From Candidatus Woesebacteria bacterium (GTDB lineage Bacteria; Patescibacteriota; Microgenomatia; UBA8517): a stretch of DNA of 64,000 bases. Of this stretch, positions 1 to 64,000 are shown in pieces. The notes below the pieces were generated by a model. That model did not search any database and was not told the origin of the DNA. It saw nothing but the letters and a program-made list of their open reading frames with translations. Numbering within the stretch: the first letter of the stretch is position 1; the number at the start of each line of letters is the position of its first letter. The DNA is taken from contig JAGVAE010000002.1 of assembly GCA_020060565.1 (NCBI GenBank), positions 307,270 through 371,269 on the forward strand, written 5' to 3'. The position numbers were made by a program, and so were the translations under genes.

Positions 1-12
1 ACTTACTCTATA

Positions 13-483
13 TTGGTTAAACCAAAAATTGGCTGGAAATTACCATATGAACACGTAGAGCTTGTAGCTCTCTCACCTGATGAGGTTGTGTTCACTGCTT
101 TATGGAAGTCTTTTGAAGAAAAGGTGGCTGAATTGTATGGTTATGCAGATTTAGTGCAATTATTTGGTTACTATCAATATGAATCTAACTTGAGGACAAA
201 GTTTGAACCAAAGAACATTGAAGTGAATGGTTTCTGGAAGTTGGTTGATTTTGTACTTAATTCTGGTATTCCAAAAGATGCAATACAGCTGGAGGATTTG
301 GCAGATATTTTAAGAGTTGATAAAAATGAAGTTTTTGACTATCTTGTAAAAGCTAAGGAATTGGGATATGAAATAAGAAATAATTCAACCAACCCTCAAA
401 TTGAGGATGGTCATTTCTTAATACCTTATGGTTATCCAACCCTAAGTCATAGAAGTGTTCAGTTGTCAAAGGGATTAATATAA
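13..483 (+). CDS. Hypothetical protein. It probably continues upstream of the window; the first in-frame start is TTG at 13, and the frame is open back to nt 1. The C-terminal 40 aa look like a winged-helix/HTH.
   Basis: The ORF is open to the window edge. I recognise no catalytic motif. It is co-oriented with, and 6 nt upstream of, the next ORF. Confidence 0.3.
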   Translation: MVKPKIGWKLPYEHVELVALSPDEVVFTALWKSFEEKVAELYGYADLVQLFGYYQYESNLRTKFEPKNIEVNGFWKLVDFVLNSGIPKDAIQLEDLADILRVDKNEVFDYLVKAKELGYEIRNNSTNPQIEDGHFLIPYGYPTLSHRSVQLSKGLI

Positions 484-489
484 AAATAT

Positions 490-1803
490 ATGCCAAACAA
501 TAATGATTATTACTTGAAAGTATTTGTTGATAAGAGCGAGCTTGTAAGAAATGGTGACTTATCTACTTTTTATGAAGGGGATATGTCAGAGGAAGCAAAG
601 GCCAGATATAGAACTATAGAAGAGAAACTAGAATCAGGTTACTTGGAAGATTTAATAACTTCACTTAGAGAAAACCCCGAAAGTGGAAGCGTATATGAGC
701 TGGATGTTCAACACAAAGATTTAATAAAACGGATGGTTGATTCGGTGACAAGTGAAATAGGAAGGGCGATTATTGGACTCAGTATCCTTCAGTTGGCAGT
801 AAAAAGTATTGTGCCAGAACAAAGCATTCGTCTACATAAAGGTGGGGGCGGAACAAGAAATTTTTCATGGAAAGAAGGTGTTTCAATGCGTTCATTAGAC
901 AAGAGATATATCACTCCTATTTTACGAAGGCATGACCTTTTACATCTTAATGCGGATGGTTTTATGATGACCAGAAGTCTTGCTGAAAATTACCCTTACT
1001 CCAAAGTGTATAAAGCTCAACTAAGAGGTGCTAGGAATCAATGGCTTGATTTGGTTGAAGCAGTTGAGGATGGAAATCTAGAACCGTTAGGTGCTATGAA
1101 GTATTTAATTTCTTTACTTATTAACAGGGCGGATGATTTCAAAAAATTAGCTAGCGAATCATTAAAACTATCCGAAGAGGTTGTTAAACATATTTCTGGA
1201 AAGAGTGGTGTTTTAAGTATTATTGAAGAACATATTTCAAAATCTGATTACGCAGCAAGATTAATGGAGATTTCAATGCACTCTTTAATGCAAGCATTAC
1301 AGGAATTGAAAGTATTTCCAGGGGAAGAACTTAAACCCTTGTCTCAAATGAGATCAGCCAATAAAAAGCATGGAAACATAGGGGATGTAGAATTAGTTGA
1401 GGACTCTGAAATTGTGGAATCTTGGGATGCAAAATTTGGAAAGTCTTATCTTCGGGACGAGGTGGAGGAACTTTCGGAAAAGTTAAAGCGTCATGAATCA
1501 GTAAAAGTTGCTGGATTTGTCACAGATACAGACCCTCAGAGGTTAGATGAAATGAAGAAACGTATATCGGAAATTGAAGAACTCCATGGTTTAAGGATTG
1601 TAATTGAAAGATATAGTGATTGGGTTAATGAACAGTTTGACAGGGCGGATAAAGAGGTGGGTGCAAATGAGGTTGATGTGGCAGGGCGATGGCTAACTGC
1701 ATATACAGAATCTTTGGCCCAGAAAAGAAGAGAAATTGCTCCAATAGACGAACCTTGTGAGGCTTGGCTTAATTCGTTAAAAAATATTCTTGGGAAGAAC
1801 TAA
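490..1803 (+). CDS. Hypothetical cytoplasmic protein of 437 aa: charged, alpha-helical, with a Gly-rich loop HKGGGGTRNF. Function unknown; it might be a nuclease or defence-type protein.
   Basis: Long clean ORF with an ATG start. It has no transmembrane segments. It is not recognisably a methyltransferase and has no Walker-type NTPase motif. Confidence 0.45.
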   Translation: MPNNNDYYLKVFVDKSELVRNGDLSTFYEGDMSEEAKARYRTIEEKLESGYLEDLITSLRENPESGSVYELDVQHKDLIKRMVDSVTSEIGRAIIGLSILQLAVKSIVPEQSIRLHKGGGGTRNFSWKEGVSMRSLDKRYITPILRRHDLLHLNADGFMMTRSLAENYPYSKVYKAQLRGARNQWLDLVEAVEDGNLEPLGAMKYLISLLINRADDFKKLASESLKLSEEVVKHISGKSGVLSIIEEHISKSDYAARLMEISMHSLMQALQELKVFPGEELKPLSQMRSANKKHGNIGDVELVEDSEIVESWDAKFGKSYLRDEVEELSEKLKRHESVKVAGFVTDTDPQRLDEMKKRISEIEELHGLRIVIERYSDWVNEQFDRADKEVGANEVDVAGRWLTAYTESLAQKRREIAPIDEPCEAWLNSLKNILGKN

Positions 1804-2444
1804 GGCGAAGGTTTGTCTGACCAGCCTTCTTTGCCTTGGGTAAATTCTCTACCATCTGGTGAGATACACCTTCTTATACCCGTTCTTTCGTAATATTGCT
1901 CGCTTGAAAGCTGTCCGCCATCATGACCGATTGCTTTAACACAATCTTCATATGTTTTAACCCAAGAGTATTTTTCTTTTATGGTTGGAGCTAAATCTCC
2001 TCCAGGAAGAAGTTCTGGAGTGAAATTACTTTCTGGACAACCGTGGTCACAATCTTGGCGAGTACCACTGTTAAGAAGAACCGAAGCTAATTCCCAAGCA
2101 TTCATACTTTGCGAGATTGTATAAACTGCTCCTCTTTCAATTGTTTTACTGCCTTTGCCTACTTTAATGAAATTTTCTCCTCCTTTGGTGTTATCTTGCG
2201 TATGTTCCAGTGCAAAAGTGAAAGCTCTTTCATCTTTGATGAAATCGTAATACTTTAAATCACCAACAATAGCATCTAAGGTTTTATTCTTGCTTATCGT
2301 AAACTGGATGTCGGGAGTATCATTCCTTGGAGCCTCAAACTTTGATTGCCAATTTTTAAACAGCAATATTCCAAATATACTTGCAACTCCGAACAATATT
2401 ATTAAAGAGATTAAAGGTTTTTTGAATTTAACTTTTTTAACCAT
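1800..2444 (-). CDS. YceG/MltG-like endolytic murein transglycosylase family protein (short form) with an N-terminal membrane anchor.
   Basis: N-terminal transmembrane helix (LISLIILFGVASIFGILLF), then a 'TISKNKTLDAIVGDLKYYDFIKDERAF' block that resembles the YceG N-lobe. It converges on the upstream ORF with a 4-nt overlap. Confidence 0.35.
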   Translation of the reverse strand: MVKKVKFKKPLISLIILFGVASIFGILLFKNWQSKFEAPRNDTPDIQFTISKNKTLDAIVGDLKYYDFIKDERAFTFALEHTQDNTKGGENFIKVGKGSKTIERGAVYTISQSMNAWELASVLLNSGTRQDCDHGCPESNFTPELLPGGDLAPTIKEKYSWVKTYEDCVKAIGHDGGQLSSEQYYERTGIRRCISPDGREFTQGKEGWSDKPSP

Positions 2445-2595
2445 ACTGTTATTTAAAAGTATACTCTTTTAAAGTATTATAGTATTGAAGAAAGGATAGA
2501 ATGGGAATGACAAGGCTGAATGGTCTACATTTCTTATGTCATTTCAAACATTGTCATTATCCCCAAATATCTCAGTAGTTTGATATACTTTAGCC

Positions 2596-3222
2596 ATGGT
2601 TAAATTTGTTTATTTTGATGTTGGTGGAACTGTGATCAAAGATTTTAGCGGAACCAATAATTGGGATAATCTTAAAAAAGAAATTGGTATAAAAGATGAT
2701 CAATATGAAAGATTTGATCTTCTTTTTGATAAACATCTAGAGATTAACACTACACGGGAGGTAGATACCCTAAAACCATTAATAGAAAAAGAATTCGGTG
2801 TTAAATTTGGCAAAAATTACTCCTTGCTTATAAATGGTTTTGTAAATCGTTTTGAAACAAATAAATCCATTTGGTCAGTAGTTAAGGAAATACAAAAAAC
2901 CTCCAAAGTTGGACTATTAACCAATATGTATCCAGGAATGTTTGAAGCTATCAAAAAAAGGAAATTGATTCCCGATATTAATTGGGATGAAATAATCGAT
3001 TCAAGTATTGTGGCTCTTCAAAAGCCAGATTCTGATATCTATAAACTTGCTCAAAATAAAAGCGGTGTTAATGGCGGAGAAATATTGTTTGTCGACAATG
3101 TTCAAGAGAATATTGATACAGCACAAAAGTTTGGCTGGAAAACTTTTCTATATAATCCAAAAGAGTCTGTTCTATCTAGTAAAAATTTGTTAGAATACTT
3201 CCACTTATTAAATGAAAAATAA
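2596..3222 (+). CDS. HAD-superfamily hydrolase (haloacid dehalogenase-like phosphatase).
   Basis: Motif I 'YFDVGGTV' (DxDGT-like) near the N-terminus, and a C-terminal '[18 protein letters not shown]' motif III region. Confidence 0.65.
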
Positions 3223-3709
3223 AAGTTTATATATAACAATCTTTCTAGTAGTACTTGTTGCCGTTGGTGGATATTTTGTTTTTAAGATTCCTTCACCAGT
3301 TATTAATCAACAATTACAAGAAGAGACTCTTTCTGATAATATAGAGAGTGTCGATACAAGTACTTTGGGAGTTGAGACAACTATGAATGATCAATTAGAA
3401 ATTGTAGATGAAGTATTAGGAACTGGGATAGAAGCTGTTGCCGGAAAAAGTGTAACAGTTAATTATTCAGGAACTCTTACAGATGGAACAAAATTTGATA
3501 GTTCTTATGATAGAAATGAACCATTCGTTTTTAATCTAGGTGCGGGTGAAGTTATTGTGGGATGGGATCAGGGAGTAGTTGGTATGAAAGTTGGAGGAAA
3601 GAGAAAATTAGTTATTCCCCCATCTTTGGGTTATGGATCAGCTGATTTAGGGGTGATTCCTCCAAACTCAACACTTGTTTTTGAGATAGAGCTTCTGAAA
3701 GTTGATTAA
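3212..3709 (+). CDS. FKBP-type peptidyl-prolyl cis-trans isomerase, membrane-anchored.
   Basis: N-terminal transmembrane helix, plus the canonical FKBP core '[62 protein letters not shown]'. Confidence 0.85.
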
Positions 3710-3714
3710 TAAGG

Positions 3715-4815
3715 GTGCTAAATAAATTTTTTAAATCAAAAGTGGGTAATGTTCCTCTGCCAGTATTTTTCCCTGATGCTACTCGTGCAGTAGTTAAATC
3801 TATTGACACATCAGATCTTGAAGAAACCAATACACCCGGAATTTTGGTTAACACATTTCATCTTTGGCAGGAATTGGGAGTGGATGTTTTAAAGAAGTTT
3901 GGGGGAATACGGGAGTTTATGAACTACCATGGAGCTGTAATTTCAGACTCTGGGGGATTTCAGGTAATGTCTGTTATTAAGTCAAAAAATATTAAAGGTA
4001 AAATTACCGATGAAGGAGCTGTTTTTTATCCTTCTAAGAATAAAAAGAAGATATTAACTCCGGAAAAATCAATTGAATTTCAGATGAATTTAAAGACAGA
4101 TATGGTGGTTGTTTTAGATGACTTTACAGATCCAGCCTCAACCTATGATGATGCAAAAATATCAGTGGAAAGAACGCTTTCTTGGGCAAAAAGATCAAAA
4201 GTTGAATTTGAAAAGATTTGTAAAGAAAAGAAATTGGGAGATGATAGACCTTATCTTCTTGGCGTGGTTCAGGGTGGAAAATATCAAGACTTAAGAGAAT
4301 ACTGTACAAAGGAGCTTGTGAGTATTGGTTTTGATGGATTGGGATATGGTGGTTGGCCAATAGATGAAGGGGGAAATTTTGATTACGACTCTGCCAAGTC
4401 GATTGCTGACAACACCCCCTCAGAATATTTCTTATATGGACTAGGGGTAGGTAAACCCGATGAAATTTTAGGTTGTGCAAAATTGGGATTTAATATTTTT
4501 GATTGCGTTCTTCCTACTAGAGACGCACGGCATGGAAGACTATATATTTATAATTTTGATTCAATTGACGAAATAAATTTAAATATTCCCAATTTTTATT
4601 CTTTCTACACACCAACAAGAGAGAAGTACTATAAAGATGAAACTCCTATAAGCACCGCATGTGATTGTTTGTTATGTAAAAAATATTCAAAAGCATACTT
4701 GGCACATCTTTTTCGCATTGGAGATTTTACTGCAGGACGCCTTGCAACAATCCACAATTTACGTTTTTACTCGTTATTGATGGAGAAGATCAGAACTACT
4801 ATTGACAAAACATAA
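3715..4815 (+). CDS. tgt: Queuine tRNA-ribosyltransferase (tRNA-guanine transglycosylase).
   Basis: Hallmarks 'DSGGFQ', 'VVQGG', 'LPTRDARHGRLY', and the Zn site 'CDCLLC...H'. The length of 366 aa is typical. Confidence 0.85.
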   Translation: MLNKFFKSKVGNVPLPVFFPDATRAVVKSIDTSDLEETNTPGILVNTFHLWQELGVDVLKKFGGIREFMNYHGAVISDSGGFQVMSVIKSKNIKGKITDEGAVFYPSKNKKKILTPEKSIEFQMNLKTDMVVVLDDFTDPASTYDDAKISVERTLSWAKRSKVEFEKICKEKKLGDDRPYLLGVVQGGKYQDLREYCTKELVSIGFDGLGYGGWPIDEGGNFDYDSAKSIADNTPSEYFLYGLGVGKPDEILGCAKLGFNIFDCVLPTRDARHGRLYIYNFDSIDEINLNIPNFYSFYTPTREKYYKDETPISTACDCLLCKKYSKAYLAHLFRIGDFTAGRLATIHNLRFYSLLMEKIRTTIDKT

Positions 4816-4842
4816 AAAGTGCGTTTATACTTGCGCACTACT

Positions 4843-5526
4843 ATGGAACCCGAGGAAAATCAGTCAGTAGAACAGGAACAATCTGTGCAACAGTCTTCTT
4901 ATCAAGAACCTGAACAGTCCAGTGGTGTTTCTTTCCCAACAGTAGGCGAACAAAAAAAATCTGGAGGAGCAAAAACAATTTTAATAGTAGGTATTTTAAT
5001 TTTGGTAGCCATCCTTGGATTTGTAATTTATAAAAGTGCAAGCAAAAAAACGGATGGTACATCTTCTGAGCCAATCTCTTACGATGGTTTAACCACACCA
5101 TCTTCAGAACTAATAGTTGAGCCAGTTACACCGGCTCCTTCTCCTGCAGCTTCCGTTGATAAAACCAAGATTAAAGTTCAAGTTCAAAACGGAACAGGAA
5201 TAACGGGGGAAGCGGCTTACCTTCAAACCCAGCTTAAAGATTTGGGGTATATAGATGTTAAAGTTGGCAATAGTGAATCTACAGTTTCAACAACTACAGT
5301 TAGCTTTTCAAATAAATTAGACCCAAGTGTTGTGAGTGAAATCACTCAAAAATTAAATTCGGTTTATCAAACAGTTACAACCAATACTTTAACCTCTTCC
5401 ACTTATGATGTTGTAGTTGTAACAGGTCTTAAAAAGGGAGCAACCCCTAAACCATCTGTTAGCCCAACAGCAAGCGCTTCTGCGTCGCCATCTGCTTCTC
5501 CGACTCCATCACCAACCTCAACTTAA
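4843..5526 (+). CDS. LytR_C (LytR/CpsA/Psr C-terminal) domain membrane protein with an S/P/T/A-rich tail. The ORF track starts it at GTG 4819; the first ATG is at 4843.
   Basis: Single transmembrane helix (ILIVGILILVAILGFVIY), then 'KIKVQVQNGTGITGEAAYLQTQLKDLGYIDVKVGNSES..TTTV', a typical LytR_C block. The C-terminus is SPTASASASPSASPTPSPTST. Confidence 0.5.
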   Translation: MEPEENQSVEQEQSVQQSSYQEPEQSSGVSFPTVGEQKKSGGAKTILIVGILILVAILGFVIYKSASKKTDGTSSEPISYDGLTTPSSELIVEPVTPAPSPAASVDKTKIKVQVQNGTGITGEAAYLQTQLKDLGYIDVKVGNSESTVSTTTVSFSNKLDPSVVSEITQKLNSVYQTVTTNTLTSSTYDVVVVTGLKKGATPKPSVSPTASASASPSASPTPSPTST

Positions 5527-5548
5527 CAAGATGCTATAATATTAATAT

Positions 5549-6010
5549 ATGCCCGATTTAAGTCAGACATTGTTTGAAACTTTCAATTTAAGTTTGGGTA
5601 AGATTTCTATCCCTGTTCCATATTGGCAAGCAGCAGCCATAGTTGCTCTAATTTTTTTTCTGATACTGCTTTTAGCAAAATTTCGTGAGCATTCTATTCA
5701 CTGGTCGTTAAAAGGTGGAGTATTTGGAATATTTTTTGGATTTCTGTTGGCCTTGATTTTGGAAGGATTTCTTCTAATTGGAGGTAAGACTGTACTAACT
5801 GAAGCTTTGGGTTGGAAAAATCCACCAACACCAATTGCGCACTTACTGGACGCAGGAAGGTCTGAACTTATTAATGTATTGGGTATTAAAACTGAAATAC
5901 CAACTTCATATGCGAAGGAAAATGTTTCAGTTCAGGATGCAATGGAAGTTATCCAGAGTTTGAATCCAAGTGATATTACCAAAGTCAAAAACATCCTTTG
6001 TTCTCCTTAG
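5549..6010 (+). CDS. Hypothetical small membrane protein with two or three transmembrane helices.
   Basis: ATG start, hydrophobic helices, no recognisable domain. Confidence 0.35.
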   Translation: MPDLSQTLFETFNLSLGKISIPVPYWQAAAIVALIFFLILLLAKFREHSIHWSLKGGVFGIFFGFLLALILEGFLLIGGKTVLTEALGWKNPPTPIAHLLDAGRSELINVLGIKTEIPTSYAKENVSVQDAMEVIQSLNPSDITKVKNILCSP

Positions 6011-6028
6011 TTTGGTATACTTCAAGGA

Positions 6029-7057
6029 ATGGAAGAATTAATAGATAGACTGAATAAGCTTAAGATATCTGCTGATATTGAAGGAAAGAAAGAAAGGATC
6101 AAAATTCTTGAGGGAGAATCAACCAAAGCTAATCTTTGGGATGATCCCAATTATGCAAGACGGGTAACCCAGGAGTTGAGTGATTTAAATAAAGAAGTAG
6201 AAGAAATTCAAGAACTTTCGGAGACTTTGGAAATCTTAACACAAGTCAATGATGAAAGCGAATTAAGAAAAGCTGAAAAAGCCCTAGAAAGATTGGAAAT
6301 GACGACTTATCTTTCTGGTAAGTATGATGTTAAAAATGCAATAGTTTCAATTCACGCAGGTCAGGGAGGAACGGAGGCTATGGATTGGGTCTCAATGCTA
6401 CTTCGTATGTATATGCGTTTTTGTGAAAGGAGAGAATGGAAGACGGAAACTTTTGAATATACTCCAGGGGAGGAAGCTGGGATTAAAAGTGTTATCTTTA
6501 ATGTTTCGGGAAGACATGCTTATGGTTATCTAAAAGGTGAAGCAGGAACCCATAGGCTTGTCAGGCAATCTCCATTTAATGCGGACAAATTAAGACAGAC
6601 CTCATTTGCGCTTGTGGAAGTCATGCCTGAGCTTGAAGAAACTGATGCTTCAGACATTGATATTAAAGATAGTGATTTGGATTGGCAATTTATTCACGCT
6701 GGAGGTCACGGGGGGCAAAATGTAAATAAAGTAGCAACTGCAGTACGCTTAACACATATTCCATCAGGAATAGTTATTACCGCCTCAACTGAAAGATTCC
6801 AAGAACAAAATAGGAAAATTGCCTTAAGTTTACTTCGAGGAAAACTTTGGCTGCGTGAACAAGAGATTGCCAAAGGACTTAAAAAGGATATAAAAGGGGA
6901 TTATCGTCCTGCTTCTTGGGGAAATCAGATCAGAAGTTATGTCCTCCATCCATATAAAATGGTAAAGGATTTGCGGACTGAAGTCGAAACAGGAAATACA
7001 GATGTAGTATTAGATGGGGGGATCGACGAATTTATTGATGCTGAGTTGAAAATGTAA
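6029..7057 (+). CDS. prfB: Peptide chain release factor 2, encoded as a single uninterrupted ORF with no +1 frameshift site.
   Basis: GGQ motif 'GGHGGQNVNKV', the RF2-specific 'SPF' tripeptide (RQSPFNADKLRQTSFA), and an intact N-terminus MEELIDRLNKL. Confidence 0.9.
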   Translation: MEELIDRLNKLKISADIEGKKERIKILEGESTKANLWDDPNYARRVTQELSDLNKEVEEIQELSETLEILTQVNDESELRKAEKALERLEMTTYLSGKYDVKNAIVSIHAGQGGTEAMDWVSMLLRMYMRFCERREWKTETFEYTPGEEAGIKSVIFNVSGRHAYGYLKGEAGTHRLVRQSPFNADKLRQTSFALVEVMPELEETDASDIDIKDSDLDWQFIHAGGHGGQNVNKVATAVRLTHIPSGIVITASTERFQEQNRKIALSLLRGKLWLREQEIAKGLKKDIKGDYRPASWGNQIRSYVLHPYKMVKDLRTEVETGNTDVVLDGGIDEFIDAELKM

Positions 7058-7100
7058 TTTTCGATTTGCGTTTTTGGCTTTTATAGTGTTATATTTGGTT

Positions 7101-7538
7101 ATGGAACCAATAAACCCCCAGCCAGTAGTAGGGCCTGTGCAGAATTTAAATACAAATAAAACCTGGATGTATATTGTTGGTGCTTTTCTTGTTGTTGTTT
7201 TGGGTGTGGGGGGTGGCTGGCTAATTTCTTCAAAAGTAATTAACAAAGGTCCTGTTGCAGCACCTGGTACAAAAGTGACTTCAACTGAAGCTGGGGTACT
7301 TGATGCCAATACCAAATATGATAATGCAACAGGAGTTATGAAAGAAGGAGGAACGGGGAATGAGGGAACACACCACCTTGATCGTGAAGGTGGAGTTGAT
7401 CAGACAGTTTATTTGACTTCAAGTGTGATTGACCTATCTAGTTTTAATGGTAAAAAGGTTCAGGTTTGGGGTCAAACATTAGCTTCAAAGAAAGCTGGAT
7501 GGCTGATGGATGTTGCTAAAGTACAAGTCATTCAGTAA
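7101..7538 (+). CDS. Hypothetical secreted or membrane-anchored protein. ATG at 7101; the track's TTG at 7074 is also possible.
   Basis: An N-terminal hydrophobic helix followed by a Gly/Thr-rich soluble region. No known domain. Confidence 0.35.
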   Translation: MEPINPQPVVGPVQNLNTNKTWMYIVGAFLVVVLGVGGGWLISSKVINKGPVAAPGTKVTSTEAGVLDANTKYDNATGVMKEGGTGNEGTHHLDREGGVDQTVYLTSSVIDLSSFNGKKVQVWGQTLASKKAGWLMDVAKVQVIQ

Positions 7539-7574
7539 TTATTGTCTTCATCTGGTAATATTAAGAGACTATAT

Positions 7575-8243
7575 ATGTCTCACGAAAAGAAAAATATTAT
7601 TCATTTTGAGAAGGTAACAAAGAAATTTGGTGGTATGGCTGCGGTTGATAATGTTTCATTTGATGTAGAAGATGGTGAATTTGTTTTTATCACAGGTCCT
7701 TCAGGGGCAGGAAAAACTACACTTCTTAAGTTAATTCTGGGAGAAATATCCTCAAGCAGCGGGGAAGTGATAGTTGATGGTGTGAATGTTGAAAATTTAA
7801 AAGAAAAAGAATTACCCTACTTTCGCCAAAAAATAGGTATAGTATTTCAAGATTTTAAGGTACTACCACAGCGTTCAGTTTCTGAAAATATAGAAGTTGC
7901 TCTAGCTGTAACAGGAGTTGATGAAGCCCAATGGCAGGAAAGAATAAAACACGTTCTTAAACTGGTGGGACTTTCTCGTCAGGAGGATCTTTTTCCATCT
8001 CAACTTTCAGGAGGAGAACTGCAAAGAGTTTCTTTAGCACGTGCTTTGAGTGTTAATCCCAAGCTTCTTTTGGCAGATGAGCCGATGGGAAACTTAGATT
8101 GGGAAACATCTGATTCAATAATGCAATTATTTGAAAAAATTAACAAAGAAGGTAAAACCATAGTGATGGCGACACATAACTTGGAAATTGTTAAGAAATA
8201 TAAAAAGCGTGAGATACATATAGTAGGTGGTAAAATAAATTAA
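7575..8243 (+). CDS. ftsE: Cell-division ABC transporter ATP-binding protein FtsE.
   Basis: Walker A 'GPSGAGKTT', signature 'LSGGELQRVSLARAL', Walker B 'LLLADEP'. About 222 aa counted from ATG 7575. Confidence 0.85.
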   Translation: MSHEKKNIIHFEKVTKKFGGMAAVDNVSFDVEDGEFVFITGPSGAGKTTLLKLILGEISSSSGEVIVDGVNVENLKEKELPYFRQKIGIVFQDFKVLPQRSVSENIEVALAVTGVDEAQWQERIKHVLKLVGLSRQEDLFPSQLSGGELQRVSLARALSVNPKLLLADEPMGNLDWETSDSIMQLFEKINKEGKTIVMATHNLEIVKKYKKREIHIVGGKIN

Positions 8244-8273
8244 TTAAAAAATAAAAATTTATAATTTAAAATT

Positions 8274-9191
8274 ATGAAAAGTATTCATCTTAAAACTGCA
8301 CTGGGATGTATGAGAAGGTCTCCGTTTCAGGCTATGGCTGCTACATTTGTTTTGAGCCTTACCTTTTTTGTCGCCACTTTAGTATCTGTTCTTGTTTATT
8401 CTTCATCTCAGCTTCTAAATTATTTTGAGTCTCGTCCTCAGGTGATTGCTTTTATTAAAGATGGGACTACCGATACCCAAGTTGCTGATTTACAACATAA
8501 GCTGGAAAGCGAGGAAAAAATTGAAAATGTTAAGTATGTAAGTAAAGAGGAAGCTCTCTCTATTTATAAAAAAGCTACTAGCGATAATCCACTTTTGGGA
8601 CAGCTTGTAAGTCCATCAATTTTTCCTGCTTCCCTAGAATTTTCTGTAAACGACTTATCCTTTGCCCAAGATATTATTGATCAAATAAAGAGCGAGGATA
8701 TAGTTGATTCTGTTGGTTTTACCGCTGCAGTTGGTGGGGAGGCTAATTTAAACGATGTTGTCAATAGACTTAAAACCATAACTACATATGTTAGATTGGG
8801 AGGTGGAATATTTACAGGAGTTTTGGCTCTGGCTTCATTTGTTGTTCTTCTTATAACAATAACAATGAGAATGGCAACACGCAAAGAAGAAATTGAGATA
8901 CTAAATCTTATTGGGGCAACCAAAGCATTTATAAGAAGTCCTATCATGCTTGAGGCTCTTATATATGCCGTAGTTGGTGTTTTTGTTGGTTGGATACTGT
9001 GCTTTATTACTGTTTTATATTCGGCTCCTGGCTTGGTTTCTTATTTTGGTGAAATTCCAGTTCTTCCAAAAGATACGCTTGGGATTCTTACAATCTTTGG
9101 AATTATTTTGGGAGTAGAGCTTTTGGGCGGTCTTATTTTGGCAATTTCAGGAAGTTTACTTGCAATTTCAAGAGTCAGAAAATCAAGATGA
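8274..9191 (+). CDS. ftsX: Cell-division permease-like protein FtsX.
   Basis: N-terminal 'LKTALGCMRRSPFQAMAATFV', a large extracellular loop, three C-terminal transmembrane helices, and a position directly downstream of ftsE. Confidence 0.8.
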   Translation: MKSIHLKTALGCMRRSPFQAMAATFVLSLTFFVATLVSVLVYSSSQLLNYFESRPQVIAFIKDGTTDTQVADLQHKLESEEKIENVKYVSKEEALSIYKKATSDNPLLGQLVSPSIFPASLEFSVNDLSFAQDIIDQIKSEDIVDSVGFTAAVGGEANLNDVVNRLKTITTYVRLGGGIFTGVLALASFVVLLITITMRMATRKEEIEILNLIGATKAFIRSPIMLEALIYAVVGVFVGWILCFITVLYSAPGLVSYFGEIPVLPKDTLGILTIFGIILGVELLGGLILAISGSLLAISRVRKSR

Positions 9192-10351
9192 AAGAATATG
9201 GAAAAAAATTATTATTTCTCCTATTTGTCCTAATACTTCTTTTTGGGACATTTTCTATTGTTAAGGCGCAAGCTTGTAATAACGCAGAAGAATGTCAGAA
9301 ACTTATTGATGAATATTCAGACCAGATAACAATACTTCAAGGGCAGGCAAAAACTTTGAAAAATCAAATTGCTCAATTTGATGCTCAAATTAAGTTGACG
9401 ACATTAAAGATTAATCAAACTCAGGCTCAGATTAACCTTTTAGGCGGACGTATAGATCAACTTGAAATTTCTTTAAATGACTTAACCAAAGCTTTTTCTT
9501 CGCGCGTAGTAGAAACATATAAACTTTCAAAGTTTGAGAATAGCCTTTTTTTCTTCCTTGGCGCAGATGATATAAACGATGCAACTCAAAGATTTCATTA
9601 TTTGAAAAAAATAGAAGAAGAAGATAGAAATTTATTAAATAAACTTGAGATAGCACAAACTACATATAAGGGAGAAAAAACTGATCAGGAGGAACTACAA
9701 AAAAAACTTAAGGATCAACAAGCAAAACTAAATGCTCAAAAAACCGCAAAGAATAGCCTGCTGGCTGCAACTAAGAATGATGAGTCTAAATATCAGTCAC
9801 TTCTTTCTCAAGCAAAAGCACAGCTTTCTGCATTTAATAGATTCGTTGCTGGTCAGGGTGGAGCGTCAATTTTAAGTAATCAAACAAAATGTAGTTCTTG
9901 GGGTTGTTATTACAATCAAAGAGATTCTCAATGGGGGAATATTGGAATGGGTGGTTCATCGTATTCAATGGCTAGTTATGGATGTTTAGTCACCTCGGTA
10001 TCTATGATAGCCAGCCACTATAACAAAAATATTAAACCTGGAGATATTGCAGTCAACTCAGAAGCTTTTGTACCAAGCACTGGCTACTTGTATCACGATT
10101 TTAATGTAAATGGTGTCAAAGTAACAATTAACAGCGCCTCTAGGTCACTATTAGATAGTGAACTTTCAGCAGGAAGACCTGTTATCGCGGGATTGTATTC
10201 AGGTCCAGATCACTTCATAGTAATACTTAGGAAAGATGGAGATAAATATATAATGAACGATCCATTTATGGAAAATGGGGATGAGAAATCTCTAACTGAT
10301 AAATATAGCGTCTCAGATATTACAAGTCTTCGTTTGGTAAGTTTTAATTAA
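9188..10351 (+). CDS. Coiled-coil protein with a C-terminal papain-like (Peptidase_C39_2/CHAP-like) cysteine peptidase domain. Putative FtsEX-activated peptidoglycan hydrolase, analogous to EnvC/PcsB/RipC.
   Basis: Signal/transmembrane helix, about 200 aa of heptad-rich coiled coil (QAKTLKNQIAQFDAQIKLTTLKINQTQAQINLL...), then 'YSMASYGCLVTSVSMIASHY' (a Cys nucleophile block like C39_2 'CGPTSLAMVLSYYG') and a downstream 'DHFIVIL' His. Its start overlaps the ftsX stop (ATGA). Confidence 0.55.
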   Translation: MKEYGKKLLFLLFVLILLFGTFSIVKAQACNNAEECQKLIDEYSDQITILQGQAKTLKNQIAQFDAQIKLTTLKINQTQAQINLLGGRIDQLEISLNDLTKAFSSRVVETYKLSKFENSLFFFLGADDINDATQRFHYLKKIEEEDRNLLNKLEIAQTTYKGEKTDQEELQKKLKDQQAKLNAQKTAKNSLLAATKNDESKYQSLLSQAKAQLSAFNRFVAGQGGASILSNQTKCSSWGCYYNQRDSQWGNIGMGGSSYSMASYGCLVTSVSMIASHYNKNIKPGDIAVNSEAFVPSTGYLYHDFNVNGVKVTINSASRSLLDSELSAGRPVIAGLYSGPDHFIVILRKDGDKYIMNDPFMENGDEKSLTDKYSVSDITSLRLVSFN

Positions 10352-10395
10352 CATTTCTCTCCAAAAGTAGTAATGTAAGATAACTATTAGTTTCA

Positions 10396-11199
10396 ATGAT
10401 TCGAATAATTAAAGTCCTGTTGAGTTTAATATTAATTGGATTATTTAACCCTTTGTCGGTTTCAAGAGTTTTTGCACAAGTAGTTATTAATGAATTTGTA
10501 ATAAACGGAAGCCCTGAATGGGTAGAATTTTATAATGCGAGTTCTTCTGCTGATTATATAAAGAATTATTATATAGACGATGACATTAGTTTTATGGATG
10601 ATTCCGGAACCGGAACAAGAAAATCATTATCGTTACTGAATGTTTCAAATCCTACATATCCATTTATTGAAACTTCGTCTTTTTTCAACAATCCTGGGGA
10701 TTGGGTTGTATTATTTGACCAAAGTGGAAATATTTTAGATCAATATCAATATACATCTGACCCAGGAAAAGATATATCAATTGGAAGGTACCCTGATAAT
10801 GCAGGAACATTTTCAGTTTTGGCATATTCGACAAAAGCTGATGGAAATTCTGCGCCCTCTACCCCTGTTCCCACTTCCACTTCTCAGCCCACTAATACTC
10901 CAACTCCAACCTCAACTCCAATTTCTACCCCAATTCCAACAAAAACTCCCATCCCAACTCCAACCAAAGCACCAACAATGACACCAACTCCAACCATAAG
11001 CCCTACCGGGGAATCATCTACTGCTTCAGGAGACGTTTTAGGATCTGAAGCTGTCATAGATAGTCCTTCACCTGTCTCTGAAAATAAAAATATAGTTATT
11101 GCTATTGTTTTTGTAGGATTGGGAACAATACTGATTGGAGGATCTATTTATTGGGTCATTAGAACTTCCAAGTCAGCCAAACCCCAGAATGATATATAA
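10396..11199 (+). CDS. Lamin-tail-domain (LTD) surface protein with a Pro/Thr-rich linker and a C-terminal transmembrane anchor.
   Basis: Signal peptide, then 'VVINEFVINGSPEWVEFYNAS', the LTD signature. The linker is PTSTSQPTNTPTPTSTPISTPIPTKTPIPTPTKAPT, followed by a C-terminal helix IVIAIVFVGLGTILIGG. Confidence 0.5.
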   Translation: MIRIIKVLLSLILIGLFNPLSVSRVFAQVVINEFVINGSPEWVEFYNASSSADYIKNYYIDDDISFMDDSGTGTRKSLSLLNVSNPTYPFIETSSFFNNPGDWVVLFDQSGNILDQYQYTSDPGKDISIGRYPDNAGTFSVLAYSTKADGNSAPSTPVPTSTSQPTNTPTPTSTPISTPIPTKTPIPTPTKAPTMTPTPTISPTGESSTASGDVLGSEAVIDSPSPVSENKNIVIAIVFVGLGTILIGGSIYWVIRTSKSAKPQNDI

Positions 11200-11208
11200 T
11201 GTTTTATC

Positions 11209-11646
11209 GTGCTCACTAAAATTGTAAAAAGCAAAATTGCAAAACAAATAAATGCTTGGCTTCCAGTGATTCTGTGGGCGGCTCTTATATTTCGTTTTTC
11301 TTCTGGAACAATTCCTTTAGCATCTGCAGTTCATTGGCAGGACTTTTTAGTTAAAAAGACTGGGCATATTTTACTCTTTGGAGCTCTTGCGGTTTTGATT
11401 TATAGAGGACTGAGAATGGAAGGAGTTAGTAGAAAAAGATCGGCAATCTATGCTGTTATTTCAGCTATTTTGTACGGTGCTACTGATGAGTATCACCAAA
11501 TGTACACACAAGGAAGAGAATCGCATATGAGAGACGTTTTTATTGACGGCGGGGGGGCGACTCTGATAATCTTGGCATTGTATTATTTACCACCAAAATT
11601 GTCGGTGAAAATGCATTCGGTTTTTCATAAATTTAATTTGGATTAA
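11209..11646 (+). CDS. VanZ-like family membrane protein. GTG start as in the track.
   Basis: Four transmembrane helices, with 'GHILLFGALAVLIYRG' and 'YGATDEYHQMYTQGR' matching the VanZ family consensus. It contains a G7 tract at 11551-11557. Confidence 0.6.
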   Translation: MLTKIVKSKIAKQINAWLPVILWAALIFRFSSGTIPLASAVHWQDFLVKKTGHILLFGALAVLIYRGLRMEGVSRKRSAIYAVISAILYGATDEYHQMYTQGRESHMRDVFIDGGGATLIILALYYLPPKLSVKMHSVFHKFNLD

Positions 11647-11652
11647 AAAAAA

Positions 11653-11739
11653 ATGCAAAAAATATTAGTAACTGGAGGTGCAGGATACATTGGGAGCTTT
11701 ACGACGAAGACGAAAGCGACCAATTATAATTATGAATAA
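11653..11739 (+). other. A 28-codon upstream ORF whose first 16 codons (MQKILVTGGAGYIGSF) duplicate the GalE N-terminus. Its stop (TAA 11737-11739) overlaps the galE ATG (11732).
   Basis: Direct reading: atg caa aaa ata tta gta act gga ggt gca gga tac att ggg agc ttt, then the GC-rich stretch acgacgaagacgaaagcgacc, then taa. Its 3' half is nearly identical to the galE 5' end. Confidence 0.3.
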
Positions 11740-12718
11740 AATACTTGTTACAGGTGGAGCAGGTTACATTGGGAGCTTTATGGTTCGTGAACTTAAAGAT
11801 AAAGGATTTGATCCAGTTATTCTTGACAATCTTTCACAGGGACATAAGGAGTCTGTTTCAAATTTCCGTTTAGAGGTAATAGATTTGGTTACTGAGAAAG
11901 AAAAGCTTGATAATCTTTTATCTAACGAAAAATTTGACGGAGTAATACACATGGCAAGCTTTATTCAAATGGGGGAATCGTATAAAGATCCAGCTAAGTA
12001 TTATATGAATAATGTTTTTGGATTCATGAATCTAATGGATTCAATGAAAGAACATGGTGTTGGGAAAATAATTTTATCCTCATCGGCGGGTGTGTATGGG
12101 AATCCAGAAAAGGTTCCAATTAAAGAAGGTGATGTTAAAAACCCACTAAACCCATATGGTGAAACAAAATACATTATGGAAAGAATGCTTGAAGACTATG
12201 ATACCGCCTACGGTATTAAGTTTATTTCTATCAGGTATTTTAATGCGGCGGGAGCAGCAGTTGACGGTTCAATCGGAGAGGACCATCCAGAAGAAAGCCA
12301 TCTTATTCCAAATATAATAAAATCAGTTTTATCTGGTACAGAATTTACCTTATTTGGTAACAATTATGATACTCCTGATGGAACTTGTGTTCGAGATTAT
12401 ATTCATGTTTTAGATTTAGTTAACGCCCATTCAATAGCAATGGAAAAATTGCTAGCAGGTTCAGCTAGTGCTTTTTATAATGCAGGAATGGGGGAGGGAC
12501 ATTCAAATATGGAGATAATAAAAACTGTAGAAGAAGTGGTGAAAACTGGAGTCAAGGTAAGGGTTTTACCTAAAAGAGAAGGAGACGCTAATATTTTATA
12601 TGCAGATATTGAAAAAATTAAGAATGAACTTGGGTGGCAACCGAAGAATTCGATAGTTGACATAGTCAAAACTGCATACCTCTGGCACAAGACCCATCCA
12701 AGTGGCTATAATGGTTAG
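11732..12718 (+). CDS. galE: UDP-glucose 4-epimerase. Start taken at ATG 11732 rather than the track's 11678.
   Basis: 'MNKILVTGGAGYIGSF' Rossmann motif, 'SSSAGVYG', 'YGETKYIMERML' (the YxxxK catalytic site), 'HVLDLVNAH'. Confidence 0.8.
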   Translation: MNKILVTGGAGYIGSFMVRELKDKGFDPVILDNLSQGHKESVSNFRLEVIDLVTEKEKLDNLLSNEKFDGVIHMASFIQMGESYKDPAKYYMNNVFGFMNLMDSMKEHGVGKIILSSSAGVYGNPEKVPIKEGDVKNPLNPYGETKYIMERMLEDYDTAYGIKFISIRYFNAAGAAVDGSIGEDHPEESHLIPNIIKSVLSGTEFTLFGNNYDTPDGTCVRDYIHVLDLVNAHSIAMEKLLAGSASAFYNAGMGEGHSNMEIIKTVEEVVKTGVKVRVLPKREGDANILYADIEKIKNELGWQPKNSIVDIVKTAYLWHKTHPSGYNG

Positions 12719-12720
12719 AA

Positions 12721-13635
12721 ATGTTCGTTCTTAAATTACTTGTCCATTATTTCATACCTCACGAGAGCAATAATCAGAAGGCAAAAGTTTTACATCCCAA
12801 AAGCTTAGGTTTAATTGCTATTTTTCTTATTGCTTTTCAATTTGTTGTTAGTTTGGGAAATACTTCTTTTCCTCAAGTATTGGGATATGCAGCTAATATT
12901 GTACCAAGTGAGGTTGTTCGTCAAACCAATGCCCAAAGGTCAGCGGTCGGACTTTCACCCCTTACTGAAAACTCTGATCTTAGTTCAGCTGCCATAGCCA
13001 AAGGAAATGATATGTTGGCAAAAGGGTATTGGGCACATTTTGCCCCAGATGGAACAAGTCCCTGGACATTCTTTACCCAATTTGGATACAAGTATCAGTA
13101 TGCTGGAGAAAATTTGGCTCGGGATTTTTCGGATGTTTCAAGTGCAATAAATGCCTGGATGAGCTCACCGACACATAAGGAAAATATATTAAATCCACAT
13201 TATAAAGAAATTGGTATAGGGGTAGTTGAAGGTTCTTTGGCTGGAGCAAATACCACAATAATAGTACAGTTTTTTGGAACTTCTCTTTCAGGTTCCCCTT
13301 CAGTCCCAGTTGCCAAAGCAAAAGAAACAATGATTGTTTCAAATGAGTCACCAAAACCGATTGCGCAAGTTTCGACTCCGGTTCCGTTACCTTTACAAAC
13401 TTCTGGAGTAGAAGCTGTAACTGGAGTAACTAAGTTTACAAGTTCTCCCTTCTCTTTTACTAAAAATTTGTCATTAGCGGTTGTTGGTATTCTTCTTTTG
13501 GTTTTATCTATTGACTTGGCAGTAGTTAGACGTAAAAGAATTGCTAGGATTGGGGGGCGTACTTTAGCGCATATCAGCTATCTTGGAATGATTTTGGCCG
13601 TTATACTAATATTAAAAGCAGGACAAATTATTTGA
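12721..13635 (+). CDS. CAP/SCP/PR1-domain (YkwD-like) protein with transmembrane segments at both the N- and C-terminus.
   Basis: 'VVRQTNAQRSAVGLSPLTENSDLSSAAIAKGNDMLAKGYWAHFAPDG...GENLARDF...SSPTHKENILNPHYKEIGIGV', the CAP-domain signature blocks. Confidence 0.6.
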   Translation: MFVLKLLVHYFIPHESNNQKAKVLHPKSLGLIAIFLIAFQFVVSLGNTSFPQVLGYAANIVPSEVVRQTNAQRSAVGLSPLTENSDLSSAAIAKGNDMLAKGYWAHFAPDGTSPWTFFTQFGYKYQYAGENLARDFSDVSSAINAWMSSPTHKENILNPHYKEIGIGVVEGSLAGANTTIIVQFFGTSLSGSPSVPVAKAKETMIVSNESPKPIAQVSTPVPLPLQTSGVEAVTGVTKFTSSPFSFTKNLSLAVVGILLLVLSIDLAVVRRKRIARIGGRTLAHISYLGMILAVILILKAGQII

Positions 13636-13637
13636 CA

Positions 13638-13898
13638 ATGAAAACATTTGTAAAACATCTACCTCACTACCTAACTCTTTTTGGCATCATATTTGCTGGA
13701 TTTGCCGGCCTTATTTTATTTTCTTATGACAAATATTTTCAGCTAAGTATTGGTGTAGCCGCAGCTTCTGCCTACGTAGCTTGGGGGGTGGTCCACCATA
13801 TCCTTCATAAAGATTTTTATTTTGAGATTCTTCTCGAATACCTGGCGGTTGCTATTTTAGGTCTCACAATTGTTTTTTCGTTGATTATTAGGTCATGA
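13638..13898 (+). CDS. Small hypothetical membrane protein of about 86 aa.
   Basis: Two or three hydrophobic helices, no domain recognised. Confidence 0.3.
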   Translation: MKTFVKHLPHYLTLFGIIFAGFAGLILFSYDKYFQLSIGVAAASAYVAWGVVHHILHKDFYFEILLEYLAVAILGLTIVFSLIIRS

Positions 13899-13916
13899 TA
13901 TAATACGATTTACATC

Positions 13917-14807
13917 ATGCAAAAAATTACAAAAGCAGTAATCCCAGCAGCCGGTTTTGGTACAAGATTTCTTCCTCAAACCAAAGCTATGCCAAAAGAA
14001 ATGCTTCCTATTGTTGATAAACCTATTATTCAATACATTGTGGAGGAATTGGTGGACGTTGGTATCAAAGATATCATTATTGTTACAGGCTATCACAAAC
14101 GCACCATTGAAGATCACTTTGATTACCCTAACCTTGATTTAGTTGAGAATTTAAAAATGGGAGGGGAAAAGAAACGCCCAATGCTTGAAGAAGTTGAAAA
14201 AATTGCCAATATGGCAAATTTTGTATACGTTAGACAAAAAGGTCCATACGGAAATGGTACACCACTTCTAAATGTAAAAAGTATGATTGGAAACGAACCC
14301 TTTATTTATACATGGAGTGATGATTTTATAGTGGCAAAACCTTCAAGATTTAAACAACTATTGTCAGCGTATGAAAAGTATGGTTGTAGCTGTTTATCTG
14401 GAGTAAAAGCTAATAAAGATGAAGATTATATAAGATATGGTTTTGTTGGAGGAGACAAGCTTGAACCTGGGATAATTGATGCAAAGGTTCTTGTTGAAAA
14501 ACCAGGCCGTGAGAATGCTCCGTCAGATCTAGCAACTGTTTCAGGGTTTTTATTTACTCCAGACATTTTTAATTATTTGGATAAAGTCCTTGACAATCTG
14601 GAGTCTGGAAAAGAGTTTTATTACAATGATGCTCTAAAGCTTATGCTTGAGGATGGTAAGCGTGTTTTGGGAGTCGAAATTGCCGATGGGAAATATTATG
14701 ACACAGGAAATAAAATCGAATATCTTAAAACCGTTGTAGAATTTGCCCTTAACCATAAAGAGCTTAATGGTAAATTTAGAGAGTATCTTAAAAGCCTTCA
14801 AATATGA
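13917..14807 (+). CDS. galU: UTP--glucose-1-phosphate uridylyltransferase.
   Basis: 'AVIPAAGFGTRFLPQTKAMPKEMLPIVDKPIIQYIVEE' is the classical GalU N-terminus. Confidence 0.8.
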   Translation: MQKITKAVIPAAGFGTRFLPQTKAMPKEMLPIVDKPIIQYIVEELVDVGIKDIIIVTGYHKRTIEDHFDYPNLDLVENLKMGGEKKRPMLEEVEKIANMANFVYVRQKGPYGNGTPLLNVKSMIGNEPFIYTWSDDFIVAKPSRFKQLLSAYEKYGCSCLSGVKANKDEDYIRYGFVGGDKLEPGIIDAKVLVEKPGRENAPSDLATVSGFLFTPDIFNYLDKVLDNLESGKEFYYNDALKLMLEDGKRVLGVEIADGKYYDTGNKIEYLKTVVEFALNHKELNGKFREYLKSLQI

Positions 14808-16723
14808 AACTACTTGTAACCGGCGCCGCGGGATTTATAGGGGCAAACTTTGTACACTATTGGGTTGATAAATACCCAAAGGATGAGATAAGGGTAATTG
14901 ATGCATTAACTTATGCGGGCAATATCGAAAATCTTGCACCTGTTATTAAAAAAATAGATTTTATTGAAGCAGATATTAATGATAGATCAAAAGTTGCGGG
15001 TGCAATGAAAGGGGTGGACGCTGTAATTCATTTTGCTGCAGAAAGCCATGTAGACAGAAGTGTCTTTGATCCCTCAAGGTACTGGCAGACTAATGTTCAT
15101 GGAACTGTTACCCTTCTTGAAGAAGCACATAAACTAGGAATAAACCGCTTCCATCACATTTCAACAGATGAAGTTTACGGTGAGCTTCCACTCCTTTCAG
15201 ATGAAAAATTTAGTGAAAAAACTCCGTATGCTCCCAGACCCGACAACTTATATGCATTAAGTAAAGCTGAAGCTGACAAATTGGTTTTAGAGTTTTATAA
15301 AAAGACTGATATGTATATTACAATTTCAAATTGCTCGAATAATTACGGGCCATATCAATTTCCTGAGAAGTTTATTCCTATCGTTGTCACTAATTTGATT
15401 GATGGTATTCAAATTCCGATTCATGGGGATGGTAGAAATGTTCGTGATTGGATTCATACCAAAGATCATGCAAACGCAATTGATCTAATTCTTCAAAAAG
15501 GTAAAAAGGGAGAAACGTATCTTGTTGGGTCAAATAATGACAGGGATAATAACTACATAGCAGAAAAAATGGTTTCACTTTACGGCGAGGATCCAAATAC
15601 CATTCGCCACGTACCAGATAGACACAGCAATGACAGAAGATACGCAATTGATGCCACAAAAATTATTCAGGAATTAGGTTGGAAGCCAGAGGTTGATAGG
15701 GATAATTTTGATGACGGATTGAAAGAAACAATTGATTGGTATAGAGATAATCAGGATTGGTGGAGACCGCTTCTAAAGAGACGCGCAGTAATTTCAGATG
15801 AAAATAAATCGGTAAGTGCTTTTATCACATTGAACCGCGAGACTGGCAAAACTAAATTTATTTTTGGAAAACTTGAGGCCAAGGAAAAAATAACCCTTCC
15901 CAAAAATGACCTTAAGGAACATTTTGTAGAAGCAAATATAGTAAGGCATGAGATGGTTATCAAAAATTTGGAATCCAAAAAGTGGTATCAAGACAGTTCA
16001 GATGAAATAAAAGACGAGATTAAAGCACTTGCCATGAATCCTTCAACTTTTGGTTATGCTGAGGATCTATCGTCTCATGAGGAAAAAATTGGAAAAGATA
16101 CATTACTTAAACTAATCAAAATTGAGCATGCTCCCAATGAATATGGAATATATGGAATAGGTACATGGTTTGTAGTAGAGAATGAAAAAGGAGACAAAAG
16201 GTCTGAAGGTTATTATTCATGGGGATGGGGTCCAAAGAGCGGTGCTAAGCTTTTGGTTCTAGTCAGAAGAAATGGAGAAATTACCCATTTTGCATTTCAA
16301 AGAGAAGGAAAGTTCCCAACAGGATCTATTGAATATAACCTAGCAGGAGGGTTCCCAAAGTTAAATGAAAGTGTTTTAAATTTTATTTTAAGATCATTAA
16401 AGAAAGATTTGGGATTGGATGTACAAAAAGAAAACATCACTCTAAATGAAATTGTAAGTCTTGGTCGTGTAGCACCTGACTCAGGAATGACAAACAATCA
16501 CCCAAATTTGTATGCCGTAATAGTTGATTTTGAGGATGATGTTTATCCCGATGTTACCGAGGGGGTCAAGTTTGAAGAGAATGAGGGAATAGTTCTCTGG
16601 CCAATAAGTGAAACATCTGAGATTGTTAGTAAATGTGATGACGCCTACTTCTTAGCGGCAATGGCAAGACTTGATTTATCTGGGATATATACTATAAATT
16701 TGACTGAGGATAGAAAGGACTAA
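14804..16723 (+). CDS. rfbB: dTDP-glucose 4,6-dehydratase (RmlB, residues about 1-325) fused to a roughly 310-aa C-terminal extension that ends in a degenerate Nudix-hydrolase-like box.
   Basis: RmlB: 'LLVTGAAGFIGANF', 'HFAAESHVDRS', 'YALSKAEADKL', and a terminal 'IDWYRDNQDWWRPL'. In the extension, 'GGFPKLNESVLNFILRSLKKDLGL' fits Gx5Ex7R[ES]uxEExGu with substitutions. Confidence 0.7.
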   Translation: MKLLVTGAAGFIGANFVHYWVDKYPKDEIRVIDALTYAGNIENLAPVIKKIDFIEADINDRSKVAGAMKGVDAVIHFAAESHVDRSVFDPSRYWQTNVHGTVTLLEEAHKLGINRFHHISTDEVYGELPLLSDEKFSEKTPYAPRPDNLYALSKAEADKLVLEFYKKTDMYITISNCSNNYGPYQFPEKFIPIVVTNLIDGIQIPIHGDGRNVRDWIHTKDHANAIDLILQKGKKGETYLVGSNNDRDNNYIAEKMVSLYGEDPNTIRHVPDRHSNDRRYAIDATKIIQELGWKPEVDRDNFDDGLKETIDWYRDNQDWWRPLLKRRAVISDENKSVSAFITLNRETGKTKFIFGKLEAKEKITLPKNDLKEHFVEANIVRHEMVIKNLESKKWYQDSSDEIKDEIKALAMNPSTFGYAEDLSSHEEKIGKDTLLKLIKIEHAPNEYGIYGIGTWFVVENEKGDKRSEGYYSWGWGPKSGAKLLVLVRRNGEITHFAFQREGKFPTGSIEYNLAGGFPKLNESVLNFILRSLKKDLGLDVQKENITLNEIVSLGRVAPDSGMTNNHPNLYAVIVDFEDDVYPDVTEGVKFEENEGIVLWPISETSEIVSKCDDAYFLAAMARLDLSGIYTINLTEDRKD

Positions 16724-16728
16724 TAAGT

Positions 16729-17313
16729 ATGATGAGATTTGATCCCTTCAAACACGTTAAAAAAACTGGAATTGACGGAGTTGTTTTAATTGAACGACCA
16801 ATTTTGGGAGATGCTCGTGGTTTTCTTCACGAACCGTACAACAAGGAAGAACTAAAAGTTGCAACGGGGGTAGAGTTTAACCCAGTTCAATGGACACATG
16901 CGTATATAAAACCTGGGGTAATAAAAGCAGTTCATTCTGAAGATTGGAATAAATTAATCTATCCCATAACTGGAATTTTGTATGCCCCAATTTGTGATTT
17001 AAGGCCTGATAGTCCCACATTTGGAAAAGTGGAGTATATAAAAATAGACAATACTAAAGAAGATTCCCTCCGCCAGGCGTTGTTTCTACCTTCAGGAGGA
17101 ATAGGAAACTCCATTTGTACGTTGGGAACTGAAATGATGCATTATTTTTATTTAATTGATGAATATTGGGACGATGCAAAGGCTAGAGGGATTGCCTGGA
17201 ATGATCCAGACTTAAATATAAAATGGCCTATCGAAAGTCCAATTCTTTCAGAACGCGATCAAAATAATCCAACCTTAAGAGAGGTTTTTCCAGAGAAATT
17301 TACTTCTAAATGA
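16729..17313 (+). CDS. rfbC: dTDP-4-dehydrorhamnose 3,5-epimerase-like (RmlC cupin).
   Basis: Size of 194 aa, its position between rmlB and rmlD, and 'GVVLIERPILGDARGFLHEPYN'. Confidence 0.55.
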   Translation: MMRFDPFKHVKKTGIDGVVLIERPILGDARGFLHEPYNKEELKVATGVEFNPVQWTHAYIKPGVIKAVHSEDWNKLIYPITGILYAPICDLRPDSPTFGKVEYIKIDNTKEDSLRQALFLPSGGIGNSICTLGTEMMHYFYLIDEYWDDAKARGIAWNDPDLNIKWPIESPILSERDQNNPTLREVFPEKFTSK

Positions 17314-18209
17314 TGAAAAAAGTATTGGCAATTGGCGGCAGTGGAATGGTTGGTTCAAGGTTTTGTGAACTAGCTTCTTCTAAGTTTGATATAGTTTCCA
17401 TCGATGAGAAAACATTGGACATTACAGACAGAAATGCAGTTGAAAAATACTTTGGAGAAAATAAATTTGATTCAGTTGTAAATTTCTCAGCATATACTAA
17501 TGTCAGTGAGGGTGAAAACGATAGAGGAAACGAAGAAGGTTTAGCTTGGAAATTAAACGTCTTGGCCCCAGGTTATTTAGCTGAAGCTTGTTTAAAAAAT
17601 AATATTTTCCTAGTGCATATCTCTACAGATATGGTGTTCTCTGGAGGCAAAAGTGATCCAGGACCGTACTCTGAAGATCATCTAATTCCAGAAGACAGTT
17701 CTGTTGTGACCTGGTATGGATATACAAAAGGGTTAGGGGAAAAAGCTGTGAAAAATATTCTTGGAGAAAAAGCCTGTATTCTTAGATTGATTTATCCATT
17801 CAGGTCACATTTTGAAGGAAAACTTGATTACCTGAGGAAACCCATCCAATTGTACAAAGAAGATAAATTGTACCCTCTGTTTACTGATCAAAAACTTACC
17901 ACAATATTTGTAGATGATGCTTGTAGAATTTTAGAAAGAATTCTTGAGAAAGGTCAAACGGGGATTTTACATGCGAGCTGTACTGACCTAGCTTCTCCTT
18001 ACGATCATGTTTTATATGTCTTAGAAAAAATCGAAGGAAAAGGTATTGAATTAAAGACTGGATTAATAGAGGAGTTTTTAAAAACAGCATCGTCTGTTGT
18101 ACGCTATCCACAATTTGGAGGTTTGAAAACAGAAAGGACACAAGAGGTGTTGGGAATGAAGTTCAGGACTTGGCGACAGATGGTTGATTCTTTTGTCTCC
18201 AATCTCTAA
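17310..18209 (+). CDS. rfbD: dTDP-4-dehydrorhamnose reductase-like (RmlD).
   Basis: 'MMKKVLAIGGSGMVGSRF' Rossmann motif, about 299 aa, and 'VHISTDMVFSG' typical of RmlD. Confidence 0.6.
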   Translation: MMKKVLAIGGSGMVGSRFCELASSKFDIVSIDEKTLDITDRNAVEKYFGENKFDSVVNFSAYTNVSEGENDRGNEEGLAWKLNVLAPGYLAEACLKNNIFLVHISTDMVFSGGKSDPGPYSEDHLIPEDSSVVTWYGYTKGLGEKAVKNILGEKACILRLIYPFRSHFEGKLDYLRKPIQLYKEDKLYPLFTDQKLTTIFVDDACRILERILEKGQTGILHASCTDLASPYDHVLYVLEKIEGKGIELKTGLIEEFLKTASSVVRYPQFGGLKTERTQEVLGMKFRTWRQMVDSFVSNL

Positions 18210-18813
18210 TCTCTTTGTGATTTCCACCTAAAAGTACACTTGGAACTTTATGCCCTTTGTAATTTTCGGGTCTGGTGTATTGAGGATACTCTAGGTATCC
18301 AGGTTCCTTGTGGGATTCCACTGCCGAGGACTCATCTTTTCCCAAAACTCCTGGAATAAGGCGTATTACCGAGTCAACCAGTACCATTGCAGGAATTTCT
18401 CCTCCCGTAAGAACATAATCTCCAATAGAAATAATCTCATCAACTAGGTTTTCATGAACTCGATGATCAACACCTTCATAATGTCCTGCAATTAAAATTA
18501 GATGGTTATACTTTGAAAGCTCAACCGCTTTTTGCTGTACAAATCTTTTTCCTGTAGCGTCAAGGAGGATTACCCTTGACGATTTAGTTCGTAGGTCTTT
18601 TAAGGCATTATCAACAATATCAACACGAAGTAGCATCCCAGGACCTCCTCCATACGGTTTATCATCAACACTGCGGCGTTCTCCTTCCCCCCATTTCCTT
18701 AAATCATGCACTCTAACTTTAATGAGATCCCTGCTCTCGGCACGCTTAATAATGGAAGCATCAAAGGGTCCATCAAACATGTCTGGGAAGAGAGTGATTA
18801 TGTCAATTTCCAT
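18163..18813 (-). CDS. trmD: tRNA (guanine37-N1)-methyltransferase.
   Basis: 'IDIITLFPDMFDGPFDASIIKRA' and 'GHYEGVDHRVHE' (SPOUT knot). Length 216 aa. Confidence 0.9.
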   Translation of the reverse strand: MEIDIITLFPDMFDGPFDASIIKRAESRDLIKVRVHDLRKWGEGERRSVDDKPYGGGPGMLLRVDIVDNALKDLRTKSSRVILLDATGKRFVQQKAVELSKYNHLILIAGHYEGVDHRVHENLVDEIISIGDYVLTGGEIPAMVLVDSVIRLIPGVLGKDESSAVESHKEPGYLEYPQYTRPENYKGHKVPSVLLGGNHKEIRDWRQKNQPSVAKS

Positions 18814-18834
18814 ATGTGTATTGTATCATTAAGT

Positions 18835-19992
18835 ATGGACAAAATAGTCATTGTTATGCCTGCTTATAATGAGGCAGAAAATATTAAGCTCATGATTACC
18901 GAGCTTTTTAATGAGGTTTTTCCCAAGGTTGAGAACGTCGAAATGCACCTATTGGTGGTTGATGATTATTCTCCAGACGGAACTGGGGATATAGTTAAAA
19001 GCTTTCAGGATAAATACAAGAATTTGCATATGCTCCAAAAGCAAAAAGAAGGATTGGGTTGGGCATACATCAGGGGTTTCCAGTATGCAATTGATAAATT
19101 AAATGCAGATGCAGTGATGGAAATGGATGCCGATTTTCAACACCCTCCGCGCTTCGTGAAACCAATGGTTGAAGCCTATTTGAATGGTGCCGATTATTGT
19201 ATAGGAAGTAGATATATAAAAGGAGGATCTGTTCCAAGGCAGTGGGCACTATCCAGGAAAGCCATCAGTTATTTTGGAAATTTGTTTATTAGGCTTGTTC
19301 TTCTTAAGCCTTCCATTCATGATTTAACAACAGGATTTAGGTTGGCTAGAGTTAAGGGGATTTTAGATAAGATTGATTTAAATAATTTAATGGAGCCTAC
19401 AAGGTTTGCCTACAAAGTAGATTTACTTTATCAGTGTATTAAAAACTCTAAAAAAACAGTTGAGGTTCCATTGGAGTTTGCTGCAAGAACAAAAGAAGTT
19501 TCAAAGTTTAATCCCAAAGAAATGACCTCAACTTTCAAGGTTGCAATTATTCTGGGGATTAAAGATAAGATTAGATTTATTAAATTTGGTGTTGTTGGCT
19601 TTGTTGGTTTTGCAGTTAATTATTTGGGATTGGAGCTTTTAAAACGCTTGGGACTTTCTACTTATTTTGCAACACTTTTTGCAACTGAGGCCGCAATCGT
19701 TTCAAATTTTATACTAAACAATATTTGGACATTTAAAGACAAAATAATAACTTCTTTTAAAGATTTAATAGTTCAGTTTTTGAAGTTTAATTTTTCATCT
19801 CTTTTTGCTGTAATTGTACAGCCATTAATTGTTGCAGGTGTAGCTAAACTATTTGGAGATACATCACTGATTCGTTTTGGGGCTCTCATATTTGCCTTAA
19901 TTTTTGTTATCGTTCCCTATAACTACGTTGTTTACAATCTTTTTATCTGGCGAACTTGGAAAATCCCCAAATTTTTCAAGAGAGATAGATAA
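18835..19992 (+). CDS. GT2 polyprenyl-phosphate sugar synthase (DPM1/GtrB/CsbB-like) fused to a C-terminal GtrA-like flippase domain. Start at ATG 18835 rather than the track's 18706.
   Basis: 'IVIVMPAYNEAENI', 'VDDYSPDGT', and 'MDADFQHPP' (the DxD region). The C-terminal 'KFGVVGFVGFAVNYLGLELLKRLGLSTYFATLFATEAAIVSNFILNNIWTF' matches the GtrA family. Confidence 0.8.
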   Translation: MDKIVIVMPAYNEAENIKLMITELFNEVFPKVENVEMHLLVVDDYSPDGTGDIVKSFQDKYKNLHMLQKQKEGLGWAYIRGFQYAIDKLNADAVMEMDADFQHPPRFVKPMVEAYLNGADYCIGSRYIKGGSVPRQWALSRKAISYFGNLFIRLVLLKPSIHDLTTGFRLARVKGILDKIDLNNLMEPTRFAYKVDLLYQCIKNSKKTVEVPLEFAARTKEVSKFNPKEMTSTFKVAIILGIKDKIRFIKFGVVGFVGFAVNYLGLELLKRLGLSTYFATLFATEAAIVSNFILNNIWTFKDKIITSFKDLIVQFLKFNFSSLFAVIVQPLIVAGVAKLFGDTSLIRFGALIFALIFVIVPYNYVVYNLFIWRTWKIPKFFKRDR

Positions 19993-20258
19993 GATCTTTG
20001 GCTTGCCAAAGTAGACTTATTTGGAAGACATGGAAGCTTCCATGGGGGAAGAAATAGGAATTTCCGTTGCTTCAAATATGGTTTTAGGAGTACTATTTAC
20101 AATATTTATAGGTTGTATAGGACGTTCCGATTTATAACCATTTTTGTTTGGATTTAGTCTTCTTTCTTTTTCTCTCCAATGTCTGGGAACTTCCATTGTA
20201 TATAGTTAGTCTGGATTCAGAAGAAAAACCCATGGTTCGACTTCGCTCACCACAAGCT

Positions 20259-21416
20259 TTAGAGGAATGGAGCCCAATTGGCTATGGGCATTACATTTTG
20301 GGAGATGAAGGCAAGGGAAAAAAGATAGATAGGGATTATGATTACACCTATCGCGATCTTAAACTCCTTTTTAACTAAGATGTCCGAGAAAGCCACATAA
20401 AGGAATGGAACAAGGGGGAGACAGTAGCGCATAAGGTCTCTATGGGAAATAAAAAGGGAAAGCACAAAAAATACCATTGAAAAAACCGCTATTTCATACT
20501 CTTTCTTTGCAAAAAGTCTGTAAACTCCGATTGCACCAATAAGATAAATAAATATAACTTCTTCCAGCCAGAACGTTCCTACCCATGGGGCTGAGTAATT
20601 AAATATCTGAAATGGAGGAAAAAAGAGGTGAATATTATCCCCCGAATTAAAATATGCCCAGAAATTACCTTGAGTAAAATAATAAAGCGTAAATACAATC
20701 AAAAGTCCTAAAGGAATTAAAAGGATGGGAAAAGTATGTCTAAGATTAAGATTTCTAATCCATTTAGAAGCTGAAACTATTTTTTCTTTTAGGATTGGAA
20801 TTAGTAGATACAGTGAGTACGAAATAAATAACAGAATTCCAGGGGATTTGGTCAATTGCGCAATCATCCCCCAAATTCCAGCAAGCCAATATTTCTTACT
20901 TCTAAAGTAATAAAGTGATGCGATAATGGAACCAACAAAAAGTGGATCAGCGGACCCAGTGGACCTTACTATCAGCCAACGGGCAGGAAAAACCGCAAAA
21001 AGAAAAGTTAAAAATAAAGCATCCCTTCTTCCTACGAATTTACCAATTAATCTATTGAAAAAATAAATTGCGATGATACTTGAGATAAGTGTGACTATTA
21101 ACATTGCGTAGGGGTAATTGGTGATTATGCCAAAAAGTCTAATAAGAACTGGAAATAATGGAAAATGGGCTGTGTAATATTCTGTGGGAAGGGGAAATTG
21201 AAAGCTCGTTTCAATTAAACTTTTGTTGTACATTGTTTTTGCTGCAACCAGATAAAGTGGACCGTCGTAGTTTGAGACTATTGTGGCCAGTCCGTTTGTA
21301 GGAAGTGGAATACTCCAAAACACTGGAATTCTAAGGAAAAAAGGAAGCCAAATAAGAATAGTTGGGATAAGTGAGAAAACCCCTGCCCAAAAAAGTTTTT
21401 TAATTGTCGCTTTCAC
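20259..21416 (-). CDS. Polytopic membrane protein with about 11 transmembrane helices; possibly a GT-C/GT87-like glycosyltransferase.
   Basis: Multiple hydrophobic helices. It sits in the glycosylation island, divergent from the GT2 at 21463. I recognise no diagnostic motif. Confidence 0.35.
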   Translation of the reverse strand: MKATIKKLFWAGVFSLIPTILIWLPFFLRIPVFWSIPLPTNGLATIVSNYDGPLYLVAAKTMYNKSLIETSFQFPLPTEYYTAHFPLFPVLIRLFGIITNYPYAMLIVTLISSIIAIYFFNRLIGKFVGRRDALFLTFLFAVFPARWLIVRSTGSADPLFVGSIIASLYYFRSKKYWLAGIWGMIAQLTKSPGILLFISYSLYLLIPILKEKIVSASKWIRNLNLRHTFPILLIPLGLLIVFTLYYFTQGNFWAYFNSGDNIHLFFPPFQIFNYSAPWVGTFWLEEVIFIYLIGAIGVYRLFAKKEYEIAVFSMVFFVLSLFISHRDLMRYCLPLVPFLYVAFSDILVKKEFKIAIGVIIIPIYLFSLAFISQNVMPIANWAPFL

Positions 21417-21462
21417 ATCTGTATATTAACATGCGGGGGTTAAATTATGCTAGACTTTAGGC

Positions 21463-22173
21463 ATGGATACTAAAATACCTGAACTTTCTGTATTCTTACC
21501 TGCTTTCAATGAAGGAGAGACTATAAAAGAAGTTGTTGTCAAAACCAAAAATGTTCTTCAAAAAATAACAACTAGATGGGAAATAATCGTAGTCAATGAC
21601 GGTTCGGTTGATTTTACAAAAGAAATTATAACGGCACTACATAAAGAAGATTCAAGGATCAGACTTATTAATCATGAAGAAAATAGGGGTTATGGAGCTT
21701 CATTTAGATCTGGTCTTTATGGATCAAAACATGAATGGATTGCATTTACAGATTCTGATGGCCAATTTGATTTTAGTGAGATTACAAACTTCATTGCTAA
21801 ACAAAAAGAAACTAGGGCAGATATTGTAATTGGGTATTATAAGAAACGTAGAGTATCCAAATTTAAAATTATAACTAGCAAAATTTGGGAGTTTTCAATA
21901 ATAATTCTATTTGGTCTTAAGGTTCGTGATATTGATTGTGGTTTTAAACTAATTTCTAAGCGTGTTGTTCAAAAAATACCACAACTCGAAAGTGAACGGG
22001 GTGCATTTATTAGTAGTGAATTTTTAATTAAGGCAAAACGAGCGGGATTTAAAATTGTTGAGATCCCAGTGACCCATTATCCAAGATTAACTGGTACGGG
22101 GACTGGAAGAAGGTTGAATGTCATAATAAAAAGCTTTATTGATTTACTTAGATTATGGAAAAAATTATATTAA
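21463..22173 (+). CDS. GT2 glycosyltransferase (DPM1/GtrB-like).
   Basis: 'LSVFLPAFNEGETI', 'VVNDGSVDFT', 'TDSDGQFD'. Confidence 0.8.
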   Translation: MDTKIPELSVFLPAFNEGETIKEVVVKTKNVLQKITTRWEIIVVNDGSVDFTKEIITALHKEDSRIRLINHEENRGYGASFRSGLYGSKHEWIAFTDSDGQFDFSEITNFIAKQKETRADIVIGYYKKRRVSKFKIITSKIWEFSIIILFGLKVRDIDCGFKLISKRVVQKIPQLESERGAFISSEFLIKAKRAGFKIVEIPVTHYPRLTGTGTGRRLNVIIKSFIDLLRLWKKLY

Positions 22174-23729
22174 AAATGATTACACTTCGTAATAAAAAAT
22201 GGATTAAGAATATCACTACTGAATTTTGGATTCTTATTGCAATTCTTGTTGTTGGTGCAGTTCTTCGTCTTTATAACATTGAAGGATACATGACCTTTTT
22301 GGGAGATGAGGGGCGTGACGTAATTATCGTTAGAAGGCTTTTAACTGAAGTTCACCCTCCATTAATTGGGCCAGGGACATCAATTGGAAATATGTATTTG
22401 GGTCCGATGTACTATTACATGATGGCTCCAGCTCTTGCCTTGGCTGGGTTTTCTCCAATTGGACCTGCGGTTGAAATCGCGATACTTGGGATAATAACAA
22501 TCTGGCTTATCTGGTATGTGGGGAAGACTTGGTTTCCTTCGACAAGCTCAGGACCTTCGGTGGTGGGACTTATTGCTGCTGGTCTTTATGCAATTAGTCC
22601 AACTGTAATTATCTATTCTCGTTCTTCTTGGAATCCAAACATTATGCCATTCTTTGCACTTCTTTCTGTCTTTTCTATTTGGAAAGTATGGAAACAGAAG
22701 AAAATCGGTTGGTTATTGGTTTTAGGATTTTCTTTTGCTGCAGTTCTTCAATCCCATTACATAGGTCTTTTACTTCTTCCAACTATTGGAATTTATTGGT
22801 TATTAACGTGGTGGAAATTAAAAAATAAAAAAGAAGAAATAAAAAAGTTCATGCGCTATTCGCTATTCGCTATTTCGCTATTTACTATTCTTATGTCTCC
22901 TTTGTTCTTCTTTGATATTCGTCACAATTGGACAGTTTCAAAAGCAATCTATACATTTTTCACTGTTCGTCAAACTACAGTTTCTGTTAGACCATGGACG
23001 GCAATACCAAAAACTCCGGAAATACTTGAAACAATCAATACCAGCCTAATTGGAGGCAAGAATGAAATGGCGGGTCAATTAACCTCTATAGCAATGGTAG
23101 GAATGGTTGTATTTTTGGTATGGATATACTTCAGAAAAAAGAAAACCCCTTATCCATTCAGTAGTTTAGCCATTTTATTTTTATGGTTTGGATTTGGACT
23201 TGTTGGTTTTGGGATTTATAAACAAAATATTTATGATCACTACTTTGGGTTTCTATTTGTGGTGCCATATCTTTTAATGGGGGCACTTATTGCCTCCGTC
23301 CTAAAAGACGGAAAGCTTGGGAAAATCTTAGGAGGTGTGATATTAATTTATCTAGTTGGAGTTAACTTAGTACAAAATCCTTTAAGATTTCATCCAAACA
23401 ATCAACTACCAAGAGCTATCAATGTTGCTAAAATAATTGAAGTTGAGTCAAAAGGGGAACGTTTTAATTTGGCAGTAATTGCGGAAAGAAATTATGAAGA
23501 TGGATACAAATATTTTCTTCTAAAAGATAATCAACCCGTAGTTAGTATTGATGCTCAAATTGAAGACAGTATTACTGATCAGTTGTTTGTTGTTTGCGAG
23601 CTTGAAAAAACAAAATGTAATCCCACACATAATGCTAACGCTTCTGTGGCCAACTTTGGTTGGAGTAAAATAGATAGTAGTTGGGAAGTGGATGGGGTGA
23701 TAGTATACAAACTTGTTCACACAAAATAA
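22155..23729 (+). CDS. Polytopic membrane protein, 'DxGRD' family. Putative GT-C glycosyltransferase, paralogous to the gene at 24708..26234.
   Basis: Shares 'LRLYNIEGYMTFLGDEGRDVIIVRRL...IGPGTSIGNMYLGPMYYY' with the paralogue's 'LRVFRIDQILAFHYDQGRDALVIWDL...IGPTTGLAGVFRGPFYYY'. It has 11 or more transmembrane helices. Confidence 0.45.
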   Translation: MEKIILKMITLRNKKWIKNITTEFWILIAILVVGAVLRLYNIEGYMTFLGDEGRDVIIVRRLLTEVHPPLIGPGTSIGNMYLGPMYYYMMAPALALAGFSPIGPAVEIAILGIITIWLIWYVGKTWFPSTSSGPSVVGLIAAGLYAISPTVIIYSRSSWNPNIMPFFALLSVFSIWKVWKQKKIGWLLVLGFSFAAVLQSHYIGLLLLPTIGIYWLLTWWKLKNKKEEIKKFMRYSLFAISLFTILMSPLFFFDIRHNWTVSKAIYTFFTVRQTTVSVRPWTAIPKTPEILETINTSLIGGKNEMAGQLTSIAMVGMVVFLVWIYFRKKKTPYPFSSLAILFLWFGFGLVGFGIYKQNIYDHYFGFLFVVPYLLMGALIASVLKDGKLGKILGGVILIYLVGVNLVQNPLRFHPNNQLPRAINVAKIIEVESKGERFNLAVIAERNYEDGYKYFLLKDNQPVVSIDAQIEDSITDQLFVVCELEKTKCNPTHNANASVANFGWSKIDSSWEVDGVIVYKLVHTK

Positions 23730-23731
23730 TT

Positions 23732-24724
23732 ATGAATTACGAAGAATCACAAAAAATATTAGAAGAGATAAAAAAAGCAAATAAAATTTTAATCAATTGC
23801 CACAGAGGGCCAGATTCTGATTCAGTTGGAAGTGCTTTGGGACTCTCGAATATATTAGAAACAATGGGCAAAGAGATCGTTGTAATTTGCCCAAGTGAGA
23901 TACCAAACGATCTAAGATTTTTACCAGGCTCTCAAAAAATCAGAAGAATAGATTATGCAAACTTCAATTTTAAAGAGTATGATCTTTTTTTGGCAATTGA
24001 CTCTTCTAGTTTCTCAATGGTTACTGGTTCAAGAGAATCAAGACAGCCAGGAGGTATTGATATCATTGTAATAGATCACCATTTTTCGAATGAGGGTTTT
24101 GGAAAAATAAATTTAATCGATAGTAAAGCTACTTCTACAGGAGAACTGTTATTCAATGTTTTTGAAGATTGGAATGTTGTTATTGATGCGGATACTGCTA
24201 ATTGTTTGTTAACTGGTGTAATTGGAGACACGGGGTGTTTTATGTATCAAAATGTGGGTGAAGACACATTGAAGATTGCAGCAAAGCTTATTAGTTTAGG
24301 CGCAGACAAAGACAATATTGTATATAACATTTATCGCAATATTAATTTCTCAGAATTAAAAATTTGGGGAAAGATAATTGAAAATATGCAGATTGACAAG
24401 GAAAATCGTTTTGTTTGGTCGATAATCCCTATAGCGATTTACAAAGACTTTATTGGAATTGAAAACATCAAAGAAGACGCGGCCAACTTGTTTTTCCCGA
24501 TTGTTAAAGATACTGATTTTGGAATAATTATGGAGGAAAGAGAGAATGGGGAATTATCAGCAAGTTTTAGATCAAGATCTGGCTTTGATGTCTCAAAAAT
24601 CGCAAAAGAAGTTGGTGGAGGTGGACACAAAGCAGCTGCGGGAGCAAGAATAGAGGGATTGTGTTTTAGTGATGCAGTAGAAAAAGTTTTGGCAGCAGCC
24701 AGGAAGTATGCTAAAAAAAATTAA
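23732..24724 (+). CDS. nrnA: DHH/DHHA1 phosphoesterase (NrnA-like oligoribonuclease/pAp phosphatase). Start at ATG 23732.
   Basis: 'CHRGPDSDSVGSALGL', 'DHH' (VIDHHF), 'GGGH' (VGGGGHKAAAG). Confidence 0.75.
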   Translation: MNYEESQKILEEIKKANKILINCHRGPDSDSVGSALGLSNILETMGKEIVVICPSEIPNDLRFLPGSQKIRRIDYANFNFKEYDLFLAIDSSSFSMVTGSRESRQPGGIDIIVIDHHFSNEGFGKINLIDSKATSTGELLFNVFEDWNVVIDADTANCLLTGVIGDTGCFMYQNVGEDTLKIAAKLISLGADKDNIVYNIYRNINFSELKIWGKIIENMQIDKENRFVWSIIPIAIYKDFIGIENIKEDAANLFFPIVKDTDFGIIMEERENGELSASFRSRSGFDVSKIAKEVGGGGHKAAAGARIEGLCFSDAVEKVLAAARKYAKKN

Positions 24725-26234
24725 AAAGTTCTTAAGCCTCGAATCACTTTCGGTTTCTATCATCCTAATAATTTCTTTTATCCTACGTGTTTTCAGGATT
24801 GATCAGATTCTTGCATTTCATTATGACCAGGGAAGGGATGCACTGGTAATTTGGGATCTAATATATTCACATAAATTATTTTTAATAGGGCCCACAACTG
24901 GTCTTGCCGGGGTTTTTAGAGGACCGTTCTATTATTATTTAATTGCACCTTTTTATTGGTTGGGTAATGGGAATCCTGTTTATCCTGCAGTTTTCCTTGC
25001 GATTCTTTCGGTTGTTGCTTTGGGTTTAATGTATCTTCTTGCAAAAAAGATTGGTGGCAAAAGAACTGGTTTTATTGCACTGATTCTTGGAACTTTCTCT
25101 TTTGAAATAATATATGCAAGTCGTTGGTTGAGTAATCCCACCCCAATGCTTATTCTTTCAATGATAGTTGTATGGTGTCTATTTAAGATTTTAGATCAGA
25201 AAAAAAGACCTGCCCCACAGAGCCTTGGCGGCGTGGGGTGGGCATGGATAGTTCTTTCATTTGTTTTGGGTTTATCATTTTTCCATTTTGGTTCATCTGG
25301 AGAATTGTTTTACTTCCCAGCACTACTTATATTCGCAATAGTTTTTAAAAAGTTTCCAGATATTAAAACTTTTCTTATTTCAATTGGAGTTTTTCTTCTA
25401 ACCTTTTCACCTCTTTTTCTTTTTAATTTAAAACATGGAGGAATTTTGGGAAATAATATTGCAGGACTTTTGTTATCTGGTACTAGTTTTAATCTACCTT
25501 CTTGGCAATTTGTTATTGATAAATTAAAAGATATTGGAGTTTATTTTTCTTCGCTTGTATTTCACAGCCCGTCAGTCAGTGAGTTGACTCATATATTTGC
25601 CATTATTGCTGCGTCTTTGATTTTTCTTCCAAAACTTATTAAGAATGACAAAATAAAAGTAATCCTCATACTTTTAGGATCAGTAGCTTTTGGAGCCGTG
25701 TTTTTTCAAGGTAATAATGGCAATTTTTATCAGTATTACCTAACTGGATTTTATTTAATATTCCTACTTCTATTTGCAACAGTTTTAAATTCTTTATTTG
25801 AATCCTCTTTTGTGGGAAAAGTGTTAATGATTTACTTAATGCTTTTCTTTATGTTTCAAAATTGGACTTGGACCAAGCCCTATTTGATGGCAAAAGGTAG
25901 TGAACCGGATTTGATAGTTTTAACTAATCAAAAGCAAGCGATTGATTGGGTGTATAAAAATGTGGGTGAAAAGGAATTTAACGTAGATGTCTATGTTCCC
26001 CCTGTAATTTCATACTCATATGATTACCTGTTTAAATGGTTAGGAACTACAAAGTATCATAAACTCTCAGTGGACTCTCAAGTTCCTCTTCTATACACTT
26101 TATATGAGGTGGATCCTCCACATCCTGAAAGGCTTAAAGCCTGGATGGATAGACAAAGGGGAATAGGCAAAGTAATAAAGGAAGAAACTTTTGGAGGTAT
26201 AACAGTACAAGAGAGGGAAAGAATAATTAAATGA
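24708..26234 (+). CDS. Polytopic membrane protein of the 'DxGRD' family (paralogue of 22155..23729).
   Basis: See the paralogue at 22155..23729. 508 aa, multi-pass. Confidence 0.45.
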   Translation: MLKKIKKFLSLESLSVSIILIISFILRVFRIDQILAFHYDQGRDALVIWDLIYSHKLFLIGPTTGLAGVFRGPFYYYLIAPFYWLGNGNPVYPAVFLAILSVVALGLMYLLAKKIGGKRTGFIALILGTFSFEIIYASRWLSNPTPMLILSMIVVWCLFKILDQKKRPAPQSLGGVGWAWIVLSFVLGLSFFHFGSSGELFYFPALLIFAIVFKKFPDIKTFLISIGVFLLTFSPLFLFNLKHGGILGNNIAGLLLSGTSFNLPSWQFVIDKLKDIGVYFSSLVFHSPSVSELTHIFAIIAASLIFLPKLIKNDKIKVILILLGSVAFGAVFFQGNNGNFYQYYLTGFYLIFLLLFATVLNSLFESSFVGKVLMIYLMLFFMFQNWTWTKPYLMAKGSEPDLIVLTNQKQAIDWVYKNVGEKEFNVDVYVPPVISYSYDYLFKWLGTTKYHKLSVDSQVPLLYTLYEVDPPHPERLKAWMDRQRGIGKVIKEETFGGITVQERERIIK

Positions 26235-26977
26235 AACCATATTTAAGTGTTGTCATACCAGCATATAATGAAGAGTACAACTTAAGAACTGGGGTATTGG
26301 ACTCGGTATATGATTATCTTTCAGGGCAAAAACACACTTGGGAGATTATTTTTGTTGACGATGCTTCAACTGACAACACAGCCAAACTGGCGGAAAACTT
26401 TGCAAGTAAACATGAGAATTTTACTGTTCTTAAAGAACCCCATAGGGGAAAGGCAGGAACAGTAACGGCGGGTATATTAAAATCTAAAGGGGAGATAATC
26501 CTTTTTACAGATACTGACCAAGCGACTCCAATTGATCAAATAGAAAAAGTATTGCCAAAATTCAAGGCGGGGTATGATGTTGTAATTGGTTCTCGTAAAG
26601 GTCGTGAAGGAGCTCCTATTATAAGAAAAGTAATGGCCTATGGTTTTTCGTTACTGAGACTTTTGATTCTTAGACTTCCATATAAAGATACACAGTGTGG
26701 TTTTAAAGCTTTTTCAAATTCTGCTGCAGAAGAGATATTTAAAAGGCTTGAAATATTTAGTTCAAAAAACAAAAGCGTTGGAGCATCAGTAACAGCAGGA
26801 TTTGATTTGGAAATACTTTATGTTGCCAGAAAGTTGGGATATAAAGTGGCGGAAGTTCCAGTGGATTGGCACCACAAGGAAGGAACAAAAGTAAATCCGA
26901 TTAAAGATTCAATAGAAGGGCTTCGTGGTCTTTTTATGGTTCGCCTAAATTCACTTCAGGGAAAATATAAAGTTTGA
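26231..26977 (+). CDS. GT2 glycosyltransferase (DPM1/GtrB-like).
   Basis: 'LSVVIPAYNEEYNL', 'VDDASTDNT', 'TDTDQATP'. Confidence 0.8.
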   Translation: MKPYLSVVIPAYNEEYNLRTGVLDSVYDYLSGQKHTWEIIFVDDASTDNTAKLAENFASKHENFTVLKEPHRGKAGTVTAGILKSKGEIILFTDTDQATPIDQIEKVLPKFKAGYDVVIGSRKGREGAPIIRKVMAYGFSLLRLLILRLPYKDTQCGFKAFSNSAAEEIFKRLEIFSSKNKSVGASVTAGFDLEILYVARKLGYKVAEVPVDWHHKEGTKVNPIKDSIEGLRGLFMVRLNSLQGKYKV

Positions 26978-27049
26978 AAAGAAGGGAGAGATAAATAATG
27001 TTGTTTTAACTTCAGACAACTCGTGATACTTTTGTGTTAGAATTGGTGA

Positions 27050-27772
27050 ATGAAAACTGTAATAGTCACAGGTGCTTCAACAGGGATTGGGAAAGCTACA
27101 GCTTTAGAATTTGCAAAAAATGGGGGGGGTACCATTTTATTGATTGCCAGAAATGAACAAAAACTAAATAAAGTTAAAGAAGAAATTGAAAAGTTGGATG
27201 GAACGGCAGAAGTTTTTGTTGCTGATTTAAACTCTTCTGAAGGAACTAAAAAATTAATTAGTGATATTAAAACCAAACATTCTGAAATAAACATTCTTTG
27301 TAATATTGCAGGGATTTGGCATGGGGAGAATGAAGTATATGCTGGGAAAAATTATGAAGAATTCGAAGAAAAAGTGATTTTGAATACTTTGAATGTTGGT
27401 ACTATTGCTCCATTACTTTTATCGCATGGCCTTATTTCTATAATGCCCAAGGGAAGTTCAATAATTAATCTTTCAGGAACTTTCGAAAATGGAGGAAAGG
27501 GGTGGCTCCCATATTATGTGAGCAAGAGAGCCATTGAAGACTTATCTGTTGGAATGTCTCAAGAATTGGAAGAAAAAGGAGTTAGAGTTAATTGTATTTC
27601 TCCATCTGATACTGCAACTGAAGAATATAAAAGATTTTTTCCCAATGATGCTGCAGAAGCTCAGTCTCCAGAACAGGTTGCAAAGTTTTTTGTAGAACTT
27701 GCTGATAGAGATGTAACTGGAAAAGTTTTTGTAATTAAAAACGGGCAGACTTCAGAAGGTTTTCATAAATAG
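27050..27772 (+). CDS. Short-chain dehydrogenase/reductase (SDR).
   Basis: 'VIVTGASTGIGKA' and 'YYVSKRA' (YxxxK). It contains a G8 homopolymer at 27122-27129. Confidence 0.8.
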   Translation: MKTVIVTGASTGIGKATALEFAKNGGGTILLIARNEQKLNKVKEEIEKLDGTAEVFVADLNSSEGTKKLISDIKTKHSEINILCNIAGIWHGENEVYAGKNYEEFEEKVILNTLNVGTIAPLLLSHGLISIMPKGSSIINLSGTFENGGKGWLPYYVSKRAIEDLSVGMSQELEEKGVRVNCISPSDTATEEYKRFFPNDAAEAQSPEQVAKFFVELADRDVTGKVFVIKNGQTSEGFHK

Positions 27773-27791
27773 TTTGTGCTAGAATTTAAGG

Positions 27792-28235
27792 GTGAAAATC
27801 ACAATTAAAAAAACTGATTTAAAAGAAGTTTTTGCAATTCATAAAAAGATTCCTGAATTTACTCCAAATCCTCCAAAAACATTGAAAGAATTTGAAGATG
27901 AGATTAAAGATAAAAAGTATCTTGTTCTTACAGCGTACTGTGATGGAAAAATGGCGGGATACAGCATTGGATATGACAAATTTTCTGATAGATCATTTTA
28001 TATTTGGCTTTGTGGAGTAATTCCCGAGTACAGAAAGCAGGGTATATTTTCTTCACTTATCTTATATCAGGAGAAATGGTCAAACCAAAACGGTTACAAG
28101 TCAATAAAAGTGAAGACATGGAATAGACGAGTACAAATGCGGATCGCCTTGGATAAATTGGATTACTATTTGGTGGGTTTTGAAGAGAAACCAGATGTTT
28201 TAGATAATAGGTTGATATATGAAAAAATTCTTTAA
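27792..28235 (+). CDS. Small GNAT-like acetyltransferase-fold protein with a GTG start. Tentative.
   Basis: 'YSIGYDKFSDRSFYIWLCGVIPEYRKQGIFSSLI' resembles GNAT motif A (R/Q-x-x-G-x-G/A). Confidence 0.35.
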   Translation: MKITIKKTDLKEVFAIHKKIPEFTPNPPKTLKEFEDEIKDKKYLVLTAYCDGKMAGYSIGYDKFSDRSFYIWLCGVIPEYRKQGIFSSLILYQEKWSNQNGYKSIKVKTWNRRVQMRIALDKLDYYLVGFEEKPDVLDNRLIYEKIL

Positions 28236-29724
28236 ACAAAACTGGATTTATGTTATTGGGGGAATTGGGGTTTTGATTCTTTTTTCTTTGCGTTTTTGTA
28301 ATCTAACTCTTCTTCCTGTTTTTGCTGATGAAGCTATATATGTTCGTTGGGCACAGATAATGAAAGCTGAGGAAACTCTTCGTTTTCTTCCAATGTCTGA
28401 TGGCAAACAACCTTTTTATATGTGGGTTACAATTGCTTTTTTAAAGTTTATTAACGATCCCTTACTTGCAGGGCGTATCGTATCAGTACTATCAGGTCTA
28501 GGAACTTTAGCTGGAGTTTCTTTTCTTAGTTTTTTATTATTTAAATCTAAGAAAGCTGCCTTATTTGCTGCTATTGTCTATTCACTATCACCAATTACTT
28601 TCTTTTTTGACAGGATGGCATTGGTTGATTCAATGCTTGCAATGTTTGGAGTCTGGACATTTATCTTTGCATATCTTTCTATAACTCGTGAACGATTGGA
28701 CTGTGCGATGATAGCTGGTTTTTCATTGGGAGCGGCCTGGCTTACAAAGTCTCCAGCATTGTTTTTTGCTTTAATGCTTCCTACACTTTGGTTGTTTGCT
28801 AAGTCCAAAAGAAGTCTTATTAAAGTTATTCCGTTAACTTTTGTAACAGTTGTAATTGGTTATGGAATGTACAATATCCTGCGTCTTGGAACTAACTTTC
28901 ATATGATTGCACTCCGAAATTTGGACTATGTCTATCCTGTTAGCCATCTACTTTCTAGCCCCTTTGATCCTTTAAAGCCATTTTTGCTTCAAGTATGGCA
29001 GTGGTTAGTTATGATGGGACCTTGGCCGTTAATAGTATTAGGGGTTATTGGTTTGGTTGTTAATTTTAAGAAGAATTGGAAACAAAACACAGTTCTTCTA
29101 ATTTGGTTTATTGCTCCTATTGTTATTGAATCAGAATTTGCAAAAGTACTAACTGCCCGCTATATTCTTTTTACAATTCCGTTTTTGATTATAATTGCTT
29201 CATCTGCGTTTAATAGTTTATCAATTAGATGGTTACGAATTACAAGTTATGTAGTTTTAATTATATTTGTTGTACAGGCTTTTATTTTTGATTATTATCT
29301 TCTAACCAATCCTTCAAAAGCAAATCTGCCCAGGAGTGAAAGATCTGGCTATTTGGAAGAGTGGACCGCAGGACATGGTATTAAAGAAGTTTCAATTTAT
29401 ATCCAAGAATATCAACGAGCAAATCCTGGTAAAAAAATAATAGTGGGAACTGAAGGTTTTTTTGGGACACTACCTGATGCACTTCAAGCTTATTTGAATA
29501 GAGATAGAGAGATTACTGTCATTGGGGTTGGTCTTAATTTTACTGAAATTCCCATTTCCCTTAAAGAATCTTTTAAAGCGGGGAACACTACATTTTTAGT
29601 AATTAATGACAATAGATTTAATGGAAAAATTGAAGGAGAAGAACTAAAACTAATTTCAAGTTTTCCAAAGACCAAGCGACCTGATAGTTCTTATCAATCA
29701 CTACTATTATTTCAATTGAAATAA
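28219..29724 (+). CDS. ArnT/PMT_2-family GT-C glycosyltransferase (GT39/83-like).
   Basis: An N-terminal transmembrane helix, then 'LLPVFADEAIYVRWAQIM', the first-loop DE motif. About 12 transmembrane helices and a C-terminal soluble domain. Confidence 0.6.
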   Translation: MKKFFKQNWIYVIGGIGVLILFSLRFCNLTLLPVFADEAIYVRWAQIMKAEETLRFLPMSDGKQPFYMWVTIAFLKFINDPLLAGRIVSVLSGLGTLAGVSFLSFLLFKSKKAALFAAIVYSLSPITFFFDRMALVDSMLAMFGVWTFIFAYLSITRERLDCAMIAGFSLGAAWLTKSPALFFALMLPTLWLFAKSKRSLIKVIPLTFVTVVIGYGMYNILRLGTNFHMIALRNLDYVYPVSHLLSSPFDPLKPFLLQVWQWLVMMGPWPLIVLGVIGLVVNFKKNWKQNTVLLIWFIAPIVIESEFAKVLTARYILFTIPFLIIIASSAFNSLSIRWLRITSYVVLIIFVVQAFIFDYYLLTNPSKANLPRSERSGYLEEWTAGHGIKEVSIYIQEYQRANPGKKIIVGTEGFFGTLPDALQAYLNRDREITVIGVGLNFTEIPISLKESFKAGNTTFLVINDNRFNGKIEGEELKLISSFPKTKRPDSSYQSLLLFQLK

Positions 29725-29725
29725 A

Positions 29726-31495
29726 ATGAAATTATTATTAAAGATCATTATTGCAGCTTTAATCATTTTCATTATTTATCAATCACGTTGGATACTATCT
29801 TTCAAATACGAACCTGAATATTATGAAAACTTTTTTTATGAAAGCCAATACTCATATCCATCAAGTGCTAGGGGAATATCTGATGGTACTTTATATAAAT
29901 TCGTCGGTTATAGACTAACTCAAGGTGAAAATCCATTCAATATTAACTGGGAAATTCCTCCTTTTGGGAAAGTTTTATATGGGTATTCTTCAAGATTTCT
30001 GGGTAGTCCCTTTTGGTTTTCTTTAGCCTGTTTTTTTACAGCTTTGGTAGTTTTTTTCCTTATTCTTTCAAAGAATTTTAAAAATTATTTAATTCCATTT
30101 ATTGGTGTGGTGTTTTTGATTCTGATTCCACATTTTTCCAATCAGATTTCCGATACTATGCTGGATTTACCACTTACCCTTGCATATTTGGCTCATATGT
30201 TTTTCTTTTTTAATTATATTGACAAGAAAAAGATTATGAATTTAGTTGTAGCTGGTTCGCTGCTGGGAATTGCAAGTGCTATAAAACCACCAATATATGT
30301 GCCATTTATTTTGTTATTCGAACTTCTGATAGTTTATTTGAATGAGAAAAAGTTAAGAAGAGTTTTGATGCTTCCTATTTTTGTTTTTGCTGGTTATGTT
30401 TTAGGGTATTTTATTTATTTTGTCAGACATCCGAACCCTATTCCTTGGTTAAGACTTCATGAAAAGATTTATGATTTTTATTCAGGTTCAAAATTGGGAG
30501 TGAACTACACAGCTGCCATAAAAGAACTGTTTAATTTTGGTACTTGGGGATTTGTTTATGTGGCAGGACTAATTAGCTATTGTGTTTCCTGGACTAGATA
30601 TTTCAAAAACAAAAAAGATCTTAAGCTTTTGACAGCTATTTTGTTTTCAACGGTTTTTTTGGTAGTTAACTCTTTTATACCATTTTATCCAAGATATCTA
30701 TTGCCTCTCAGTTTTACCTTTATTTATTTAATTCTTTTTATGTTTAAGGATAAGCTTATAATTCCCCTTTTTATATGTGTTTTATCTTTTCCATTCTTTT
30801 ACAAAGCCTTTATCCCGTCTGATCCTGGAGGGGATGTGGGGGCGACTGCTAGATTTATTGAAACGAGAGCGGACAGAGAGCTTTATAGAGCAATTAATCC
30901 AAGTAAACGTAAAGAGATTTCGGAAAACGATTTTATCAATACACTTGAAAGCTTTAATAATACTTTGGGTACACGAAAAATACAGGTAACAATTGGAGAA
31001 GGTAATAAGCTTAATAACAAGTATTATTATGACCTTAATGTTAAATATGCCACAAGGTTTGGTGTGGTAGAGAACAATATACCTTTTGAATATGAGAATG
31101 TGCAAAATCAGTGGAAATTGAATTGGAATTGGGATTATCTTTATAAAGATTTCCTACCTGGATTGAATGTGGAATTTACCAAAAAACCATTACAACCATC
31201 CGAAATTTACGAAGTTTATATAATACCCAGACTAATGTTTGATTGGACTAAAAATTTAGACAATTTATCCAGATTAACAGGGGTATCTAGTCTTGTAATT
31301 AATCAAAAATTAACATCGGTAGTCCCCAACGGCTTTGAAAAGTTTGTTGGATACTTAAGTAAAGATGTTTCAGAAGTCGAGAGAGACGAAATAATGAAAG
31401 ACAATGGGGTAGTTAGGATTAAAAAAGTATACTTGGATCCGAAGACGGAATCTGAATCAAACTCGTTAATTTTAACTAAAACGTATTCCCAATAA
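29726..31495 (+). CDS. Polytopic membrane protein with about 10 transmembrane helices and a roughly 220-aa C-terminal extracytoplasmic domain of unknown fold.
   Basis: The hydrophobic N-terminal two-thirds is followed by a soluble C-terminus ('ETRADRELYRAINPSKRKEISEND...'). No known catalytic motif. Confidence 0.35.
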   Translation: MKLLLKIIIAALIIFIIYQSRWILSFKYEPEYYENFFYESQYSYPSSARGISDGTLYKFVGYRLTQGENPFNINWEIPPFGKVLYGYSSRFLGSPFWFSLACFFTALVVFFLILSKNFKNYLIPFIGVVFLILIPHFSNQISDTMLDLPLTLAYLAHMFFFFNYIDKKKIMNLVVAGSLLGIASAIKPPIYVPFILLFELLIVYLNEKKLRRVLMLPIFVFAGYVLGYFIYFVRHPNPIPWLRLHEKIYDFYSGSKLGVNYTAAIKELFNFGTWGFVYVAGLISYCVSWTRYFKNKKDLKLLTAILFSTVFLVVNSFIPFYPRYLLPLSFTFIYLILFMFKDKLIIPLFICVLSFPFFYKAFIPSDPGGDVGATARFIETRADRELYRAINPSKRKEISENDFINTLESFNNTLGTRKIQVTIGEGNKLNNKYYYDLNVKYATRFGVVENNIPFEYENVQNQWKLNWNWDYLYKDFLPGLNVEFTKKPLQPSEIYEVYIIPRLMFDWTKNLDNLSRLTGVSSLVINQKLTSVVPNGFEKFVGYLSKDVSEVERDEIMKDNGVVRIKKVYLDPKTESESNSLILTKTYSQ

Positions 31496-32155
31496 TACAA
31501 GTGCTCCGATAATAGCATCTTTAGCTTTTATTTTTTTGCCTTTCTCATAGCTCCTGGGTTTATATTTTATAGCAACTTCTTTTATTTGGATTTTTTTCTT
31601 AAGTAGTTTTGCGGTTATCTCTGCTTCTATTTCAAAACCGCTGGATTTAAGGTTTAAAGATTTAAAAATATTGGTGGGGATAAGTTTGTAGCATGTATAG
31701 CTGTCTGTTAATTTACTTCCAAATAAGACGTTACAAAAGGTTGTTATGGCAATATTTCCCAAATAGGTTCTAAGATATGCATGTTTACTTTTACCCATTA
31801 TTCTTGATCCATATACTACGCCACTTTTTGTGATTAGATTGGTCAACTTTGGAAATTCTGTAGGATCATACTCAAGGTCTGCATCTTGAATAATGGTGTA
31901 GTCACCCTTTACCATTTTTATTCCGGATCTTACGGCACCTCCTTTACCTAAATTTGTATTATGAGAAATGATTTTTAGTTTTTTGGCAAACCTTGCTGAC
32001 TTTTTAAGTTTTTGAAGAATTTGCAGTGTTTTATCAGTTGAACCATCATTAATAACAATTACTTCATAAATATCTTTTAAACCAATAACTTTATCCAAAA
32101 TTGTTTTTACGGTCGTTTCTTCATTAAGTACTGGGATAATTACCGAAAGTTTCAT
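31472..32155 (-). CDS. GT2 glycosyltransferase (DPM1/GtrB-like).
   Basis: 'LSVIIPVLNEETTV', 'VINDGSTDKT', 'QDADLEYDP'. It converges on the upstream gene with a 24-nt overlap. Confidence 0.8.
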   Translation of the reverse strand: MKLSVIIPVLNEETTVKTILDKVIGLKDIYEVIVINDGSTDKTLQILQKLKKSARFAKKLKIISHNTNLGKGGAVRSGIKMVKGDYTIIQDADLEYDPTEFPKLTNLITKSGVVYGSRIMGKSKHAYLRTYLGNIAITTFCNVLFGSKLTDSYTCYKLIPTNIFKSLNLKSSGFEIEAEITAKLLKKKIQIKEVAIKYKPRSYEKGKKIKAKDAIIGALVLLGIRFS

Positions 32156-32167
32156 ATAATTTAGATT

Positions 32168-33400
32168 GTGCGCAAATACTTTCCTATTTTAGCAATTTTG
32201 ATTATTTCTTCAATCATGAGATTTTGGAATTTAGGAAATATCCCTTTGGGGTTGTCGCTTGACGAAATTGAGTTGAGTTTACTTCTTCCCACGCCCTTTT
32301 TGATTAGACTTCCATTTGCTTTAATGGGAATACTTTCTATTTATCTTTTTTATAGGCTTGTAAGAAAAGTATTTAATGACGATAAAATTGCCTTGATTTC
32401 GACATTAATTTTGGGGGTTATTCCGTGGCATGTAACAGAAAGTAGAATTATGTCGTGGGGAATTATTCTATTATTGATTGGGGAAATACTAGCACTTTTT
32501 TTATTTAGATTTGTCAACAAAAAAAATAATATTTATCTTGGAATTATACTATTACTTGTTTGTGTAATTGTCCCTGTCTCAGGCTTGGCAATAAAAGTAA
32601 ACGATGAACGTTTGGTTGTAGTAAACAATTCTCCTAAGGTTCTTTCAAGAATATTTATAAATAAATTAACAGAAAACTTCAGACTCCGAGAAGAAACACT
32701 TTTTACTAATTTAGATTTTGGTAACTATTTTTTTGCTGGGCATCCAAGAGAAAGGGGTGGAATTGAAGAAACTCAAAAACTTTTATTATTTACTCTGCCA
32801 TTTATAGTTTTGGGGCTATTTAAACTTGGAAAAGATAAAAGTCAATTTTTATTTTCCTGGATTATTATTTCTCTTTTTGTTTTAACATTCTTTAATCTTC
32901 AGGGATCCCAAACATTAATACTAATATTCCCTTTTGTTGTGTTAGCTGCGATTGGAATAGTTAATGCACAGCGGATACTTGTGATTTTAGTGTTGATTTT
33001 TGGGATTTTTGAAAGTTTATATTTTTATAATTTGTATTTTTCGGGATTAACTGAAAGTCAGTTTTCTCCAAGAAGACCAGTATATATTGAACTGTCAGCA
33101 AAAATTAAAGATATAAAAAGAGAGGGTGAACATGTTTTGGTTAATGACAGAATTGGAAACTCCAAAGAATTTCTTAGTTTTTATTTGAAGAAAAATATCG
33201 AAGAGTTTGACTTTAGGATTTTTGATTATCACAAGGAGAGTGAAACGGGAAAATTATTTGTTGATGTTTTTCCTGATGATCCAATTTCTAATGAGCCGTT
33301 GTATACAAAAGATGGAGCTTGGCCTGACAACTTAACTATTCTTAGTGTTTTATATGATGTTGGTAAGCGACAGAAAGTAGTTATATATAGAACTAAATGA
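32168..33400 (+). CDS. Divergent or shortened ArnT-like GT-C paralogue (410 aa). GTG start.
   Basis: Its N-terminus 'MRFWNLGNIPLGLSLDEIELSLL' aligns with the paralogue motif 'LRLWNLG..P..DEAA', but the GYNAYS block is degenerate and the C-terminal domain is shorter. Confidence 0.4.
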   Translation: MRKYFPILAILIISSIMRFWNLGNIPLGLSLDEIELSLLLPTPFLIRLPFALMGILSIYLFYRLVRKVFNDDKIALISTLILGVIPWHVTESRIMSWGIILLLIGEILALFLFRFVNKKNNIYLGIILLLVCVIVPVSGLAIKVNDERLVVVNNSPKVLSRIFINKLTENFRLREETLFTNLDFGNYFFAGHPRERGGIEETQKLLLFTLPFIVLGLFKLGKDKSQFLFSWIIISLFVLTFFNLQGSQTLILIFPFVVLAAIGIVNAQRILVILVLIFGIFESLYFYNLYFSGLTESQFSPRRPVYIELSAKIKDIKREGEHVLVNDRIGNSKEFLSFYLKKNIEEFDFRIFDYHKESETGKLFVDVFPDDPISNEPLYTKDGAWPDNLTILSVLYDVGKRQKVVIYRTK

Positions 33401-34992
33401 CAAAGAAACTATTAATCACAGTTTTAATATTAGGAGCCATTTTGAGACTCTCCTGGCTTGGGACTATCCCATCAGGTTTTTTCAGAGATGAAGCAGCTAT
33501 TGGATATAATGCATATTCAATCTTTAAAACAGGAGCAGATGAGTTTGGAATGAGACTTCCTCTAGTTTTTAGATCCTTTGAAGTTTTCTTTCTACCTGCC
33601 TATCTTTATATTTCTGCCCCAATTGTGGGACTTTTAGGACTATCTGAATTTTCTACGAGGTTAATATCTACTCTTTCTGGGATAGCTGCAATTTATATAG
33701 TTTATTTAATTGCTAAAAATATTTGGGACAAAAAAGCAGGAATCTTTGCCGCTTTTGTTCTTGCTATATCTCCCTGGCACATTTTTTATAGCAGGGGAAC
33801 TTTTGAAGGGAACTTGGGATTGACTCTTTTTACTGCAGGATTTTACTTTTGGATACGGTTTTTGCAAAAACTAAATACTAAACATTTCCTTTTTTCTGGT
33901 ATTTTGTTTGCTCTTTCAATGTATTCATATCAAGCAGAAAGAGTAGTTGTCCCTTTGTTTATAATCTCTGCCCTTATTGTTAGTTTTAATAATTTTTGGA
34001 AAATAAAAACAAAATTAATCTTGCCAATTATTATTTTATTCATTCTTATGATTCCACTTCTCTCCTTGACGTTTAAACCTGGTGGGTATCATAGAGCGGT
34101 TGGAGTAAGTATTTTTTCTCAAATAACAAACCCACCGGGCTGGATAAGTGATATTTCCCCTGGGGTTTTGATAAATAATAAAACTTACTTAAGGGTTCGT
34201 GAGGTCTCATCGCTCTATCTTTCTTACTTTTCACCTCGCAATCTTTTTAATTTTGGGGATTACAATCGTCAGAGGTCTGTTGAGAATTCTAGTGTTTTTT
34301 ACTCCTTTATGATTATTGGACTAGTCTTTGGAATATGGAAGATTATTAAAAAAGGAACTGTTAATACAAAACTACTAATGTTGTGGTTAGTCTTTGCTCC
34401 CGTTCCAGCAGCTTTAACTGGAGATCCATTCCATACTTATAGAGCTCTACTTGTTTTTATTCCTTTTTCAATATTAATAGGCTATGGTTTTAGCCGTCTC
34501 AGTTATCAGAAAATCTTTTTAGGAGTTTCGCTTATTTCACTTTCAATATTTGTTTTTAATTATTTTTTTGTTACCCAGGTAACACGAGCTCATGATTGGG
34601 ATTGGGGATACAAAGAAATGAGTAGCTTTATTAATACTCTTCCGAAAGATCAAAAAATTGTAATAAATGACCTTTCAACAGAAAGCTATATTCATTATCT
34701 TTTCTTTAATAAAGTAGAACCCACCATTTATCAAAAAGAAGTAGCTTCTTTGGGTAATGTTTCGGATTACTATTATTCAGACCCAAGCGAAATTCGTCCA
34801 ACTAAAATTGACTCTCTTGAATTTAGAAAGGTGGATTGGCCAACAGAAAGAGGAAATACGAAAACTGTATTTGTAATGTGGGGAGACACCCTTCCCGATA
34901 GTGAGTATGAAAATGATCCAAAGGTAAGACTACTTAAAAAAATTTCATATCCTGACGGATCAGATGCTTTTAAAATTGTTGAGATAATTTAG
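33397..34992 (+). CDS. ArnT/PMT_2-family GT-C glycosyltransferase.
   Basis: 'LRLSWLGTIPSGFFRDEAAIGYNAYSIFKTGADEFG'. Multi-pass membrane protein with a C-terminal soluble domain. Confidence 0.6.
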   Translation: MTKKLLITVLILGAILRLSWLGTIPSGFFRDEAAIGYNAYSIFKTGADEFGMRLPLVFRSFEVFFLPAYLYISAPIVGLLGLSEFSTRLISTLSGIAAIYIVYLIAKNIWDKKAGIFAAFVLAISPWHIFYSRGTFEGNLGLTLFTAGFYFWIRFLQKLNTKHFLFSGILFALSMYSYQAERVVVPLFIISALIVSFNNFWKIKTKLILPIIILFILMIPLLSLTFKPGGYHRAVGVSIFSQITNPPGWISDISPGVLINNKTYLRVREVSSLYLSYFSPRNLFNFGDYNRQRSVENSSVFYSFMIIGLVFGIWKIIKKGTVNTKLLMLWLVFAPVPAALTGDPFHTYRALLVFIPFSILIGYGFSRLSYQKIFLGVSLISLSIFVFNYFFVTQVTRAHDWDWGYKEMSSFINTLPKDQKIVINDLSTESYIHYLFFNKVEPTIYQKEVASLGNVSDYYYSDPSEIRPTKIDSLEFRKVDWPTERGNTKTVFVMWGDTLPDSEYENDPKVRLLKKISYPDGSDAFKIVEII

Positions 34993-35009
34993 TGTGCTAT
35001 CATGAAGAA

Positions 35010-36695
35010 ATGAAATCATTGAATAGAAAATGGTGGGTGTTTTTGTTTTTTGCTGTACTTCTGAGTGTGCCCTCATTTTTAAAAATAGTTAGGCCGGGAT
35101 TTTTTCCAATGCAAGATAGTATGCAGGTTTTTAGACTTTTTGAATTGGATAAATGTGTTAATGATTTACAACTTCCTTGTCGTTGGATTCCCGATGGGGG
35201 ATATGGCTATGGATATCCACAGTTTAACTTCTATGCTCCGCTTGTTTACTACCTGGGTGAGATCATTCATTTGGGTGGACTTCAATTTATAGATTCTATA
35301 AAGGTATTGTTCGCTTTAGGTTTTATCCTTTCTGCAGTAACAATGTTTATTCTTATAAAAGAACTATTTGGTGGTTTTTCTGCTTTTGTAGCCTCGGTAC
35401 TTTATATATATGTTCCATATCGTGCTCAACAGGTTTATGTAAGGGGGGCACTAAGTGAATTTTGGGCTAGTGTATTTTTCCCACTTATTTTGTGGGCAAT
35501 ATACAAACTAATAAAGAATGGAGATAAAAAGTACATTGTTTGGACCGCTTTATCTATAGCTGGCTTATTTTTAACTCACAATATCTTAGCGTATTTATTT
35601 ATCCCCATTATTCTTTTTTGGATTCTGTTTTGGGCATTTATAGAAAAAGGTATTAATGTAAAAAGACTGTCTCTGTCGCTTGGACTAGGTATTGGGCTTT
35701 CTGCCTTTTTTGTTTTACCAATGTTTTTTGAACGAGGATATGTTCACGTTGAAACTCTTTTAGGTGGTTACTTTGACTATAGACAGCATTTTGTAAACTT
35801 AAAACAATTGTTTTTCTCAAATCATTGGGGTTACGGGTCTTCAATGTTGGGGCCCGTTGATGATTTGGCTCTTTCTGTTGGAATTGTTCATTGGATAGTT
35901 GGGGCAATATCGCTAATTCTTGCCCTTATTATATTTAAGAAAAATAAAAAATTATCGTTGCTTGTTTTGGGAATGGGTGTGATTGAGGTGGTGGTCCTTT
36001 TTTTGATGCATGAAAGATCGTCATTTATTTGGTCGGCCATTCCTCCTCTTTCTTGGCTGCAATTTCCTTGGAGATTTTTGTCGTTAAGTGCTTTTATTCT
36101 TTCTTTTTTGTCAGGTTTTATATTTATGTATTTGGGAAAAGTAAGGTATATTTTCGGAATTTTAACTATTGTTGCAGTTTTTGTGCTCCACCTAAACTTT
36201 TTTGCACCCAAGGCTTGGCTTGATATAAAAGATAGCGATGAGTTAAGTGGTGAAGTATGGACAAAACAACTAACTGCAAGTATTTTTGACTATCTTCCAA
36301 TTTATGCAAAACTACCCCCAAACACAAAGGCGCCTGATGTACCTGAGATTTTGAGTGGAAGTGCTACTTTTGAAAATTATGTTAAGGGTAGTAATTTTCA
36401 AACTGGCAAACTCGATGTTAAAGAGAATGCCAGAATAAGGATTCCCTTGTTTGATTTTCCCGGTATGGTTGTAACTTTGGACAATAAGATCATTTCTCAT
36501 ATAAACAACGATTGCACAAATGAACCACATTGTTTAGGACTTATCACTATCGATGTTCCTGTTGGGGAATATTATTTTAAAGTTAAACTTAATAACACAC
36601 CAGTAAGAGTGATTGGTAATACGCTAAGCCTTTTTGCAATAATGGGAATAGTTTATGTTTCTATCAAAAAAAATGCTGAAATTTCTAAAAAATAA
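35010..36695 (+). CDS. YfhO-like GT-C membrane glycosyltransferase, paralogue 1 of 3 in tandem. ATG at 35010; the track has GTG at 34992.
   Basis: The N-terminal loop 'FFPMQDSMQVFRLFELDKCVNDLQLPCRWIPDGGYGYGYPQFNFY' and the C-terminal beta-domain 'YFKVKLNNTP' are shared with the next two genes. Confidence 0.45.
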   Translation: MKSLNRKWWVFLFFAVLLSVPSFLKIVRPGFFPMQDSMQVFRLFELDKCVNDLQLPCRWIPDGGYGYGYPQFNFYAPLVYYLGEIIHLGGLQFIDSIKVLFALGFILSAVTMFILIKELFGGFSAFVASVLYIYVPYRAQQVYVRGALSEFWASVFFPLILWAIYKLIKNGDKKYIVWTALSIAGLFLTHNILAYLFIPIILFWILFWAFIEKGINVKRLSLSLGLGIGLSAFFVLPMFFERGYVHVETLLGGYFDYRQHFVNLKQLFFSNHWGYGSSMLGPVDDLALSVGIVHWIVGAISLILALIIFKKNKKLSLLVLGMGVIEVVVLFLMHERSSFIWSAIPPLSWLQFPWRFLSLSAFILSFLSGFIFMYLGKVRYIFGILTIVAVFVLHLNFFAPKAWLDIKDSDELSGEVWTKQLTASIFDYLPIYAKLPPNTKAPDVPEILSGSATFENYVKGSNFQTGKLDVKENARIRIPLFDFPGMVVTLDNKIISHINNDCTNEPHCLGLITIDVPVGEYYFKVKLNNTPVRVIGNTLSLFAIMGIVYVSIKKNAEISKK

Positions 36696-38361
36696 TATTT
36701 ACTACATACTTGTGATTCTTTTGACTATTCCTGCCGTTTTTGCACTTTTTCATAATGGTTTTTATGGGGCATCAGATGATTTGCATATAGCTTGGCTTTT
36801 TGAGATGGATAAACTCTTTAAAATTGGACAGATTCCACCAAGGTTTGTGCCAGATCTGAGTTTTGGTTTTGGCTACCCTCTTTTTAATTTTGTATTTCCT
36901 TTCCCTTTCTATCTTGGGGAATTATTCCATACCATTGGCCTAAGTTTAGTAGATAGTGTGAAGGTGGTCTTTGGAATTTCTTTGGTTTTCTCGGGTTTGA
37001 TAATGTTTTTGTTTCTCAAGAATATAATCTCATCTTTACCCTTAAGTCTTTTAGGATCTTTAATCTATGTTTATGCTCCTTATAGATCAACAGATGTTTA
37101 TATAAGAGGAGCATTTGGCGAAGCTTTGTCTTTTGTTTTTTTACCCCTTCTTTTATATGGAATAATTAAGATTTTCAAGAATGTTAACAAAACAAATAGA
37201 GTTGATTGGAGAAATGCTGCCATCTCTGCTTTTGGACTGGGGATTTTGATACTTACTCACGACATAGTTTCATATATGTTTTTCCCTTTTTTCTTACTTC
37301 TTATACTTATGTTTTTTATCATTACAAACAGTTCGTCTCGCATTAGCTTTGTAATTAGTAGTGGAATTGGTATTGTGGGGGGGCTTCTTCTAAGTATTTA
37401 TTTCTGGTTTCCTGCAATCACTCAAAGCGGTCTTATGGCATTTAGTACTGTTTTTGATTTCAAAGATCACTATCCAACCATTAAGCAATTAATTACACCC
37501 TTCTTTGGTTATGGAGCTTCAGTCGCGGGGCCGCATGATGGTATGTCGTTTTTCTTGGGGGTGGGTAATATTGCTGCGATGGTTATTGGCTCAATAGTCG
37601 CTCTTTTCACTTGGAAAAAAATAGAGATCTTTCAAAAAATTGTAATTATTTGGGCGGTGATATCTTTTCTTTTGGCATTTTTCATGATGAATTATCGATC
37701 AACTTTTCTTTGGAACATTTTGCCCTTTTTGCCATATTTCCAATTTCCTTGGAGATTCTTAACCTTAACAACACTGGTGAGCTCTCTTTTTGTTATACCA
37801 ATCAGTATTATCAATAAAAAATATCTGATAGGAGCCCTGGTTACAGTTGGCTCTGTTTCATTAATTATTTTTAATCTGAATATTTTTAAGCCTCACGATT
37901 TTCTGGAAAGGCAAGACGAGTATTACTTAAATAGATATATTCCAATTCCTACAGCTAGTGACTCATATTTAGAAACACAAGAAGAATATCTAAGACTTCC
38001 CAAAAATACATTGGTAAGACCAGATAAAAACTACCCCCCACTTACTTCCGAAGCGAATTTTAATTACTCAGTTATTGAAACGAATGGAATTTATCTGAAA
38101 GCTAATGTGAGTGTTGGTAGTGGTAGTCAAGTTTCGTATAATAAGTATTACTTTCCTGGATGGAAAGCGTATGTTGATGGAAAAGAGGTAGAAATTAATA
38201 TTGGAAAACCTTTTGGACAAATATCAATAAATATTCCAAAAGGGGAGAGTATCGTTGAATTTGATTATAAAGAAACAACTCTTAATTTATTTCTAGATGG
38301 AATTTCCCTACTAACCTTAATAGCTTTGACGATGTTTCTTGTTAAGAAAAAGATCAGATGA
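36655..38361 (+). CDS. YfhO-like GT-C membrane glycosyltransferase, paralogue 2.
   Basis: 'HNGFYGASDDLHIAWLFEMDKLFKIGQIPPRFVPDLSFGFGYPLFNF' and a C-terminal 'YYFPGWKAYVDGKEVEINIGKPFGQISINIPKGESIVEFDY' (the YfhO-type C-terminal motif). It contains a G7 tract at 37377-37383. Confidence 0.45.
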   Translation: MFLSKKMLKFLKNNIYYILVILLTIPAVFALFHNGFYGASDDLHIAWLFEMDKLFKIGQIPPRFVPDLSFGFGYPLFNFVFPFPFYLGELFHTIGLSLVDSVKVVFGISLVFSGLIMFLFLKNIISSLPLSLLGSLIYVYAPYRSTDVYIRGAFGEALSFVFLPLLLYGIIKIFKNVNKTNRVDWRNAAISAFGLGILILTHDIVSYMFFPFFLLLILMFFIITNSSSRISFVISSGIGIVGGLLLSIYFWFPAITQSGLMAFSTVFDFKDHYPTIKQLITPFFGYGASVAGPHDGMSFFLGVGNIAAMVIGSIVALFTWKKIEIFQKIVIIWAVISFLLAFFMMNYRSTFLWNILPFLPYFQFPWRFLTLTTLVSSLFVIPISIINKKYLIGALVTVGSVSLIIFNLNIFKPHDFLERQDEYYLNRYIPIPTASDSYLETQEEYLRLPKNTLVRPDKNYPPLTSEANFNYSVIETNGIYLKANVSVGSGSQVSYNKYYFPGWKAYVDGKEVEINIGKPFGQISINIPKGESIVEFDYKETTLNLFLDGISLLTLIALTMFLVKKKIR

Positions 38362-40076
38362 AAAAAAATATAAAAAAAATAATAATACCTTTGTTGGTAG
38401 TTGTAGTTGGAGTCCTTGCGTCATTAACTCTTTTCAAACACAATTTTTATTTTAATATGCATGACGATCTTCAAATGATGCGTCAGCTGCAGCTGGAGAA
38501 ATGTTTTGCCGACGGACAAATACCGTGTCGCTGGGTACCTGATATGGGGTACGGTCATGGTTTTCCTCTTTTTAATTACTATCCGCAATTGCCCTATCTT
38601 TTCGGTCAAGTGTTCAGGCTTTTTGGCTTTGTTTTTAATGATGTGGCTAAGTTGACTTTTGCTTTGGGGATAATTGCGTCGGGAGTTGGCATGTATTTAA
38701 TGTCTAAGGAGTTTTTTGGAAAACTTGGTGGAATTTTGTCTGCGATTTTATATATTTGGGCACCATATCATTCTCTTGATATCTATGTACGAGGTGCAAT
38801 GAATGAATCCTGGGCTTTTGTTTGGTTTCCAATAATTCTTTGGGGGATATATAAGCTTGTTAAAGAGGGAAAAAATAAATACTTTATCATTCTTTCTCTT
38901 GCCATCTCCGCTCTTCTTTTGACTCACAACATTATGGTTATGATTTTTGTTCCCGTTGCAGCTCTTTGGACAATTGGATGGTTGGTGGCAGAAAAGAATT
39001 GGAAAATTATTATAAAACTTGGACTATCTGGGATCTTAAGCTTAGGCCTTTCTGCATTTTTCACCTTACCTGCAATTTTTGAACAAAAATATGTTCATAT
39101 AGATACGCTTGTAACGGGTTATTTCCAATATCATGCTCATTTTGCAACTATTTATCAACTTTTTATTTCCAGATTTTGGGGAGACGGACCTTCAGCCTTT
39201 GGGGTAAATGATGGTTTGGCGTTTCCTGTAGGACACGTGCATTGGATACTTGCAATTATAGTTACCATTCTTTTAGTAGTAAAAATCATCAAAACAAAAA
39301 AAATTATTAATTTTGATCTAATAGCTTTGTTTGCAATTTTAGTAGGGACAATGGGTGCATTTATGAGTCATCAAAGATCATTTTTTATATGGGAGAATTT
39401 ACCTGTTTTAGAATTTGTTCAGTTTCCATGGAGATTTTTGACCTTGAATGTATTGGGATATTCGATTGCAGGAGGAGCCTTGGTTTATTTGGTTAAGGAA
39501 ATTGGGTGGCTGAAAAAATCCATTTGGCAATATCTTTTGGTGGCGGCTATATCGCTTTTGGTAATAATAATTAATTGGAATTTCTTTAAACCTATTCACT
39601 CAGGACCCATGAGCGATGAGGAAAAATTCAGTGGTGAGGCTTGGAGAATTCAAACTCAGGCAGGTATTTTGGATTATTTACCAATTCAGGCTAAAGACGA
39701 CCCTCCATCGGCAAGAAATAGTCTGGTGGATGTTGTTGATGGGAAGGTCGAAGTTTCAAATGAGTCATATGGAACAGATTGGGCAAAGTTTGATTTAGAG
39801 ATTCAAAGCACAGAGGCAAAAATCAGAGTAAACATCTTTAATTATCCAATATGGAAAGCGTATGTTGATGGGGTAGAAACTAAAATATATGTGGATGACA
39901 ATGAGGAATGGGGCAGGATATATATTGATGTTTCCAGTGGAAATCGTGAAGTCTATTTAAAACTTAATAATACATCTCTTCGTAATGTAGCTAATGGAAT
40001 ATCGGTAGTTGCTTGGTTGGTTCTTATATCTTATTTTTTTTGGGGAAAGAAAATAATGAATGGTAGATTGACCTAA
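38358..40076 (+). CDS. YfhO-like GT-C membrane glycosyltransferase, paralogue 3.
   Basis: 'HNFYFNMHDDLQMMRQLQLEKCFADGQIPCRWVPDMGYGHGFPLFNYY' and a C-terminal 'NYPIWKAYVDGVETKIYVDDNEEWGRIYIDVSSGNREVYLK'. Confidence 0.45.
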   Translation: MKKNIKKIIIPLLVVVVGVLASLTLFKHNFYFNMHDDLQMMRQLQLEKCFADGQIPCRWVPDMGYGHGFPLFNYYPQLPYLFGQVFRLFGFVFNDVAKLTFALGIIASGVGMYLMSKEFFGKLGGILSAILYIWAPYHSLDIYVRGAMNESWAFVWFPIILWGIYKLVKEGKNKYFIILSLAISALLLTHNIMVMIFVPVAALWTIGWLVAEKNWKIIIKLGLSGILSLGLSAFFTLPAIFEQKYVHIDTLVTGYFQYHAHFATIYQLFISRFWGDGPSAFGVNDGLAFPVGHVHWILAIIVTILLVVKIIKTKKIINFDLIALFAILVGTMGAFMSHQRSFFIWENLPVLEFVQFPWRFLTLNVLGYSIAGGALVYLVKEIGWLKKSIWQYLLVAAISLLVIIINWNFFKPIHSGPMSDEEKFSGEAWRIQTQAGILDYLPIQAKDDPPSARNSLVDVVDGKVEVSNESYGTDWAKFDLEIQSTEAKIRVNIFNYPIWKAYVDGVETKIYVDDNEEWGRIYIDVSSGNREVYLKLNNTSLRNVANGISVVAWLVLISYFFWGKKIMNGRLT

Positions 40077-40085
40077 AAAAAGTAA

Positions 40086-40472
40086 ATGAAAATAATTGAG
40101 TTCGACCCGACTTATTTAAAAGACAATGGGCTTGTTGCGATTTATAATAAATCGGTTTTGTCGGGCAAAAACCTAGATTTTACTTTAGACGAAAGTGGTG
40201 TTATTGTTTTACCTCCAGATTCGGTTGGTGGCAATCATAAACATTTAAGAAGAGAGGCTTTTTATTCATTGGGAGATCTAAGGGTTTATTGGATAGATAA
40301 AAAAGGTAAAAAAATAAGTCAATCTATGGCTCCCATGAAGAATAAATATAAACTTTTCGTAGTCGAGCCTTACGAATCACATGTTATTAAAAATATATCT
40401 AATAAAGATCAGATTTTGGTAGAATATGCGTCTGTTCAGCAGTCTAATGTTGAACCTGTAAAAATTATATAG
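40086..40472 (+). CDS. Small hypothetical protein of 128 aa, possibly a cupin fold.
   Basis: The His/Glu spacing 'GGNHKHLRREAF ... YESHVIKN' is suggestive of a cupin metal site. Weak. Confidence 0.25.
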   Translation: MKIIEFDPTYLKDNGLVAIYNKSVLSGKNLDFTLDESGVIVLPPDSVGGNHKHLRREAFYSLGDLRVYWIDKKGKKISQSMAPMKNKYKLFVVEPYESHVIKNISNKDQILVEYASVQQSNVEPVKII

Positions 40473-40493
40473 CTTCCGTGCTACAATTTAAGG

Positions 40494-41987
40494 GTGAAAG
40501 ACGTAACTGAAGAGCACTTGGATCCGACCACTGAGATATCCATAGAGAATGTAAAGGAACGTTCTGTACGTGGTGTAGTGTTTCTTACTGGGAGGACTTT
40601 CCTACTTCAAATAATTAGTTTGGTTGCTCAACTTTTTTTGTTTGCCTACTTAGGTAAATACGAATTTGGGGTTTTTGCCATAGTTAGTGCTATTATTAAT
40701 TTCCTTGTTTATTTTTCAGATATTGGGTTGGCTGCAGCGTTAATTCAAAAAAAAGAAAAGCCAACAGATGCAGATTTAAAAACAACCTTTTTAGTTCAAC
40801 AGTTTTTAGTAATGACCATTATTGGAGTAGTTATTGCGCTAACTCCCTTTTTTAGTCAAAGGTATTCACTTAATACTGATGGACAGATACTCTTGTATGC
40901 ACTTGCAGGATCTCTTTTTCTTTCTTCTCTAAAAAGCATTCCATCCGTTCTTCTTGAAAGAAAACTGGAGTTTATAAAACTTGTCTTTCCACAGATTTTG
41001 GAGCAGGTTGTATATAACGTTATTTTGGTTATCTTGGCTATGAAAGGTTTTGGTCTTGCAAGTTTTACCTTTGCGGTTATTGCAAGGGGAGTAATTGGAG
41101 TAGTGGCAATTTATACTCTTCAGCCTTGGATTCCTGGATTCGCATTCTCAAGAAAAACTCTCTCGGGTTTATTTAAATTTGGAATTCCCTATCAGATAAA
41201 TACTTTTTTGGCTACTTTTAAGGATGATGGAATAACATTGATATTGGGTAGTATTCTGGGTCCTAGTGGAGTCGGTATTCTTTCCTTTGCTCAAAAAATA
41301 GCCAGACTTCCTTTAACATTTTTTATGGATACGGTTACACGTGTAACTTTTCCTGCATTTTCCCGTATGCAGGATGCAAAAGAGGATCTCAGGCGTAGTG
41401 TAACCAGATCAATATTCTTTATTTGTTTACTGGTTTTTCCTAGCTTGGTAGGGATATGTATTTTAGCTCCGATTTTGGTTAATGTGGTTCCAAGGTACAA
41501 TCAATGGGTTCCAGCCCTGGTTCCAATAGTATTTATTTCAATTAATTTTGTTTTTGCAGCAGCCACAACTCAACTTACCAATCTATTAAATGCTATTGGA
41601 AAAATTAAAATAACCTTTTACTTAATGATTATGTGGACAGCTCTAACATGGGCTTTTGTTCCTTTCTTAGCCCTTAAGTTTGGTGTGGTTGGAGCATCAA
41701 TCGGATATTCCTTAGTTGGAACGTCGTCTGTTATCGCCATTATTATTGCCAAAAGATACGTTGATTTTTCAATAACAGATTCGATAATGAAACCATTAAT
41801 AGGATCTGTGGTTATGGGAGCGGTGCTTCTTATAATGAGGAGATATTTGCCAGTTAGTATTGTATCAATGGAAATATTAGCAGTTTCAGGGTTGGTTATT
41901 TATATTGTTTCAATGGTTTCAATGGTTGGTCTAAGTCTAATAGAAGATGCTAAAAAAAGCTTTAAAACTATTTTCTCAAAGAATTAA
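40494..41987 (+). CDS. Wzx-like oligosaccharide/polysaccharide flippase (MOP superfamily). GTG start.
   Basis: About 12-14 transmembrane helices, and 'LLQIISLVAQLFLFAYLGKYEFGVFAIVSAIINFLVYFSDIGLAAALIQ' typical of the Wzx/RfbX N-terminus. Confidence 0.6.
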   Translation: MKDVTEEHLDPTTEISIENVKERSVRGVVFLTGRTFLLQIISLVAQLFLFAYLGKYEFGVFAIVSAIINFLVYFSDIGLAAALIQKKEKPTDADLKTTFLVQQFLVMTIIGVVIALTPFFSQRYSLNTDGQILLYALAGSLFLSSLKSIPSVLLERKLEFIKLVFPQILEQVVYNVILVILAMKGFGLASFTFAVIARGVIGVVAIYTLQPWIPGFAFSRKTLSGLFKFGIPYQINTFLATFKDDGITLILGSILGPSGVGILSFAQKIARLPLTFFMDTVTRVTFPAFSRMQDAKEDLRRSVTRSIFFICLLVFPSLVGICILAPILVNVVPRYNQWVPALVPIVFISINFVFAAATTQLTNLLNAIGKIKITFYLMIMWTALTWAFVPFLALKFGVVGASIGYSLVGTSSVIAIIIAKRYVDFSITDSIMKPLIGSVVMGAVLLIMRRYLPVSIVSMEILAVSGLVIYIVSMVSMVGLSLIEDAKKSFKTIFSKN

Positions 41988-43605
41988 TCTAATAATTCTG
42001 ATTCTTCTGGGGTCTATCTCATGGTCTTGGACGATGGTTAAGAGTGGTTGGCAATATTCTTACGGTCTTGGTTTTTGGGGAGCAAATGGACACGATGGAG
42101 TTTGGCATATTGCGCTATCTGAAAGCTTAAGTAGGGGGCTACTAAATATGCCTGTTTTTGCTGGAGCATCTTTACAAAATTACCATATTGGCTTTGATTT
42201 GATTTTAGCTCTACTTCATAAAATTGCTTTTATCCCCACCTCTGTTTTGTATTTTCAGATTTTACCTCCCATATTTGCATTGTTAATAGGTCTATTAACT
42301 TATGTGTTTACACTGAGTTGGACGAAGTCCAGTCGAAGTGCATGGTGGTCTACCTTTTTTGTTTATTTTGGTGGCAGTTTTGGTTGGGTGATTGGAAAAG
42401 GGGAATCAGTATTTTGGTCGCAACAAGCCATTTCAACTCTTGTAAATCCCCCCCTTGCTCTTTCTTTAATATTTTTACTATTAGGTTTAATTCTTATTAA
42501 AAAACTTGATGAGAAATTTACTACAGTTAACTTTATTTTGAGCATATTGGTCTTTGGAACCCTAATTGAGATTAAAGCGTATGCAGGAATAATGGGTCTT
42601 GGGGCACTTTTTGTTTCATCTGTCTACTCTTTGTTTATTAGAAAGAATATAAATTTATTGAAAGTTTTTGTAGGCGCATTTCTTCTATCTTTAGTGTTAT
42701 ATCTGCCATTAAATAAGAATTCGACGGGTCTTTTGGTTTTATCTCCCTTTTGGTTTTTAGAAACAATGATGGGGACGAACGATAGAGTTGACTGGCAAAA
42801 GTTTTATTCAGCAATGATGACGTACAAATCAGGAGGAGTTTTTGTAAAAGGGATACTTGCTTACGGAGTAGCTTTTGTTGTTTTTATTCTGGGAAATTTT
42901 GGAACAAGAATTATATTTCTTTTTAGAAAAATTAAAATTGATAAAATAAACATTTTTATTTATTCAATAATTGGAGCCGGGGTAGCAATTCCAATGCTTT
43001 TTCTTCAAAAAGGAACTCCTTGGAATACAATACAATTTTTTTACTATTCCTTGTTCTTTTCTTCAATTTTAGCAGGAATTGTTTTATCCAAAGTAAAAAG
43101 TAAAATAATTATATTGGTTGTTGTTTTGGCAACAATCCCCACAACTTTTATTACTTTAAAAGATGTTTTCGTCCCATCTCGTCCTCCCGCAATGCTTCCA
43201 CTAGATGAGCTTGCCGCACTTTCATTTTTATCAAAACAACCTGACGGAGTCGTTTTGACTAAACCTTTTGATTTCAATCGCGCAAAAGCTGCTGAAAATA
43301 ACCCCCCCAGGCCACTATATTTATATACTTCAACCGCTTATGTATCTGCGTTTTCGAAACAACAAACATTCTTAGAGGACGAGATTAACATAGATATTAC
43401 TGGATATAGTTGGAAAACCCGAAAGGATCAAGTTTTGGAATGGTATGAAAGTAAAGATGTATCAATGAGATCTAATTTTCTTATCGACAATGACATAAAA
43501 TATATTTATTGGTTGAAAGAAGATGATACCATGTTTTATTTGAATAAATTATCACTTACTAATATTTTTGAGAACAATTTGGTTATTGTTTATAGAGTCG
43601 AATAA
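41947..43605 (+). CDS. Polytopic membrane protein of 552 aa; candidate Wzy-like polymerase/ligase or another GT-C.
   Basis: Multi-pass protein directly downstream of the flippase. It carries two C7 tracts (42448-42454 and 43302-43308). No diagnostic motif. Confidence 0.3.
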   Translation: MLKKALKLFSQRINLIILILLGSISWSWTMVKSGWQYSYGLGFWGANGHDGVWHIALSESLSRGLLNMPVFAGASLQNYHIGFDLILALLHKIAFIPTSVLYFQILPPIFALLIGLLTYVFTLSWTKSSRSAWWSTFFVYFGGSFGWVIGKGESVFWSQQAISTLVNPPLALSLIFLLLGLILIKKLDEKFTTVNFILSILVFGTLIEIKAYAGIMGLGALFVSSVYSLFIRKNINLLKVFVGAFLLSLVLYLPLNKNSTGLLVLSPFWFLETMMGTNDRVDWQKFYSAMMTYKSGGVFVKGILAYGVAFVVFILGNFGTRIIFLFRKIKIDKINIFIYSIIGAGVAIPMLFLQKGTPWNTIQFFYYSLFFSSILAGIVLSKVKSKIIILVVVLATIPTTFITLKDVFVPSRPPAMLPLDELAALSFLSKQPDGVVLTKPFDFNRAKAAENNPPRPLYLYTSTAYVSAFSKQQTFLEDEINIDITGYSWKTRKDQVLEWYESKDVSMRSNFLIDNDIKYIYWLKEDDTMFYLNKLSLTNIFENNLVIVYRVE

Positions 43606-43632
43606 TTGATCAATTGGTGATACAATTTAGCC

Positions 43633-44532
43633 ATGGCATCAAAACTCTCAGTTGTTGTCAACACTTATAATGAAGCTAAGATTTTGCCGCAGGCTTTAAC
43701 CTCTGTCCGCGATTTGGTGGATGAGATAGTTATAATTGATATGGAGTCCTCTGATAATATTCATGAAATCGCTAAAAAGTTTGATGCTAAAGTTTTTTCC
43801 CATAAACACCTTGAATATGTTGAACCTGCAAGAAATTTTGGAACAAGTAAAGCTACGGGGGATTGGGTATTGGTTTTAGATCCTGATGAGGAAGTTTCGG
43901 ACACACTTGCCACAAAAATTAAAGAAATAATTAAAAATAACGAAGCTGATTATTGTAGAATCCCCAGAAAAAATATTATTTTTAACCACTGGATTGAGCA
44001 TGCTCACTGGTGGCCTGACTATAACATCAGGCTTTTTAGGAAAGGAGCGGTTTCGTGGAGTGAGGTAATTCATGCAGTACCTTTCACTCAAGGCAAGGGT
44101 ATTGATTTTGATGCAAAGGAAGACTTGGCAATAATACACCATCACTACGATTCGCTTGAGGGTTATGTGGAACGTATGAATAGATATACTTCAATTCAAG
44201 CTGACAGAAAAGTAAAAAGTGGATATAAATTTAGTTGGCGTGACATCTTAACAAAACCAACAAATGAATTTTTAAGTAGATATTTTGGAGATAAAGGCTA
44301 TAAAGATGGTATATACGGTTTAGCTCTATCACTTTTGCAGGGTTTTTCTGAACTTGTATTGTATTTAAAAATTTGGCAAGCAGATAAGTTTAAAGACGAG
44401 AAAGTTAGTTTAACTGAAATAATTAATGAAATGAGAGAAAAAGAACGTGATTTACATTACTGGCAGGGAGATTCAATGTATAAAGAATCGGGTGACATCA
44501 GAGACCGCGTTAGACGTAAGCTCCGTATTTAA
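43633..44532 (+). CDS. GT2 glycosyltransferase, paralogue family D (with 45457 and 59628).
   Basis: 'LSVVVNTYNEAKIL' and 'LDPDEE'. The C-terminal block 'HAHWWPDYNIRLFRKGAVSWS' is shared with the paralogues. Confidence 0.7.
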   Translation: MASKLSVVVNTYNEAKILPQALTSVRDLVDEIVIIDMESSDNIHEIAKKFDAKVFSHKHLEYVEPARNFGTSKATGDWVLVLDPDEEVSDTLATKIKEIIKNNEADYCRIPRKNIIFNHWIEHAHWWPDYNIRLFRKGAVSWSEVIHAVPFTQGKGIDFDAKEDLAIIHHHYDSLEGYVERMNRYTSIQADRKVKSGYKFSWRDILTKPTNEFLSRYFGDKGYKDGIYGLALSLLQGFSELVLYLKIWQADKFKDEKVSLTEIINEMREKERDLHYWQGDSMYKESGDIRDRVRRKLRI

Positions 44533-44533
44533 T

Positions 44534-45472
44534 ATGACCAAAAAAACTCCGAGTGTCTCAATAATAATTTTAACCACTAACGCGCTTGCCATGACCAAAG
44601 AACAGCTTTTGGATGTTGCCAAACTTGATGTTGATGGAATAAAGGCTGAATGTTTGGTTGTCGATAATGGAAGTGGAGATGGAACAGAAGATGCAATAAA
44701 GAACTACAAACTTCCCAATATGGAATATAAGTTTATTCAAAGTGGAGCCAATTTGGGGTTTGCGGGTGGAAATAATGTTGGAATAAAAGATGCGCTAAAA
44801 CGCGGCTTTGACTACATCCTTCTTATGAATAACGACCTTGTGTTGCCCAGGGATATTGTTACTAAATTGGTTGGATACATGGAAGAAGGTCCAGAAGTGG
44901 GAATAGCTTCACCTAAAATGTATTTTGCCAAAGGTTATGAATTCCACAAAGACAGGTATAAAGAGAGTGATAAAGGAAAAGTGTTTTGGTATGCTGGGGG
45001 AATCATAGACCGTGTTAATGTCTATACTTCCCATCGTGGTGTAGATGAAGTTGACCGAGGTCAATATGACAAAACTGAAGAAACAGATGTTGCCAATGGG
45101 GCGTGTGTAATAATTAGACGGGAAGTTTTTAAAAAGATTGGACTACTTGATCATTCATTTTTTTTGTATTGGGAAGATGCTGATTTTTCAGAACGAGCCA
45201 AACGCGCAGGTTATAAAATTATGTATTTCCCAGGAACTTGTATGTGGCACAAAGTTTCTGCTTCAACGGGCGGGTCTGGAAGCCCCACGAATGATTACTT
45301 TTTAACCAGAAATAGATTCTATTACTCCTTGCGATACTCTTCTTTGAGAACAAAATTTGCAGTTTTAAGAGATACTATTAGACTTATATTTATGGGACGT
45401 ACTTGGCAAAGATGGGGTGCTATCGATGCACTTTTAGGAAGAAAGGGGATGGGTCAATGGGCCAAAAGGTGA
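44534..45472 (+). CDS. GT2 glycosyltransferase (rhamnosyl/glucosyltransferase-like). Start at ATG 44534.
   Basis: 'VSIIILTTN', 'VVDNGSGDGT', 'LLMNNDLVL', 'YWEDADFSERA'. Confidence 0.75.
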   Translation: MTKKTPSVSIIILTTNALAMTKEQLLDVAKLDVDGIKAECLVVDNGSGDGTEDAIKNYKLPNMEYKFIQSGANLGFAGGNNVGIKDALKRGFDYILLMNNDLVLPRDIVTKLVGYMEEGPEVGIASPKMYFAKGYEFHKDRYKESDKGKVFWYAGGIIDRVNVYTSHRGVDEVDRGQYDKTEETDVANGACVIIRREVFKKIGLLDHSFFLYWEDADFSERAKRAGYKIMYFPGTCMWHKVSASTGGSGSPTNDYFLTRNRFYYSLRYSSLRTKFAVLRDTIRLIFMGRTWQRWGAIDALLGRKGMGQWAKR

Positions 45473-46185
45473 CACTATCAGTAATAATTCTTCAAGGTGG
45501 CAATTATGACAAAGAGTTGTTTGTTAATTGCCTGGATTCTGTTTCTTTTGCAGATGAAATTATAAAAGTAGAAACTGACAATTTAAAAGGTTCTTTCTCA
45601 GACTTCAGAAATAGTGGAGCAAAGATGGCAAAAGGCGAATGGCTATTGTATGTAGATACTGATGAGATTGTTACATCTGAACTCAAAAAGGAAGTAGAAA
45701 AAACGATTCAGAACAATGATTTTTGCGCTTATGCAATTCCAAGACGCAATATTGTTTTGGGACGGGAAATGAAACACTGTGGACTATGGCCAGATTATGT
45801 TTTAAGACTCATTAAGAAAGACTGTTTAGTTAGCTGGGAGGGTAAGTTGCATGAACAACCCAAAATTAATGGCAAGACGGGATATTTAAAGGAACCATTG
45901 ATTCATAAGAAACATGATGATATTGCTGGGATGGTAGAAAAGACGAATAAATGGTCAGAGGTTGAAGGAAGGCTTATGTTCGAAGCTCATCATCCTCCAA
46001 TGAATTTTTTTAGATTTGTTTCTGCTGGACTTCGTGAGTTTTGGCAAAGAATGATTCTCCAAACGGCTTTTTTAGACGGAACGGAAGGAACCATTTATGG
46101 GCTTTATCAAGTTTATAGTAGACTAATCTCATACTCAAAACTTTGGGAGATGCAGATACAAAAAAATGAAGGCGGCAATATATAA
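45457..46185 (+). CDS. GT2 glycosyltransferase, family D paralogue. Start at ATG 45457.
   Basis: 'LSVIILQGGN', 'VDTDEIV', 'KHCGLWPDYVLRLIKKDCLVSW'. Confidence 0.65.
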   Translation: MGQKVTLSVIILQGGNYDKELFVNCLDSVSFADEIIKVETDNLKGSFSDFRNSGAKMAKGEWLLYVDTDEIVTSELKKEVEKTIQNNDFCAYAIPRRNIVLGREMKHCGLWPDYVLRLIKKDCLVSWEGKLHEQPKINGKTGYLKEPLIHKKHDDIAGMVEKTNKWSEVEGRLMFEAHHPPMNFFRFVSAGLREFWQRMILQTAFLDGTEGTIYGLYQVYSRLISYSKLWEMQIQKNEGGNI

Positions 46186-47194
46186 TCCATATTTAGATAC
46201 ATTAGGAGGAGGGGAACGCTATACACTTTCCTTTGTCAAGGCATTAATTGATAAAAGGTATCAGGTAGATATTGAGTGGAAATCCAAAGGAATCGTTAAA
46301 CTTCTTGAAGACCGTTTTGGAATGAACCTTGTGGGGGTCAATGTAGTTGAGAATGTAAACAGGGGAGACGGATATGATCTTTGTTTTTGGGTCAGTGATG
46401 GAAGTATTCCAGCTCTTCGTGCTAGAAAAAACCTTCTCCATTTTCAAATTCCACTCCATGATGTAAACGGAAAGTCCTTGATGAATAAAATGAAACTTTT
46501 TAGAGTAAGTAAAGTAATATGTAACTCCTTTTTTACAAAAAAAATTATCGATAGGGAGTATGGGGTAAACAGTGTTGTTATTTATCCTCCTATTGATACA
46601 AAATCGATAAAACCAAAAAGAAAAGAAAATATAATTTTGTATGTTGGAAGATTTTCCAAACTAACACAAAGTAAAAGGCAAGATGTTTTAGTTCATGCAT
46701 TCAAGAAACTTATTTCTGCAGGGGGTTTATCTGATTGGAAATTAATTTTAGTAGGAGGAATCGAGGTTGGGGTAGATAGTTATTTTGAAGAAATCAAAAA
46801 AATATCATCTGAGCTTCCAATTGAGATAATCACAAGCCCTGATTTTAAGACACTAAAAGAATTATATGGAAGAGCAAAACTATTTTGGTCTGCTTCGGGG
46901 TTTGGAGAGGACGAAGCCAAAAATCCTCAAAAAGTCGAGCATTTTGGTATGACCGTTGTTGAGGCAATGACTGCGGGTGTAGTACCTGTTGTATACAATG
47001 CGGGTGGACATAAAGAAATTATTAGAGATAGTAAAAATGGATTTTTATGGACAAAAGAAAACGACCTTATAAAAATTACCTCCAAAATCATTAAAGATAA
47101 GTCTCTATTAAGAAGGATTTCTGCAAATGCAAAAAGTGATTCAGAATTTTATTCAAAAGAAAAATTTGAAGAGGAAATATTTAAGTTGATATGA
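46166..47194 (+). CDS. GT4 (group 1) glycosyltransferase.
   Basis: 'EHFGMTVVEAMTAGVVPVVYNAGGHKEII', the E-x7-E GT4 motif region. Confidence 0.8.
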   Translation: MKAAIYNPYLDTLGGGERYTLSFVKALIDKRYQVDIEWKSKGIVKLLEDRFGMNLVGVNVVENVNRGDGYDLCFWVSDGSIPALRARKNLLHFQIPLHDVNGKSLMNKMKLFRVSKVICNSFFTKKIIDREYGVNSVVIYPPIDTKSIKPKRKENIILYVGRFSKLTQSKRQDVLVHAFKKLISAGGLSDWKLILVGGIEVGVDSYFEEIKKISSELPIEIITSPDFKTLKELYGRAKLFWSASGFGEDEAKNPQKVEHFGMTVVEAMTAGVVPVVYNAGGHKEIIRDSKNGFLWTKENDLIKITSKIIKDKSLLRRISANAKSDSEFYSKEKFEEEIFKLI

Positions 47195-49524
47195 AGCTCC
47201 GTTTTCTTAAAAACTGGCCGATTTTCGCTATTTTTGTAGTTGTTTTTGTCTTTTTTTGGAAAGTTTTCTTGTTAGGACAAGTTCCCATCCCAGCCGATTT
47301 TATTGTAGGTACTTACTATCCATGGCTGGATTACAAATGGGGTTATTCAGTTGGAGTTCCTGTTAAAAATCCAGTAACTAGTGATGTGGTTTCAATAGTA
47401 TACCCACTTAGAAGTTATGCAGTTGATATTTTAAGACAAGGACGTCTGCCTTTATGGAATCCTTTTATGTTTAATGGGTTTCCACTTCTTGCAGATTTTC
47501 AAGTTGGACTGCTTTCTCCAACTATGTTGTTATATTTTTTTCTCCCTAAGATCTGGGCTTGGACATTTCAAGTAATGGCACAGCCTTTTCTTGCAGCACT
47601 TTTTACATATTTATTACTCAGGAACTTTGGACTTGAAAAGAAGGCATCTTTTTTTGGAGGAATCTTTTATGCATTCGCGTCATTTAACATAGTTTGGATG
47701 GAATGGAATACAAATTCACTCGTTGCAGCATTTATACCCTTAATCATTTTATTATTGGATAAACTCATAAAAACTGGAAAGACATATTGGGGGATCTTGT
47801 TATCTGTGAGTATATGTTTACAAATATTCTCAGGCTATCCACAACTGGTTATTTTTACAGTAGTGGCTCTTTTTGTTTTTATTTTCTTCCATTTGAAAGA
47901 ATTTAATATAAAGAAAATCTTTTATATTTTATTATTTCTTTTTTCGGGACTATTACTTTCAGCAGTAATTACAATTCCAGCATCTGAACTAATATTAAAT
48001 TCTCAAAGAAGGTTCGAGATTTTGGCGCATGATCTCATTTATCTTCCTTGGCAAAATTTAATTACAATATTTGCACCAGATTATTTTGGCAATCCCGCAA
48101 CTGGAAATTATTTTGGTGTTGGTAATTACGCTATTAACACAATTTACTCAGGAGTAATTGTATTTATTTTGGCATTAGTTGGAATTTTTAAATATTGGAA
48201 TCGTCGTGAAATAAAATACTTTGTTTGCTTGATTCTTCTAAGTTTACTGTTTGCTCTTCCAACTCCTTTTGCAAAGTTGCTTTTTGATTTTCATATTCCA
48301 GGTCTTTCAGCATCATCCAATACTAGAATATTAGTTTTGGCGAACTTATCATTTGCCGTACTTGCTGGTTTTGGAATGTTGAGTCTTTTAAAGAAGGAAA
48401 AAATATCAAACCTTAAAATTATTTTTATACCATTAATTACCCTTATTGGAGCTTTTTTCTATACCCACTTCTTTGGAATTGATAAAAGTATCTCACTAAG
48501 AAATCTAATTTTACCAATTGGCTTTTCTGTTATAGCTATAGTATTAATTCTATTAAGGCAACACTTTTACGATAAAAGATTGTTAAGATATTTACTTGTA
48601 ATATTCATTGGGGCGGTTGCCATAATTGAACTTTTTAGATATGGTTTCAAATATACACCATTTTCTCCCCAATACTTAATTTTTCCAGAAACTCCAATAC
48701 TTTCATATTTGAAAAAAGATAACGAACTATTCAGAGTATCGCCAGGAAATACGATACCTATGAACATGTGGGTTCCTTATGGTATTGAATCTACTTCTGG
48801 GTATGATGCTGCTTATCCTATCTGGTGGGCAACTCTATTTGGTGTAATAACCAGTCAAGATGCGGATAATAAAAGCTTCAGTTATTATGCACCTTTTGAA
48901 AAATATGATAGTCCATGGTTTGATGTACTTAACAATAAATATTTACTCGTTTATAATCCACGGTCAGTTTCAAATGAGTCTTCAGAGAAGCTGTTGCTCA
49001 ATCAAATAAACAACATCAAAAAGTTTGAAAAAGTTTTTCAGGATAAATCAGTTGCTATATTTAAAAACAACAAAGTCTTTCCCAGGGCATTTTTCGTTTC
49101 CGACTGGGAAGTTTTATCAGATAAAGAGACGCTTTCAATTCTTATCGATAAAAATTTTTCTTTTAGAGAAAAAATAACAATTAATAAAGATACAAACCTT
49201 ACAAAAAGTGAAAATGTGGTAAGTAAAGTTTCCTATAAATCCTATTCACCTGAAAAAATTTTAATAAATGTTGAAACCAATAAAGAAGGTTTTCTGTTTG
49301 TTTCTGATTCTTGGTATCCTGGTTGGAAAGCGTATGTTGATGGGAAGGGTGTGGAGATATTTCGAGCCAATTATGCCTTTAAAGCTGTCCCTGTATTAAA
49401 AGGTAATCATAAGGTAGAATTCATTTATGATCCAATGTCTTTGAAAGTCGGAAAGATATTGTCTTTGACAACACTTGTATTTTTAGTAGGAGTTTTAATA
49501 TATGAAAAACGAAAACAAATTTAA
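47191..49524 (+). CDS. YfhO-like GT-C membrane glycosyltransferase, long form of 777 aa.
   Basis: About 14 or more transmembrane helices, and a C-terminal 'DSWYPGWKAYVDGKGVEIFRANYAFKAVPVLKGNHKVEFIYDP', the classical YfhO-family C-terminus. Confidence 0.5.
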   Translation: MKLRFLKNWPIFAIFVVVFVFFWKVFLLGQVPIPADFIVGTYYPWLDYKWGYSVGVPVKNPVTSDVVSIVYPLRSYAVDILRQGRLPLWNPFMFNGFPLLADFQVGLLSPTMLLYFFLPKIWAWTFQVMAQPFLAALFTYLLLRNFGLEKKASFFGGIFYAFASFNIVWMEWNTNSLVAAFIPLIILLLDKLIKTGKTYWGILLSVSICLQIFSGYPQLVIFTVVALFVFIFFHLKEFNIKKIFYILLFLFSGLLLSAVITIPASELILNSQRRFEILAHDLIYLPWQNLITIFAPDYFGNPATGNYFGVGNYAINTIYSGVIVFILALVGIFKYWNRREIKYFVCLILLSLLFALPTPFAKLLFDFHIPGLSASSNTRILVLANLSFAVLAGFGMLSLLKKEKISNLKIIFIPLITLIGAFFYTHFFGIDKSISLRNLILPIGFSVIAIVLILLRQHFYDKRLLRYLLVIFIGAVAIIELFRYGFKYTPFSPQYLIFPETPILSYLKKDNELFRVSPGNTIPMNMWVPYGIESTSGYDAAYPIWWATLFGVITSQDADNKSFSYYAPFEKYDSPWFDVLNNKYLLVYNPRSVSNESSEKLLLNQINNIKKFEKVFQDKSVAIFKNNKVFPRAFFVSDWEVLSDKETLSILIDKNFSFREKITINKDTNLTKSENVVSKVSYKSYSPEKILINVETNKEGFLFVSDSWYPGWKAYVDGKGVEIFRANYAFKAVPVLKGNHKVEFIYDPMSLKVGKILSLTTLVFLVGVLIYEKRKQI

Positions 49525-50407
49525 AGTTTCGGTAGTAATGCCAAATCTCAATGGAGAAAAACTTTTGGAAAAGAACCTTCCAAATCTTATTGCGGCTAAA
49601 AATTATACCCCCAACGGAATAATGGAAATTATTATAGTTGATGATGGGTCTTGGGATGGTAGTGTTTCTTTTTTAAAGAAAAACTATCCAGATATCAGAC
49701 TTTTTAAGCACAAAATAAATAGAGGTTTTTCAGCAGCGGTTAATACTGGGGCGAGGGCGGCTAAGGGAGATTTGATACTCCTTATTAATACCGATGTTCT
49801 TCCAAATCGAGATTTTCTTGTAAATGTGTTGCCCAGTTTTAAAGATAAAACTGTATTTGCTGTTTCAACCCACGAAAAAGGATTTGGATCTGCAAAAGGA
49901 ACATTTGTGGATGGTTATATTCAACTTGCAATGGGGGAAGAGGGAAATAAAAAGCACCCCAGTTTTTATGTCAGCGGAGGAAGCGGGGTTTTTAGAAGAA
50001 GTATATGGGTCGAACTTGGTGGAATGGATGAAAAACTTCTTTCACCTTTTTATTGGGAAGATATAGATCTTTGCTATAGGGCAGCAAAACGTGGATATAA
50101 ACTACTTTGGGAACCAGACGCAATTGTTGAACACCACCATGAGTCCACCATTAGTAAATTTCCCAAAGATTATGTAGCAAGAATTAGGGAAAGAAATCAG
50201 CTTTTAATGCTTTGGAAGAATGTGACTAGTCCAAACCTAACCAGAAAACACATAATTGGTCTTTTGGCACGGCTTATTAAACATCCTGGGTATATTAGAA
50301 TAATAATGATGGCTCTTGGTAGATTTGGGACAGTGATGCAAAAAAGAAAGAAGGAGATAAAAGAAAGCAAGGTTTCTGATGAAGTAATATTTTCTAGATA
50401 TGCATAA
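49502..50407 (+). CDS. GT2 glycosyltransferase.
   Basis: 'VSVVMPNLNGEKLL', 'IVDDGSWDGS', 'INTDVL', 'YWEDIDLCYRA'. Confidence 0.75.
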   Translation: MKNENKFKVSVVMPNLNGEKLLEKNLPNLIAAKNYTPNGIMEIIIVDDGSWDGSVSFLKKNYPDIRLFKHKINRGFSAAVNTGARAAKGDLILLINTDVLPNRDFLVNVLPSFKDKTVFAVSTHEKGFGSAKGTFVDGYIQLAMGEEGNKKHPSFYVSGGSGVFRRSIWVELGGMDEKLLSPFYWEDIDLCYRAAKRGYKLLWEPDAIVEHHHESTISKFPKDYVARIRERNQLLMLWKNVTSPNLTRKHIIGLLARLIKHPGYIRIIMMALGRFGTVMQKRKKEIKESKVSDEVIFSRYA

Positions 50408-51236
50408 GAAAGACATTGTCCTTTCGATTGTTGTAGTTAATCTAAACACAAAAGATCTAACAATTGGTTGCATCCGTTCTGTTAAAAAAGAAGCTAAGGA
50501 TTTATCGTTTGAACTACTCTTAACCGATAATGGAAGTAATGATGGTTCTGTTGAAGCTTTTAGGGAGATTAAAAAAGAAGATTATTGGAAAGATAAATTT
50601 ACACTGATTCTTAATGATAGTAACACTGGATATGCTAAGGCAAATAATCAGGGGATAAGAAAAGCTAAAGGAAAATATATACTTCTACTAAATAATGATA
50701 CGGTAGTTCATCAAAACGCTTTACAGTGTTTGGTTAGCTTTGCCGATAAAAGTTCAGATGTTGGTGTAGTTGGTTCTCGGCTTCTTAATATTGATGGAAC
50801 ACTTCAGATGTCTTGTTATCATTTTCCAACAATAACAAATGCCATAAAGGAATATTGGCTGGGTCAGAAGGGGTTATTTGAAAAGTTTGCACCAAAAGGA
50901 AAAAATCCTATAACAGTGGACTCGGTAGTTGGGGCAGCATTCTTAATTACACCGGAAGCGAAAAAACGTGTTGGAATATTAGATGAACGCTACTTCGCTT
51001 ATTTTGAAGATATTGACTATTGTAGACAAACCTGGAAAAAAGGACTTAAGGTTTACTATCTACCTGACTCGGTTATTACACACTATCATGGAGCAACATT
51101 TAAAAAATTAGCAAATGAAAAAGAGAGGTGGAAAAAATTAATTCCTTCAAGCAAGGTTTATCATGGAACTCTTAAGCACTATATTATCAATACAGTACTT
51201 TGGTTGGGTCAAAAATGGCAAAAAATAATTTCATAA
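50400..51236 (+). CDS. GT2 glycosyltransferase.
   Basis: 'LSIVVVNLNTKDLT', 'LTDNGSNDGS', 'LLNNDTVV', 'YFEDIDYCRQ'. Confidence 0.75.
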   Translation: MHKKDIVLSIVVVNLNTKDLTIGCIRSVKKEAKDLSFELLLTDNGSNDGSVEAFREIKKEDYWKDKFTLILNDSNTGYAKANNQGIRKAKGKYILLLNNDTVVHQNALQCLVSFADKSSDVGVVGSRLLNIDGTLQMSCYHFPTITNAIKEYWLGQKGLFEKFAPKGKNPITVDSVVGAAFLITPEAKKRVGILDERYFAYFEDIDYCRQTWKKGLKVYYLPDSVITHYHGATFKKLANEKERWKKLIPSSKVYHGTLKHYIINTVLWLGQKWQKIIS

Positions 51237-52921
51237 TTTTTTTTAAAAAATTGCTTAAAGTTAAGATATTATTAATAACAATTGTCTTATTGGCATCTTT
51301 CTTACGGCTTTATAAAATTTCGATAAATCCTCCATCGCTTTTTGGTGATGAATTGGATTTGGGTTACCAAGCTTATTCAATACTTAAAACAGGACGCGAC
51401 TATCAAGGTAATTTTATGCCAATTCATTTCCACTCTTTGGCTGAATGGAGAACCCCGCTTTATTTATACTCCGCAGTTCCTACGGTTGCTGTGTTTGGTA
51501 TAACTCCACTTGGAGTACGGCTTCCCGCAGCTATATTTGGTATTTTGAGTGTGGTAGCAATGTATTTATTTGTTACCGAATTGACAAAAAACAAACGTTT
51601 AGGAGTTCTTTCGGCTTTTTTAATGGCAGTGTCTCCCTGGGCATTGCAATATTCAAGAGCAGGTTTTGAAGTAACGGAAATGTTATTTTTCCTAATTCTT
51701 GGCCTCTATTTCTTCTTAAAATCTCTTTTTCAATCAAGATACTTATGGCTTTCTGTTATTTGTTTGGTTATAACTCCTTTGATTTACTCTACTGCCAAAC
51801 TGTTTATTCCACTTCTTTTGGTTTTTCTATTTATTCTATATAGAAAAGAAGTCGTAAAATTTAAAAGAAAAGATTTAATTGTTGCACTTGTTTCTGGGTT
51901 GATTATTGGTATACCAGTTATTTATAGCACCCTTTTTGGTGGCGGAACTCAAAGAATTGGCGATATTAGTGTTTTCTCTGATCCAAATATGGAACAGGTA
52001 GTTGGAAACGGAAGGAACATTAGCAACAATAGATTCATTTATAATAAATATACTTACTGGGGAGGAAAAATTGTTGATAATTATCTTCAATCATTTTCTC
52101 CAGAATTTCTTTTTTTAAAGGGAGATATTAATCTTCGTCAATCTACAGGGATTGGTGGATTGTATTTGATTGAAATAATTGCTCTCATGTCTGGTTTAGG
52201 TTTTTTCTTCTTTGGAAGGGAGATTAGCATTAAAGTAAAATATCTAATGGGTTTTTGGATTCTTTTGGGAAGTGTTCCCTCAGCCTTAACAATTGGTGGA
52301 GGAGCTCATGCAACTCGTCTAATTTTAATTTTACCCGCATTAATATTTTTTATTTCTTTTGGTTGGGTAGCAATTTATAAAATAGTTGCACAAAAATATA
52401 AAACATCTTTTGTTGTTGCTATTTCCGTTTTGTATGCATTATGCATGCTCTTCTATTTTCATAGATATTATGCAATTTACCCAACAATTAGTGTCAATTG
52501 GTGGCATTATGGATGGAAAGGCGCAATATCTGAGATAAAATCGATTGATTCAAATTATGACCGTGTAATCATTTCAATGAAGGGGGAGCCAGCTTGGATA
52601 TTTTTTGCTGGTTACTATCAATATGATCCACATCTTTGGCAGACAGAATTTCCAATTGGAAAGGATGTTGAAGTCTCTGGATTTGGAAAGATCTCCCATA
52701 TAGGAAAATATTATTTTGGCTCTCCCAATGAGGAAGTCAAAATATACGGGTTGGGCAAGTATATAGATGCAAAAACCTTGTATTTAGCTAATGCCAACGA
52801 AGACGGAGAAAACCTGGTTAAATATCCAGATAAAACACCAGATGGGTTGAAGCTTATAAAAAGTATTACTTATCCTTCAGGTGAACCCGCATTTTATCTT
52901 TTTGAAGGAACTGCAAAATGA
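51215..52921 (+). CDS. ArnT/PMT_2-family GT-C glycosyltransferase, tandem array member 1 of 5. ATG at 51215; the track has TTG at 51200.
   Basis: 'LRLYKISINPPSLFGDELDLGYQAYSILKTGRDYQGNFMP'. Confidence 0.6.
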   Translation: MAKNNFIIFFKKLLKVKILLITIVLLASFLRLYKISINPPSLFGDELDLGYQAYSILKTGRDYQGNFMPIHFHSLAEWRTPLYLYSAVPTVAVFGITPLGVRLPAAIFGILSVVAMYLFVTELTKNKRLGVLSAFLMAVSPWALQYSRAGFEVTEMLFFLILGLYFFLKSLFQSRYLWLSVICLVITPLIYSTAKLFIPLLLVFLFILYRKEVVKFKRKDLIVALVSGLIIGIPVIYSTLFGGGTQRIGDISVFSDPNMEQVVGNGRNISNNRFIYNKYTYWGGKIVDNYLQSFSPEFLFLKGDINLRQSTGIGGLYLIEIIALMSGLGFFFFGREISIKVKYLMGFWILLGSVPSALTIGGGAHATRLILILPALIFFISFGWVAIYKIVAQKYKTSFVVAISVLYALCMLFYFHRYYAIYPTISVNWWHYGWKGAISEIKSIDSNYDRVIISMKGEPAWIFFAGYYQYDPHLWQTEFPIGKDVEVSGFGKISHIGKYYFGSPNEEVKIYGLGKYIDAKTLYLANANEDGENLVKYPDKTPDGLKLIKSITYPSGEPAFYLFEGTAK

Positions 52922-52974
52922 CAAGCTTTGCTAAGTAATGTCTCTTAGCCTTCTTGATGGTACAATTATTGTAG

Positions 52975-54669
52975 ATGAAAAGGATCGCAATTTGGGTTAT
53001 TCTGATTTTTGCATTTTTGCTTCGTTTTATATTAATAGATAAATATCCAATGGGATTTAATGCCGATGAAGCCTCTTTTGGTTATGATGCCTATTCAATC
53101 TTAAAAACTGGCAAGGACCAGTGGGGGAACACATTTCCTTTAGTCCTTAAGTCGTTTGGGGATTATAAATCACCAATCTTTAGCTATCTGACGATTCCAT
53201 CGATCGCCGTCTTTGGTCTTAGTGTCTTTGCAACCCGCCTTCCCAATGTAATAATTGGCACTCTAGCTGTTTTTGCAGTTTATTTATTAGTTCTTGAAAT
53301 TGGTAAATTGAAAATTAGTCATTCATTGAAAATTGGCAATTGGAAATTGGCAATTGCGGCAAGTTTTTTGCTTGCCGTCAATCCTTGGAGTGTAATGATG
53401 AGTAGAGGTGCATTTGAAGCGAACTTGATTACTCTTTTTTTACCTCTTGGAATTTATTTCTTTTTAAGAGCACAGGAAAACAGTAAGTATTATGTTTGGT
53501 CCTCTGTTTTTTTTGGAATTAATCTTTTTACGTATCATTCAGCAAAATTTATTACCCCAATAGTACTTGTTGGGCTAATACTTATTTTTAGAAAGTCTAT
53601 TGCAAATATCAAATTCAATAAAATTTTACCGTCACTGGTAATGTTTTTAGTATTCTTTGGTGCTCTTGTTTACTCTTTGACAATTGGGGGCGCAACTAGA
53701 ATGGTAGAAAGAAGTATTACTCAAGGCGCACTTATCCAGGGTTTTGATGAGAGAATGGAAGCACTTTCTCACGGGTCAAACCCAATAGTTGCCAAAATAC
53801 TTCACAATAAATATCAAGTAATGGTAAGTAGGTTTATTTTTAATTATTTTCAATATTATTCGCCTAAATTTTTAATTAATGATGGGGCTGGGGACGGAAG
53901 CTATGGAATGATACCTGGTGTTGGAGTTGTTAACATGGTTGAAATTGTTTTGTTCTTTGGAATTATTCCACTATTGTTTATTGAGAAAAAGTATAAAAAC
54001 GTACTTTTGGTGGTTTTAGCTTGGTTGGCTATAACTCCAGTTCCTGCTGCATTGGCAACAGGTATAGGTTACTCGGGCAATAGAGCAGAAGGGATGATTC
54101 CTGTTTTACAAATCATTGGAGCCTTTGGATTTGTTGGATGGGCACTTCTTTTAAAAAGATTTAAAAGGATCTATTTTAAAATTGTATTGGTTTGTTTAGG
54201 TATACTATTAATTTTTGGAGTATATGGATTTGTCAGATCATACTTTAAGATTCCTTCAAATCTAGTATTAAGTCAGCAAATATATGGGAGTTTAGAGGTT
54301 GCTGCTTGGTTGTCAGAAAACAGCAAAGGACGTGAAGTATTGGTTAGTAGAAGCTTAACTGAAACTCAAATCTTTGTAGCATTTGCAAATGCTTGGGATC
54401 CAATTAATTTTCAGAAAAATACAAAAACCTGGGGGTTTGATGAGTCAAACTTATCTTGGGTAGATCAATTACCAAATTATTCAGTTGGAAATTATACATT
54501 TAAATCCATCGATCCAATAAAAGATTTTATGGGGGATAGATTAATTGTTTTGAGGGCTCATGAGTTCGTAGGAGAACAAATTCCGACAAAAGTATTTTAT
54601 TATCCAGATGGAACACCAAATATTTATGTTTTAGATATGAACCAAAAAGCTTATGCAAACAACATATAA
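52975..54669 (+). CDS. ArnT/PMT_2-family GT-C glycosyltransferase, array member 2.
   Basis: 'LRFILIDKYPMGFNADEASFGYDAYSILKTGKDQWGNTFP'. It contains an AATTGG-based repeat at 53296-53357. Confidence 0.6.
   Translation: MKRIAIWVILIFAFLLRFILIDKYPMGFNADEASFGYDAYSILKTGKDQWGNTFPLVLKSFGDYKSPIFSYLTIPSIAVFGLSVFATRLPNVIIGTLAVFAVYLLVLEIGKLKISHSLKIGNWKLAIAASFLLAVNPWSVMMSRGAFEANLITLFLPLGIYFFLRAQENSKYYVWSSVFFGINLFTYHSAKFITPIVLVGLILIFRKSIANIKFNKILPSLVMFLVFFGALVYSLTIGGATRMVERSITQGALIQGFDERMEALSHGSNPIVAKILHNKYQVMVSRFIFNYFQYYSPKFLINDGAGDGSYGMIPGVGVVNMVEIVLFFGIIPLLFIEKKYKNVLLVVLAWLAITPVPAALATGIGYSGNRAEGMIPVLQIIGAFGFVGWALLLKRFKRIYFKIVLVCLGILLIFGVYGFVRSYFKIPSNLVLSQQIYGSLEVAAWLSENSKGREVLVSRSLTETQIFVAFANAWDPINFQKNTKTWGFDESNLSWVDQLPNYSVGNYTFKSIDPIKDFMGDRLIVLRAHEFVGEQIPTKVFYYPDGTPNIYVLDMNQKAYANNI
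53330..53357 (+). repeat. A 14-bp tandem duplication (aaattggcaattgg / aaattggcaattgc) built from AATTGG units, inside the ArnT-like gene at 52975..54669. More AATTGG-like units lie just upstream at 53296-53316.
   Basis: Read directly from the sequence. The position is homologous to the repeat in the paralogue at 56700. Confidence 0.7.
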
Positions 54670-56368
54670 ATCAAAATGGAAAGAAATTGGGACCTTAATT
54701 GTAATTGTTGTTTTGGGGTTTTTTTTAAGATGTTATTCTCTTACTTCTTTTCCACCTTCACTAAATTGGGATGAGGTATCACATGGTTACAATTCATATT
54801 CTATTTTGAAGACGGGAAAAGATGAATGGGGAGAAAACTTACCTTCGATCTTCAGGGCGTATGGAGATTATAAACTTCCTGTCTATATATACATAACTAC
54901 AATATCAATAAAAGCATTTGGTTTAACTGATTTTGCAGTGAGATTTCCCTCTGTGTTGGCAGGAGTGGGAACTATAATCGCAACATACTATTTGACGTAT
55001 GAGTTGTTTAGGAAAAGGAAACTCGGTTATTTATCAGCTTTCTTAGTTGCTGTTGAACCCTGGAGTCTTTTTACTTCCCGAGGGGCATTTGAAGCTAATT
55101 TAGCCTTGTTTTTTGTTGTTCTTGGTGTTTATTTCTTTGTAAAGATTATTAAGAATTCTAAATATCTAATATTTTCATCATTCTTTTTAGGTCTTTCTGT
55201 ATGGACTTACAATTCGGCACGCGGATTTGTTCCAATCCTATTGATAGTTATGGCAATGCTGTATAAAAAAGGTCTAAAAGACATTTTTTCAAGAAACATA
55301 AAAACCATTATATTTAGCGCCTTAGTTTTGATGGTTTTTTTAATTCCCATGTTTGTCCAACTTATGCAGCCATCTGGTCAGGCGCGGTATGGCAAAGTTT
55401 CACTTATAGATAATGGAGCAATTACTCAAATAAATGAGTCAAGAAGGATTTCAAAACTGTCACCTTTTCTTAACCGAGCAGTTAATAATAAAGTTACATA
55501 TTTTGCTAAACATTTTACGGTTAATTGGGTCTCACACTTTTCTTTCGATTTCCTGTTTTTTAATGGTGGGAGCAATTATCAGTTTAACATTCCAAAGCAC
55601 GGCATAATCTACATTATCAATGTGATACCGATGATTGTAGGTTTTGTTTGGCTGATTATTAAGAGGTCAAAGAGTGCAATTCTACTTATTGCTTGGTTGT
55701 TAATATCGCCAATTCCGTCATCCATAACAAATGAAGCACCTCATGTCTTAAGGGTAATAACCATGCTTCCCGTGCCAATGATTATTACGGCAATTGGTAT
55801 TTACAAAATGGCAGAGTGGTTGAAAAACAAAATTCATGTTTCAAGAAGTATAACTATAACTTTATACATAATAGTTATTTTTGTTTTTTTGGAAAACTAC
55901 ATGATAAATTACTTTACTAATTATAGGAGAGATTATTCATGGAGTTGGCAATATGGTTACAAAGAAGTTGTTGGTTATGTAAGAGACAATTACAATAACT
56001 ACGATAAAATTATTGTAACAAAAAAGTATGGTGAACCCCATGAATACTTTTTGTATTATCTAAAGTATGATCCCATCAAATACCATAACGATTCGGAAAA
56101 GATAACCTTTTATCAAAGTGGTTGGTGGTGGGTAGATAGATTTGATAAATTTTATTTTGTAAACGATTGGCAGATTAAACTTAACCCTGATTATATGAGT
56201 AGTATTCAGCAGTCTTTTATAACAGAATCAAAAAATATGGTCGATTGTTCTAATGTAAAATGTTTACTTGTAACTTCGCCTGACAATTTTCCACCAGGAT
56301 GGAAAAAAGTAAAAACAACCAAATTTTTAGATGGAAGTGTGGCATTTGAAATGTATGAAAATAATTAA
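54653..56368 (+). CDS. ArnT/PMT_2-family GT-C glycosyltransferase, array member 3.
   Basis: 'LRCYSLTSFPPSLNWDEVSHGYNSYSILKTGKDEWGENLP'. Confidence 0.6.
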   Translation: MQTTYKSKWKEIGTLIVIVVLGFFLRCYSLTSFPPSLNWDEVSHGYNSYSILKTGKDEWGENLPSIFRAYGDYKLPVYIYITTISIKAFGLTDFAVRFPSVLAGVGTIIATYYLTYELFRKRKLGYLSAFLVAVEPWSLFTSRGAFEANLALFFVVLGVYFFVKIIKNSKYLIFSSFFLGLSVWTYNSARGFVPILLIVMAMLYKKGLKDIFSRNIKTIIFSALVLMVFLIPMFVQLMQPSGQARYGKVSLIDNGAITQINESRRISKLSPFLNRAVNNKVTYFAKHFTVNWVSHFSFDFLFFNGGSNYQFNIPKHGIIYIINVIPMIVGFVWLIIKRSKSAILLIAWLLISPIPSSITNEAPHVLRVITMLPVPMIITAIGIYKMAEWLKNKIHVSRSITITLYIIVIFVFLENYMINYFTNYRRDYSWSWQYGYKEVVGYVRDNYNNYDKIIVTKKYGEPHEYFLYYLKYDPIKYHNDSEKITFYQSGWWWVDRFDKFYFVNDWQIKLNPDYMSSIQQSFITESKNMVDCSNVKCLLVTSPDNFPPGWKKVKTTKFLDGSVAFEMYENN

Positions 56369-57980
56369 AAAACTGTTCACTGTTCACGGTCTACTGTTCA
56401 CTGCAATTGCTCTTGCAGCAATACTTAGACTGTGGAATTTGGGGAGTAATCCTCCAAGCCTTACTCCTGATGAAGCAGCGCTTGGATATAATGCATATTC
56501 GATTCTTAAAACTGGTAAAGATGAACACGGAACAGTGTTGCCTATCATTTTTAAATCGTTTGGAGACTTTAAACCTGGGCTTTATGTTTACTTAACAATT
56601 CCATCAATTGCTATATTTGGTTTAAATGAGTTTGCCACAAGACTTCCATCCGCTTTAGCTGGAGTTATTTCTGTGTTTTTGGTTTATTTAATAATTAGGA
56701 AATTGGAAATTGGAAATTGGAAATTGGGAATTATCGCGGCATTTGTCGCTGCTATTAATCCCTTTCTCATTTATTTTTCCAGGGGCGCTTGGGAAGCAAA
56801 TGTCTCCCTTACATTAACTCTATTTGGAATTTATTTTTTCTTAAAAGCCGTTAAAGACAGCAGGTACTTACTACTTAGTACTTTGTACTTTGCACTGACG
56901 CTAGTCACTTATCAGGGAGCCAAGTTATCAACAGCAATTGTTCTATTCCTTCTGATTGCTATATATTGGAAAGATTTTTGGAATATAAAATTGAAATATT
57001 TACTTATTTCGTTAGGGTTGGGAATTGTCATTTCGATTCCAATAATATTAAGTCTGTTCAATGGGCAAACACAAAGACTTACTATATATAGTATTTTTTC
57101 TTTTGTTCGTCCTGAGACGGAAATACAAACTTACTCAGATGGATATTTTTGGTTATTTCACTCAAATGCTCTCAATCATGCCAGAATGGTTGCGAGTCGT
57201 TGGTTTAATTTCTATTCAGGACAATTTCTTGTGTTTGAAGGGGATGTTGCTAATCCTCGCTATGGTGTCCCGTACCAAGGGGTTTTACTTATGGCAGATT
57301 TATTTATGTTACTGTTGGGGCTTTTTACGCTTTTTAAAAACAAAATGTCCAAGCCAAGCTTGTTTATATTCTTATGGTTAATTCTGGCACCCTTTTCGGC
57401 CGCTCTTTCTAGAGATCAGACAAATGCAGTAAGATCTTTAAATGCCGCAATACCTTTGATTGTTATTATTTCATTTGGTTTTAACCAAGTGGTAAGTTGG
57501 ATATCCATTCAGAGAATTAAGTTTCCTTACTACATACTACTTTCTACATTCTACTTCTTTAGTTTTGTTTACTTCCTTGATGCTATTTTTGTTCATTTAC
57601 CTGCTCATAACTCTAGTTACTGGAAATATGGTTATAAAGAAGCTGTAAGCTATATCACCGAAGTTGAATCAAAATATACACATATAATCTTTGAACAATC
57701 ATTTGACCAACCGTATATTTACTTCCTTTTTCATCAAAAGTACAGTCCAACTAAGTTTCAAGACCAGGCAAATCTAGTAAGTAGCCAATACAAAGGAGAC
57801 GTAGGATTTCAAACTCGATTGGACAATATTAGATTTGAACAGATAGATTGGAGTGCATTAAAGAATGACCATAATGTTTTGGTTGTGAGTTCAACGAATC
57901 CTGAAAAGTACCCTGTTATTAAAGAGATAAATTATTTAAATGGTCGCGATGTTGCCTTTAATATTATCGAAATAAAGTAA
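56355..57980 (+). CDS. ArnT/PMT_2-family GT-C glycosyltransferase, array member 4. Start at ATG 56355.
   Basis: 'LRLWNLGSNPPSLTPDEAALGYNAYSILKTGKDEHGTVLP'. It contains (AAATTGG)x4 at 56700-56727. Confidence 0.6.
   Translation: MKIIKKLFTVHGLLFTAIALAAILRLWNLGSNPPSLTPDEAALGYNAYSILKTGKDEHGTVLPIIFKSFGDFKPGLYVYLTIPSIAIFGLNEFATRLPSALAGVISVFLVYLIIRKLEIGNWKLGIIAAFVAAINPFLIYFSRGAWEANVSLTLTLFGIYFFLKAVKDSRYLLLSTLYFALTLVTYQGAKLSTAIVLFLLIAIYWKDFWNIKLKYLLISLGLGIVISIPIILSLFNGQTQRLTIYSIFSFVRPETEIQTYSDGYFWLFHSNALNHARMVASRWFNFYSGQFLVFEGDVANPRYGVPYQGVLLMADLFMLLLGLFTLFKNKMSKPSLFIFLWLILAPFSAALSRDQTNAVRSLNAAIPLIVIISFGFNQVVSWISIQRIKFPYYILLSTFYFFSFVYFLDAIFVHLPAHNSSYWKYGYKEAVSYITEVESKYTHIIFEQSFDQPYIYFLFHQKYSPTKFQDQANLVSSQYKGDVGFQTRLDNIRFEQIDWSALKNDHNVLVVSSTNPEKYPVIKEINYLNGRDVAFNIIEIK
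56700..56727 (+). repeat. A perfect heptanucleotide microsatellite, (AAATTGG)x4, inside the ArnT-like gene at 56355..57980 (it encodes KLEIGNWKL).
   Basis: Read directly from the sequence. Confidence 0.8.
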
Positions 57981-59620
57981 TGAAAAAAATATTATTAGTA
58001 TTGATAATCCTTTTAGCTTTTATTTTAAGGTTTTGGAAACTGGATGTGTATCCAGCTTTAAATGCCGATGAAGCAGCTATTGGCTACAATGCTTATTCAT
58101 TAATTCAAACTGGGTTGGATGAACATGGTCATTCATTTCCAATTCATTTCCAATCATTTAATGACTATAAACCAGGTCTATATTTCTATTTAGTTTTACC
58201 TTTCGTTAAAGTATTGGGATTGACAGAATGGGCGGTTAGGATCCCAGGGGCACTCTTGGGGGTATTGTCTGTTTTTGTTCTCTATCTTTTAGTTAACGAA
58301 TTATTCAAAAACAAAAAACTTGCTTTAGTATCTTCATTGTTCCTTGCCATATCCCCCTGGCACCTGCAATTTAGTAGGGGTGGGTGGGAAGTAAACACTG
58401 CAACATTTTTTATATTAAGTGGACTTTTGTTTTTCTTTAAAGCATTAAATGAAGAATTGTTTCGTTCAAAAATTATTAAGCTTGCGGCAAGTTCAATATT
58501 TTTTGTTGCGTCTCTTTACACTTACCACGCAGCAAGAGTTATTGTTCCACTTTTAGGTCTTTCCATTCTAGTTATTTATTGGAAAAAGATACTAATAAAT
58601 TTTAAGCCATATTTGATATTTTTGATAATTATCATAGTATTACTTCTTCCCCTTGTTCAGAATCTTCTTTCTTCTGGAACACTATCAAGAGTTGCAGGGG
58701 TGGGGCTTTTTGCAGACCTTGGTCCCATCAATCGCACAAACGAGCAAAGAGGGGAACATGGAAGTGTAACAAGTATTACAGGCAGGCTACTTCATAATAA
58801 AGTTATAAATTATGGATTGGCATTTGCTGATAATTGGACATCTCATTTTAATGGTGAGTATTTGTTTATGTCAGGTGACTCTATTGAAAGAAATAAAGTT
58901 CCGGAAACAGGGGAGATGTACTTGATTGATATTCTCTTTTTGGTAATTGGATTTATATATCTTTCAAAAGGTTTTAATAATAGTTGGAAATTTATAATTT
59001 TGTGGTTAGTGATTGCGCCCATTGCCTCAGCCCTGACTTTCCAGTCCCCCAATGCTTTAAGATCGCAAAATATGGTGATTCCACTTGTTGTAATAAGTGC
59101 CTTTGGACTAACAAAGATAGTTGAATGGTTAAATAGTCAAATGGTTAGTAATATCTTGCGTACTACATTCTACATACTACTTGCCACTTTTATTATTTGG
59201 AATTTCACACGATACCTAAATATGTACTACTTACATATGAGCAAAGTTTATCCTTATTCTTCTCAGTATGGGGTTAAGGAGCTTGTTACATATGTTTCTG
59301 AGAATCAATCGAAGCATAAAGATATATATATAACAAACAGATATGATCAGCCATATATTTTATTTTTATTCTACTTAAAATATTCACCTCAAATGTTTCA
59401 AGAAAATCATAGCTTAACTTCCCGTGATGGTTATGGTTTTTCAACTGTTGCCAATTTTGATAAATATCACTTTGGATCAATTGATTTTGATTCATTCAAG
59501 AATAATTACCCAGAAAGCCTCATAATAGGTGCACCTAGCGAGATACCAAATTCAGCAAATATTATTAAGCGGATTTACGGAACAAATGGATTTGAATATT
59601 TTGATATAGTACAAGATTAG
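57980..59620 (+). CDS. ArnT/PMT_2-family GT-C glycosyltransferase, array member 5.
   Basis: 'LRFWKLDVYPALNADEAAIGYNAYSLIQTGLDEHGHSFP'. Confidence 0.6.
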   Translation: MKKILLVLIILLAFILRFWKLDVYPALNADEAAIGYNAYSLIQTGLDEHGHSFPIHFQSFNDYKPGLYFYLVLPFVKVLGLTEWAVRIPGALLGVLSVFVLYLLVNELFKNKKLALVSSLFLAISPWHLQFSRGGWEVNTATFFILSGLLFFFKALNEELFRSKIIKLAASSIFFVASLYTYHAARVIVPLLGLSILVIYWKKILINFKPYLIFLIIIIVLLLPLVQNLLSSGTLSRVAGVGLFADLGPINRTNEQRGEHGSVTSITGRLLHNKVINYGLAFADNWTSHFNGEYLFMSGDSIERNKVPETGEMYLIDILFLVIGFIYLSKGFNNSWKFIILWLVIAPIASALTFQSPNALRSQNMVIPLVVISAFGLTKIVEWLNSQMVSNILRTTFYILLATFIIWNFTRYLNMYYLHMSKVYPYSSQYGVKELVTYVSENQSKHKDIYITNRYDQPYILFLFYLKYSPQMFQENHSLTSRDGYGFSTVANFDKYHFGSIDFDSFKNNYPESLIIGAPSEIPNSANIIKRIYGTNGFEYFDIVQD

Positions 59621-59627
59621 AAAGAAT

Positions 59628-60476
59628 ATGAAACTAAGCGTTGTATTGGCTACAAGAAATGAGGAAGAAAATATTAAAAGATGTTTGGAATCGGTTAAAT
59701 CTATTGCCGATGAAGTAATAGTGGTAGATGAGTATTCAACAGATAAAACCAGAGAAATTGCAGAAAGCTTGGGGGCTAAGGTATCTCTGGAACCTCACCA
59801 TGCAATATTCCATATAACCAAACAGAAAGCATTGGATAAAGCCAAAGGGGAGTGGATTTTACAACTTGATGCAGATGAGGTGGTTACACCTGAGTTGGCT
59901 CAGGAAATTCAAATGATAATTAATGAAGAAAAAATAACAGTTCCAGAAAAAAGGAAAAAACTATTTGCAAGGCACCAAAATCTGATTGAAAAAAGAGATG
60001 GGGTAGTTGGGAAAAAGACGGGGGAGATTGTTGGTTATTTCATTCCAAGACGTAACATGTTTTTAGGTAAACCTTTGATTCATGCAGGTGTGTATCCTGA
60101 TGGAGTAATTAGACTAGTTAAGAATGGTAAATCACACTTTCCACAAAAATCTGTTCATGAACAGATTGGACTTGATGGGGAAGTGGGTTGGCTTTCAGGG
60201 GATCTTCTTCACTATGATTCCCCCACCCTAAGGCGTTATTTGAAACGACTTAATAGATATACAGATCTGCATGCAAAGGAGTTAGAAGAAAAGCAAGTTA
60301 CCAAAAGCTGTTTGGGATTTTTAAATTACACTTTAATTAAACCAACCGTAGTTTTCTTAAGTCTGTTCTTTAGACACAAGGGATTTTTAGATGGGGCAAA
60401 TGGATTTTTGTGGTCTTTCTTTTCAGCTTCCCATTTTCCAGTTGCATATTTCAAGTATATTACGAATAAGCAGTAA
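59628..60476 (+). CDS. GT2 glycosyltransferase, family D paralogue.
   Basis: 'LSVVLATRNEEENI', 'LDADEVV', 'IHAGVYPDGVIRLVKNGKSHF'. Confidence 0.7.
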   Translation: MKLSVVLATRNEEENIKRCLESVKSIADEVIVVDEYSTDKTREIAESLGAKVSLEPHHAIFHITKQKALDKAKGEWILQLDADEVVTPELAQEIQMIINEEKITVPEKRKKLFARHQNLIEKRDGVVGKKTGEIVGYFIPRRNMFLGKPLIHAGVYPDGVIRLVKNGKSHFPQKSVHEQIGLDGEVGWLSGDLLHYDSPTLRRYLKRLNRYTDLHAKELEEKQVTKSCLGFLNYTLIKPTVVFLSLFFRHKGFLDGANGFLWSFFSASHFPVAYFKYITNKQ

Positions 60477-60518
60477 TAGTACTTGTGCCTCGAAGCCTTA
60501 GCGAAGTGATATAAATAT

Positions 60519-60543
60519 TTGACGTTCTAATTTTTGTTATAAT
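60519..60543 (+). promoter_or_regulatory. Sigma70-like promoter: -35 TTGACG at 60519-60524, and an extended -10 TGtTATAAT at 60535-60543.
   Basis: Read directly from '...atatTTGACGttctaatttttgtTATAATgtggaaATG'. The 13-nt spacer is short, but the TG-extended -10 compensates. Confidence 0.35.
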
Positions 60544-60549
60544 GTGGAA

Positions 60550-60699
60550 ATGAACAATCTAACAACAAAATACCTACGCTGGGCACAACAGGCTGGAGGT
60601 GCCGGTTGGAATGAACATGTTGGTAAGTGGCTCAGACGTAAAGCAAATAAAAGATTGAGAAGATTTTTTGCAAATGGTTTAAAGCTAACAAAGTTTTAA
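60550..60699 (+). CDS. Small basic ORF of 49 aa (MNNLTTKYLRWAQQAGGAGWNEHVGKWLRRKANKRLRRFFANGLKLTKF). It is not in the supplied ORF track because it is under 60 aa.
   Basis: The ATG lies 7 nt after the -10 element. It is rich in Lys/Arg and ends 1 nt before the SDR gene start. Confidence 0.3.
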   Translation: MNNLTTKYLRWAQQAGGAGWNEHVGKWLRRKANKRLRRFFANGLKLTKF

Positions 60700-60700
60700 T

Positions 60701-61408
60701 ATGAATTTAAAAAACAAAGCTGCTATTGTTACTGGAGCAAGTGATGGACTTGGAAAACAAGTGACTTTTAAATTGGCGAAAGAAGGAGTAAGTCTGGCAC
60801 TTATAGCAAGGGACGAAGGTAGATTAAATGAAGTTAAGCTGGAAGCAGAGAAACTTGGTTCTCCGAAAGTTGAAGTTTATCCATGTGATATTTCCGACAG
60901 TAAAAAGGTTGAAGATGTTGTGCGTCAGATTGAAGTTGATTTTAATGAAGTTCAAATTCTTTTAAACATTGCTGGTATCTGGCAGAAATTAAATTTATTA
61001 GAAGACATATCTATAGAAGAGATAGACCAAGTTGTTGATATTGATCTAAAAGCAATGATGTATATGACCCATTTCGTCCTCCCCATTCTCAAACGTCAAA
61101 AGGAAGCTCTAATAATTAACGATTCTTCAAAGTCCGGGGTCACGGCTCAACCAGGACAAAGCATTTATACAGCTGCAAAGTGGGGAGTGAGAGGTTTTAC
61201 TGACGTACTTAAAGAAGATCTAAAGAATACCACGGTTCGTGTAGCAGGTCTTTATCAGGGAGGAACTAATACTGAAATGTTTAATAAAAGTGGTGAACAT
61301 TTCGATCAGAGTAAATTTATCAACCCAGAAGATTTAGCTGATGTTATCCTTTTTATGCTTTCTCGACCCTCTAAGATTTGGCTTCACGATGTCAGAGTGG
61401 AGTATTAA
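60701..61408 (+). CDS. Short-chain dehydrogenase/reductase (SDR).
   Basis: 'AAIVTGASDGLGKQ' and 'YTAAKWG' (YxxxK). Confidence 0.8.
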   Translation: MNLKNKAAIVTGASDGLGKQVTFKLAKEGVSLALIARDEGRLNEVKLEAEKLGSPKVEVYPCDISDSKKVEDVVRQIEVDFNEVQILLNIAGIWQKLNLLEDISIEEIDQVVDIDLKAMMYMTHFVLPILKRQKEALIINDSSKSGVTAQPGQSIYTAAKWGVRGFTDVLKEDLKNTTVRVAGLYQGGTNTEMFNKSGEHFDQSKFINPEDLADVILFMLSRPSKIWLHDVRVEY

Positions 61409-61438
61409 AATAGTCTGCCTTGGCTGTATAATTTAGAT

Positions 61439-62401
61439 ATGCTCAAAATTGCAATTGATTCAGGACCACTCACGAGTGGGGATTCGATTAGGGGGATAGG
61501 AACTTATACAAGAGAGCTTCTAAAGTCTCTAAATATGAAAGGGGTGGATGTCTCAAAGGAAGACCTGGAAAAGTACGATATTGTTCACTTCACACGCTTT
61601 AACCCGTTTTTTATTTGTCTTCCATTTGTTAAACCAAATAGGACAAGATTTATTTTGACAATCTATGACCTGATTCCTCTTATTTATCCCAAACATTACC
61701 CACCTGGGTTGAAAGGAAAAATTAAGTTTTTGATAAATAAGTTTTTGATTAAGAAAAATGTTGACGCGATTATTACAATTTCAGAGACTTCTAAGAAGGA
61801 TATTTGTAGATTCTTGGATGTGGCTCCAGATAAAGTATTTGTTACCTACTTGGCTCCCAGAGAAATATTTAAAAAACTTGAAAACCCTAAATACCCAGGT
61901 CTTCCAAAGCGTTTTGCCCTGTATGTTGGTGATGTTAATTACAATAAAAACATACCCAATTTAGTTAACGCGTGTGAGTTGGTGGGTATTCCATTAGTTA
62001 TCGCAGGAAAACAAGCTACACAAATAGAAGATATGGACTTGAATCATTCTGAATTGTCACATCTTAAAAATATTAATTGGAAGGGAGTTATTAGATTGGG
62101 GTATGTTGATGATAGTGATCTGGTTAAAATCTATAATCTTGCGTCAGTTTATGTTCAACCTTCTTTTTATGAAGGTTTTGGTCTTCCTGTTTTGGAGGCC
62201 ATAGAATGCGGTACTCCTGTTGTTGCAACGAAAATTCAATGCTTGGTAGAAGTATTGGGAAATAGTTTTGATTATGTTGATGCCAAGGATCCAAAAGATA
62301 TGGCAAGGGGAATATCAAATCCAAATAAGAATGTAAAACTTCCGAGGGCATATTCCTGGGAAAAGACTGGAAAATCGACCCTGAAAGTATATAATAGCTA
62401 A
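61439..62401 (+). CDS. GT4 (group 1) glycosyltransferase.
   Basis: 'VYVQPSFYEGFGLPVLEAIECGTPVVATK'. Confidence 0.8.
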   Translation: MLKIAIDSGPLTSGDSIRGIGTYTRELLKSLNMKGVDVSKEDLEKYDIVHFTRFNPFFICLPFVKPNRTRFILTIYDLIPLIYPKHYPPGLKGKIKFLINKFLIKKNVDAIITISETSKKDICRFLDVAPDKVFVTYLAPREIFKKLENPKYPGLPKRFALYVGDVNYNKNIPNLVNACELVGIPLVIAGKQATQIEDMDLNHSELSHLKNINWKGVIRLGYVDDSDLVKIYNLASVYVQPSFYEGFGLPVLEAIECGTPVVATKIQCLVEVLGNSFDYVDAKDPKDMARGISNPNKNVKLPRAYSWEKTGKSTLKVYNS

Positions 62402-62404
62402 AAT

Positions 62405-63343
62405 ATGGCCACAAACTTCTGGATCGGTAAAAGAGTTTTAATTACTGGGGGCAGTGGTTTTTTGGGAAAACACTTAATAGCAAAACTCAAGGAGAAAAAT
62501 CCCAAATCAATTAGGATTGCCGATATTGATAAATACGACCTTAGAGAGTACAAAGATTGTCTCAGGGCTAGTCGTGGGATTGATGTAGTGATTCATTTAG
62601 CAGCCAAGGTTGGTGGAATTGGATTTAATAGGGAGTTTCCTGCTGATCTTTTTGATGACAATATTTTAATGGGAGTTAATATGATGAAGGCTGCAAGAAT
62701 AAATAAAGTTAAAAAGTATGTAGCCTTAGGAACTATATGTGCTTATCCAAAATTTACCCCAATTCCTTTTGCCGAAAAAGATTTGTGGATGGGATATCCT
62801 GAAGAAACCAATGCTCCATACGGACTTGCTAAAAAAATGCAGCTTGTACAAGCCGAAGCATATAGACAGCAATATGGGTTTAATGCAATTTTCCTTTTAC
62901 CTGTAAATCTTTACGGTCCAGGAGATAATTTTGATCCAAAATCTTCACATGTTATACCTGCTCTTATTATGAAGTTTGTTGAAGCCAAGAGAAAAAATAA
63001 AAAAGAGGTTGTTGTTTGGGGAACAGGAAAGCCTTCCAGGGAGTTTCTATATGTAGAAGATGCAGCAGAAGGAATCTTAAAAGCAGCTGAGAAATATAAC
63101 AAGAGTGATCCTGTCAATTTAGGGGCCGGATTTGAAATAACAATAAAAGAACTTGCAAGTCTTATTAAGAAGCTATCAGGATTTAAAGGAAGTATTGTTT
63201 GGGACAAAACAAAACCTGATGGACAACCAAGACGCAAACTTAATGTGGAAAGAGCCTATAAAGAGTTTAATTTTAGAGCTAAGACTTCATTTGAAAAAGG
63301 TCTCAAAGGCACCATTGACTGGTATTTAGCAAATTTTAAATGA
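62405..63343 (+). CDS. fcl: GDP-L-fucose synthase (GDP-4-keto-6-deoxy-D-mannose 3,5-epimerase/4-reductase).
   Basis: 'VLITGGSGFLGKHL', 'LLPVNLYGPGDNFDPKSSHVIPALI', 'VVVWGTGKPSREFLYVEDAAEG', and 'KPDGQPRRKL' match the Fcl/WcaG blocks. Confidence 0.8.
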   Translation: MATNFWIGKRVLITGGSGFLGKHLIAKLKEKNPKSIRIADIDKYDLREYKDCLRASRGIDVVIHLAAKVGGIGFNREFPADLFDDNILMGVNMMKAARINKVKKYVALGTICAYPKFTPIPFAEKDLWMGYPEETNAPYGLAKKMQLVQAEAYRQQYGFNAIFLLPVNLYGPGDNFDPKSSHVIPALIMKFVEAKRKNKKEVVVWGTGKPSREFLYVEDAAEGILKAAEKYNKSDPVNLGAGFEITIKELASLIKKLSGFKGSIVWDKTKPDGQPRRKLNVERAYKEFNFRAKTSFEKGLKGTIDWYLANFK

Positions 63344-64000
63344 AAATCTTTGTTGTAATTCCTCTTTTCAATGAAAAGAAGCATATAGCCTCTGTTATAA
63401 AAAATGTAAGTAAATATAAGCTACCCATTGTTGTGGTTGATGATGGATCCACGGATGGCTCGGGTCTAAAAATAATTGCACTTCGTGATAAAGAGTTAAG
63501 AAATAAAAATGTAACTGTCTTGACTCATAGAATTAATCTAGGAAAAGGTGCAGCAATGAAAACAGGAGCAGATTATGCATTCAGTAGGGGGGCAGATGCA
63601 GTTATTTTTATGGATTCTGATGGACAACATGAAGCCTCAGATCTTCTAAAGTTTATCGATGCCCTAAAAGACGATAGGTATGATGTTATTTTGGGATCAA
63701 GGAATCTAAATTACGGAGTTCCATTGGTTAGGTTTTTGGGCAATAAATTTGCTTCAGTTTTAATGGTTTTACTCTTCAAGGTCTACGTATCTGACGTAAT
63801 ATGTGGTTTTAGAGCTATTACAAAGGATGGATATAAAAAAGTTAAATGGGATTCAGATGGATATGGAGTTGAAACTGAGATGGTTGCCAGGATTGGGAAA
63901 AATAAAACTAAGTTTAGTGAAATCCCAGTTCAGACTATTTACCATGACGTTGTTAAAGGGGTTACTCTTCTTGATGCTTTCGAAGTACTAGGTAACGTTG
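63340..64000 (+). CDS. GT2 glycosyltransferase (DPM1/GtrB-like), 3'-truncated by the window edge.
   Basis: 'KIFVVIPLFNEKKHI', 'VVVDDGSTDGS', 'MDSDGQHEASD'. The ATG overlaps the fcl stop (ATGA). Confidence 0.75.
   Translation, partial: MKIFVVIPLFNEKKHIASVIKNVSKYKLPIVVVDDGSTDGSGLKIIALRDKELRNKNVTVLTHRINLGKGAAMKTGADYAFSRGADAVIFMDSDGQHEASDLLKFIDALKDDRYDVILGSRNLNYGVPLVRFLGNKFASVLMVLLFKVYVSDVICGFRAITKDGYKKVKWDSDGYGVETEMVARIGKNKTKFSEIPVQTIYHDVVKGVTLLDAFEVLGNV

Follow-up and report, generated by a model that had tools for sequence, protein, structure and literature searches.

A C39_2-type cysteine peptidase with a coiled-coil hairpin encoded beside ftsEX: a probable FtsEX-controlled module for cell-wall hydrolysis in Microgenomates-group Patescibacteria

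A dense cluster of genes, all on the + strand and arranged in the order prfB, a small membrane protein, ftsE, ftsX and a hydrolase, lies within the window (the whole stretch of 64,000 nucleotides that was analysed). The cluster opens with prfB (peptide chain release factor 2; 6029-7057, with the PCRF and RF-1 domains of Pfam), followed by the gene for p154, a small single-pass membrane protein (7101-7538 from its annotated ATG start at 7101; the longest open reading frame starts at a TTG codon at 7074). Next come ftsE (7575-8243), which encodes an ABC ATPase of 222 amino acids; ftsX (8274-9191), which encodes a permease-like protein of 305 amino acids with four transmembrane segments; and a gene (9188-10351) for a secreted coiled-coil cysteine peptidase of the C39_2 type, 387 amino acids in length. 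On this contig, NCBI and JGI both call genes for these three proteins, with identical lengths (222, 305 and 387 aa). The ATG of the peptidase gene (9188-9190) can be read directly from the sequence as overlapping the TGA of ftsX (9189-9191), in agreement with an earlier note on this DNA, which had placed the start of the third gene on the ftsX stop codon (‘ATGA’). Downstream, and tightly packed behind gaps of 44 and 9 bp, are genes for a Lamin-tail (LTD) protein with a Pro/Thr-rich linker and a C-terminal transmembrane segment (10396-11199; Pfam LTD) and for a VanZ-like membrane protein (11209-11646; Pfam VanZ). These last two genes recur 3' of the peptidase gene in many loci, and their place as part of a module is uncertain. 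No terminator-like site separates any gene of the cluster from the next, and the window gave no matches in scans for Rfam families and tRNAs.

The profile matches and motifs of the first two proteins of the operon identify them as bona fide FtsE and FtsX. FtsE only just reaches the cutoff of the NCBIfam FtsE equivalog model TIGR02673 (265.2 bits against 264.85), with intact Walker A, Q-loop, LSGGE and H-loop motifs and a stretch, LLLADEP, that is readable as Walker B. FtsX matches two Pfam families: FtsX_ECD, over its large extracellular domain (aa 56-147, nt 8439-8714; E 3.8e-15 and 56.7 bits, with a cutoff of 23.5), and the FtsX permease domain (E 1.4e-13 and 51.4 bits, with a cutoff of 25.5). 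Its topology consists of TM1, a large loop and then TM2-4, so that the extracellular domain (ECD) sits between TM1 and TM2. Because all three NCBIfam FtsX equivalog models score below their cutoffs (143 bits against 255 for the Gram-negative, 113 against 225 for the Gram-positive and 89 against 250 for the actinobacterial model), this FtsX is to be regarded as divergent.

The N-terminus of the peptidase contains one hydrophobic segment (aa 4-31) and a putative VKA|QA cleavage site, and looks like a cleavable signal peptide (predicted for aa 1-27, 9188-9268). A membrane-anchored peptidase was also considered and was rejected, since the cleavable signal peptide fits this N-terminus better; of the ‘signal/transmembrane anchor’ described in the earlier note, the signal is retained and the anchor is not. 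The segment that follows (aa 30-222) is free of proline and is predicted to form long helices, which an AlphaFold model arranges as a coiled-coil hairpin of some 190 residues (aa 33-222, 9284-9853; helices 33-53, 57-114, 129-195 and 199-222), in keeping with the coiled coil of about 200 aa that had been proposed for it. The tip of the hairpin (aa 110-130, 9515-9577; KLSKFENSLFFFLGADDINDA) is a turn that joins the two long helices, modelled with low confidence (pLDDT 50-58), and it falls within the match of the protein to the Pfam family CC_PcsB (aa 89-154). It is proposed as the element that would dock onto the FtsX ECD, on the analogy of the ‘Lip’ region at the hairpin tip of RipC, the residues of which (110-128) correspond to it in position (PMC11627006).

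Several lines of comparison identify the coiled coil as homologous to those of known FtsEX partners (of the EnvC/PcsB/CwlO/RipC type). The window peptidase itself scores 22.2 bits against CC_PcsB (PF24568), under the cutoff of 27; the same family is detected in 39 of 43 family members (best E 2.9e-7), and divergent members exceed the cutoff (P0229 with 32.5 bits and P0190 with 29.6 bits). When a family profile made from 148 diverse representatives was searched against the PDB, EnvC was matched over the whole hairpin (E. coli 9.3e-20, Vibrio 2.8e-16, P. aeruginosa 4.9e-8), and PcsB (2.7e-9), RipA (5.5e-6), Cg1735 (2.6e-5) and RipC (5.2e-4) were matched too, with generic coiled coils at 3e-4 to 0.04 and thus behind EnvC and PcsB, all of these being coiled-coil profile matches that carry large composition-bias terms. 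A single-sequence phmmer search of the peptidase against the PDB returned only noise (an antibody chain and a keratin). By structure, the best whole-length Foldseek match is PcsB (4cgk), with EnvC from the FtsEX-EnvC complex and Cg1735 also listed. The suggestion that the architecture is closest to PcsB is therefore upheld for the structure of the whole protein, but not for the sequence of the coiled coil, by which EnvC scores above PcsB.

The remainder of the protein forms a papain-fold catalytic domain (aa 234-387, 9887-10348), which matches Pfam Peptidase_C39_2 (PF13529) over aa 241-359 with 32.5 bits against a cutoff of 24; the same match is found in all 43 family members (best E 1e-10). 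A match to Peptidase_C39 (PF03412; 25.1 bits, cutoff 22) overlaps this stronger one. The earlier description of the head as a papain-fold, C39_2-like domain is thereby confirmed, and the label ‘CHAP-like’ that accompanied it is not: neither CHAP nor NlpC/P60 gives a Pfam match at E<=0.1, neither occurs among the families of the 43 members, and no CHAP or NlpC/P60 structure stands among the top 50 fold matches of the head, so that a head of either kind was rejected. M23 (LytM) likewise has no Pfam match in the peptidase.

The catalytic residues are highly conserved. Cys266 (codon 9983-9985, in the motif YGCLVTS), His342 (10211-10213, in PDHFIVIL) and Asp358 (10259-10261) are invariant across 75 orthologues, down to 37% identity, so that the Cys/His dyad on which the original proposal was staked is present; equally invariant are Gln244, a candidate oxyanion-hole residue, and Cys235 and Cys240, which may form a disulfide. 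In the wider set of 148 representatives, the Q, G-C, H and D-P positions are retained at a level of at least 90%. In the predicted structure (pLDDT 89.1 for the head domain), Cys266 forms the N-terminus of a helix (266-277), His342 opens a strand (342-350) and Asp358 follows directly upon another (353-357), which places the modelled Cys/His/Asp triad in the canonical positions of the papain fold.

The relatives of the head offer some indication of what it might cut. Among solved structures, the nearest folds match only weakly (TM ~0.5, E ~1e-3), and all of them belong to enzymes that cleave proteins or peptides; they comprise SpeB, the leader peptidases of PCAT1, ComA and LahT, and two toxins, one of the CdiA-CT kind and one a papain-like protease. 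A C39-like protein of B. anthracis (3erv) is matched both by profile (4.5e-4) and by fold. Fusions of related catalytic domains to two LysM modules, which bind peptidoglycan, also occur. Among viral proteins, the fold is best matched within a tail tape-measure protein and within large phage proteins named ‘lysozyme’ or ‘hydrolase’ (one PHROGs family, of unknown function, was also matched). These LysM-fused relatives and phage tail-lysin folds lend indirect support to peptidoglycan as the putative substrate of the head. Surveys of phage lysins count Peptidase_C39_2 among their lytic catalytic domains (PMC8223927, PMC10541714), and it has been catalogued as such in phages of Gram-positive bacteria (PMC8223927). 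A classification of papain-like enzymes places C39 and C39_2 in a cluster apart from that of CHAP and NlpC/P60, which cleave the wall, and terms the C39_2 proteins ‘single-domain peptidases’ (PMC10318531). In the literature that was searched, no biochemical evidence was found of peptidoglycan cleavage by any C39_2 domain.

The association of this peptidase with ftsEX is conserved well beyond the present contig, a point that the earlier note had raised for CPR genomes. In a sample of 312 species genomes, mostly of Microgenomates-group Patescibacteria, which yielded 73 informative loci, ftsX lies directly upstream of the peptidase gene and on the same strand in 68, and ftsE, ftsX and the hydrolase gene are contiguous in 63 of those 68. 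The order of the three genes is kept even at 36% domain identity. Overlaps of 4 or 1 bp between ftsX and the hydrolase gene occur in 23 of 58 loci, and the two genes are no more than 20 bp apart in 41 of the 58. The peptidase gene is found without ftsEX upstream in three of the 73 loci (L061, L070 and L074), and a gap or gene fragment accounts for a further two (L079 and L038). Upstream, prfB is present in 57 of the 66 loci whose flank extends for 4 kb or more. Within the sample, the module is restricted to these lineages. A search with the head domain matched only 804 of 1.84 billion representatives at E<=1e-3, and the coiled coil was present in 114 of the 148 best matches that were analysed; a C39_2 head of this type is thus almost confined to the coiled-coil architecture.

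To our knowledge, the heads of FtsEX partners described so far are of the LytM (EnvC), CHAP (PcsB) and NlpC/P60 (CwlO and RipC) types, and the pneumococcal pcsB gene is not adjacent to ftsEX, where the CPR genes instead overlap. CwlO depends in addition on SweC and SweD. PcsB of S. pneumoniae (4cgk) is a secreted protein of ~390 aa that resembles the CPR peptidase in its signal peptide, coiled-coil hairpin, short linker and papain-fold Cys/His head, and it is the source of a working model (in which the protein docks on the FtsX loop and is autoinhibited, then released; PMC11627006); its CHAP head, however, belongs to papain-like cluster II, and the C39_2 head to cluster I (PMC10318531). CwlO of B. 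subtilis and RipC of M. tuberculosis (8idc) also combine a coiled coil with a cysteine-peptidase head and are activated directly by FtsEX, but these heads are of the NlpC/P60 type, for which the CPR peptidase has no match; the linker of RipC, moreover, is proline-rich and 52 aa long, as opposed to ~11 aa here. EnvC (of E. coli, Vibrio and Pseudomonas; 8hd0, 8tzk, 6tpi and 8i6o) provides the closest relatives of the coiled coil by sequence, with a hairpin that docks on the FtsX ECD, but carries a catalytically dead LytM head that activates separate amidases, whereas the CPR head keeps an invariant Cys/His/Asp triad.

Other proteins with related heads differ in setting. The C39_2 domains of phage lysins, and 3erv, share the Pfam family PF13529 with the CPR peptidase, but they either stand alone or are joined to wall-binding or other lytic modules, and no described case has an FtsX-docking coiled coil or a linkage to ftsEX. 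The C39 proteases of ComA, PCAT1 and LahT share a related fold and sequence family, as well as a functional tie to an ABC system; these, however, are cytoplasmic, N-terminal, exporter-fused domains that cut Gly-Gly leaders during export, whereas the CPR peptidase is a separate secreted protein whose partner is a non-transporting ABC complex. A bacteriocin-type C39 exporter system was considered for the locus and was set aside: FtsE and FtsX are bona fide, and the peptidase domain is C-terminal, behind a signal peptide and with no ABC fusion.

The locus probably encodes a module for cell-wall hydrolysis under the control of FtsEX in Microgenomates-group Patescibacteria (a group of the CPR). In such a module, the cytoplasmic ABC ATPase FtsE would form a mechanotransmitter together with FtsX (with its four transmembrane segments and large extracellular domain). 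The peptidase would be co-translated with ftsX and then secreted, and the tip of its EnvC/PcsB-type hairpin would dock onto the extracellular domains of FtsX. Its papain-fold head (with Cys266, His342 and Asp358) would be kept inactive until FtsE binds or hydrolyses ATP, a step that would shift the coiled coil and free the head, which could then act on the peptidoglycan of its own cell, cutting a peptide or amide bond there as the septum forms or the wall grows. The docking on FtsX, the cycle of autoinhibition and release, the peptidoglycan substrate and the role in division are all modelled here on PcsB, RipC and CwlO; the binding of the hairpin to the FtsX ECD would also be in keeping with the conserved linkage of the genes and the overlap of start and stop codons.

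Alternative readings of the locus differ in where, and on what, such a head would act. The same machinery might serve to open the wall for expansion, as a CwlO-like hydrolase of growth and elongation and not of the septum: FtsEX-CwlO of B. subtilis works in elongation (PMC6705773, PMC3817527), the product name assigned by IMG is ‘CwlO-like’, and nothing at the locus, which is flanked by prfB and envelope genes, connects it with FtsZ or the rest of the divisome. This is nevertheless considered unlikely, FtsEX being associated with the divisome in most lineages that have been studied (PMC11627006). An FtsEX-gated extracellular protease, the coiled coil of which would still dock on FtsX but the substrate of which would not be peptidoglycan (for example, a Gly-Gly-type processing site in a protein of the S-layer, a pilus or the division apparatus, or in a secreted one; p154 and the LTD protein are further candidates), seems quite unlikely: the characterised partners of FtsEX all act on peptidoglycan, either directly or through amidases (PMC11627006), and the LysM-fused relatives, the phage tail-lysin fold matches and the presence of C39_2 in lysin catalogues argue for the wall. 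That reading does draw upon the nearest folds and families, which cleave proteins or peptides (C39 leader peptidases, AvrRpt2/C70, SpeB and papain-like toxins), upon the clustering of C39 and C39_2 away from CHAP and NlpC/P60 (PMC10318531), and upon the conserved, uncharacterised surface proteins that flank the operon. It is decidedly improbable that FtsEX is here a mechanotransmitter for the regulated proteolysis of a surface protein or Gly-Gly-type peptide, possibly with p154 as a fourth obligatory subunit.

Two further readings were considered. In EnvC there is already a partner of FtsEX whose head is inactive (PMC11627006), and EnvC is also the best match of the coiled coil by sequence; one might thus imagine a non-catalytic adaptor whose degenerate head recruits or activates a separate hydrolase; the invariance of Cys266, His342, Asp358 and Gln244 in 75 sequences, together with the conservation of the Q, G-C, H and D-P positions at 90% or more in 148, is the pattern that selection for catalysis produces, and makes such an adaptor barely credible. 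The peptidase could also be an offensive enzyme, directed by an episymbiotic CPR cell against its host's wall; the adjacency to ftsEX would then be either incidental or co-opted as a route of delivery and regulation. An episymbiotic life is widely inferred for Patescibacteria, secreted wall hydrolases are typical interbacterial weapons, and the fold resembles those of CDI and T6SS-type protease toxins; but the coiled coil is of the FtsX-docking type and is not a toxin-delivery domain, the start of the gene frequently overlaps the stop of ftsX, synteny with the housekeeping gene prfB is kept across lineages and no immunity-like gene was recognised next to the peptidase gene, all of which renders this very improbable.

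For the preferred reading (that of a wall hydrolase governed by FtsEX), the FtsEX-hydrolase system as such is known, and what is different here is the swapped catalytic head. This exchange of domains is of an expected kind, and automated annotation (the ‘CwlO-like’ of IMG) was already right in outline. Such a module is described in none of the papers found by literature searches that paired FtsEX with Patescibacteria or CPR, and C39 with peptidoglycan hydrolases. The cleavage of the wall under the control of FtsEX is a central and drug-relevant step of division, and a fourth type of head, drawn from another branch of the papain superfamily, would make of the docking coiled coil a portable regulatory handle. 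The module would also allow the cleavage target of a C39_2 domain to be established, for the first time, in a physiological setting. The division and envelope biology of the CPR/Patescibacteria is almost unstudied, and a compact operon of this kind, conserved in over 300 species-level genomes, is open to expression, modelling and assay without cultivation, as a concrete and testable candidate for how ultra-small uncultured cells cut their own wall. The choice of a direct-hydrolase design (as in PcsB, CwlO and RipC) over the EnvC-amidase relay of E. coli may, in our own view, bear on the type of envelope that these cells possess.

The protein p154 is a candidate accessory component of the module. 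Its gene call encodes 145 aa, with a conserved C-terminal domain of ~75 aa; no relatives were found for it in profile searches of Pfam or the PDB. It is present in 60 of the 66 loci with enough flanking sequence and lies directly 5' of ftsE in 57 loci, and in two loci (L082 and L083) a protein of similar size and position aligns with the p154 family.

Within the window, the ftsE-ftsX module sits in a packed, co-directional run of forward-strand genes: prfB (6029-7057), a gene for a small, single-pass membrane protein of 145 residues (termed p154; 7101-7538), ftsE (7575-8243), ftsX (8274-9191), the gene for a 387-residue putative hydrolase (9188-10351), one for an 'LTD-domain' protein comprising a Lamin-tail domain, a Pro/Thr-rich linker and a C-terminal transmembrane segment (10396-11199), and one for a VanZ-like membrane protein (11209-11646). 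The successive intergenic gaps, from prfB to the VanZ-like gene, are 16, 36, 30, -4, 44 and 9 bp, and no terminator-like site between any two of these genes was among the sites found in a scan. An earlier note, made from the sequence alone, had called the three central open reading frames and had placed the start of the third on the ftsX stop codon; all three are present, and the ATG indeed overlaps the ftsX TGA within a shared ATGA (9188-9191). The NCBI and JGI annotations of the 438-kb source contig give identical proteins for the three genes, and the nearest relatives are found in Woesebacteria and other Microgenomates-group Patescibacteria.

The ATPase motifs of FtsE are intact, and the protein barely reaches the NCBIfam FtsE equivalog cutoff (265.2 versus 264.85 bits). 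FtsX displays the standard topology (TM1, a large loop, then TM2-4), with an FtsX_ECD domain at residues 56-147 and a permease domain; it falls under all three NCBIfam FtsX equivalog cutoffs, and is thus a divergent FtsX. (At the Collierbacteria-like loci L022-L030, the hydrolase is 50-54% identical to that of the window and its presumed partner FtsX only 30-38%.)

The third protein begins with a single hydrophobic segment; the earlier note had left it as a 'signal/transmembrane anchor', and its termination in VKA-QA suggests that it is a signal peptide. In the AlphaFold model (full-length pLDDT 79.5), a proline-free region folds into a long hairpin of four helices (33-53, 57-114, 129-195 and 199-222), whose tip (about residues 110-130) is modelled with low confidence; a short linker joins the hairpin to a compact alpha/beta domain, or 'head', at residues 234-387 (domain-only pLDDT 89.1, pTM 0.88).

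The coiled coil of about 200 residues that had been proposed for this protein is borne out as such a hairpin; its kinship emerges at the level of the family, while the window protein alone scores below threshold against CC_PcsB (22.2 versus 27 bits, residues 89-154). CC_PcsB is matched in 39 of 43 family members (best 2.9e-7), and divergent members exceed its cutoff (P0229 at 32.5 bits, P0190 at 29.6 bits). When a family profile built from 148 diverse representatives was run against all PDB sequences, the top ranks were taken by solved FtsEX partners, in alignments spanning the whole hairpin: E. coli EnvC (E 9.3e-20), Vibrio EnvC (2.8e-16), EnvC (6tpi; 2.5e-15), PcsB (2.7e-9), P. aeruginosa EnvC (4.9e-8), RipA (5.5e-6), Cg1735 (2.6e-5) and RipC (5.2e-4), with generic coiled coils (lamin, SMC, tropomyosin) appearing only from 3e-4 to 0.04; composition-bias terms are large in such matches, so that these E-values give an order of relative strength and should not be taken literally. 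The best whole-length structural match is PcsB (4cgk), in agreement with the architecture originally suggested, and the structure search also lists Cg1735 and the EnvC of the FtsEX-EnvC cryo-EM complex. The third protein is quite likely an FtsEX partner by way of its coiled coil.

The head itself belongs to Peptidase_C39_2, as the earlier note had surmised (32.5 versus a Pfam threshold of 24 bits, with weaker overlapping matches to Peptidase_C39 and C70), and the Pfam outcome is identical across the 43 close family members. The accompanying 'CHAP-like' label finds no support: the third protein has no Pfam match to CHAP, NlpC/P60 or M23 at E<=0.1, and no CHAP or NlpC/P60 entry is found among the top 50 Foldseek PDB matches of the head. 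Those matches are weak (TM about 0.5, E>=1e-3), and include the C. rodentium CdiA-CT toxin, a papain-like protease toxin (9l5u), SpeB, cathepsins, the C39 domains of PCAT1, ComA and LahT, and the B. anthracis C39-like protein 3erv. Cys266, His342, Asp358-Pro359, Asn243-Gln244-Arg245, Trp249 and the Cys235/Cys240 pair are invariant in 75 orthologues (identity down to 37%), and the Gln, Gly-Cys, His and Asp-Pro positions are kept at 90% or more across 148 representatives (50% clustering). In the model, Cys266 begins a helix (266-277), His342 begins a strand (342-350) and Asp358 lies just after another (353-357), so that the anticipated Cys/His dyad, with its Asp, is predicted to adopt the canonical papain-fold arrangement. 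In the papain-like classification, C39 and C39_2 (the latter described as single-domain peptidases) fall in cluster I, and NlpC/P60 and CHAP in cluster II (PMC10318531), so that this head, which looks like an active cysteine peptidase, comes from another branch than those of PcsB, CwlO and RipC.

An exhaustive HMMER search with the head alone against 1.84 billion cluster representatives returned just 804 relatives at E<=1e-3, of which 149 pass E<=1e-10. Nearly all strong matches are proteins of 390-430 residues with the domain at the C-terminus, and a profile of the coiled-coil region matches 114 of the 148 representatives analysed, the remainder being mostly fragments. Other contexts comprise fusions to Golvesin_C or fn3, a 1538-residue protein with dockerin, PA14 and Big_3 domains, and two relatives, P0263 (L081, 5001-6353; without ftsEX linkage) and P0247, in which two LysM modules replace the coiled coil ahead of a C39_2 head of 31-37% identity. 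The P0263 gene adjoins those of an HtrA-like protease and a two-component system.

Several lines of evidence bear indirectly on what the head cleaves. LysM is a peptidoglycan-binding module, and its fusion to relatives of the head is one indirect support for a wall substrate. Among viral proteins, the best fold matches fall inside a tail tape-measure protein (E 9e-6), a 1123-residue cyanophage 'lysozyme', a 'morphogenesis protein 1 hydrolase' and phage 'peptidases'; such phage proteins are the usual setting of virion-associated wall hydrolases. Peptidase_C39_2 is listed as a lytic catalytic domain in phage-lysin surveys (PMC8223927, PMC10541714; also a 2026 preprint), and the wall is the target of every characterised FtsEX partner (PMC11627006). 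Against this, the closest solved folds of the head cut proteins or peptides, C39 is absent from a 2019 survey of bacterial wall-hydrolase families (PMC6403190), and the literature searched yielded no biochemical study of wall cleavage by C39-type or C39_2 domains. On balance, peptidoglycan is probably the substrate.

In the mechanism that we propose, FtsE2X2 would act as a mechanotransmitter, and the hairpin tip of the secreted protein (residues ~110-130, inside the CC_PcsB-homologous stretch, and matching in position the RipC 'Lip' region at residues 110-128; PMC11627006) would dock on the FtsX extracellular domains. The ATP cycle would then shift the coiled coil and release an otherwise autoinhibited head, which would hydrolyse a peptide or amide bond in the cell's own wall, presumably in division rather than elongation. 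Taken as a whole, such an FtsEX-gated wall hydrolase module is a reasonably likely reading.

Linkage of the hydrolase to ftsEX across CPR genomes, which the earlier note had left to be checked, is clearly conserved. When a single genome was scanned for each GTDB species, 312 proved to encode a relative, and among the best-scoring 80 of these loci (figures that hold for relatives of at least about 37% identity) ftsX lies directly upstream on the same strand in 68 of 73 with at least 1 kb upstream, ftsE-ftsX-hydrolase are contiguous in 63/68, and, where at least 4 kb is available upstream, prfB is present in 57/66 and p154 in 60/66. In 23 of 58 cases the hydrolase start overlaps the end of ftsX by 4 or 1 bp, and in 41 the two are no more than 20 bp apart. 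Even a representative with 36% domain identity keeps the order prfB, a 180-residue protein, ftsE, ftsX and hydrolase, with a 4-bp overlap. Five loci depart from this linkage: L061, L070 and L074 have unrelated neighbours, L079 carries a 1.8-kb insertion, and L038 is a fragment. By name, the lineages represented are Woese-, Collier-, Shapiro-, Ames-, Levy-, Roizman- and Daviesbacteria and WWE3, with a few records labelled Parcubacteria or Saccharibacteria. Many of the species-representative MAGs (L003-L006, L010, L013, L016, L020-L024 and others) bear the title 'uncultured Gammaproteobacteria bacterium' or 'uncultured Pseudomonadales bacterium', yet their genes follow the prfB-p154-ftsE-ftsX-hydrolase order and their proteins are 40-80% identical to those of Woesebacteria/Microgenomates loci; the titles are probably wrong.

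As with PcsB, CwlO and RipC, FtsEX would directly control a coiled-coil cysteine hydrolase; unlike in those proteins and EnvC, the head lacks the domain that defines each. The most fitting description of the module is that of a fourth type of head mounted on a shared regulatory handle. Automated names for the protein are 'peptidoglycan hydrolase CwlO-like' (IMG) and 'C39 family peptidase' (NCBI), and neither a C39-type FtsEX partner nor any FtsEX partner in Patescibacteria is described in the literature searched. To a specialist the domain swap will seem plausible rather than startling; it brings both wall cleavage in CPR cells and what C39_2 domains do within reach of direct tests.

At its C-terminus, p154 has a domain of some 75 residues that is strongly conserved (GEG.H.L.R.GG.SQ.VYLTSS..DL...VWG.T...GWLMDV); profile searches found no Pfam family or PDB relative for the protein. 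Among L001-L080, and also in L082 (2661-3203), orthologues lie directly upstream of ftsE; 57-60 loci, very divergent ones included, have the gene between prfB and ftsE; by analogy with SweC/SweD and SteA/SteB elsewhere, p154 could be an unrecognised accessory factor of the FtsEX module. The LTD-domain and VanZ-like genes also recur 3' of the hydrolase in many related loci.

No tRNA gene, nor any Rfam family above its gathering score, was found in the window (1-64000). A long envelope-glycosylation region occupies ~13900-60500 (+), with Rml-type sugar-nucleotide enzymes (14804-16723 and 17310-18209, +), a GT2-GtrA protein (18706-19992, +), a YfhO-like protein (47191-49524, +) and a long tandem series of ORFs of 500-590 residues, of which all five scanned are PMT_2 (GT-C) glycosyltransferases. 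Just 3' of a GalE-like epimerase gene, a CAP/SCP (PR-1-like) protein is encoded at 12721-13635 (+), with an N-terminal hydrophobic stretch and a C-terminal membrane segment.

Follow-up and report, generated by a model that had tools for sequence, protein, structure and literature searches.

Organisation of the locus

The window analysed here, a 64-kb stretch of DNA from a Candidatus Woesebacteria bacterium, carries on its forward strand an open reading frame (ORF; 14804–16723, +) that is free of internal stops and encodes one 639-aa protein. This protein comprises an RmlB domain followed by a tail, which consists of a linker, a helical extension and a NUDT5-like module with a degenerate Nudix box. 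The start codon of the fused gene overlaps the stop codon of the preceding gene (ATGA), and the two are probably translationally coupled. The preceding gene (13917–14807, +) encodes a nucleotidyltransferase that is GalU-like rather than RmlA-like (258 bits to TIGR01099 galU, for which the cut-off is 327, and 40 bits to rmlA), and no RmlA was found within the 64-kb window. Starting 5 nt 3′ of the fusion is an rmlC-like gene (16729–17313, +; TIGR01221, 106 bits, below the cut-off of 156), which overlaps through another ATGA with an rmlD-like gene (17310–18209, +; TIGR01214, 135.5 bits, below the cut-off of 224). The gene order galU-like/rmlB::tail/rmlC/rmlD was found to be kept in 18/18 fused genomes.

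The RmlB domain (aa 1–325; 14804–15778, +), which belongs to the extended SDR group, matches the dTDP-glucose 4,6-dehydratase model TIGR01181 from end to end, with residues 2–323 aligned to positions 1–321 of 321 at a score of 392 bits (curated equivalog cut-off 365.1 bits). It ends at the motif ‘DWWRPLL’ (aa 318–324), where a preliminary description of this DNA had placed its end, and is followed by approximately 310 more residues. The NAD-binding motif GxxGxxG (aa 7–13) and the catalytic motifs T121-D122-E123 and Y150-xxx-K154 are invariant in 19/19 fused genes, and judged by these residues the RmlB part of the fusion is catalytically intact. The nucleotide that its substrate would carry (dTDP or UDP) is uncertain because the upstream nucleotidyltransferase is GalU-like.

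Conservation of the gene fusion

An extension of some 310 aa on RmlB had been noted in the preliminary description, together with the caveat of a frameshift or chimeric junction. The latter is excluded, as the same fusion is present as an uninterrupted ORF of 627–647 aa in 18 independent species-level genomes of Candidatus Woesebacteria (Patescibacteria), which are tiny, uncultured bacteria, including two closed chromosomes, and an additional intact fusion of 633 aa was found (P0014). In metagenome contigs L001–L004 RmlB and the tail are called as separate genes, which would suit an artefact, but these apparent splits are explained by a duplication of 31 nt, a run of 11 T, coverage of 2.9x and a contig riddled with errors. 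The errors sit inside RmlB or at the 31-nt duplication, and in each of these contigs the C-terminus of RmlB is in frame with the tail. The tail is moreover under strong purifying selection (dN/dS 0.03–0.09). The explanation that two genes were joined through sequencing, assembly or frameshift error, or that the tail is a decaying pseudogene, is thus refuted by the ORF of the 18 genomes and the dN/dS values.

The author of the preliminary description was not aware of any such fusion, and we likewise found no description of an RmlB–Nudix fusion in the literature; public records label the fused protein only as ‘dTDP-glucose 4,6-dehydratase’ or ‘hypothetical protein’. The finding of this fusion overturns no established concept.

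Fold of the tail

Three segments can be distinguished in the tail. The linker (aa 326–366; 15779–15901, +) includes a predicted β-hairpin, SAFITLNRETGKTKFIFG (aa 338–355), with strands predicted at tail residues 10–15 and 20–25 and pLDDT values of 49–70; fused members conserve this segment, which the standalone relatives lack. It is followed by a family-specific helical N-terminal extension (aa 367–423; 15902–16072, +) with confidently predicted helices (tail residues 38–94, pLDDT 94–98) and a near-invariant Trp (tail W65, in ‘KKWYQ’). This extension lies outside the match to NUDT5 and is also present in the standalone relatives, where it carries the motif W[FY]..S...Q..L..LP...GFL.DLA.RP. The third segment (aa 429–629; 16088–16690, +) is predicted to form a two-subdomain module resembling NDP-sugar pyrophosphatases, with an N-terminal β-sheet and then a Nudix core.

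The tail gave no match to Pfam at E ≤ 10, including PF00293 (NUDIX), the family against which the preliminary description had proposed to check it. It also gave no NCBIfam Nudix match of its own, only sub-threshold ones such as NF003791 (E = 0.048), and in the PDB a sub-threshold profile match to 2qjt (E = 0.31); proteins of the NadM-Nudix type are thereby among its sub-threshold direct matches. The fused relative P0014 scored 16.9 bits against PF00293, below the gathering score of 21.1. The AlphaFold model of the tail (pLDDT 87.7, pTM 0.82), in which a single Nudix module is predicted, gave 255 Foldseek matches in the PDB at E ≤ 0.001, and the best 50 of these 255 are all Nudix proteins: NUDT5, NudE, NudF, NudK/YffH and other NDP-sugar hydrolases, including that of Bdellovibrio. 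The best match was NUDT5 (E = 7.4e-11), and TM-scores on the target ranged from 0.59 to 0.74 over approximately 200 aligned columns, spanning whole targets of 170–205 aa. A second, weaker model of the tail gave agreeing fold matches. The Nudix-fold similarity whose absence would have spoken against the preliminary description is thus present in the model, as is the α/β/α fold. Because of this confident model with its Foldseek matches, and of transitive homology to PF00293-positive standalone relatives, we assign the tail as a Nudix-fold domain of the NUDT5/NudF/NudE/NudK branch, the fold being that of a predicted structure. A 310-aa region that is blank in Pfam and NCBIfam thereby receives a structural and evolutionary assignment.

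Standalone relatives and their gene context

A profile search identified 128 relatives and connects the tail with approximately 100 standalone proteins of about 250 aa, most with a canonical Nudix box. PF00293 was matched at E ≤ 0.01 by 17/54 family members, and the standalone proteins P0018, P0027, P0124 and P0130 pass its gathering score; the window tail is 31% identical to the Pfam-positive P0018 (E = 3e-36). Searched against the PDB, the family profile retrieved NUDT5 (E = 7e-5). Going by these profile matches, the tail and its standalone relatives constitute a previously unannotated Nudix family, to which the fusion served as a pointer: when grouped at 50% identity it comprises about 100 clusters, each labelled ‘hypothetical’, and it is physically linked to rhamnose or deoxyhexose clusters in several lineages.

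Specifically, 7/12 independent standalone loci were located inside rml or NDP-sugar clusters, and one standalone gene starts 66 nt downstream of rmlB. The comparison of orthologues that the preliminary description had called for therefore gave a clear pattern, the two parts being always fused in Woesebacteria and elsewhere encoded with the tail homologue as a separate gene adjoining rmlB. Since standalone members usually reside in rml or NDP-sugar clusters, and once directly 3′ of rmlB, gene context establishes the Woesebacteria gene as a Rosetta-stone fusion of what would be an existing functional partnership.

Substitutions in the Nudix box and conserved loops

The degenerate Nudix box reported in the preliminary description, GGFPKLNESVLNFILRSLKKDLGL, was located at aa 515–538 (16346–16417, +), and its pattern was confirmed: it fits G-x5-E-x7-R-x-U-x-x-x-x-G-U, with RE replaced by RS and EE by KD. 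The full catalytic box GX5EX7REUXEEXGU is not matched by the tail, which keeps G, E, R, U, G and U but is altered at the Glu of RE and at the EE pair. Of shuffled tails, 0.05% contain the relaxed pattern, and among the six-frame ORFs of the window 0.01 occurrences would be expected against exactly one seen. Residue equivalences to NUDT5 were taken from sequence alignments, of which the HMMER family alignment is significant, while an hhalign run (E = 0.13), not significant alone, was used for register only. By these alignments S202, K205 and D206 are equivalent to E112, E115 and E116 of NUDT5, the Mg2+-binding carboxylates of its Nudix helix, which an acidic residue, E93, precedes.

Comparison of fused and standalone members revealed a marked difference at the metal site. 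At the position of E112, 94/109 standalone members have Glu, as against 0/33 fused ones; the residue equivalent to E115 is Glu in 77/109 standalone and 3/33 fused members, with Lys in 25 of the latter; and an acidic residue at the position of E93 is found in 92/109 and 4/33, respectively. In the window tail, where N183 takes the place of E93, all three of these carboxylates are absent, although the first Glu of the box (E193), D206 of the ‘EE’ pair and E262 are kept. The deepest fused lineages retain EE and an Asp equivalent to E93, whereas the crown clade, to which the window belongs, has lost the equivalents of E115 and E93 as well, often to Lys. The alignments thus show a stepwise loss, within the fused clade, of residues equivalent to the Mg2+-binding carboxylates of NUDT5-type enzymes. 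At the lost positions the residues vary between fused lineages (S/K/N; K/D/E/R; D/E/K), a variation that fits relaxed constraint there better than it would fit the fixation of a new catalytic constellation. Canonical, partly degenerate and fully degenerate boxes together form a clean natural series that leads from an enzyme to what is probably a pseudo-enzyme. Such a series could help to trace how hydrolases of the Nudix type turn into ligand sensors, and likewise how the synthesis of cell-envelope sugars is regulated in Patescibacteria, with their minimal regulatory repertoires.

While metal ligands were lost, the motifs presumed to contact the ligand remained invariant. The loop ‘GPKSGAK’ (tail residues 147–153; 16229–16249, +) is invariant in 33/33 fused members, and its G147, G151 and K153 are also found in standalone members. 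A second invariant loop, ‘PDSGMTNN’ (tail residues 229–236; 16475–16498, +), aligns with ‘MDPGLSN’ of NUDT5. In the third, ‘FEENEG’ (tail residues 261–266; 16571–16588, +), E262 is nearly invariant across the family and adjoins the E166 loop of NUDT5; it aligns within one residue of E166 (E162 in NudF), the catalytic base or metal ligand on that loop, the register being uncertain by one residue. Overall, K174 (equivalent to R84 of NUDT5), G186, G187, D230, G232, T234, N235, N236, E262, P271 and D284 are conserved in fused and standalone members alike, and beyond the classical box the tail keeps conserved acidic residues at E262, E263, D283 and D284.

Proposed function of the tail

Based on these conserved and lost residues, we propose, with a probability of about 45%, that the tail is a non-hydrolytic nucleotide-sugar-binding domain that acts on RmlB as a sensor or assists it. 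The preliminary description had left open whether the tail is a hydrolase or a non-catalytic, regulatory domain, and the residue losses favour the latter over an ordinary hydrolase. The tail would no longer hydrolyse nucleotide sugars efficiently, and Lys and Arg residues would hold the diphosphate in place of metal. The ligand sensed would most likely be an NDP-sugar of the pathway, for example its end product dTDP- or UDP-L-rhamnose, whose binding would modulate RmlB; alternatively, the same binding function may serve for the capture or handover of substrate or product. With an upstream enzyme of the GalU type, which would be without the feedback site of RmlA, the first committed step would here be that of RmlB, the co-occurrence of the fusion with a GalU-type nucleotidyltransferase being that of a single clade. 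A more far-reaching version, which we put forward only as a speculation and consider unlikely, is that the whole family is dedicated to rml pathways, with canonical members acting as dTDP-sugar pyrophosphatases that would control the pool of dTDP-deoxyhexoses. The copy captured by RmlB in Woesebacteria would be an allosteric dTDP/UDP-rhamnose sensor pseudo-enzyme, feedback having shifted from the nucleotidyltransferase (RmlA elsewhere) to the dehydratase in organisms with a GalU-type enzyme.

That the tail instead remains active on nucleotide sugars, as a pyrophosphatase or glycosyl hydrolase whose metal site is reduced or rearranged, appears rather unlikely to us. The fusion would then be a bifunctional enzyme, able both to make dTDP-4-keto-6-deoxyglucose and to destroy an NDP-sugar, and would serve as a built-in valve or for house-cleaning like Gmm/NudD, NudK or AspP. 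By fold and family the tail belongs with the NDP-sugar pyrophosphatases, canonical-box relatives stand in rml clusters and hydrolysis was presumably ancestral; the retention of E193, D206 and E262, the EE pair and E93-equivalent Asp of the basal fused lineages and the strong purifying selection on the tail also speak for it, and residual or Mn2+-dependent hydrolysis would be conceivable. Gmm/NudD shows that an atypical box does not preclude catalysis by a Nudix enzyme, which there follows another mechanism. Against this, the E112 equivalent is gone from every fused member and those of E115 and E93 from the window clade, Lys at two of the sites is incompatible with Mg2+ coordination there, and the replacement residues are unfixed across the fused clade. 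In addition, two genomes of the fused clade (L016 and L012) have a separate Nudix gene, its box intact, that lies between the fusion and rmlC. This hints at another protein as the source of hydrolysis where it is required.

A tail without any ligand function, which would be structural and either alter the oligomerisation of RmlB or dock RmlB to RmlC, RmlD or glycosyltransferases, we consider improbable. RmlB forms homodimers, as do Nudix proteins of the NUDT5 type, the latter domain-swapped, and the clade-specific linker hairpin and the helical extension would suit such a role; however, the invariant residues are the nucleotide- and diphosphate-pocket motifs of canonical members (KF, GG, PD.GMTNN and GP.SGAK), unexpected in a pure scaffold.

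It is more doubtful still that the tail is a non-hydrolytic enzyme acting on the RmlB product, either like the Nudix-fold NDP-hexose 2,3-dehydratases EvaA, TylX3 and OleV or through another transformation of dTDP-4-keto-6-deoxyglucose. EvaA-type enzymes belong to the Nudix superfamily and their substrate is the RmlB product (PMC8987622), and the acidic residues outside the box of the tail are conserved. PF03559 (Hexose_dehydrat) was nevertheless matched neither by the tail (E ≤ 10) nor by any of 54 family members (E ≤ 0.01), and EvaA was matched by neither family profile in the PDB and is absent among the 50 Foldseek matches listed. The tail contains a single Nudix module where EvaA has a tandem pair, and in the operon, where rmlC and rmlD come next, there is no 3-ketoreductase or aminotransferase gene for a dideoxy branch.

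Comparison with known Nudix proteins

The tail shares its predicted fold and subdomain order, over approximately 200 residues, with NUDT5, E. coli NudF (ADPRase), NudE, NudK/YffH and the Bdellovibrio NDP-sugar hydrolase. Common to it and NUDT5-type enzymes are the phosphate-binding basic residue K174/R84, a GG before the box, the Gly, Glu and Arg of the box and the ‘D-x-G-x-[ST]-N’ loop. It differs from them in its lack of a Pfam match, its extra helical extension of about 55 aa, its fusion to RmlB, an identity of only 10–17% and the replacement of the E112, E115 and E93 equivalents by Ser, Lys, Asn or Thr.

The preliminary description had likened the tail to Gmm/NudD, a likeness that holds at the level of gene clusters only, the relatives being two-domain NDP-sugar pyrophosphatases. 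Gmm/NudD (WcaH) is encoded next to gmd–fcl in GDP-fucose/colanic acid clusters, adjoining an NDP-hexose 4,6-dehydratase gene, and its box is atypical; like the standalone relatives in rml clusters, it is thus a Nudix gene in a 6-deoxyhexose cluster. The rml linkage of the family accordingly suggests a control of nucleotide-sugar pools that has gone unrecognised, comparable to that by Gmm in GDP-fucose clusters. Gmm is, however, a separate, active, single-domain enzyme of about 160 aa from another Nudix branch, whereas the tail is fused and degenerate. As a candidate assignment for the tail Gmm/NudD was rejected, with no match to NF011963/PRK15434 at E ≤ 10 and structural neighbours of the two-domain NUDT5/NudK-like type.

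Nudix folds that have lost hydrolase residues but are kept as readers of nucleotide-derived ligands, often as C-terminal fusions to an effector, are found in NUDT9-H of TRPM2, in NrtR and in Bacteroides AraR. Their effectors are an ion channel or transcription factors and their ligands ADP-ribose or arabinose, whereas the effector of the tail would be a sugar-nucleotide enzyme. AraR (5bs6) was a weak sequence match of the family profile in the PDB. The metabolic enzyme NadM-Nudix (for example in Francisella and Synechocystis; PDB 2qjt and 2r5w) resembles the fusion in that a nucleotide enzyme stands N-terminal to an ADPRase-type Nudix domain, with another partner enzyme and pathway. There the box of the Nudix domain is intact, and the domain hydrolyses ADP-ribose as an active pyrophosphatase.

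In MutY/MUTYH a non-catalytic C-terminal Nudix domain, devoid of hydrolase residues and kept as a ligand reader, lends ligand specificity to the N-terminal catalytic core, the effector being a DNA glycosylase and the ligand 8-oxoG (PMC9266487). EvaA-type proteins (PF03559) bind dTDP-4-keto-6-deoxyglucose, and their pocket B, a remnant Nudix pocket, binds dTDP-rhamnose (PMC8987622); these are tandem double-domain proteins of about 470 aa from antibiotic dideoxysugar clusters, with no sequence or top-ranked structural similarity to the tail.

An RmlB protein with a conserved C-terminal extension

The gene at positions 14804–16723 of the forward strand was found to encode a single 639-residue frame without a stop, publicly named 'dTDP-glucose 4,6-dehydratase' only. 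The NCBIfam equivalog model for this enzyme, TIGR01181, matched residues 2–323 end to end (392 bits against a cut-off of 365.1), in agreement with the preliminary description, according to which the frame runs on for some 310 residues past RmlB. Pfam analysis of the whole protein returned SDR/epimerase families only, within residues 1–300, and no match in the last 310 residues (hereafter the tail). The RmlB half is intact, with GxxGxxG, T121-D122-E123 and Y150-xxx-K154 invariant in 19 of 19 fused genes examined. In the tail, the segment GGFPKLNESVLNFILRSLKKDLGL (residues 515–538, nucleotides 16346–16417, forward strand) fits a relaxed Nudix-like pattern that occurred in 0.05% of shuffled tails; one occurrence was observed in the six-frame ORFs of the window, where 0.01 were expected.

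When one genome for each GTDB species was scanned by pattern, the tail was recovered from 18 genomes, including the closed chromosomes CP011214.1 and CP066686.1; those record titles that were informative read Candidatus Woesebacteria, Microgenomates or Patescibacteria. In all 18 genomes an uninterrupted frame of ~627–647 residues spans RmlB and tail, and the gene lies in the operon order galE, CAP-domain gene, galU-like gene, rmlB::tail, rmlC, rmlD, with trmD on the opposite strand. Another intact fusion, P0014 (633 residues), belongs to a divergent lineage. For the genome pairs that allowed an estimate, dS being saturated in most, dN/dS was 0.03–0.09 in the Nudix-like part and 0.02–0.06 in RmlB. 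Given the uninterrupted frame, the conserved operon and these low ratios, the tail is under selection and functional within the protein. Six MAGs titled 'uncultured Gammaproteobacteria' (L006, L009, L010, L017, L018 and L022) carry a Woesebacteria-type locus with full synteny and fusion proteins 58–80% identical, and their labels are almost certainly wrong.

Separate RmlB and tail genes were called in four metagenome contigs (L001–L004). The split in L002 lies on a contig at 2.9x coverage, L003 has an 11-T homopolymer and L004 is riddled with stops; in all four, the tail frame extends upstream through '...DWWRPLL'. In L001 (ANAN16-1 scaffold_1126, ~7870–7900), whose scaffold contains runs of N, ~31 nt are locally duplicated at the C-terminus of RmlB, giving 'GLKETVNW' then 'LEKTVEWYK'; this duplication, which shifts the frame, probably arose in assembly. 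The frameshift or chimeric junction considered in the preliminary description is ruled out by the continuous frame in 18 genomes, two of them closed chromosomes, together with the dN/dS of 0.03–0.09, and an artefactual fusion thus has a negligible likelihood.

The tail is a NUDT5-type Nudix module

Close homologues of the tail numbered only 13 among 5.8 billion proteins, all in the fused clade. An exhaustive profile search yielded 128 relatives which, fused proteins aside, were nearly all standalone proteins of ~250 residues matching tail residues ~78–322 (numbered as protein residue minus 329); a profile search with the family alignment mostly found the fused clade again. The tail or the fused-clade profile gave sub-threshold Nudix hints only against Pfam, NCBIfam and PDB sequences. 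Pfam NUDIX was matched by 17 of 54 relatives (best E = 1e-10), and the relatives' profile matched structures of the human ADP-sugar pyrophosphatase NUDT5 (E = 7e-5) over the Nudix box and the 'D-x-G-x-S/T-N' loop after it. Pairwise, the tail shares 31% identity over ~255 residues with the Pfam-positive relative P0018 (E = 3e-36).

A first AlphaFold model of the tail, built from 13 sequences (pLDDT 64), was replaced by one built from 69 family sequences (pLDDT 87.7, pTM 0.82). This comprises a linker of low confidence that contains a beta-hairpin (tail residues 1–36), a helical extension (38–94) and, together over ~100–300, a beta-sheet subdomain and a Nudix alpha/beta/alpha core. All 50 of the 50 PDB matches listed by Foldseek were two-domain nucleoside-diphosphate-sugar pyrophosphatases, among them NUDT5 (E = 7.4e-11), NudE, NudF/ADPRase from several species, a Bdellovibrio NDP-sugar hydrolase, a B. 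methanolicus Nudix protein and the E. coli GDP-mannose hydrolase YffH/NudK; they covered ~200 columns with TM-scores on the target of up to 0.74, and the weaker first model was in agreement. The Nudix assignment proposed earlier is therefore right, given the structural matches and the homology to standalone relatives that match NUDIX and NUDT5. The suggested kinship with Gmm/NudD did not hold, as NF011963 was not matched and the Foldseek neighbours place the tail in the NUDT5/NudF/NudK branch. An EvaA-like 2,3-dehydratase was likewise rejected on the Pfam, PDB profile and Foldseek results, none appearing among the 50 matches listed.

Loss of metal-binding residues

Residue equivalences were taken from the significant HMMER alignment of the family to NUDT5. 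Their register was checked by aligning the fused clade to a single NUDT5 sequence with hhalign, a comparison that was not significant (E = 0.13) and was used for register only; the NUDT5 sequence in that run agrees with the chain segments of the HMMER alignment. Tail K174, N183, G186/G187, E193, R201, S202, K205, D206 and D230 correspond to NUDT5 R84, E93, A96/G97, E103, R111, E112, E115, E116 and D133, respectively, and E262 adjoins the NUDT5 E166 loop.

We then compared 109 standalone with 33 fused sequences, the latter set being partly redundant. The E112-equivalent is Glu in 94/109 standalone and 0/33 fused proteins (Ser 26, Lys 6, Asn 1), and is thus absent from every fused lineage. At the E115-equivalent, Glu occurs in 77/109 against 3/33 (Lys 25); at the E116-equivalent, Glu in 82/109 is set against Asp 28, Glu 4 and Lys 1 among the 33 fused; and the E93-equivalent is Asp or Glu in 92/109 and acidic in 4/33 (Asn 21, Thr 7). 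The window's tail carries Ser, Lys and Asp at the E112-, E115- and E116-equivalents, so that the Nudix box is indeed degenerate. Conserved in both groups are G147, G151, K153, K174, F175, G186, G187, G225, D230, G232, T234, N235, N236, E262, P271 and D284, and K149, P176, R226, W270 and D283 are invariant in the fused clade only. The loss is selective: the residues with which the module's structural relatives bind catalytic Mg2+ are gone, and the other family-wide motifs are kept.

In the deepest fused lineages (P0014, P0010/L020 and P0011), whose tails are 40–48% identical to that of the window, the E93-equivalent remains Asp and positions 115/116 read EE or DK, and the crown clade containing the window has N/T, S, K and D at the E93-, E112-, E115- and E116-equivalents. 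As read from these alignments, the loss of metal ligands in the fused clade is stepwise. Since the replacements vary between fused lineages, relaxed constraint on the metal site is a better fit than a newly fixed catalytic arrangement.

Standalone relatives are often linked to rml genes

The gene neighbourhoods of the standalone members were the most informative side result. Among 12 independent standalone loci whose flanks could be used, 7 showed linkage to rml or NDP-sugar genes; one locus (L045) was ambiguous, L036 was a further weak case, and four loci (L024–26, L030, L037 and L043/44) lacked such linkage. The contigs of P0017, P0018 and P0019 were too short for gene context. All standalone members looked up were unnamed or 'hypothetical protein'.

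On the 896-kb contig L039, the family gene has rmlB (462 bits) on one side and rmlC-rmlD-rmlA (rmlA 482 bits) on the other; ~400 nt beyond rmlA is a Gmm-like Nudix gene (2633–3130, reverse strand; NF011963 35.5 bits, below cut-off) unrelated to the family member. In L040 it comes after rmlB (459 bits) and rmlA, in L038 and L041 RmlB fragments adjoin it, and in L042 it is near an RmlC-like gene and an ORF which, judged by eye from its sequence, resembles CDP-glucose 4,6-dehydratase. In L032 its neighbours are rmlD (242 bits), a small FdtA/WxcM-like gene (7848–8264, reverse strand; PF05523 95.8 bits; dTDP-4-keto-6-deoxyglucose 3,4-ketoisomerase family) lying between rmlD and rmlB, and rmlB (427 bits). 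Because of the FdtA/WxcM-like gene, this cluster may make a sugar other than rhamnose.

Orthologues are fused in a single frame in all 18 fused-clade genomes, and the 411-kb contig L046 shows the arrangement of the window's fusion in split form: 66 nt after a bona fide rmlB, on the same strand, comes a separate family member with a partly degenerate helix (LEIKQEVGL), after which a second, canonical paralogue (REVKEETGR) and rmlC-rmlD-rmlA lie within 7 kb. The two paralogues occupy 3377–4264 and 6001–7197, the canonical copy 2 kb beyond the partly degenerate one, and in P0016 (571 residues) the domain is tandemly duplicated within one protein; both may be enzyme/pseudo-enzyme pairs. The window's protein is an intact RmlB linked covalently to a Nudix module that is of the NUDT5 type, belongs to an rml-associated family and is under purifying selection.

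Proposed function of the fusion

At the head of the rhamnose operon, the gene at 13917–14807 (forward strand) is GalU-like, scoring 258 bits with TIGR01099 (cut-off 327) against only ~40 bits with rmlA models, and the 64-kb window was found to contain no RmlA-type gene. On these grounds, RmlB would be the step that commits the pathway, and RmlA's classical feedback site for dTDP-rhamnose would be missing; UDP-glucose may be the starting compound, or a promiscuous enzyme may be used.

We propose, with a probability of about 0.45, that the tail is a non-hydrolytic binding or sensor module. It would still bind a nucleotide-sugar, with the diphosphate probably held by Lys/Arg (K174, K205 and the clade-specific K149 and R226) in place of metal, and would no longer hydrolyse it efficiently. 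Our preferred role is that of a ligand sensor modulating RmlB; the same binding function could alternatively serve substrate or product capture and hand-over. TRPM2 NUDT9-H and NrtR are catalytically dead Nudix domains that act as ligand readers. The MutY/MUTYH C-terminal domain is a further example (PMC9266487), and the remnant pocket B of EvaA, which binds dTDP-rhamnose, offers another precedent (PMC8987622).

The main rival to a binding module is an active hydrolase with residual or altered activity, because E193, D206 and E262 persist and the basal fused lineages are less degenerate; with the E112-equivalent gone throughout the fused clade, we regard it as somewhat unlikely. A purely structural tail is distinctly improbable, and new chemistry on the 4-keto sugar more improbable still.

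Fusions of Nudix domains with other enzymes (NadM-Nudix) are already known, as are deoxyhexose clusters that include a Nudix gene (gmm beside gmd) and pseudo-Nudix domains that serve as sensors, and conceptually the RmlB fusion is no surprise. Our literature searches found no description of an RmlB-Nudix fusion or an rml-linked Nudix family, and those on Nudix with dTDP-rhamnose or dTDP-glucose and on Woesebacteria with rhamnose gave nothing relevant beyond a dehydratase review. Both the fusion, as the preliminary description had supposed, and the family it reveals appear undescribed and unannotated; they should be useful for annotation and for studies of Nudix pseudo-enzyme evolution and envelope-sugar regulation in Patescibacteria.

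Other genes of the locus

In some genomes (L011–L016 and L022), 1–5.5 kb is inserted between the fusion and rmlC; the insert in L013 includes a DUF3800 protein, an MFS transporter and two ORFs without a Pfam match. In L016 (CP011214.1), a separate gene between the fusion and rmlC (6987–7865, forward strand) encodes a 292-residue protein that has a canonical Nudix helix (AKREAMEEAGI) and resembles NudF/ADPRase across the box (PDB E = 0.003; Pfam NUDIX 19.6 bits against a cut-off of 21.1), with no BLAST similarity to the tail family. A homologue lies at 7160–7723 of L012, so that such a gene is present in this position in 2 of the 18 fused-clade genomes.

Genes further upstream in the window, at 9188–11199 and 12721–13635 (forward strand), code for a secreted cysteine peptidase that is C39-like and has a coiled coil of the PcsB type, for a Lamin-Tail-Domain protein in which a Pro/Thr-rich linker is combined with a membrane anchor at the C-terminus, and for a CAP-domain protein. 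The CAP-domain gene is syntenic in 18/18 genomes and also adjoins the standalone relative P0124 in L024. The mechanical ORF of a GT2/GtrA-like glycosyltransferase (18706–19992, forward strand) overlaps trmD (18163–18813, reverse strand) by ~100 nt; judging from the translation, its real start is probably an internal Met near 18838 ('MDKIVIVMPAYNE').

Follow-up and report, generated by a model that had tools for sequence, protein, structure and literature searches.

Why would an ultra-small, uncultured bacterium of the Microgenomates group (Patescibacteria) keep a dense, contiguous series of membrane glycosyltransferase genes of the GT-C type? In the 64,000-nt stretch of DNA analysed here (the window), we identify 17 such genes between positions 20259 and 59620, with a summed coding length of 27,873 nt that accounts for 71% of the 39,362-nt span. 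An earlier note had put the number of GT-C paralogues at "at least 14", a real observation that falls short of the actual count: all 14 genes it named are in place, with starts that are equal or differ by start-codon choice only (34992 vs 35010, 51200 vs 51215 and 56331 vs 56355), and three more had been overlooked, including 29726 and the minus-strand gene at 20259-21416. Ten of the 17, among them the short and atypical 32168, score above the Pfam threshold for the PMT_2 type, to which 29726 is assigned via its homologues; four are of the YfhO/PTPS-related type, and 20259-21416 encodes a small PIG-M-like protein, placed at the profile level only.

The clustering of these genes is not a chance effect, since each of the related loci examined contains this array as well; our literature search returned no published description of it. 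Nor is the array a mobile island, as GC content is uniform across the region and housekeeping genes lie within it (TrmD, 18163-18813; DHH phosphoesterase, 23681-24724). The GT2, GT4 and Wzx genes previously noted in the locus were confirmed with Pfam, and our analysis supports the proposal of a dedicated extracytoplasmic glycosylation region in this CPR/Patescibacteria genome, where the array probably builds a complex surface glycan outside the cell membrane. In what follows, the glycosyltransferase, flippase and sugar-metabolism genes are on the plus strand unless stated otherwise.

PMT_2-type genes

All eight genes described earlier as ArnT/PMT_2-like match PF13231 above its gathering score: D (28219-29724, 501 aa; PMT_2 42 bits, PMT 34 bits), with orthologues of 68% identity in the related loci L011 and L012; F (32168-33400); G (33397-34992, 531 aa; PMT_2 61 bits); and M (51215-52921), N (52975-54669), O (54653-56368), P (56355-57980) and Q (57980-59620), five PMT_2-type paralogues in tandem that together cover 51215-59620 (PMT_2 27.8-46.6 bits). 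Genes B (22155-23729, 524 aa, about 10 TM segments; PMT_2 39.3 bits, cut-off 26.1) and C (24708-26234, 508 aa; PMT_2 29.2 bits), which carry the first-loop motifs GDEGRD and YDQGRD and share 25% identity in BLASTP, had been set apart as a "DxGRD" family; both genes exist, and both also score above the PMT_2 threshold.

Three members depart from this pattern. Gene E (29726-31495, 589 aa) is a PMT_2-type GT-C with a C-terminal NTF2-like (MecA_N) extracytoplasmic domain, whose own Pfam matches are weak (PMT_2 sub-threshold at E 4.4e-3, MecA_N at E 5e-3); among the matches listed, PF13231 and/or PF02366 is found in nearly all of 120 homologues and PF05223 in about 38 of them. Gene A (20259-21416, minus strand, 385 aa) encodes a small GT-C-like membrane protein of PIG-M/PMT_2-like character, with a PMT_2 match at E 1.3e-3, an NCBIfam match to "cell surface glycopolymer formation protein" at 9e-9, under the cut-off, and a PDB match to GPI mannosyltransferase 1 at E 0.0017. 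Its family profile aligns with the PMT_2 paralogue profile over 261 columns (hhalign 90%, E 1.5e-6), and an A-type gene follows a Q-type gene in 10 of the 24 long loci of relatives. Gene F, finally, is PMT_2-like, short (410 aa) and atypical, with a PMT_2 match of 36.1 bits on residues 42-131 and matches in relatives confined to residues ~160-270, against membrane proteins of 250-280 aa. It retains the DE residues and lacks most of loop 1 (an alignment gap of about 35 columns), so that its catalytic competence appears doubtful and the protein may be inactive.

The first-loop DE is, as had been claimed, invariant in an alignment of the eight sequences. The accompanying "GYNAYS..KTG.DE.G" block had likewise been attributed to all eight; it is present in G and M-Q, as DE..GYNAYS..TGxDExG, and the attribution is wrong for the other two, because F has a gap there and D, which keeps the DEA motif, has another loop without GYNAYS. 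Of 289 orthologues scanned, 228 (79%) retain the first-loop block.

YfhO/PTPS-related genes and gene K

Four genes had been called YfhO-like, which stands for L (47191-49524, 777 aa; YfhO 82.5 bits, cut-off 28.5) and needs qualification for the other three. H (34992-36695) matches PTPS_related at 29.9 bits (cut-off 26.4), J (38358-40076) reaches 25.1 bits for YfhO, below 28.5, and I (36655-38361) has no Pfam match and is placed by similarity to H and J, with 30% identity to each over its full length. Pairwise full-length identity within the H/I/J group is 30-39%, their profile aligns with that of PMT_2 (hhalign 87%), and all three have one-to-one orthologues in L012 at 57-65% identity; a C-terminal PGWKAYVDG motif, seen at the DNA/protein level, is common to I, J and L. 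A sequence search of the PDB detected no YfhO structure, and the four genes are assigned to GT-C on the basis of Pfam and profile similarity. Gene K (41947-43605, 552 aa) is an unannotated GT-C that begins before the Wzx gene ends; its nearest solved structures are oligosaccharyltransferases.

Fold and membrane topology

Structure prediction covered two GT-C families. The AF2 model of gene P (pLDDT 88.9, pTM 0.91) retrieves with Foldseek a set of PDB structures whose best 30 matches are all GT-C enzymes, e.g. AglB, STT3, ArnT and PglB, with a TM-score of 0.57 to ArnT. GT-C enzymes are returned in the Foldseek searches at probability 1.00 and TM-scores of 0.45-0.57, whereas MFS, CLC and other transporters remain at probabilities of 0.05-0.2 (~0.1 for MFS-type proteins) and TM-scores of ~0.1, in agreement with the original assignment to GT-C-fold glycosyltransferases and not transporters. 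All 17 proteins have an acidic residue ~8-35 residues past TM1, and wherever an N-terminal stretch ahead of TM1 is resolved it bears a net positive charge; the motif should therefore face outwards. The GT2 and GT-C proteins all fall short of every curated NCBIfam equivalog cut-off and thus cannot be given a specific function by transfer, and we infer enzyme roles past fold and family for every protein of the array.

Probable donor synthases, flippase and neighbouring genes

Upstream of the array lies a dTDP-rhamnose pathway, composed of RmlA-like (13917-14807; Pfam NTP_transferase), RmlB-like (14804-16723; GDP_Man_Dehyd/Epimerase), RmlC (16729-17313; dTDP_sugar_isom) and RmlD (17310-18209; RmlD_sub_bind) genes, where the RmlB-like protein is extended by a C-terminal half (about 320 aa) that no Pfam family matches. 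It is followed by a GT2 polyprenyl-phosphate sugar synthase with a fused GtrA-type (flippase-family) membrane domain (18706-19992; Glycos_transf_2 93.7 bits, GtrA_DPMS_TM 59.8 bits, cut-off 26.1). Further Pfam GT2 genes encode small predicted polyprenyl-phosphate sugar synthases: 21463-22173 (236 aa; best NCBIfam match ArnC), which overlaps the start of B; 26231-26977 (248 aa; best NCBIfam matches PgfS and dolichyl-phosphate hexose transferase), which overlaps the end of C; the minus-strand 31472-32155 (227 aa; GT2 106.9 bits), divergent from F, with AglJ as its best NCBIfam match at 104 bits, below the cut-off; and a fifth, 63343-64000 (GT2 88.8 bits), of which only the start is seen before it runs off the window end and at whose position relatives have a GT2 of 222 aa and, after it, a DUF2304 protein. 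Three of these small GT2 genes directly adjoin a GT-C gene (21463/22155, 24708/26231 and 31472c/32168). A profile of the five matches DPMS (5mlz, 2.7e-41), GtrB (5ekp, 2.3e-31) and ArnC (9bhc, 2e-28) in the PDB, at about full length for DPMS and ArnC and over positions 7-181 for GtrB, with the remaining GT2 structures aligned mostly to the N-terminal half; because of these matches, the five enzymes are likely makers of lipid-linked sugar donors.

A Wzx-type flippase for lipid-linked oligosaccharide is encoded at 40494-41987 (Polysacc_synt_3 180.7 bits, Polysacc_synt 94.7 bits). Pfam also identifies cytoplasmic Leloir glycosyltransferases (GT2 43633-44532, GT2 44447-45472, GT2-like 45403-46185 and GT4 46166-47194), whose gene order is repeated in L011 and L012, two further Leloir GT2 enzymes (49502-50407 and 50400-51236) and, downstream of Q, a GT2 (59628-60476), a short-chain dehydrogenase (60701-61408), a GT4 (61439-62401) and an NAD-dependent sugar epimerase (62405-63343), which follow the Q-type gene in the same order in L001, L002 and L013. 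No initiating phosphoglycosyltransferase, Wzy-type polymerase or LCP catalytic domain was found within the window.

Age and conservation of the array

The GT-C paralogues share 21-39% identity with one another (BLASTP) and no long DNA repeats, the sole DNA-level repeat being a 97-nt motif-coding block of 62-73% identity. Orthology is one-to-one for every paralogue, at 44-70% identity against about 30% for the second-best paralogue, and gene order is kept in GCA_041485065.1, GCA_040961635.1, Blackburnbacteria and L004. Seven orthologous clades separate in a neighbour-joining tree, with the M-Q orthologues grouping by clade. Furthermore, the 24 metagenome loci that span 20 kb or more all contain 5-9 GT-C genes per 21 kb, and the M-N-O-P-Q order is repeated in metagenome loci. 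The array is thus the norm within the lineage, and the earlier description of such a number as unusual for any bacterium may be overstated. The low paralogue identity and the presence of orthologues in the same order as far as Blackburnbacteria indicate ancient duplications and stable inheritance, contrary to the "rapid diversification by tandem duplication" suggested earlier. Membership is variable to a degree: E, H and I are missing from L011, L001 carries one more H-like gene between N and O, and extra M-, O- or P-like copies vary among metagenome loci.

Proposed function and competing explanations

The general scheme of GT-A enzymes, flippases and GT-C enzymes has been reviewed (PMC8035078), and large GT-C sets with polyprenyl-phosphate sugars as donors are already documented in mycobacteria, although the genes are not contiguous there (PMC2157549, PMC3123699). 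By sequence and structure similarity, nucleotide sugars including dTDP-rhamnose would be made inside the cell, where the Leloir GT2 and GT4 enzymes would build a lipid-linked oligosaccharide and the five small DPMS/GtrB/ArnC-like GT2 enzymes would load single sugars onto polyprenyl phosphate. Wzx and the GtrA-type domain that one synthase carries as a fusion could flip these lipid-linked sugars across the membrane, and outside it the 17 GT-C enzymes would move sugars from lipid carrier to acceptor via the first-loop Asp/Glu, a chemistry that we infer for enzymes whose fold is shown for two families. One-to-one orthologues in distant relatives, together with GT-C enzymes that outnumber donor synthases about threefold, suggest that each GT-C may have one fixed linkage or acceptor specificity; the ratio of 17 GT-C enzymes to 5 candidate donor synthases is in keeping with numerous specificities for acceptor or linkage, as suggested earlier for acceptors. 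The set together could elongate and branch one or few complex surface glycans stepwise, as is done on arabinogalactan and lipoarabinomannan by the GT-C set of mycobacteria. The oligosaccharyltransferase-like K beside Wzx would be the best candidate to handle the flipped oligosaccharide, by en-bloc transfer or polymerisation, and the acceptor may be a polymer of the wall, a lipoglycan or surface-protein linkers rich in Ser, Thr and Pro. Several independent decoration systems compete with a single assembly line as an explanation, in line with member sets that differ among relatives, as in L011.

It is possible, if somewhat doubtful, that the array serves mainly protein O-glycosylation of Ser/Thr-rich disordered linkers on surface or membrane proteins, with paralogues split by protein target or sugar; only the acceptor would then differ from the pathway outlined above. 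Such a role may be likened to actinobacterial Pmt and to streptococcal GtrB/PgtC2 and PgfS/PgfM1, and a precedent exists in streptococci, where the YfhO-family PgtC2 and GtrB glucosylate Ser/Thr-rich regions of membrane proteins, including LytR (PMC11092751). The PMT and PMT_2 families take their name from protein O-mannosyltransferases, PgfS is the best NCBIfam match of the GT2 genes 18706 and 26231, and two upstream membrane-anchored proteins in the window have Ser/Thr-rich linkers: a LytR_C protein (4819-5526) with a Ser/Thr/Pro-rich C-terminal tail, and an LTD-domain protein (10396-11199), Pro-rich throughout, with a Pro/Thr/Ser-rich stretch that reaches 53% Ser+Thr in a 30-aa window. However, one or two GT-C enzymes suffice to start O-glycosylation in known systems, and initiation alone would hardly account for 17 conserved paralogues; moreover, the rml, Wzx, GT2 and GT4 genes indicate a polysaccharide. 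MIR domains, typical of eukaryotic PMTs, are absent from the Pfam matches of the array, and the NTF2-like MecA_N domain of E, known to Pfam from PBP2a-type transpeptidases, hints at a wall-linked acceptor.

We consider it unlikely that many of the paralogues are subunits of hetero-oligomeric GT-C complexes, some of them dead acceptor-binding or scaffold partners, with distinct reactions well below 17. The frequent overlap of the tandem genes suggests co-translation in fixed amounts, the solved GT-C matches include dimers (Pmt1-Pmt2, 6p25; EmbA-EmbB, 7bvf; the Pmt4 homodimer, 9i5k), the loss in F would suit a partner subunit, and, according to a speculation in a review (PMC8035078), small GT-C enzymes might depend on partner proteins for acceptor binding. 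Nevertheless, the first-loop D-E is invariant in the six G/M-Q-type paralogues and in 47 aligned P-type homologues, and the retention of the block in most scanned orthologues argues that most members are active enzymes. A fast-evolving island, born of recent tandem duplication and used for surface-antigen variation or phage/host evasion, is highly improbable: the tandem arrangement and the somewhat variable gene content of relatives would suit it, but it is largely refuted by the low paralogue identity, the lack of any DNA repeat longer than 97 nt or above 73% identity at 97 nt, the clustering of paralogues with orthologues of other genomes and not with their neighbours, and the uniform GC content. 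Least credible of all is a mis-assignment of transporters or other non-glycosyltransferase membrane proteins from weak HMM matches, for which several modest Pfam scores (27-46 bits) and one source's label for 29726 ([quoted passage not shown]) might speak, since Foldseek refutes transporter identity for the two modelled families and 29726 has no ABC or ATPase domain in Pfam.

We therefore favour, with a probability of roughly 60%, a model in which the region would encode, for this Microgenomates (Patescibacteria) bacterium, the core machinery that makes its cell-envelope glycan, with the GT-C paralogues as the assembly line.

A contiguous array of seventeen GT-C genes

An earlier note, made by reading the DNA alone, listed 14 membrane glycosyltransferases of the GT-C type in this locus, and every one of them is present in the window; the tally itself is an undercount, as the set comprises 17 genes, the three overlooked ones including E and A. 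We letter the genes by position: A (20259-21416, minus strand), B (22155), C (24708), D (28219), E (29726-31495, plus strand), F (32168-33400, plus strand), G (33397), H, I and J (34992, 36655 and 38358), K (41947-43605, plus strand), L (47191) and M to Q (51215, with an ORF start at 51200; 52975; 54653; 56355-57980, with an ORF start at 56331; and 57980). Their combined length of 27,873 nt fills 71% of the interval from 20259 to 59620 (39,362 nt), and together with five putative donor synthases they fit within one region of ~45 kb. From 13.9 kb to the window end nearly all genes belong to sugar metabolism or glycan assembly, almost all of them on the plus strand and separated by short gaps or overlapping. 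The clustering of GT-C genes, donor synthases, a Wzx flippase, GT2 and GT4 glycosyltransferases and rml genes (RmlA-D, recognized by Pfam upstream of the GT-C array) bears out the proposal of a dedicated extracytoplasmic glycosylation island. In origin, the locus is ordinary chromosome rather than a recently acquired island, since GC content is flat at 0.31-0.37 over the window without any compositional break, no tRNA genes that could serve as island borders occur in the window, and the housekeeping genes for TrmD (18163-18813, minus strand) and a DHH/DHHA1 phosphoesterase are embedded in the glycosylation region.

Several further genes of the window merit description. The DHH/DHHA1 phosphoesterase gene (NrnA-like; 23681-24724, plus strand) is wedged between B and C and overlaps both. 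The product of 14804-16723 (plus strand) is an RmlB-like dTDP-glucose 4,6-dehydratase over residues 1-300, to which a further C-terminal half of ~320 aa is fused; this half matches no Pfam family, and a degenerate Nudix-like box can be discerned in it by eye (GGFPKLNESVLNFILRSLKKDLGL). FtsE (7542-8243), FtsX (8274-9191) and a secreted protein combining a PcsB-type coiled coil with a C39-like cysteine peptidase domain (9188-10351) follow one another on the plus strand, and 7542-10351 resembles a module for FtsEX-controlled cell-wall hydrolysis whose catalytic domain is unusual. No Pfam match was obtained at the thresholds used for 490-1803 (plus), 1800-2444 (minus), 5549-6010 (plus), 7074-7538 (plus) and 40086-40472 (plus), the last of which lies between J and the Wzx gene and gives a very weak double-stranded beta-helix hint (E 0.043).

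Family assignment, fold and first-loop motif

The Pfam family PMT_2 (PF13231, gathering threshold 26.1 bits) is matched at 27.8-61 bits by the genes at 22155, 24708, 28219, 32168, 33397, 51200, 52975, 54653, 56331 and 57980. These include all eight genes previously described as ArnT/PMT_2-like, as well as B and C, whose earlier separation as a 'DxGRD' family is thus not sustained. PMT (PF02366) is additionally found above its cut-off of 22.7 in 28219, 51200, 54653 and 57980; Pfam reports no MIR domain for any array protein and, since bacterial Pmt enzymes are not known to carry MIR domains either, this absence leaves room for a Pmt-like role. E (17.7 bits) and A (19.4 bits) score below the PMT_2 threshold, and their assignment to this type comes only through homologues for E, nearly all of which, among those listed, have a PMT_2 or PMT domain or both, with an NTF2-like MecA_N domain added in about a third, and only through profile comparison for A, whose family profile aligns with the PMT_2 paralogue profile over 261 columns (hhalign 90%, E 1.5e-6) and has a PDB match in GPI mannosyltransferase 1 (E 0.0017). 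One public source names E 'ABC-type multidrug transport system fused ATPase/permease subunit'; the protein contains neither an ABC nor an ATPase domain, and given its combination of PMT_2 and MecA_N families this name looks like a mis-annotation.

Among the four genes put forward as YfhO-like, only L passes the YfhO threshold (PF09586; 82.5 bits against 28.5), H passing PTPS_related instead (29.9 bits against a cut-off of 26.4), J remaining under the YfhO threshold at 25.1 bits and I having no Pfam match. H, I and J are mutually 30-39% identical, with I 30% identical to the other two over its full length, and I, J and L have in common a C-terminal motif, PGWKAYVDG, that is visible even in the DNA. 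The H/I/J profile retrieves nothing usable from PDB sequences and aligns with the PMT_2 paralogue profile (hhalign 87%), which in turn finds ArnT as its best PDB sequence match (E 2.6e-4), and also STT3 and Pmt4.

Enzymes of the GT-C_A class are polytopic, with 8-13 or more transmembrane helices and an N-terminus in the cytoplasm. A hydropathy scan indicates 6-11 transmembrane segments in each of the 17 proteins, and the AlphaFold2 models of P and K are each a bundle of at least 12 long helices. For the P model (pLDDT 88.9, pTM 0.91), the first 30 PDB hits are GT-C enzymes only, among them AglB, STT3, ArnT, PglB, ALG12, ALG9, Pmt4, AftA, AftD and EmbC, with ArnT giving the best TM-score (0.57), whereas transporter hits have a probability of ~0.1 and a TM-score of ~0.1. 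On the fold searches with the P and K models we therefore reject the possibility that the array encodes transporters, and the GT-C identity proposed earlier is supported by Pfam, by profile comparisons and by the PDB hits of P; neither HMM nor structure searches placed the proteins in a non-glycosyltransferase family.

An acidic residue lies ~8-35 residues after the first transmembrane helix in 17 of 17 proteins. The first-loop DE is invariant in the eight named PMT_2-type proteins and across 53 P-family sequences, and an invariant first-loop Asp is found in the H/I/J (D42), K (D50) and A (D51) families. The GYNAYS..KTG.DE.G block, reported alongside DE for all eight genes, is retained in six, the stretch being missing in F and replaced by a different loop in D. 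The segment preceding the first transmembrane helix is net positive wherever resolved and, from the positive-inside rule and homology to solved GT-C enzymes, we infer that the first-loop acidic motif faces outwards; none of the data place DE off the periplasmic face. F itself (410 aa) keeps DE and lacks most of the first loop. Matches in relatives are confined to its central residues ~160-270 and are separate membrane proteins of 250-280 aa near G-type genes; possible readings of F are a fusion product, an inactive partner or a decaying pseudogene.

K, a predicted oligosaccharyltransferase-like enzyme

K (552 aa), whose gene begins before the Wzx flippase gene ends, has no match in Pfam (E up to 0.01; STT3 included) or NCBIfam. 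Patescibacteria supply 1,343 homologues; the 120 of them listed are all devoid of Pfam domains and, where named at all, are called 'hypothetical protein'. The K profile finds no match among PDB sequences, shows no link to the H/I/J profile in hhalign and reaches only 34% against PMT_2, so that K is identified by structure prediction only: its model adopts a GT-C fold closest to STT3, AglB and PglB, with a C-terminal domain that also resembles that of AglB. We considered whether K could be a canonical oligosaccharyltransferase (OST) of family GT66. Like OST genes in N-glycosylation clusters, it adjoins a Wzx gene together with a group of GT2 and GT4 genes; however, a WWDYG-like motif is found in 0 of 50 family members, sequence searches reveal no link to STT3, and the family has conserved motifs of its own (GFWGANGHDGxWH, PWNTIQFFYY and RPPA). 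We therefore reject GT66 membership and consider sequon-type N-glycosylation unlikely. In its predicted structure K is an OST-like GT-C enzyme of a family outside Pfam and NCBIfam, and its position after Wzx suggests, as a lead rather than a result, that it handles the Wzx-flipped oligosaccharide.

Candidate donor synthases and predicted flippases

Five small GT2 genes are candidate donor synthases. The first (18706-19992, 428 aa) joins a GT2 synthase to a C-terminal GtrA_DPMS_TM domain (59.8 bits); those at 21463 (236 aa), 26231 (248 aa) and 31472c (minus strand, 227 aa) were recognized by PDB profile match; and the fifth (63343-64000, plus strand) is cut by the window end. A profile of all five gives as its best PDB matches DPMS (5mlz, 2.7e-41), GtrB (5ekp, 2.3e-31) and ArnC (9bhc, 2e-28), the three solved kinds of polyprenyl-phosphate glycosyltransferase, with DPMS and ArnC covering the profile at about full length and other GT2 structures mostly its N-terminal half. 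The best NCBIfam matches (ArnC, PgfS, AglJ, dolichyl-phosphate hexose transferase and PpgS) all fall far below the equivalog cut-offs, the stand-alone small GT2 proteins reaching 55-67 bits against a cut-off of 529 for ArnC, so no named sugar can be assigned to any of the five. Three of the five adjoin a GT-C gene (21463/22155, 24708/26231 and 31472c/32168).

Two types of flippase are predicted from sequence in the window, namely the GtrA domain of 18706-19992 and Wzx (40494-41987; Polysacc_synt_3, 180.7 bits), and downstream of Wzx and K follow two GT2 genes, a GT2-like gene and a GT4 gene. Two further GtrA candidates were rejected, the product of 27792-28235 being a GNAT acetyltransferase and 40086-40472 giving no significant match. 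The window contains no initiating phosphoglycosyltransferase, Wzy-type polymerase or LCP catalytic domain. At the position of the fifth GT2, relatives encode a 222-aa GT2, after which come a DUF2304 protein, a second GT2 and a protein of ~480 aa that lacks annotation (comparison loci L001, 17967-18958, and L013, 18075-19071). The GT2/DUF2304 pair resembles mycobacterial PpgS/Rv3632. As the window ends inside the fifth GT2 and the genes of the relatives run on, the glycosylation region continues beyond the window.

Conservation of the array in relatives

The suggestion of rapid diversification by tandem duplication is contradicted by the paralogues themselves, which are only 21-39% identical, contain no long DNA repeats and have one-to-one orthologues in relatives. 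The sole notable DNA repeat family is a 97-nt motif-coding block at 62-73% identity, and recent duplication or gene conversion is accordingly rejected by the repeat search. Gene order is common to the window, GCA_041485065.1 (690-kb contig) and GCA_040961635.1 (931-kb contig), both of which share the order D-E-H-I-J-Wzx-K-GT2-GT2-x-GT4 ... M ... N-O-P-Q-GT2-SDR-GT4-x-epimerase-GT2-DUF2304. Each window paralogue has one best match in the relatives, at 44-70% identity, with the second-best paralogue at ~30%, a pattern extending to a Blackburnbacteria genome (Microgenomates group) and to locus L004. A neighbour-joining tree likewise argues against recent duplication, resolving D, G, M, N, O, P and Q as clades with at most one member per genome each.

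For P, the best 120 of 3,675 database matches (E <= 1e-5) are 52-75% identical and, where their source is named, come from Patescibacteria or Woesebacteria. In a metagenome scan, P orthologues (36-64% identity) lie at the centre of 24 loci of 20 kb or more, every one of which carries 5-9 GT-C genes per ~21.6 kb (median 7), with M-N-(H)-O-P-Q-(A) as the recurring order, and 228 of the 289 orthologues complete at the N-terminus retain the first-loop block. One-to-one orthology, shared order and low paralogue identity therefore indicate, at the level of sequence comparison, that the GT-C duplications predate the radiation of the group and that each copy is under its own constraint. Two of the comparison loci, L004 (CAYIKF010000001.1) and L009 (CAZTFV010000001.1), are titled 'uncultured Gammaproteobacteria bacterium'; the former bears a Microgenomates-type N-H-O-P-Q array at 40-54% identity and looks like a mislabelled or mis-binned assembly, and the latter is a weak match (25% over residues 21-369).

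Comparison with known transmembrane glycosylation systems

The components are of known kinds (PMT_2, YfhO, DPMS-like GT2, GtrA and Wzx). Multi-component systems such as CsbB/GtcA/YfhO, GtlA/GtlB, YkcC/YkcB, GacI/GacL and GtrA/GtrB/GtrC, described in Firmicutes and enterobacterial phages (PMC8035078, PMC5836110), likewise combine a GT-A (GT2) synthase of polyprenyl-phosphate sugars with a flippase (GtrA or Wzx type) and a GT-C enzyme (PMT_2 or YfhO type) that has an acidic motif in its first loop, and their synthase and GT-C genes are adjacent, as in CsbB/YfhO and GtrB/GtrC (PMC8035078). Whereas known organisms have ~1-3 such pairs, scattered, the window holds 17 GT-C and five synthase genes contiguously, or ~3 GT-C per synthase. 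The acceptors of the model systems (LTA, WTA and rhamnan) belong to those systems, and no case of them is known here. In the streptococcal GtrB/PgtC2 and PgfS/PgfM1 systems (PMC11092751), a YfhO-family GT-C is paired with a GtrB-type synthase, PgfS being the top NCBIfam match, far below cut-off, for two GT2 of the window, which also encodes candidate Ser/Thr/Pro-rich membrane-anchored proteins; one GT-C suffices in streptococci, compared with 17 here.

Also comparable is the mycobacterial and corynebacterial set (EmbA/B/C, AftA-D, MptA-D and PimE) that builds arabinogalactan, lipomannan and lipoarabinomannan (PMC2157549, PMC3123699, PMC10265970). There, too, many GT-C enzymes draw on one or few polyprenyl-phosphate donors and act sequentially outside the membrane, as the window array would, and one-to-one orthologues are kept across the clade; AftA, AftB, AftD and EmbC are moreover structural matches of the models made here. 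Unlike that set, the array shows no sequence-level orthology to it and its Pfam families are PMT_2 and YfhO. Mycobacterial GT-C genes are mostly dispersed, except embCAB, in a 4.4-Mb genome. The window genome is probably small, as the largest contigs of its relatives measure 0.69-0.95 Mb.

The ArnC/ArnT system (GT83; 5EZM, 5F15) supplies the best PDB match both of the PMT_2 paralogue profile by sequence and of the P model by TM-score, namely ArnT, and ArnC ranks high among the PDB matches of the small GT2 enzymes; however, identity to ArnT is only 10-11%, and the window lacks the sugar-modifying Arn genes of an ArnT-type arn operon. Patescibacteria are regarded as lacking lipopolysaccharide, which makes lipid A an unlikely acceptor.

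Proposed mechanism and acceptors

[quoted passage not shown] Use of polyprenyl-phosphate-linked donors is indirectly supported by the five DPMS/GtrB/ArnC-like synthases in the locus. One-to-one orthology and the 17:5 ratio of transferases to synthases are best fitted by GT-C enzymes that have fixed linkage or acceptor specificities and act in sequence, for which the mycobacterial set that makes arabinogalactan and LM/LAM is a documented precedent (PMC2157549, PMC3123699). Sequence and structure comparisons establish the fold and the set of components; chemistry, step order and acceptor are inferred from them.

The acceptor could be a wall-linked polymer, consistent with the rml, Wzx, GT2 and GT4 genes and with the MecA_N-type domain on E. 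It could also consist of O-glycosylation sites on proteins, for which two membrane-anchored proteins encoded upstream of the array, both with mucin-like stretches of low complexity, are plausible candidates by sequence: an LTD-domain protein (10396-11199, plus strand) with a Pro/Thr/Ser-rich linker at residues ~150-210, and a LytR_C-domain protein (4819-5526, plus strand) with a Ser/Thr/Pro-rich C-terminal tail. Such regions, including that of LytR, are glucosylated by a streptococcal YfhO-family GT-C with GtrB (PMC11092751). Polymer and protein acceptors are not mutually exclusive.

Taken together, these features could describe a GT-C assembly line of the mycobacterial type, independently evolved, that would build a large surface heteroglycan almost wholly outside the membrane. 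K would represent a new bacterial OST-like branch without WWDYG and would transfer the flipped oligosaccharide en bloc to, or polymerize it onto, a non-sequon acceptor, and the 16 PMT_2-, YfhO- or PIG-M-like paralogues would extend and branch it by single sugars taken from the five polyprenyl-phosphate donors. For this reading as a whole, including an essential role of the glycan, we estimate a probability of roughly one in five.

Implications for Patescibacteria

We found no description of such an array in the literature on Patescibacteria, CPR or Woesebacteria glycosyltransferases. The nearest published remark counts 29 glycosyl transferase genes in one Microgenomates genome (PMC7143001), a recent perspective on Patescibacteria biology leaves glycans and glycosylation unmentioned, and a paper of 2024 describes glycosylation in the Saccharibacteria as unexplored. 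Judged from sequence comparison, what appears unusual is the number of GT-C genes, their contiguity and their conservation in organisms whose largest contigs stay below 1 Mb, together with an unannotated OST-like family. Annotation of K-family members as OST-like GT-C enzymes is now possible, and the window supplies defined targets in the five candidate donor synthases, the K family and the candidate Ser/Thr-rich acceptor proteins.

A large part of bacterial diversity belongs to the Patescibacteria, which are mostly uncultured and whose cell surfaces are chemically uncharacterized. The evolutionary picture is corrected to that of an old, stable enzyme set rather than a fast-diversifying island. 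The ~28 kb given over to GT-C genes corresponds to roughly 3% of a genome the size of the relatives' largest contigs, and such an outlay, with one-to-one orthologues across Microgenomates, points to an elaborate extra-membrane glycan that is central to the biology of these bacteria. If the assembly-line reading is true, this glycan would be a defining, probably essential part of the envelope of such ultra-small cells, and possibly the surface through which they contact a host.
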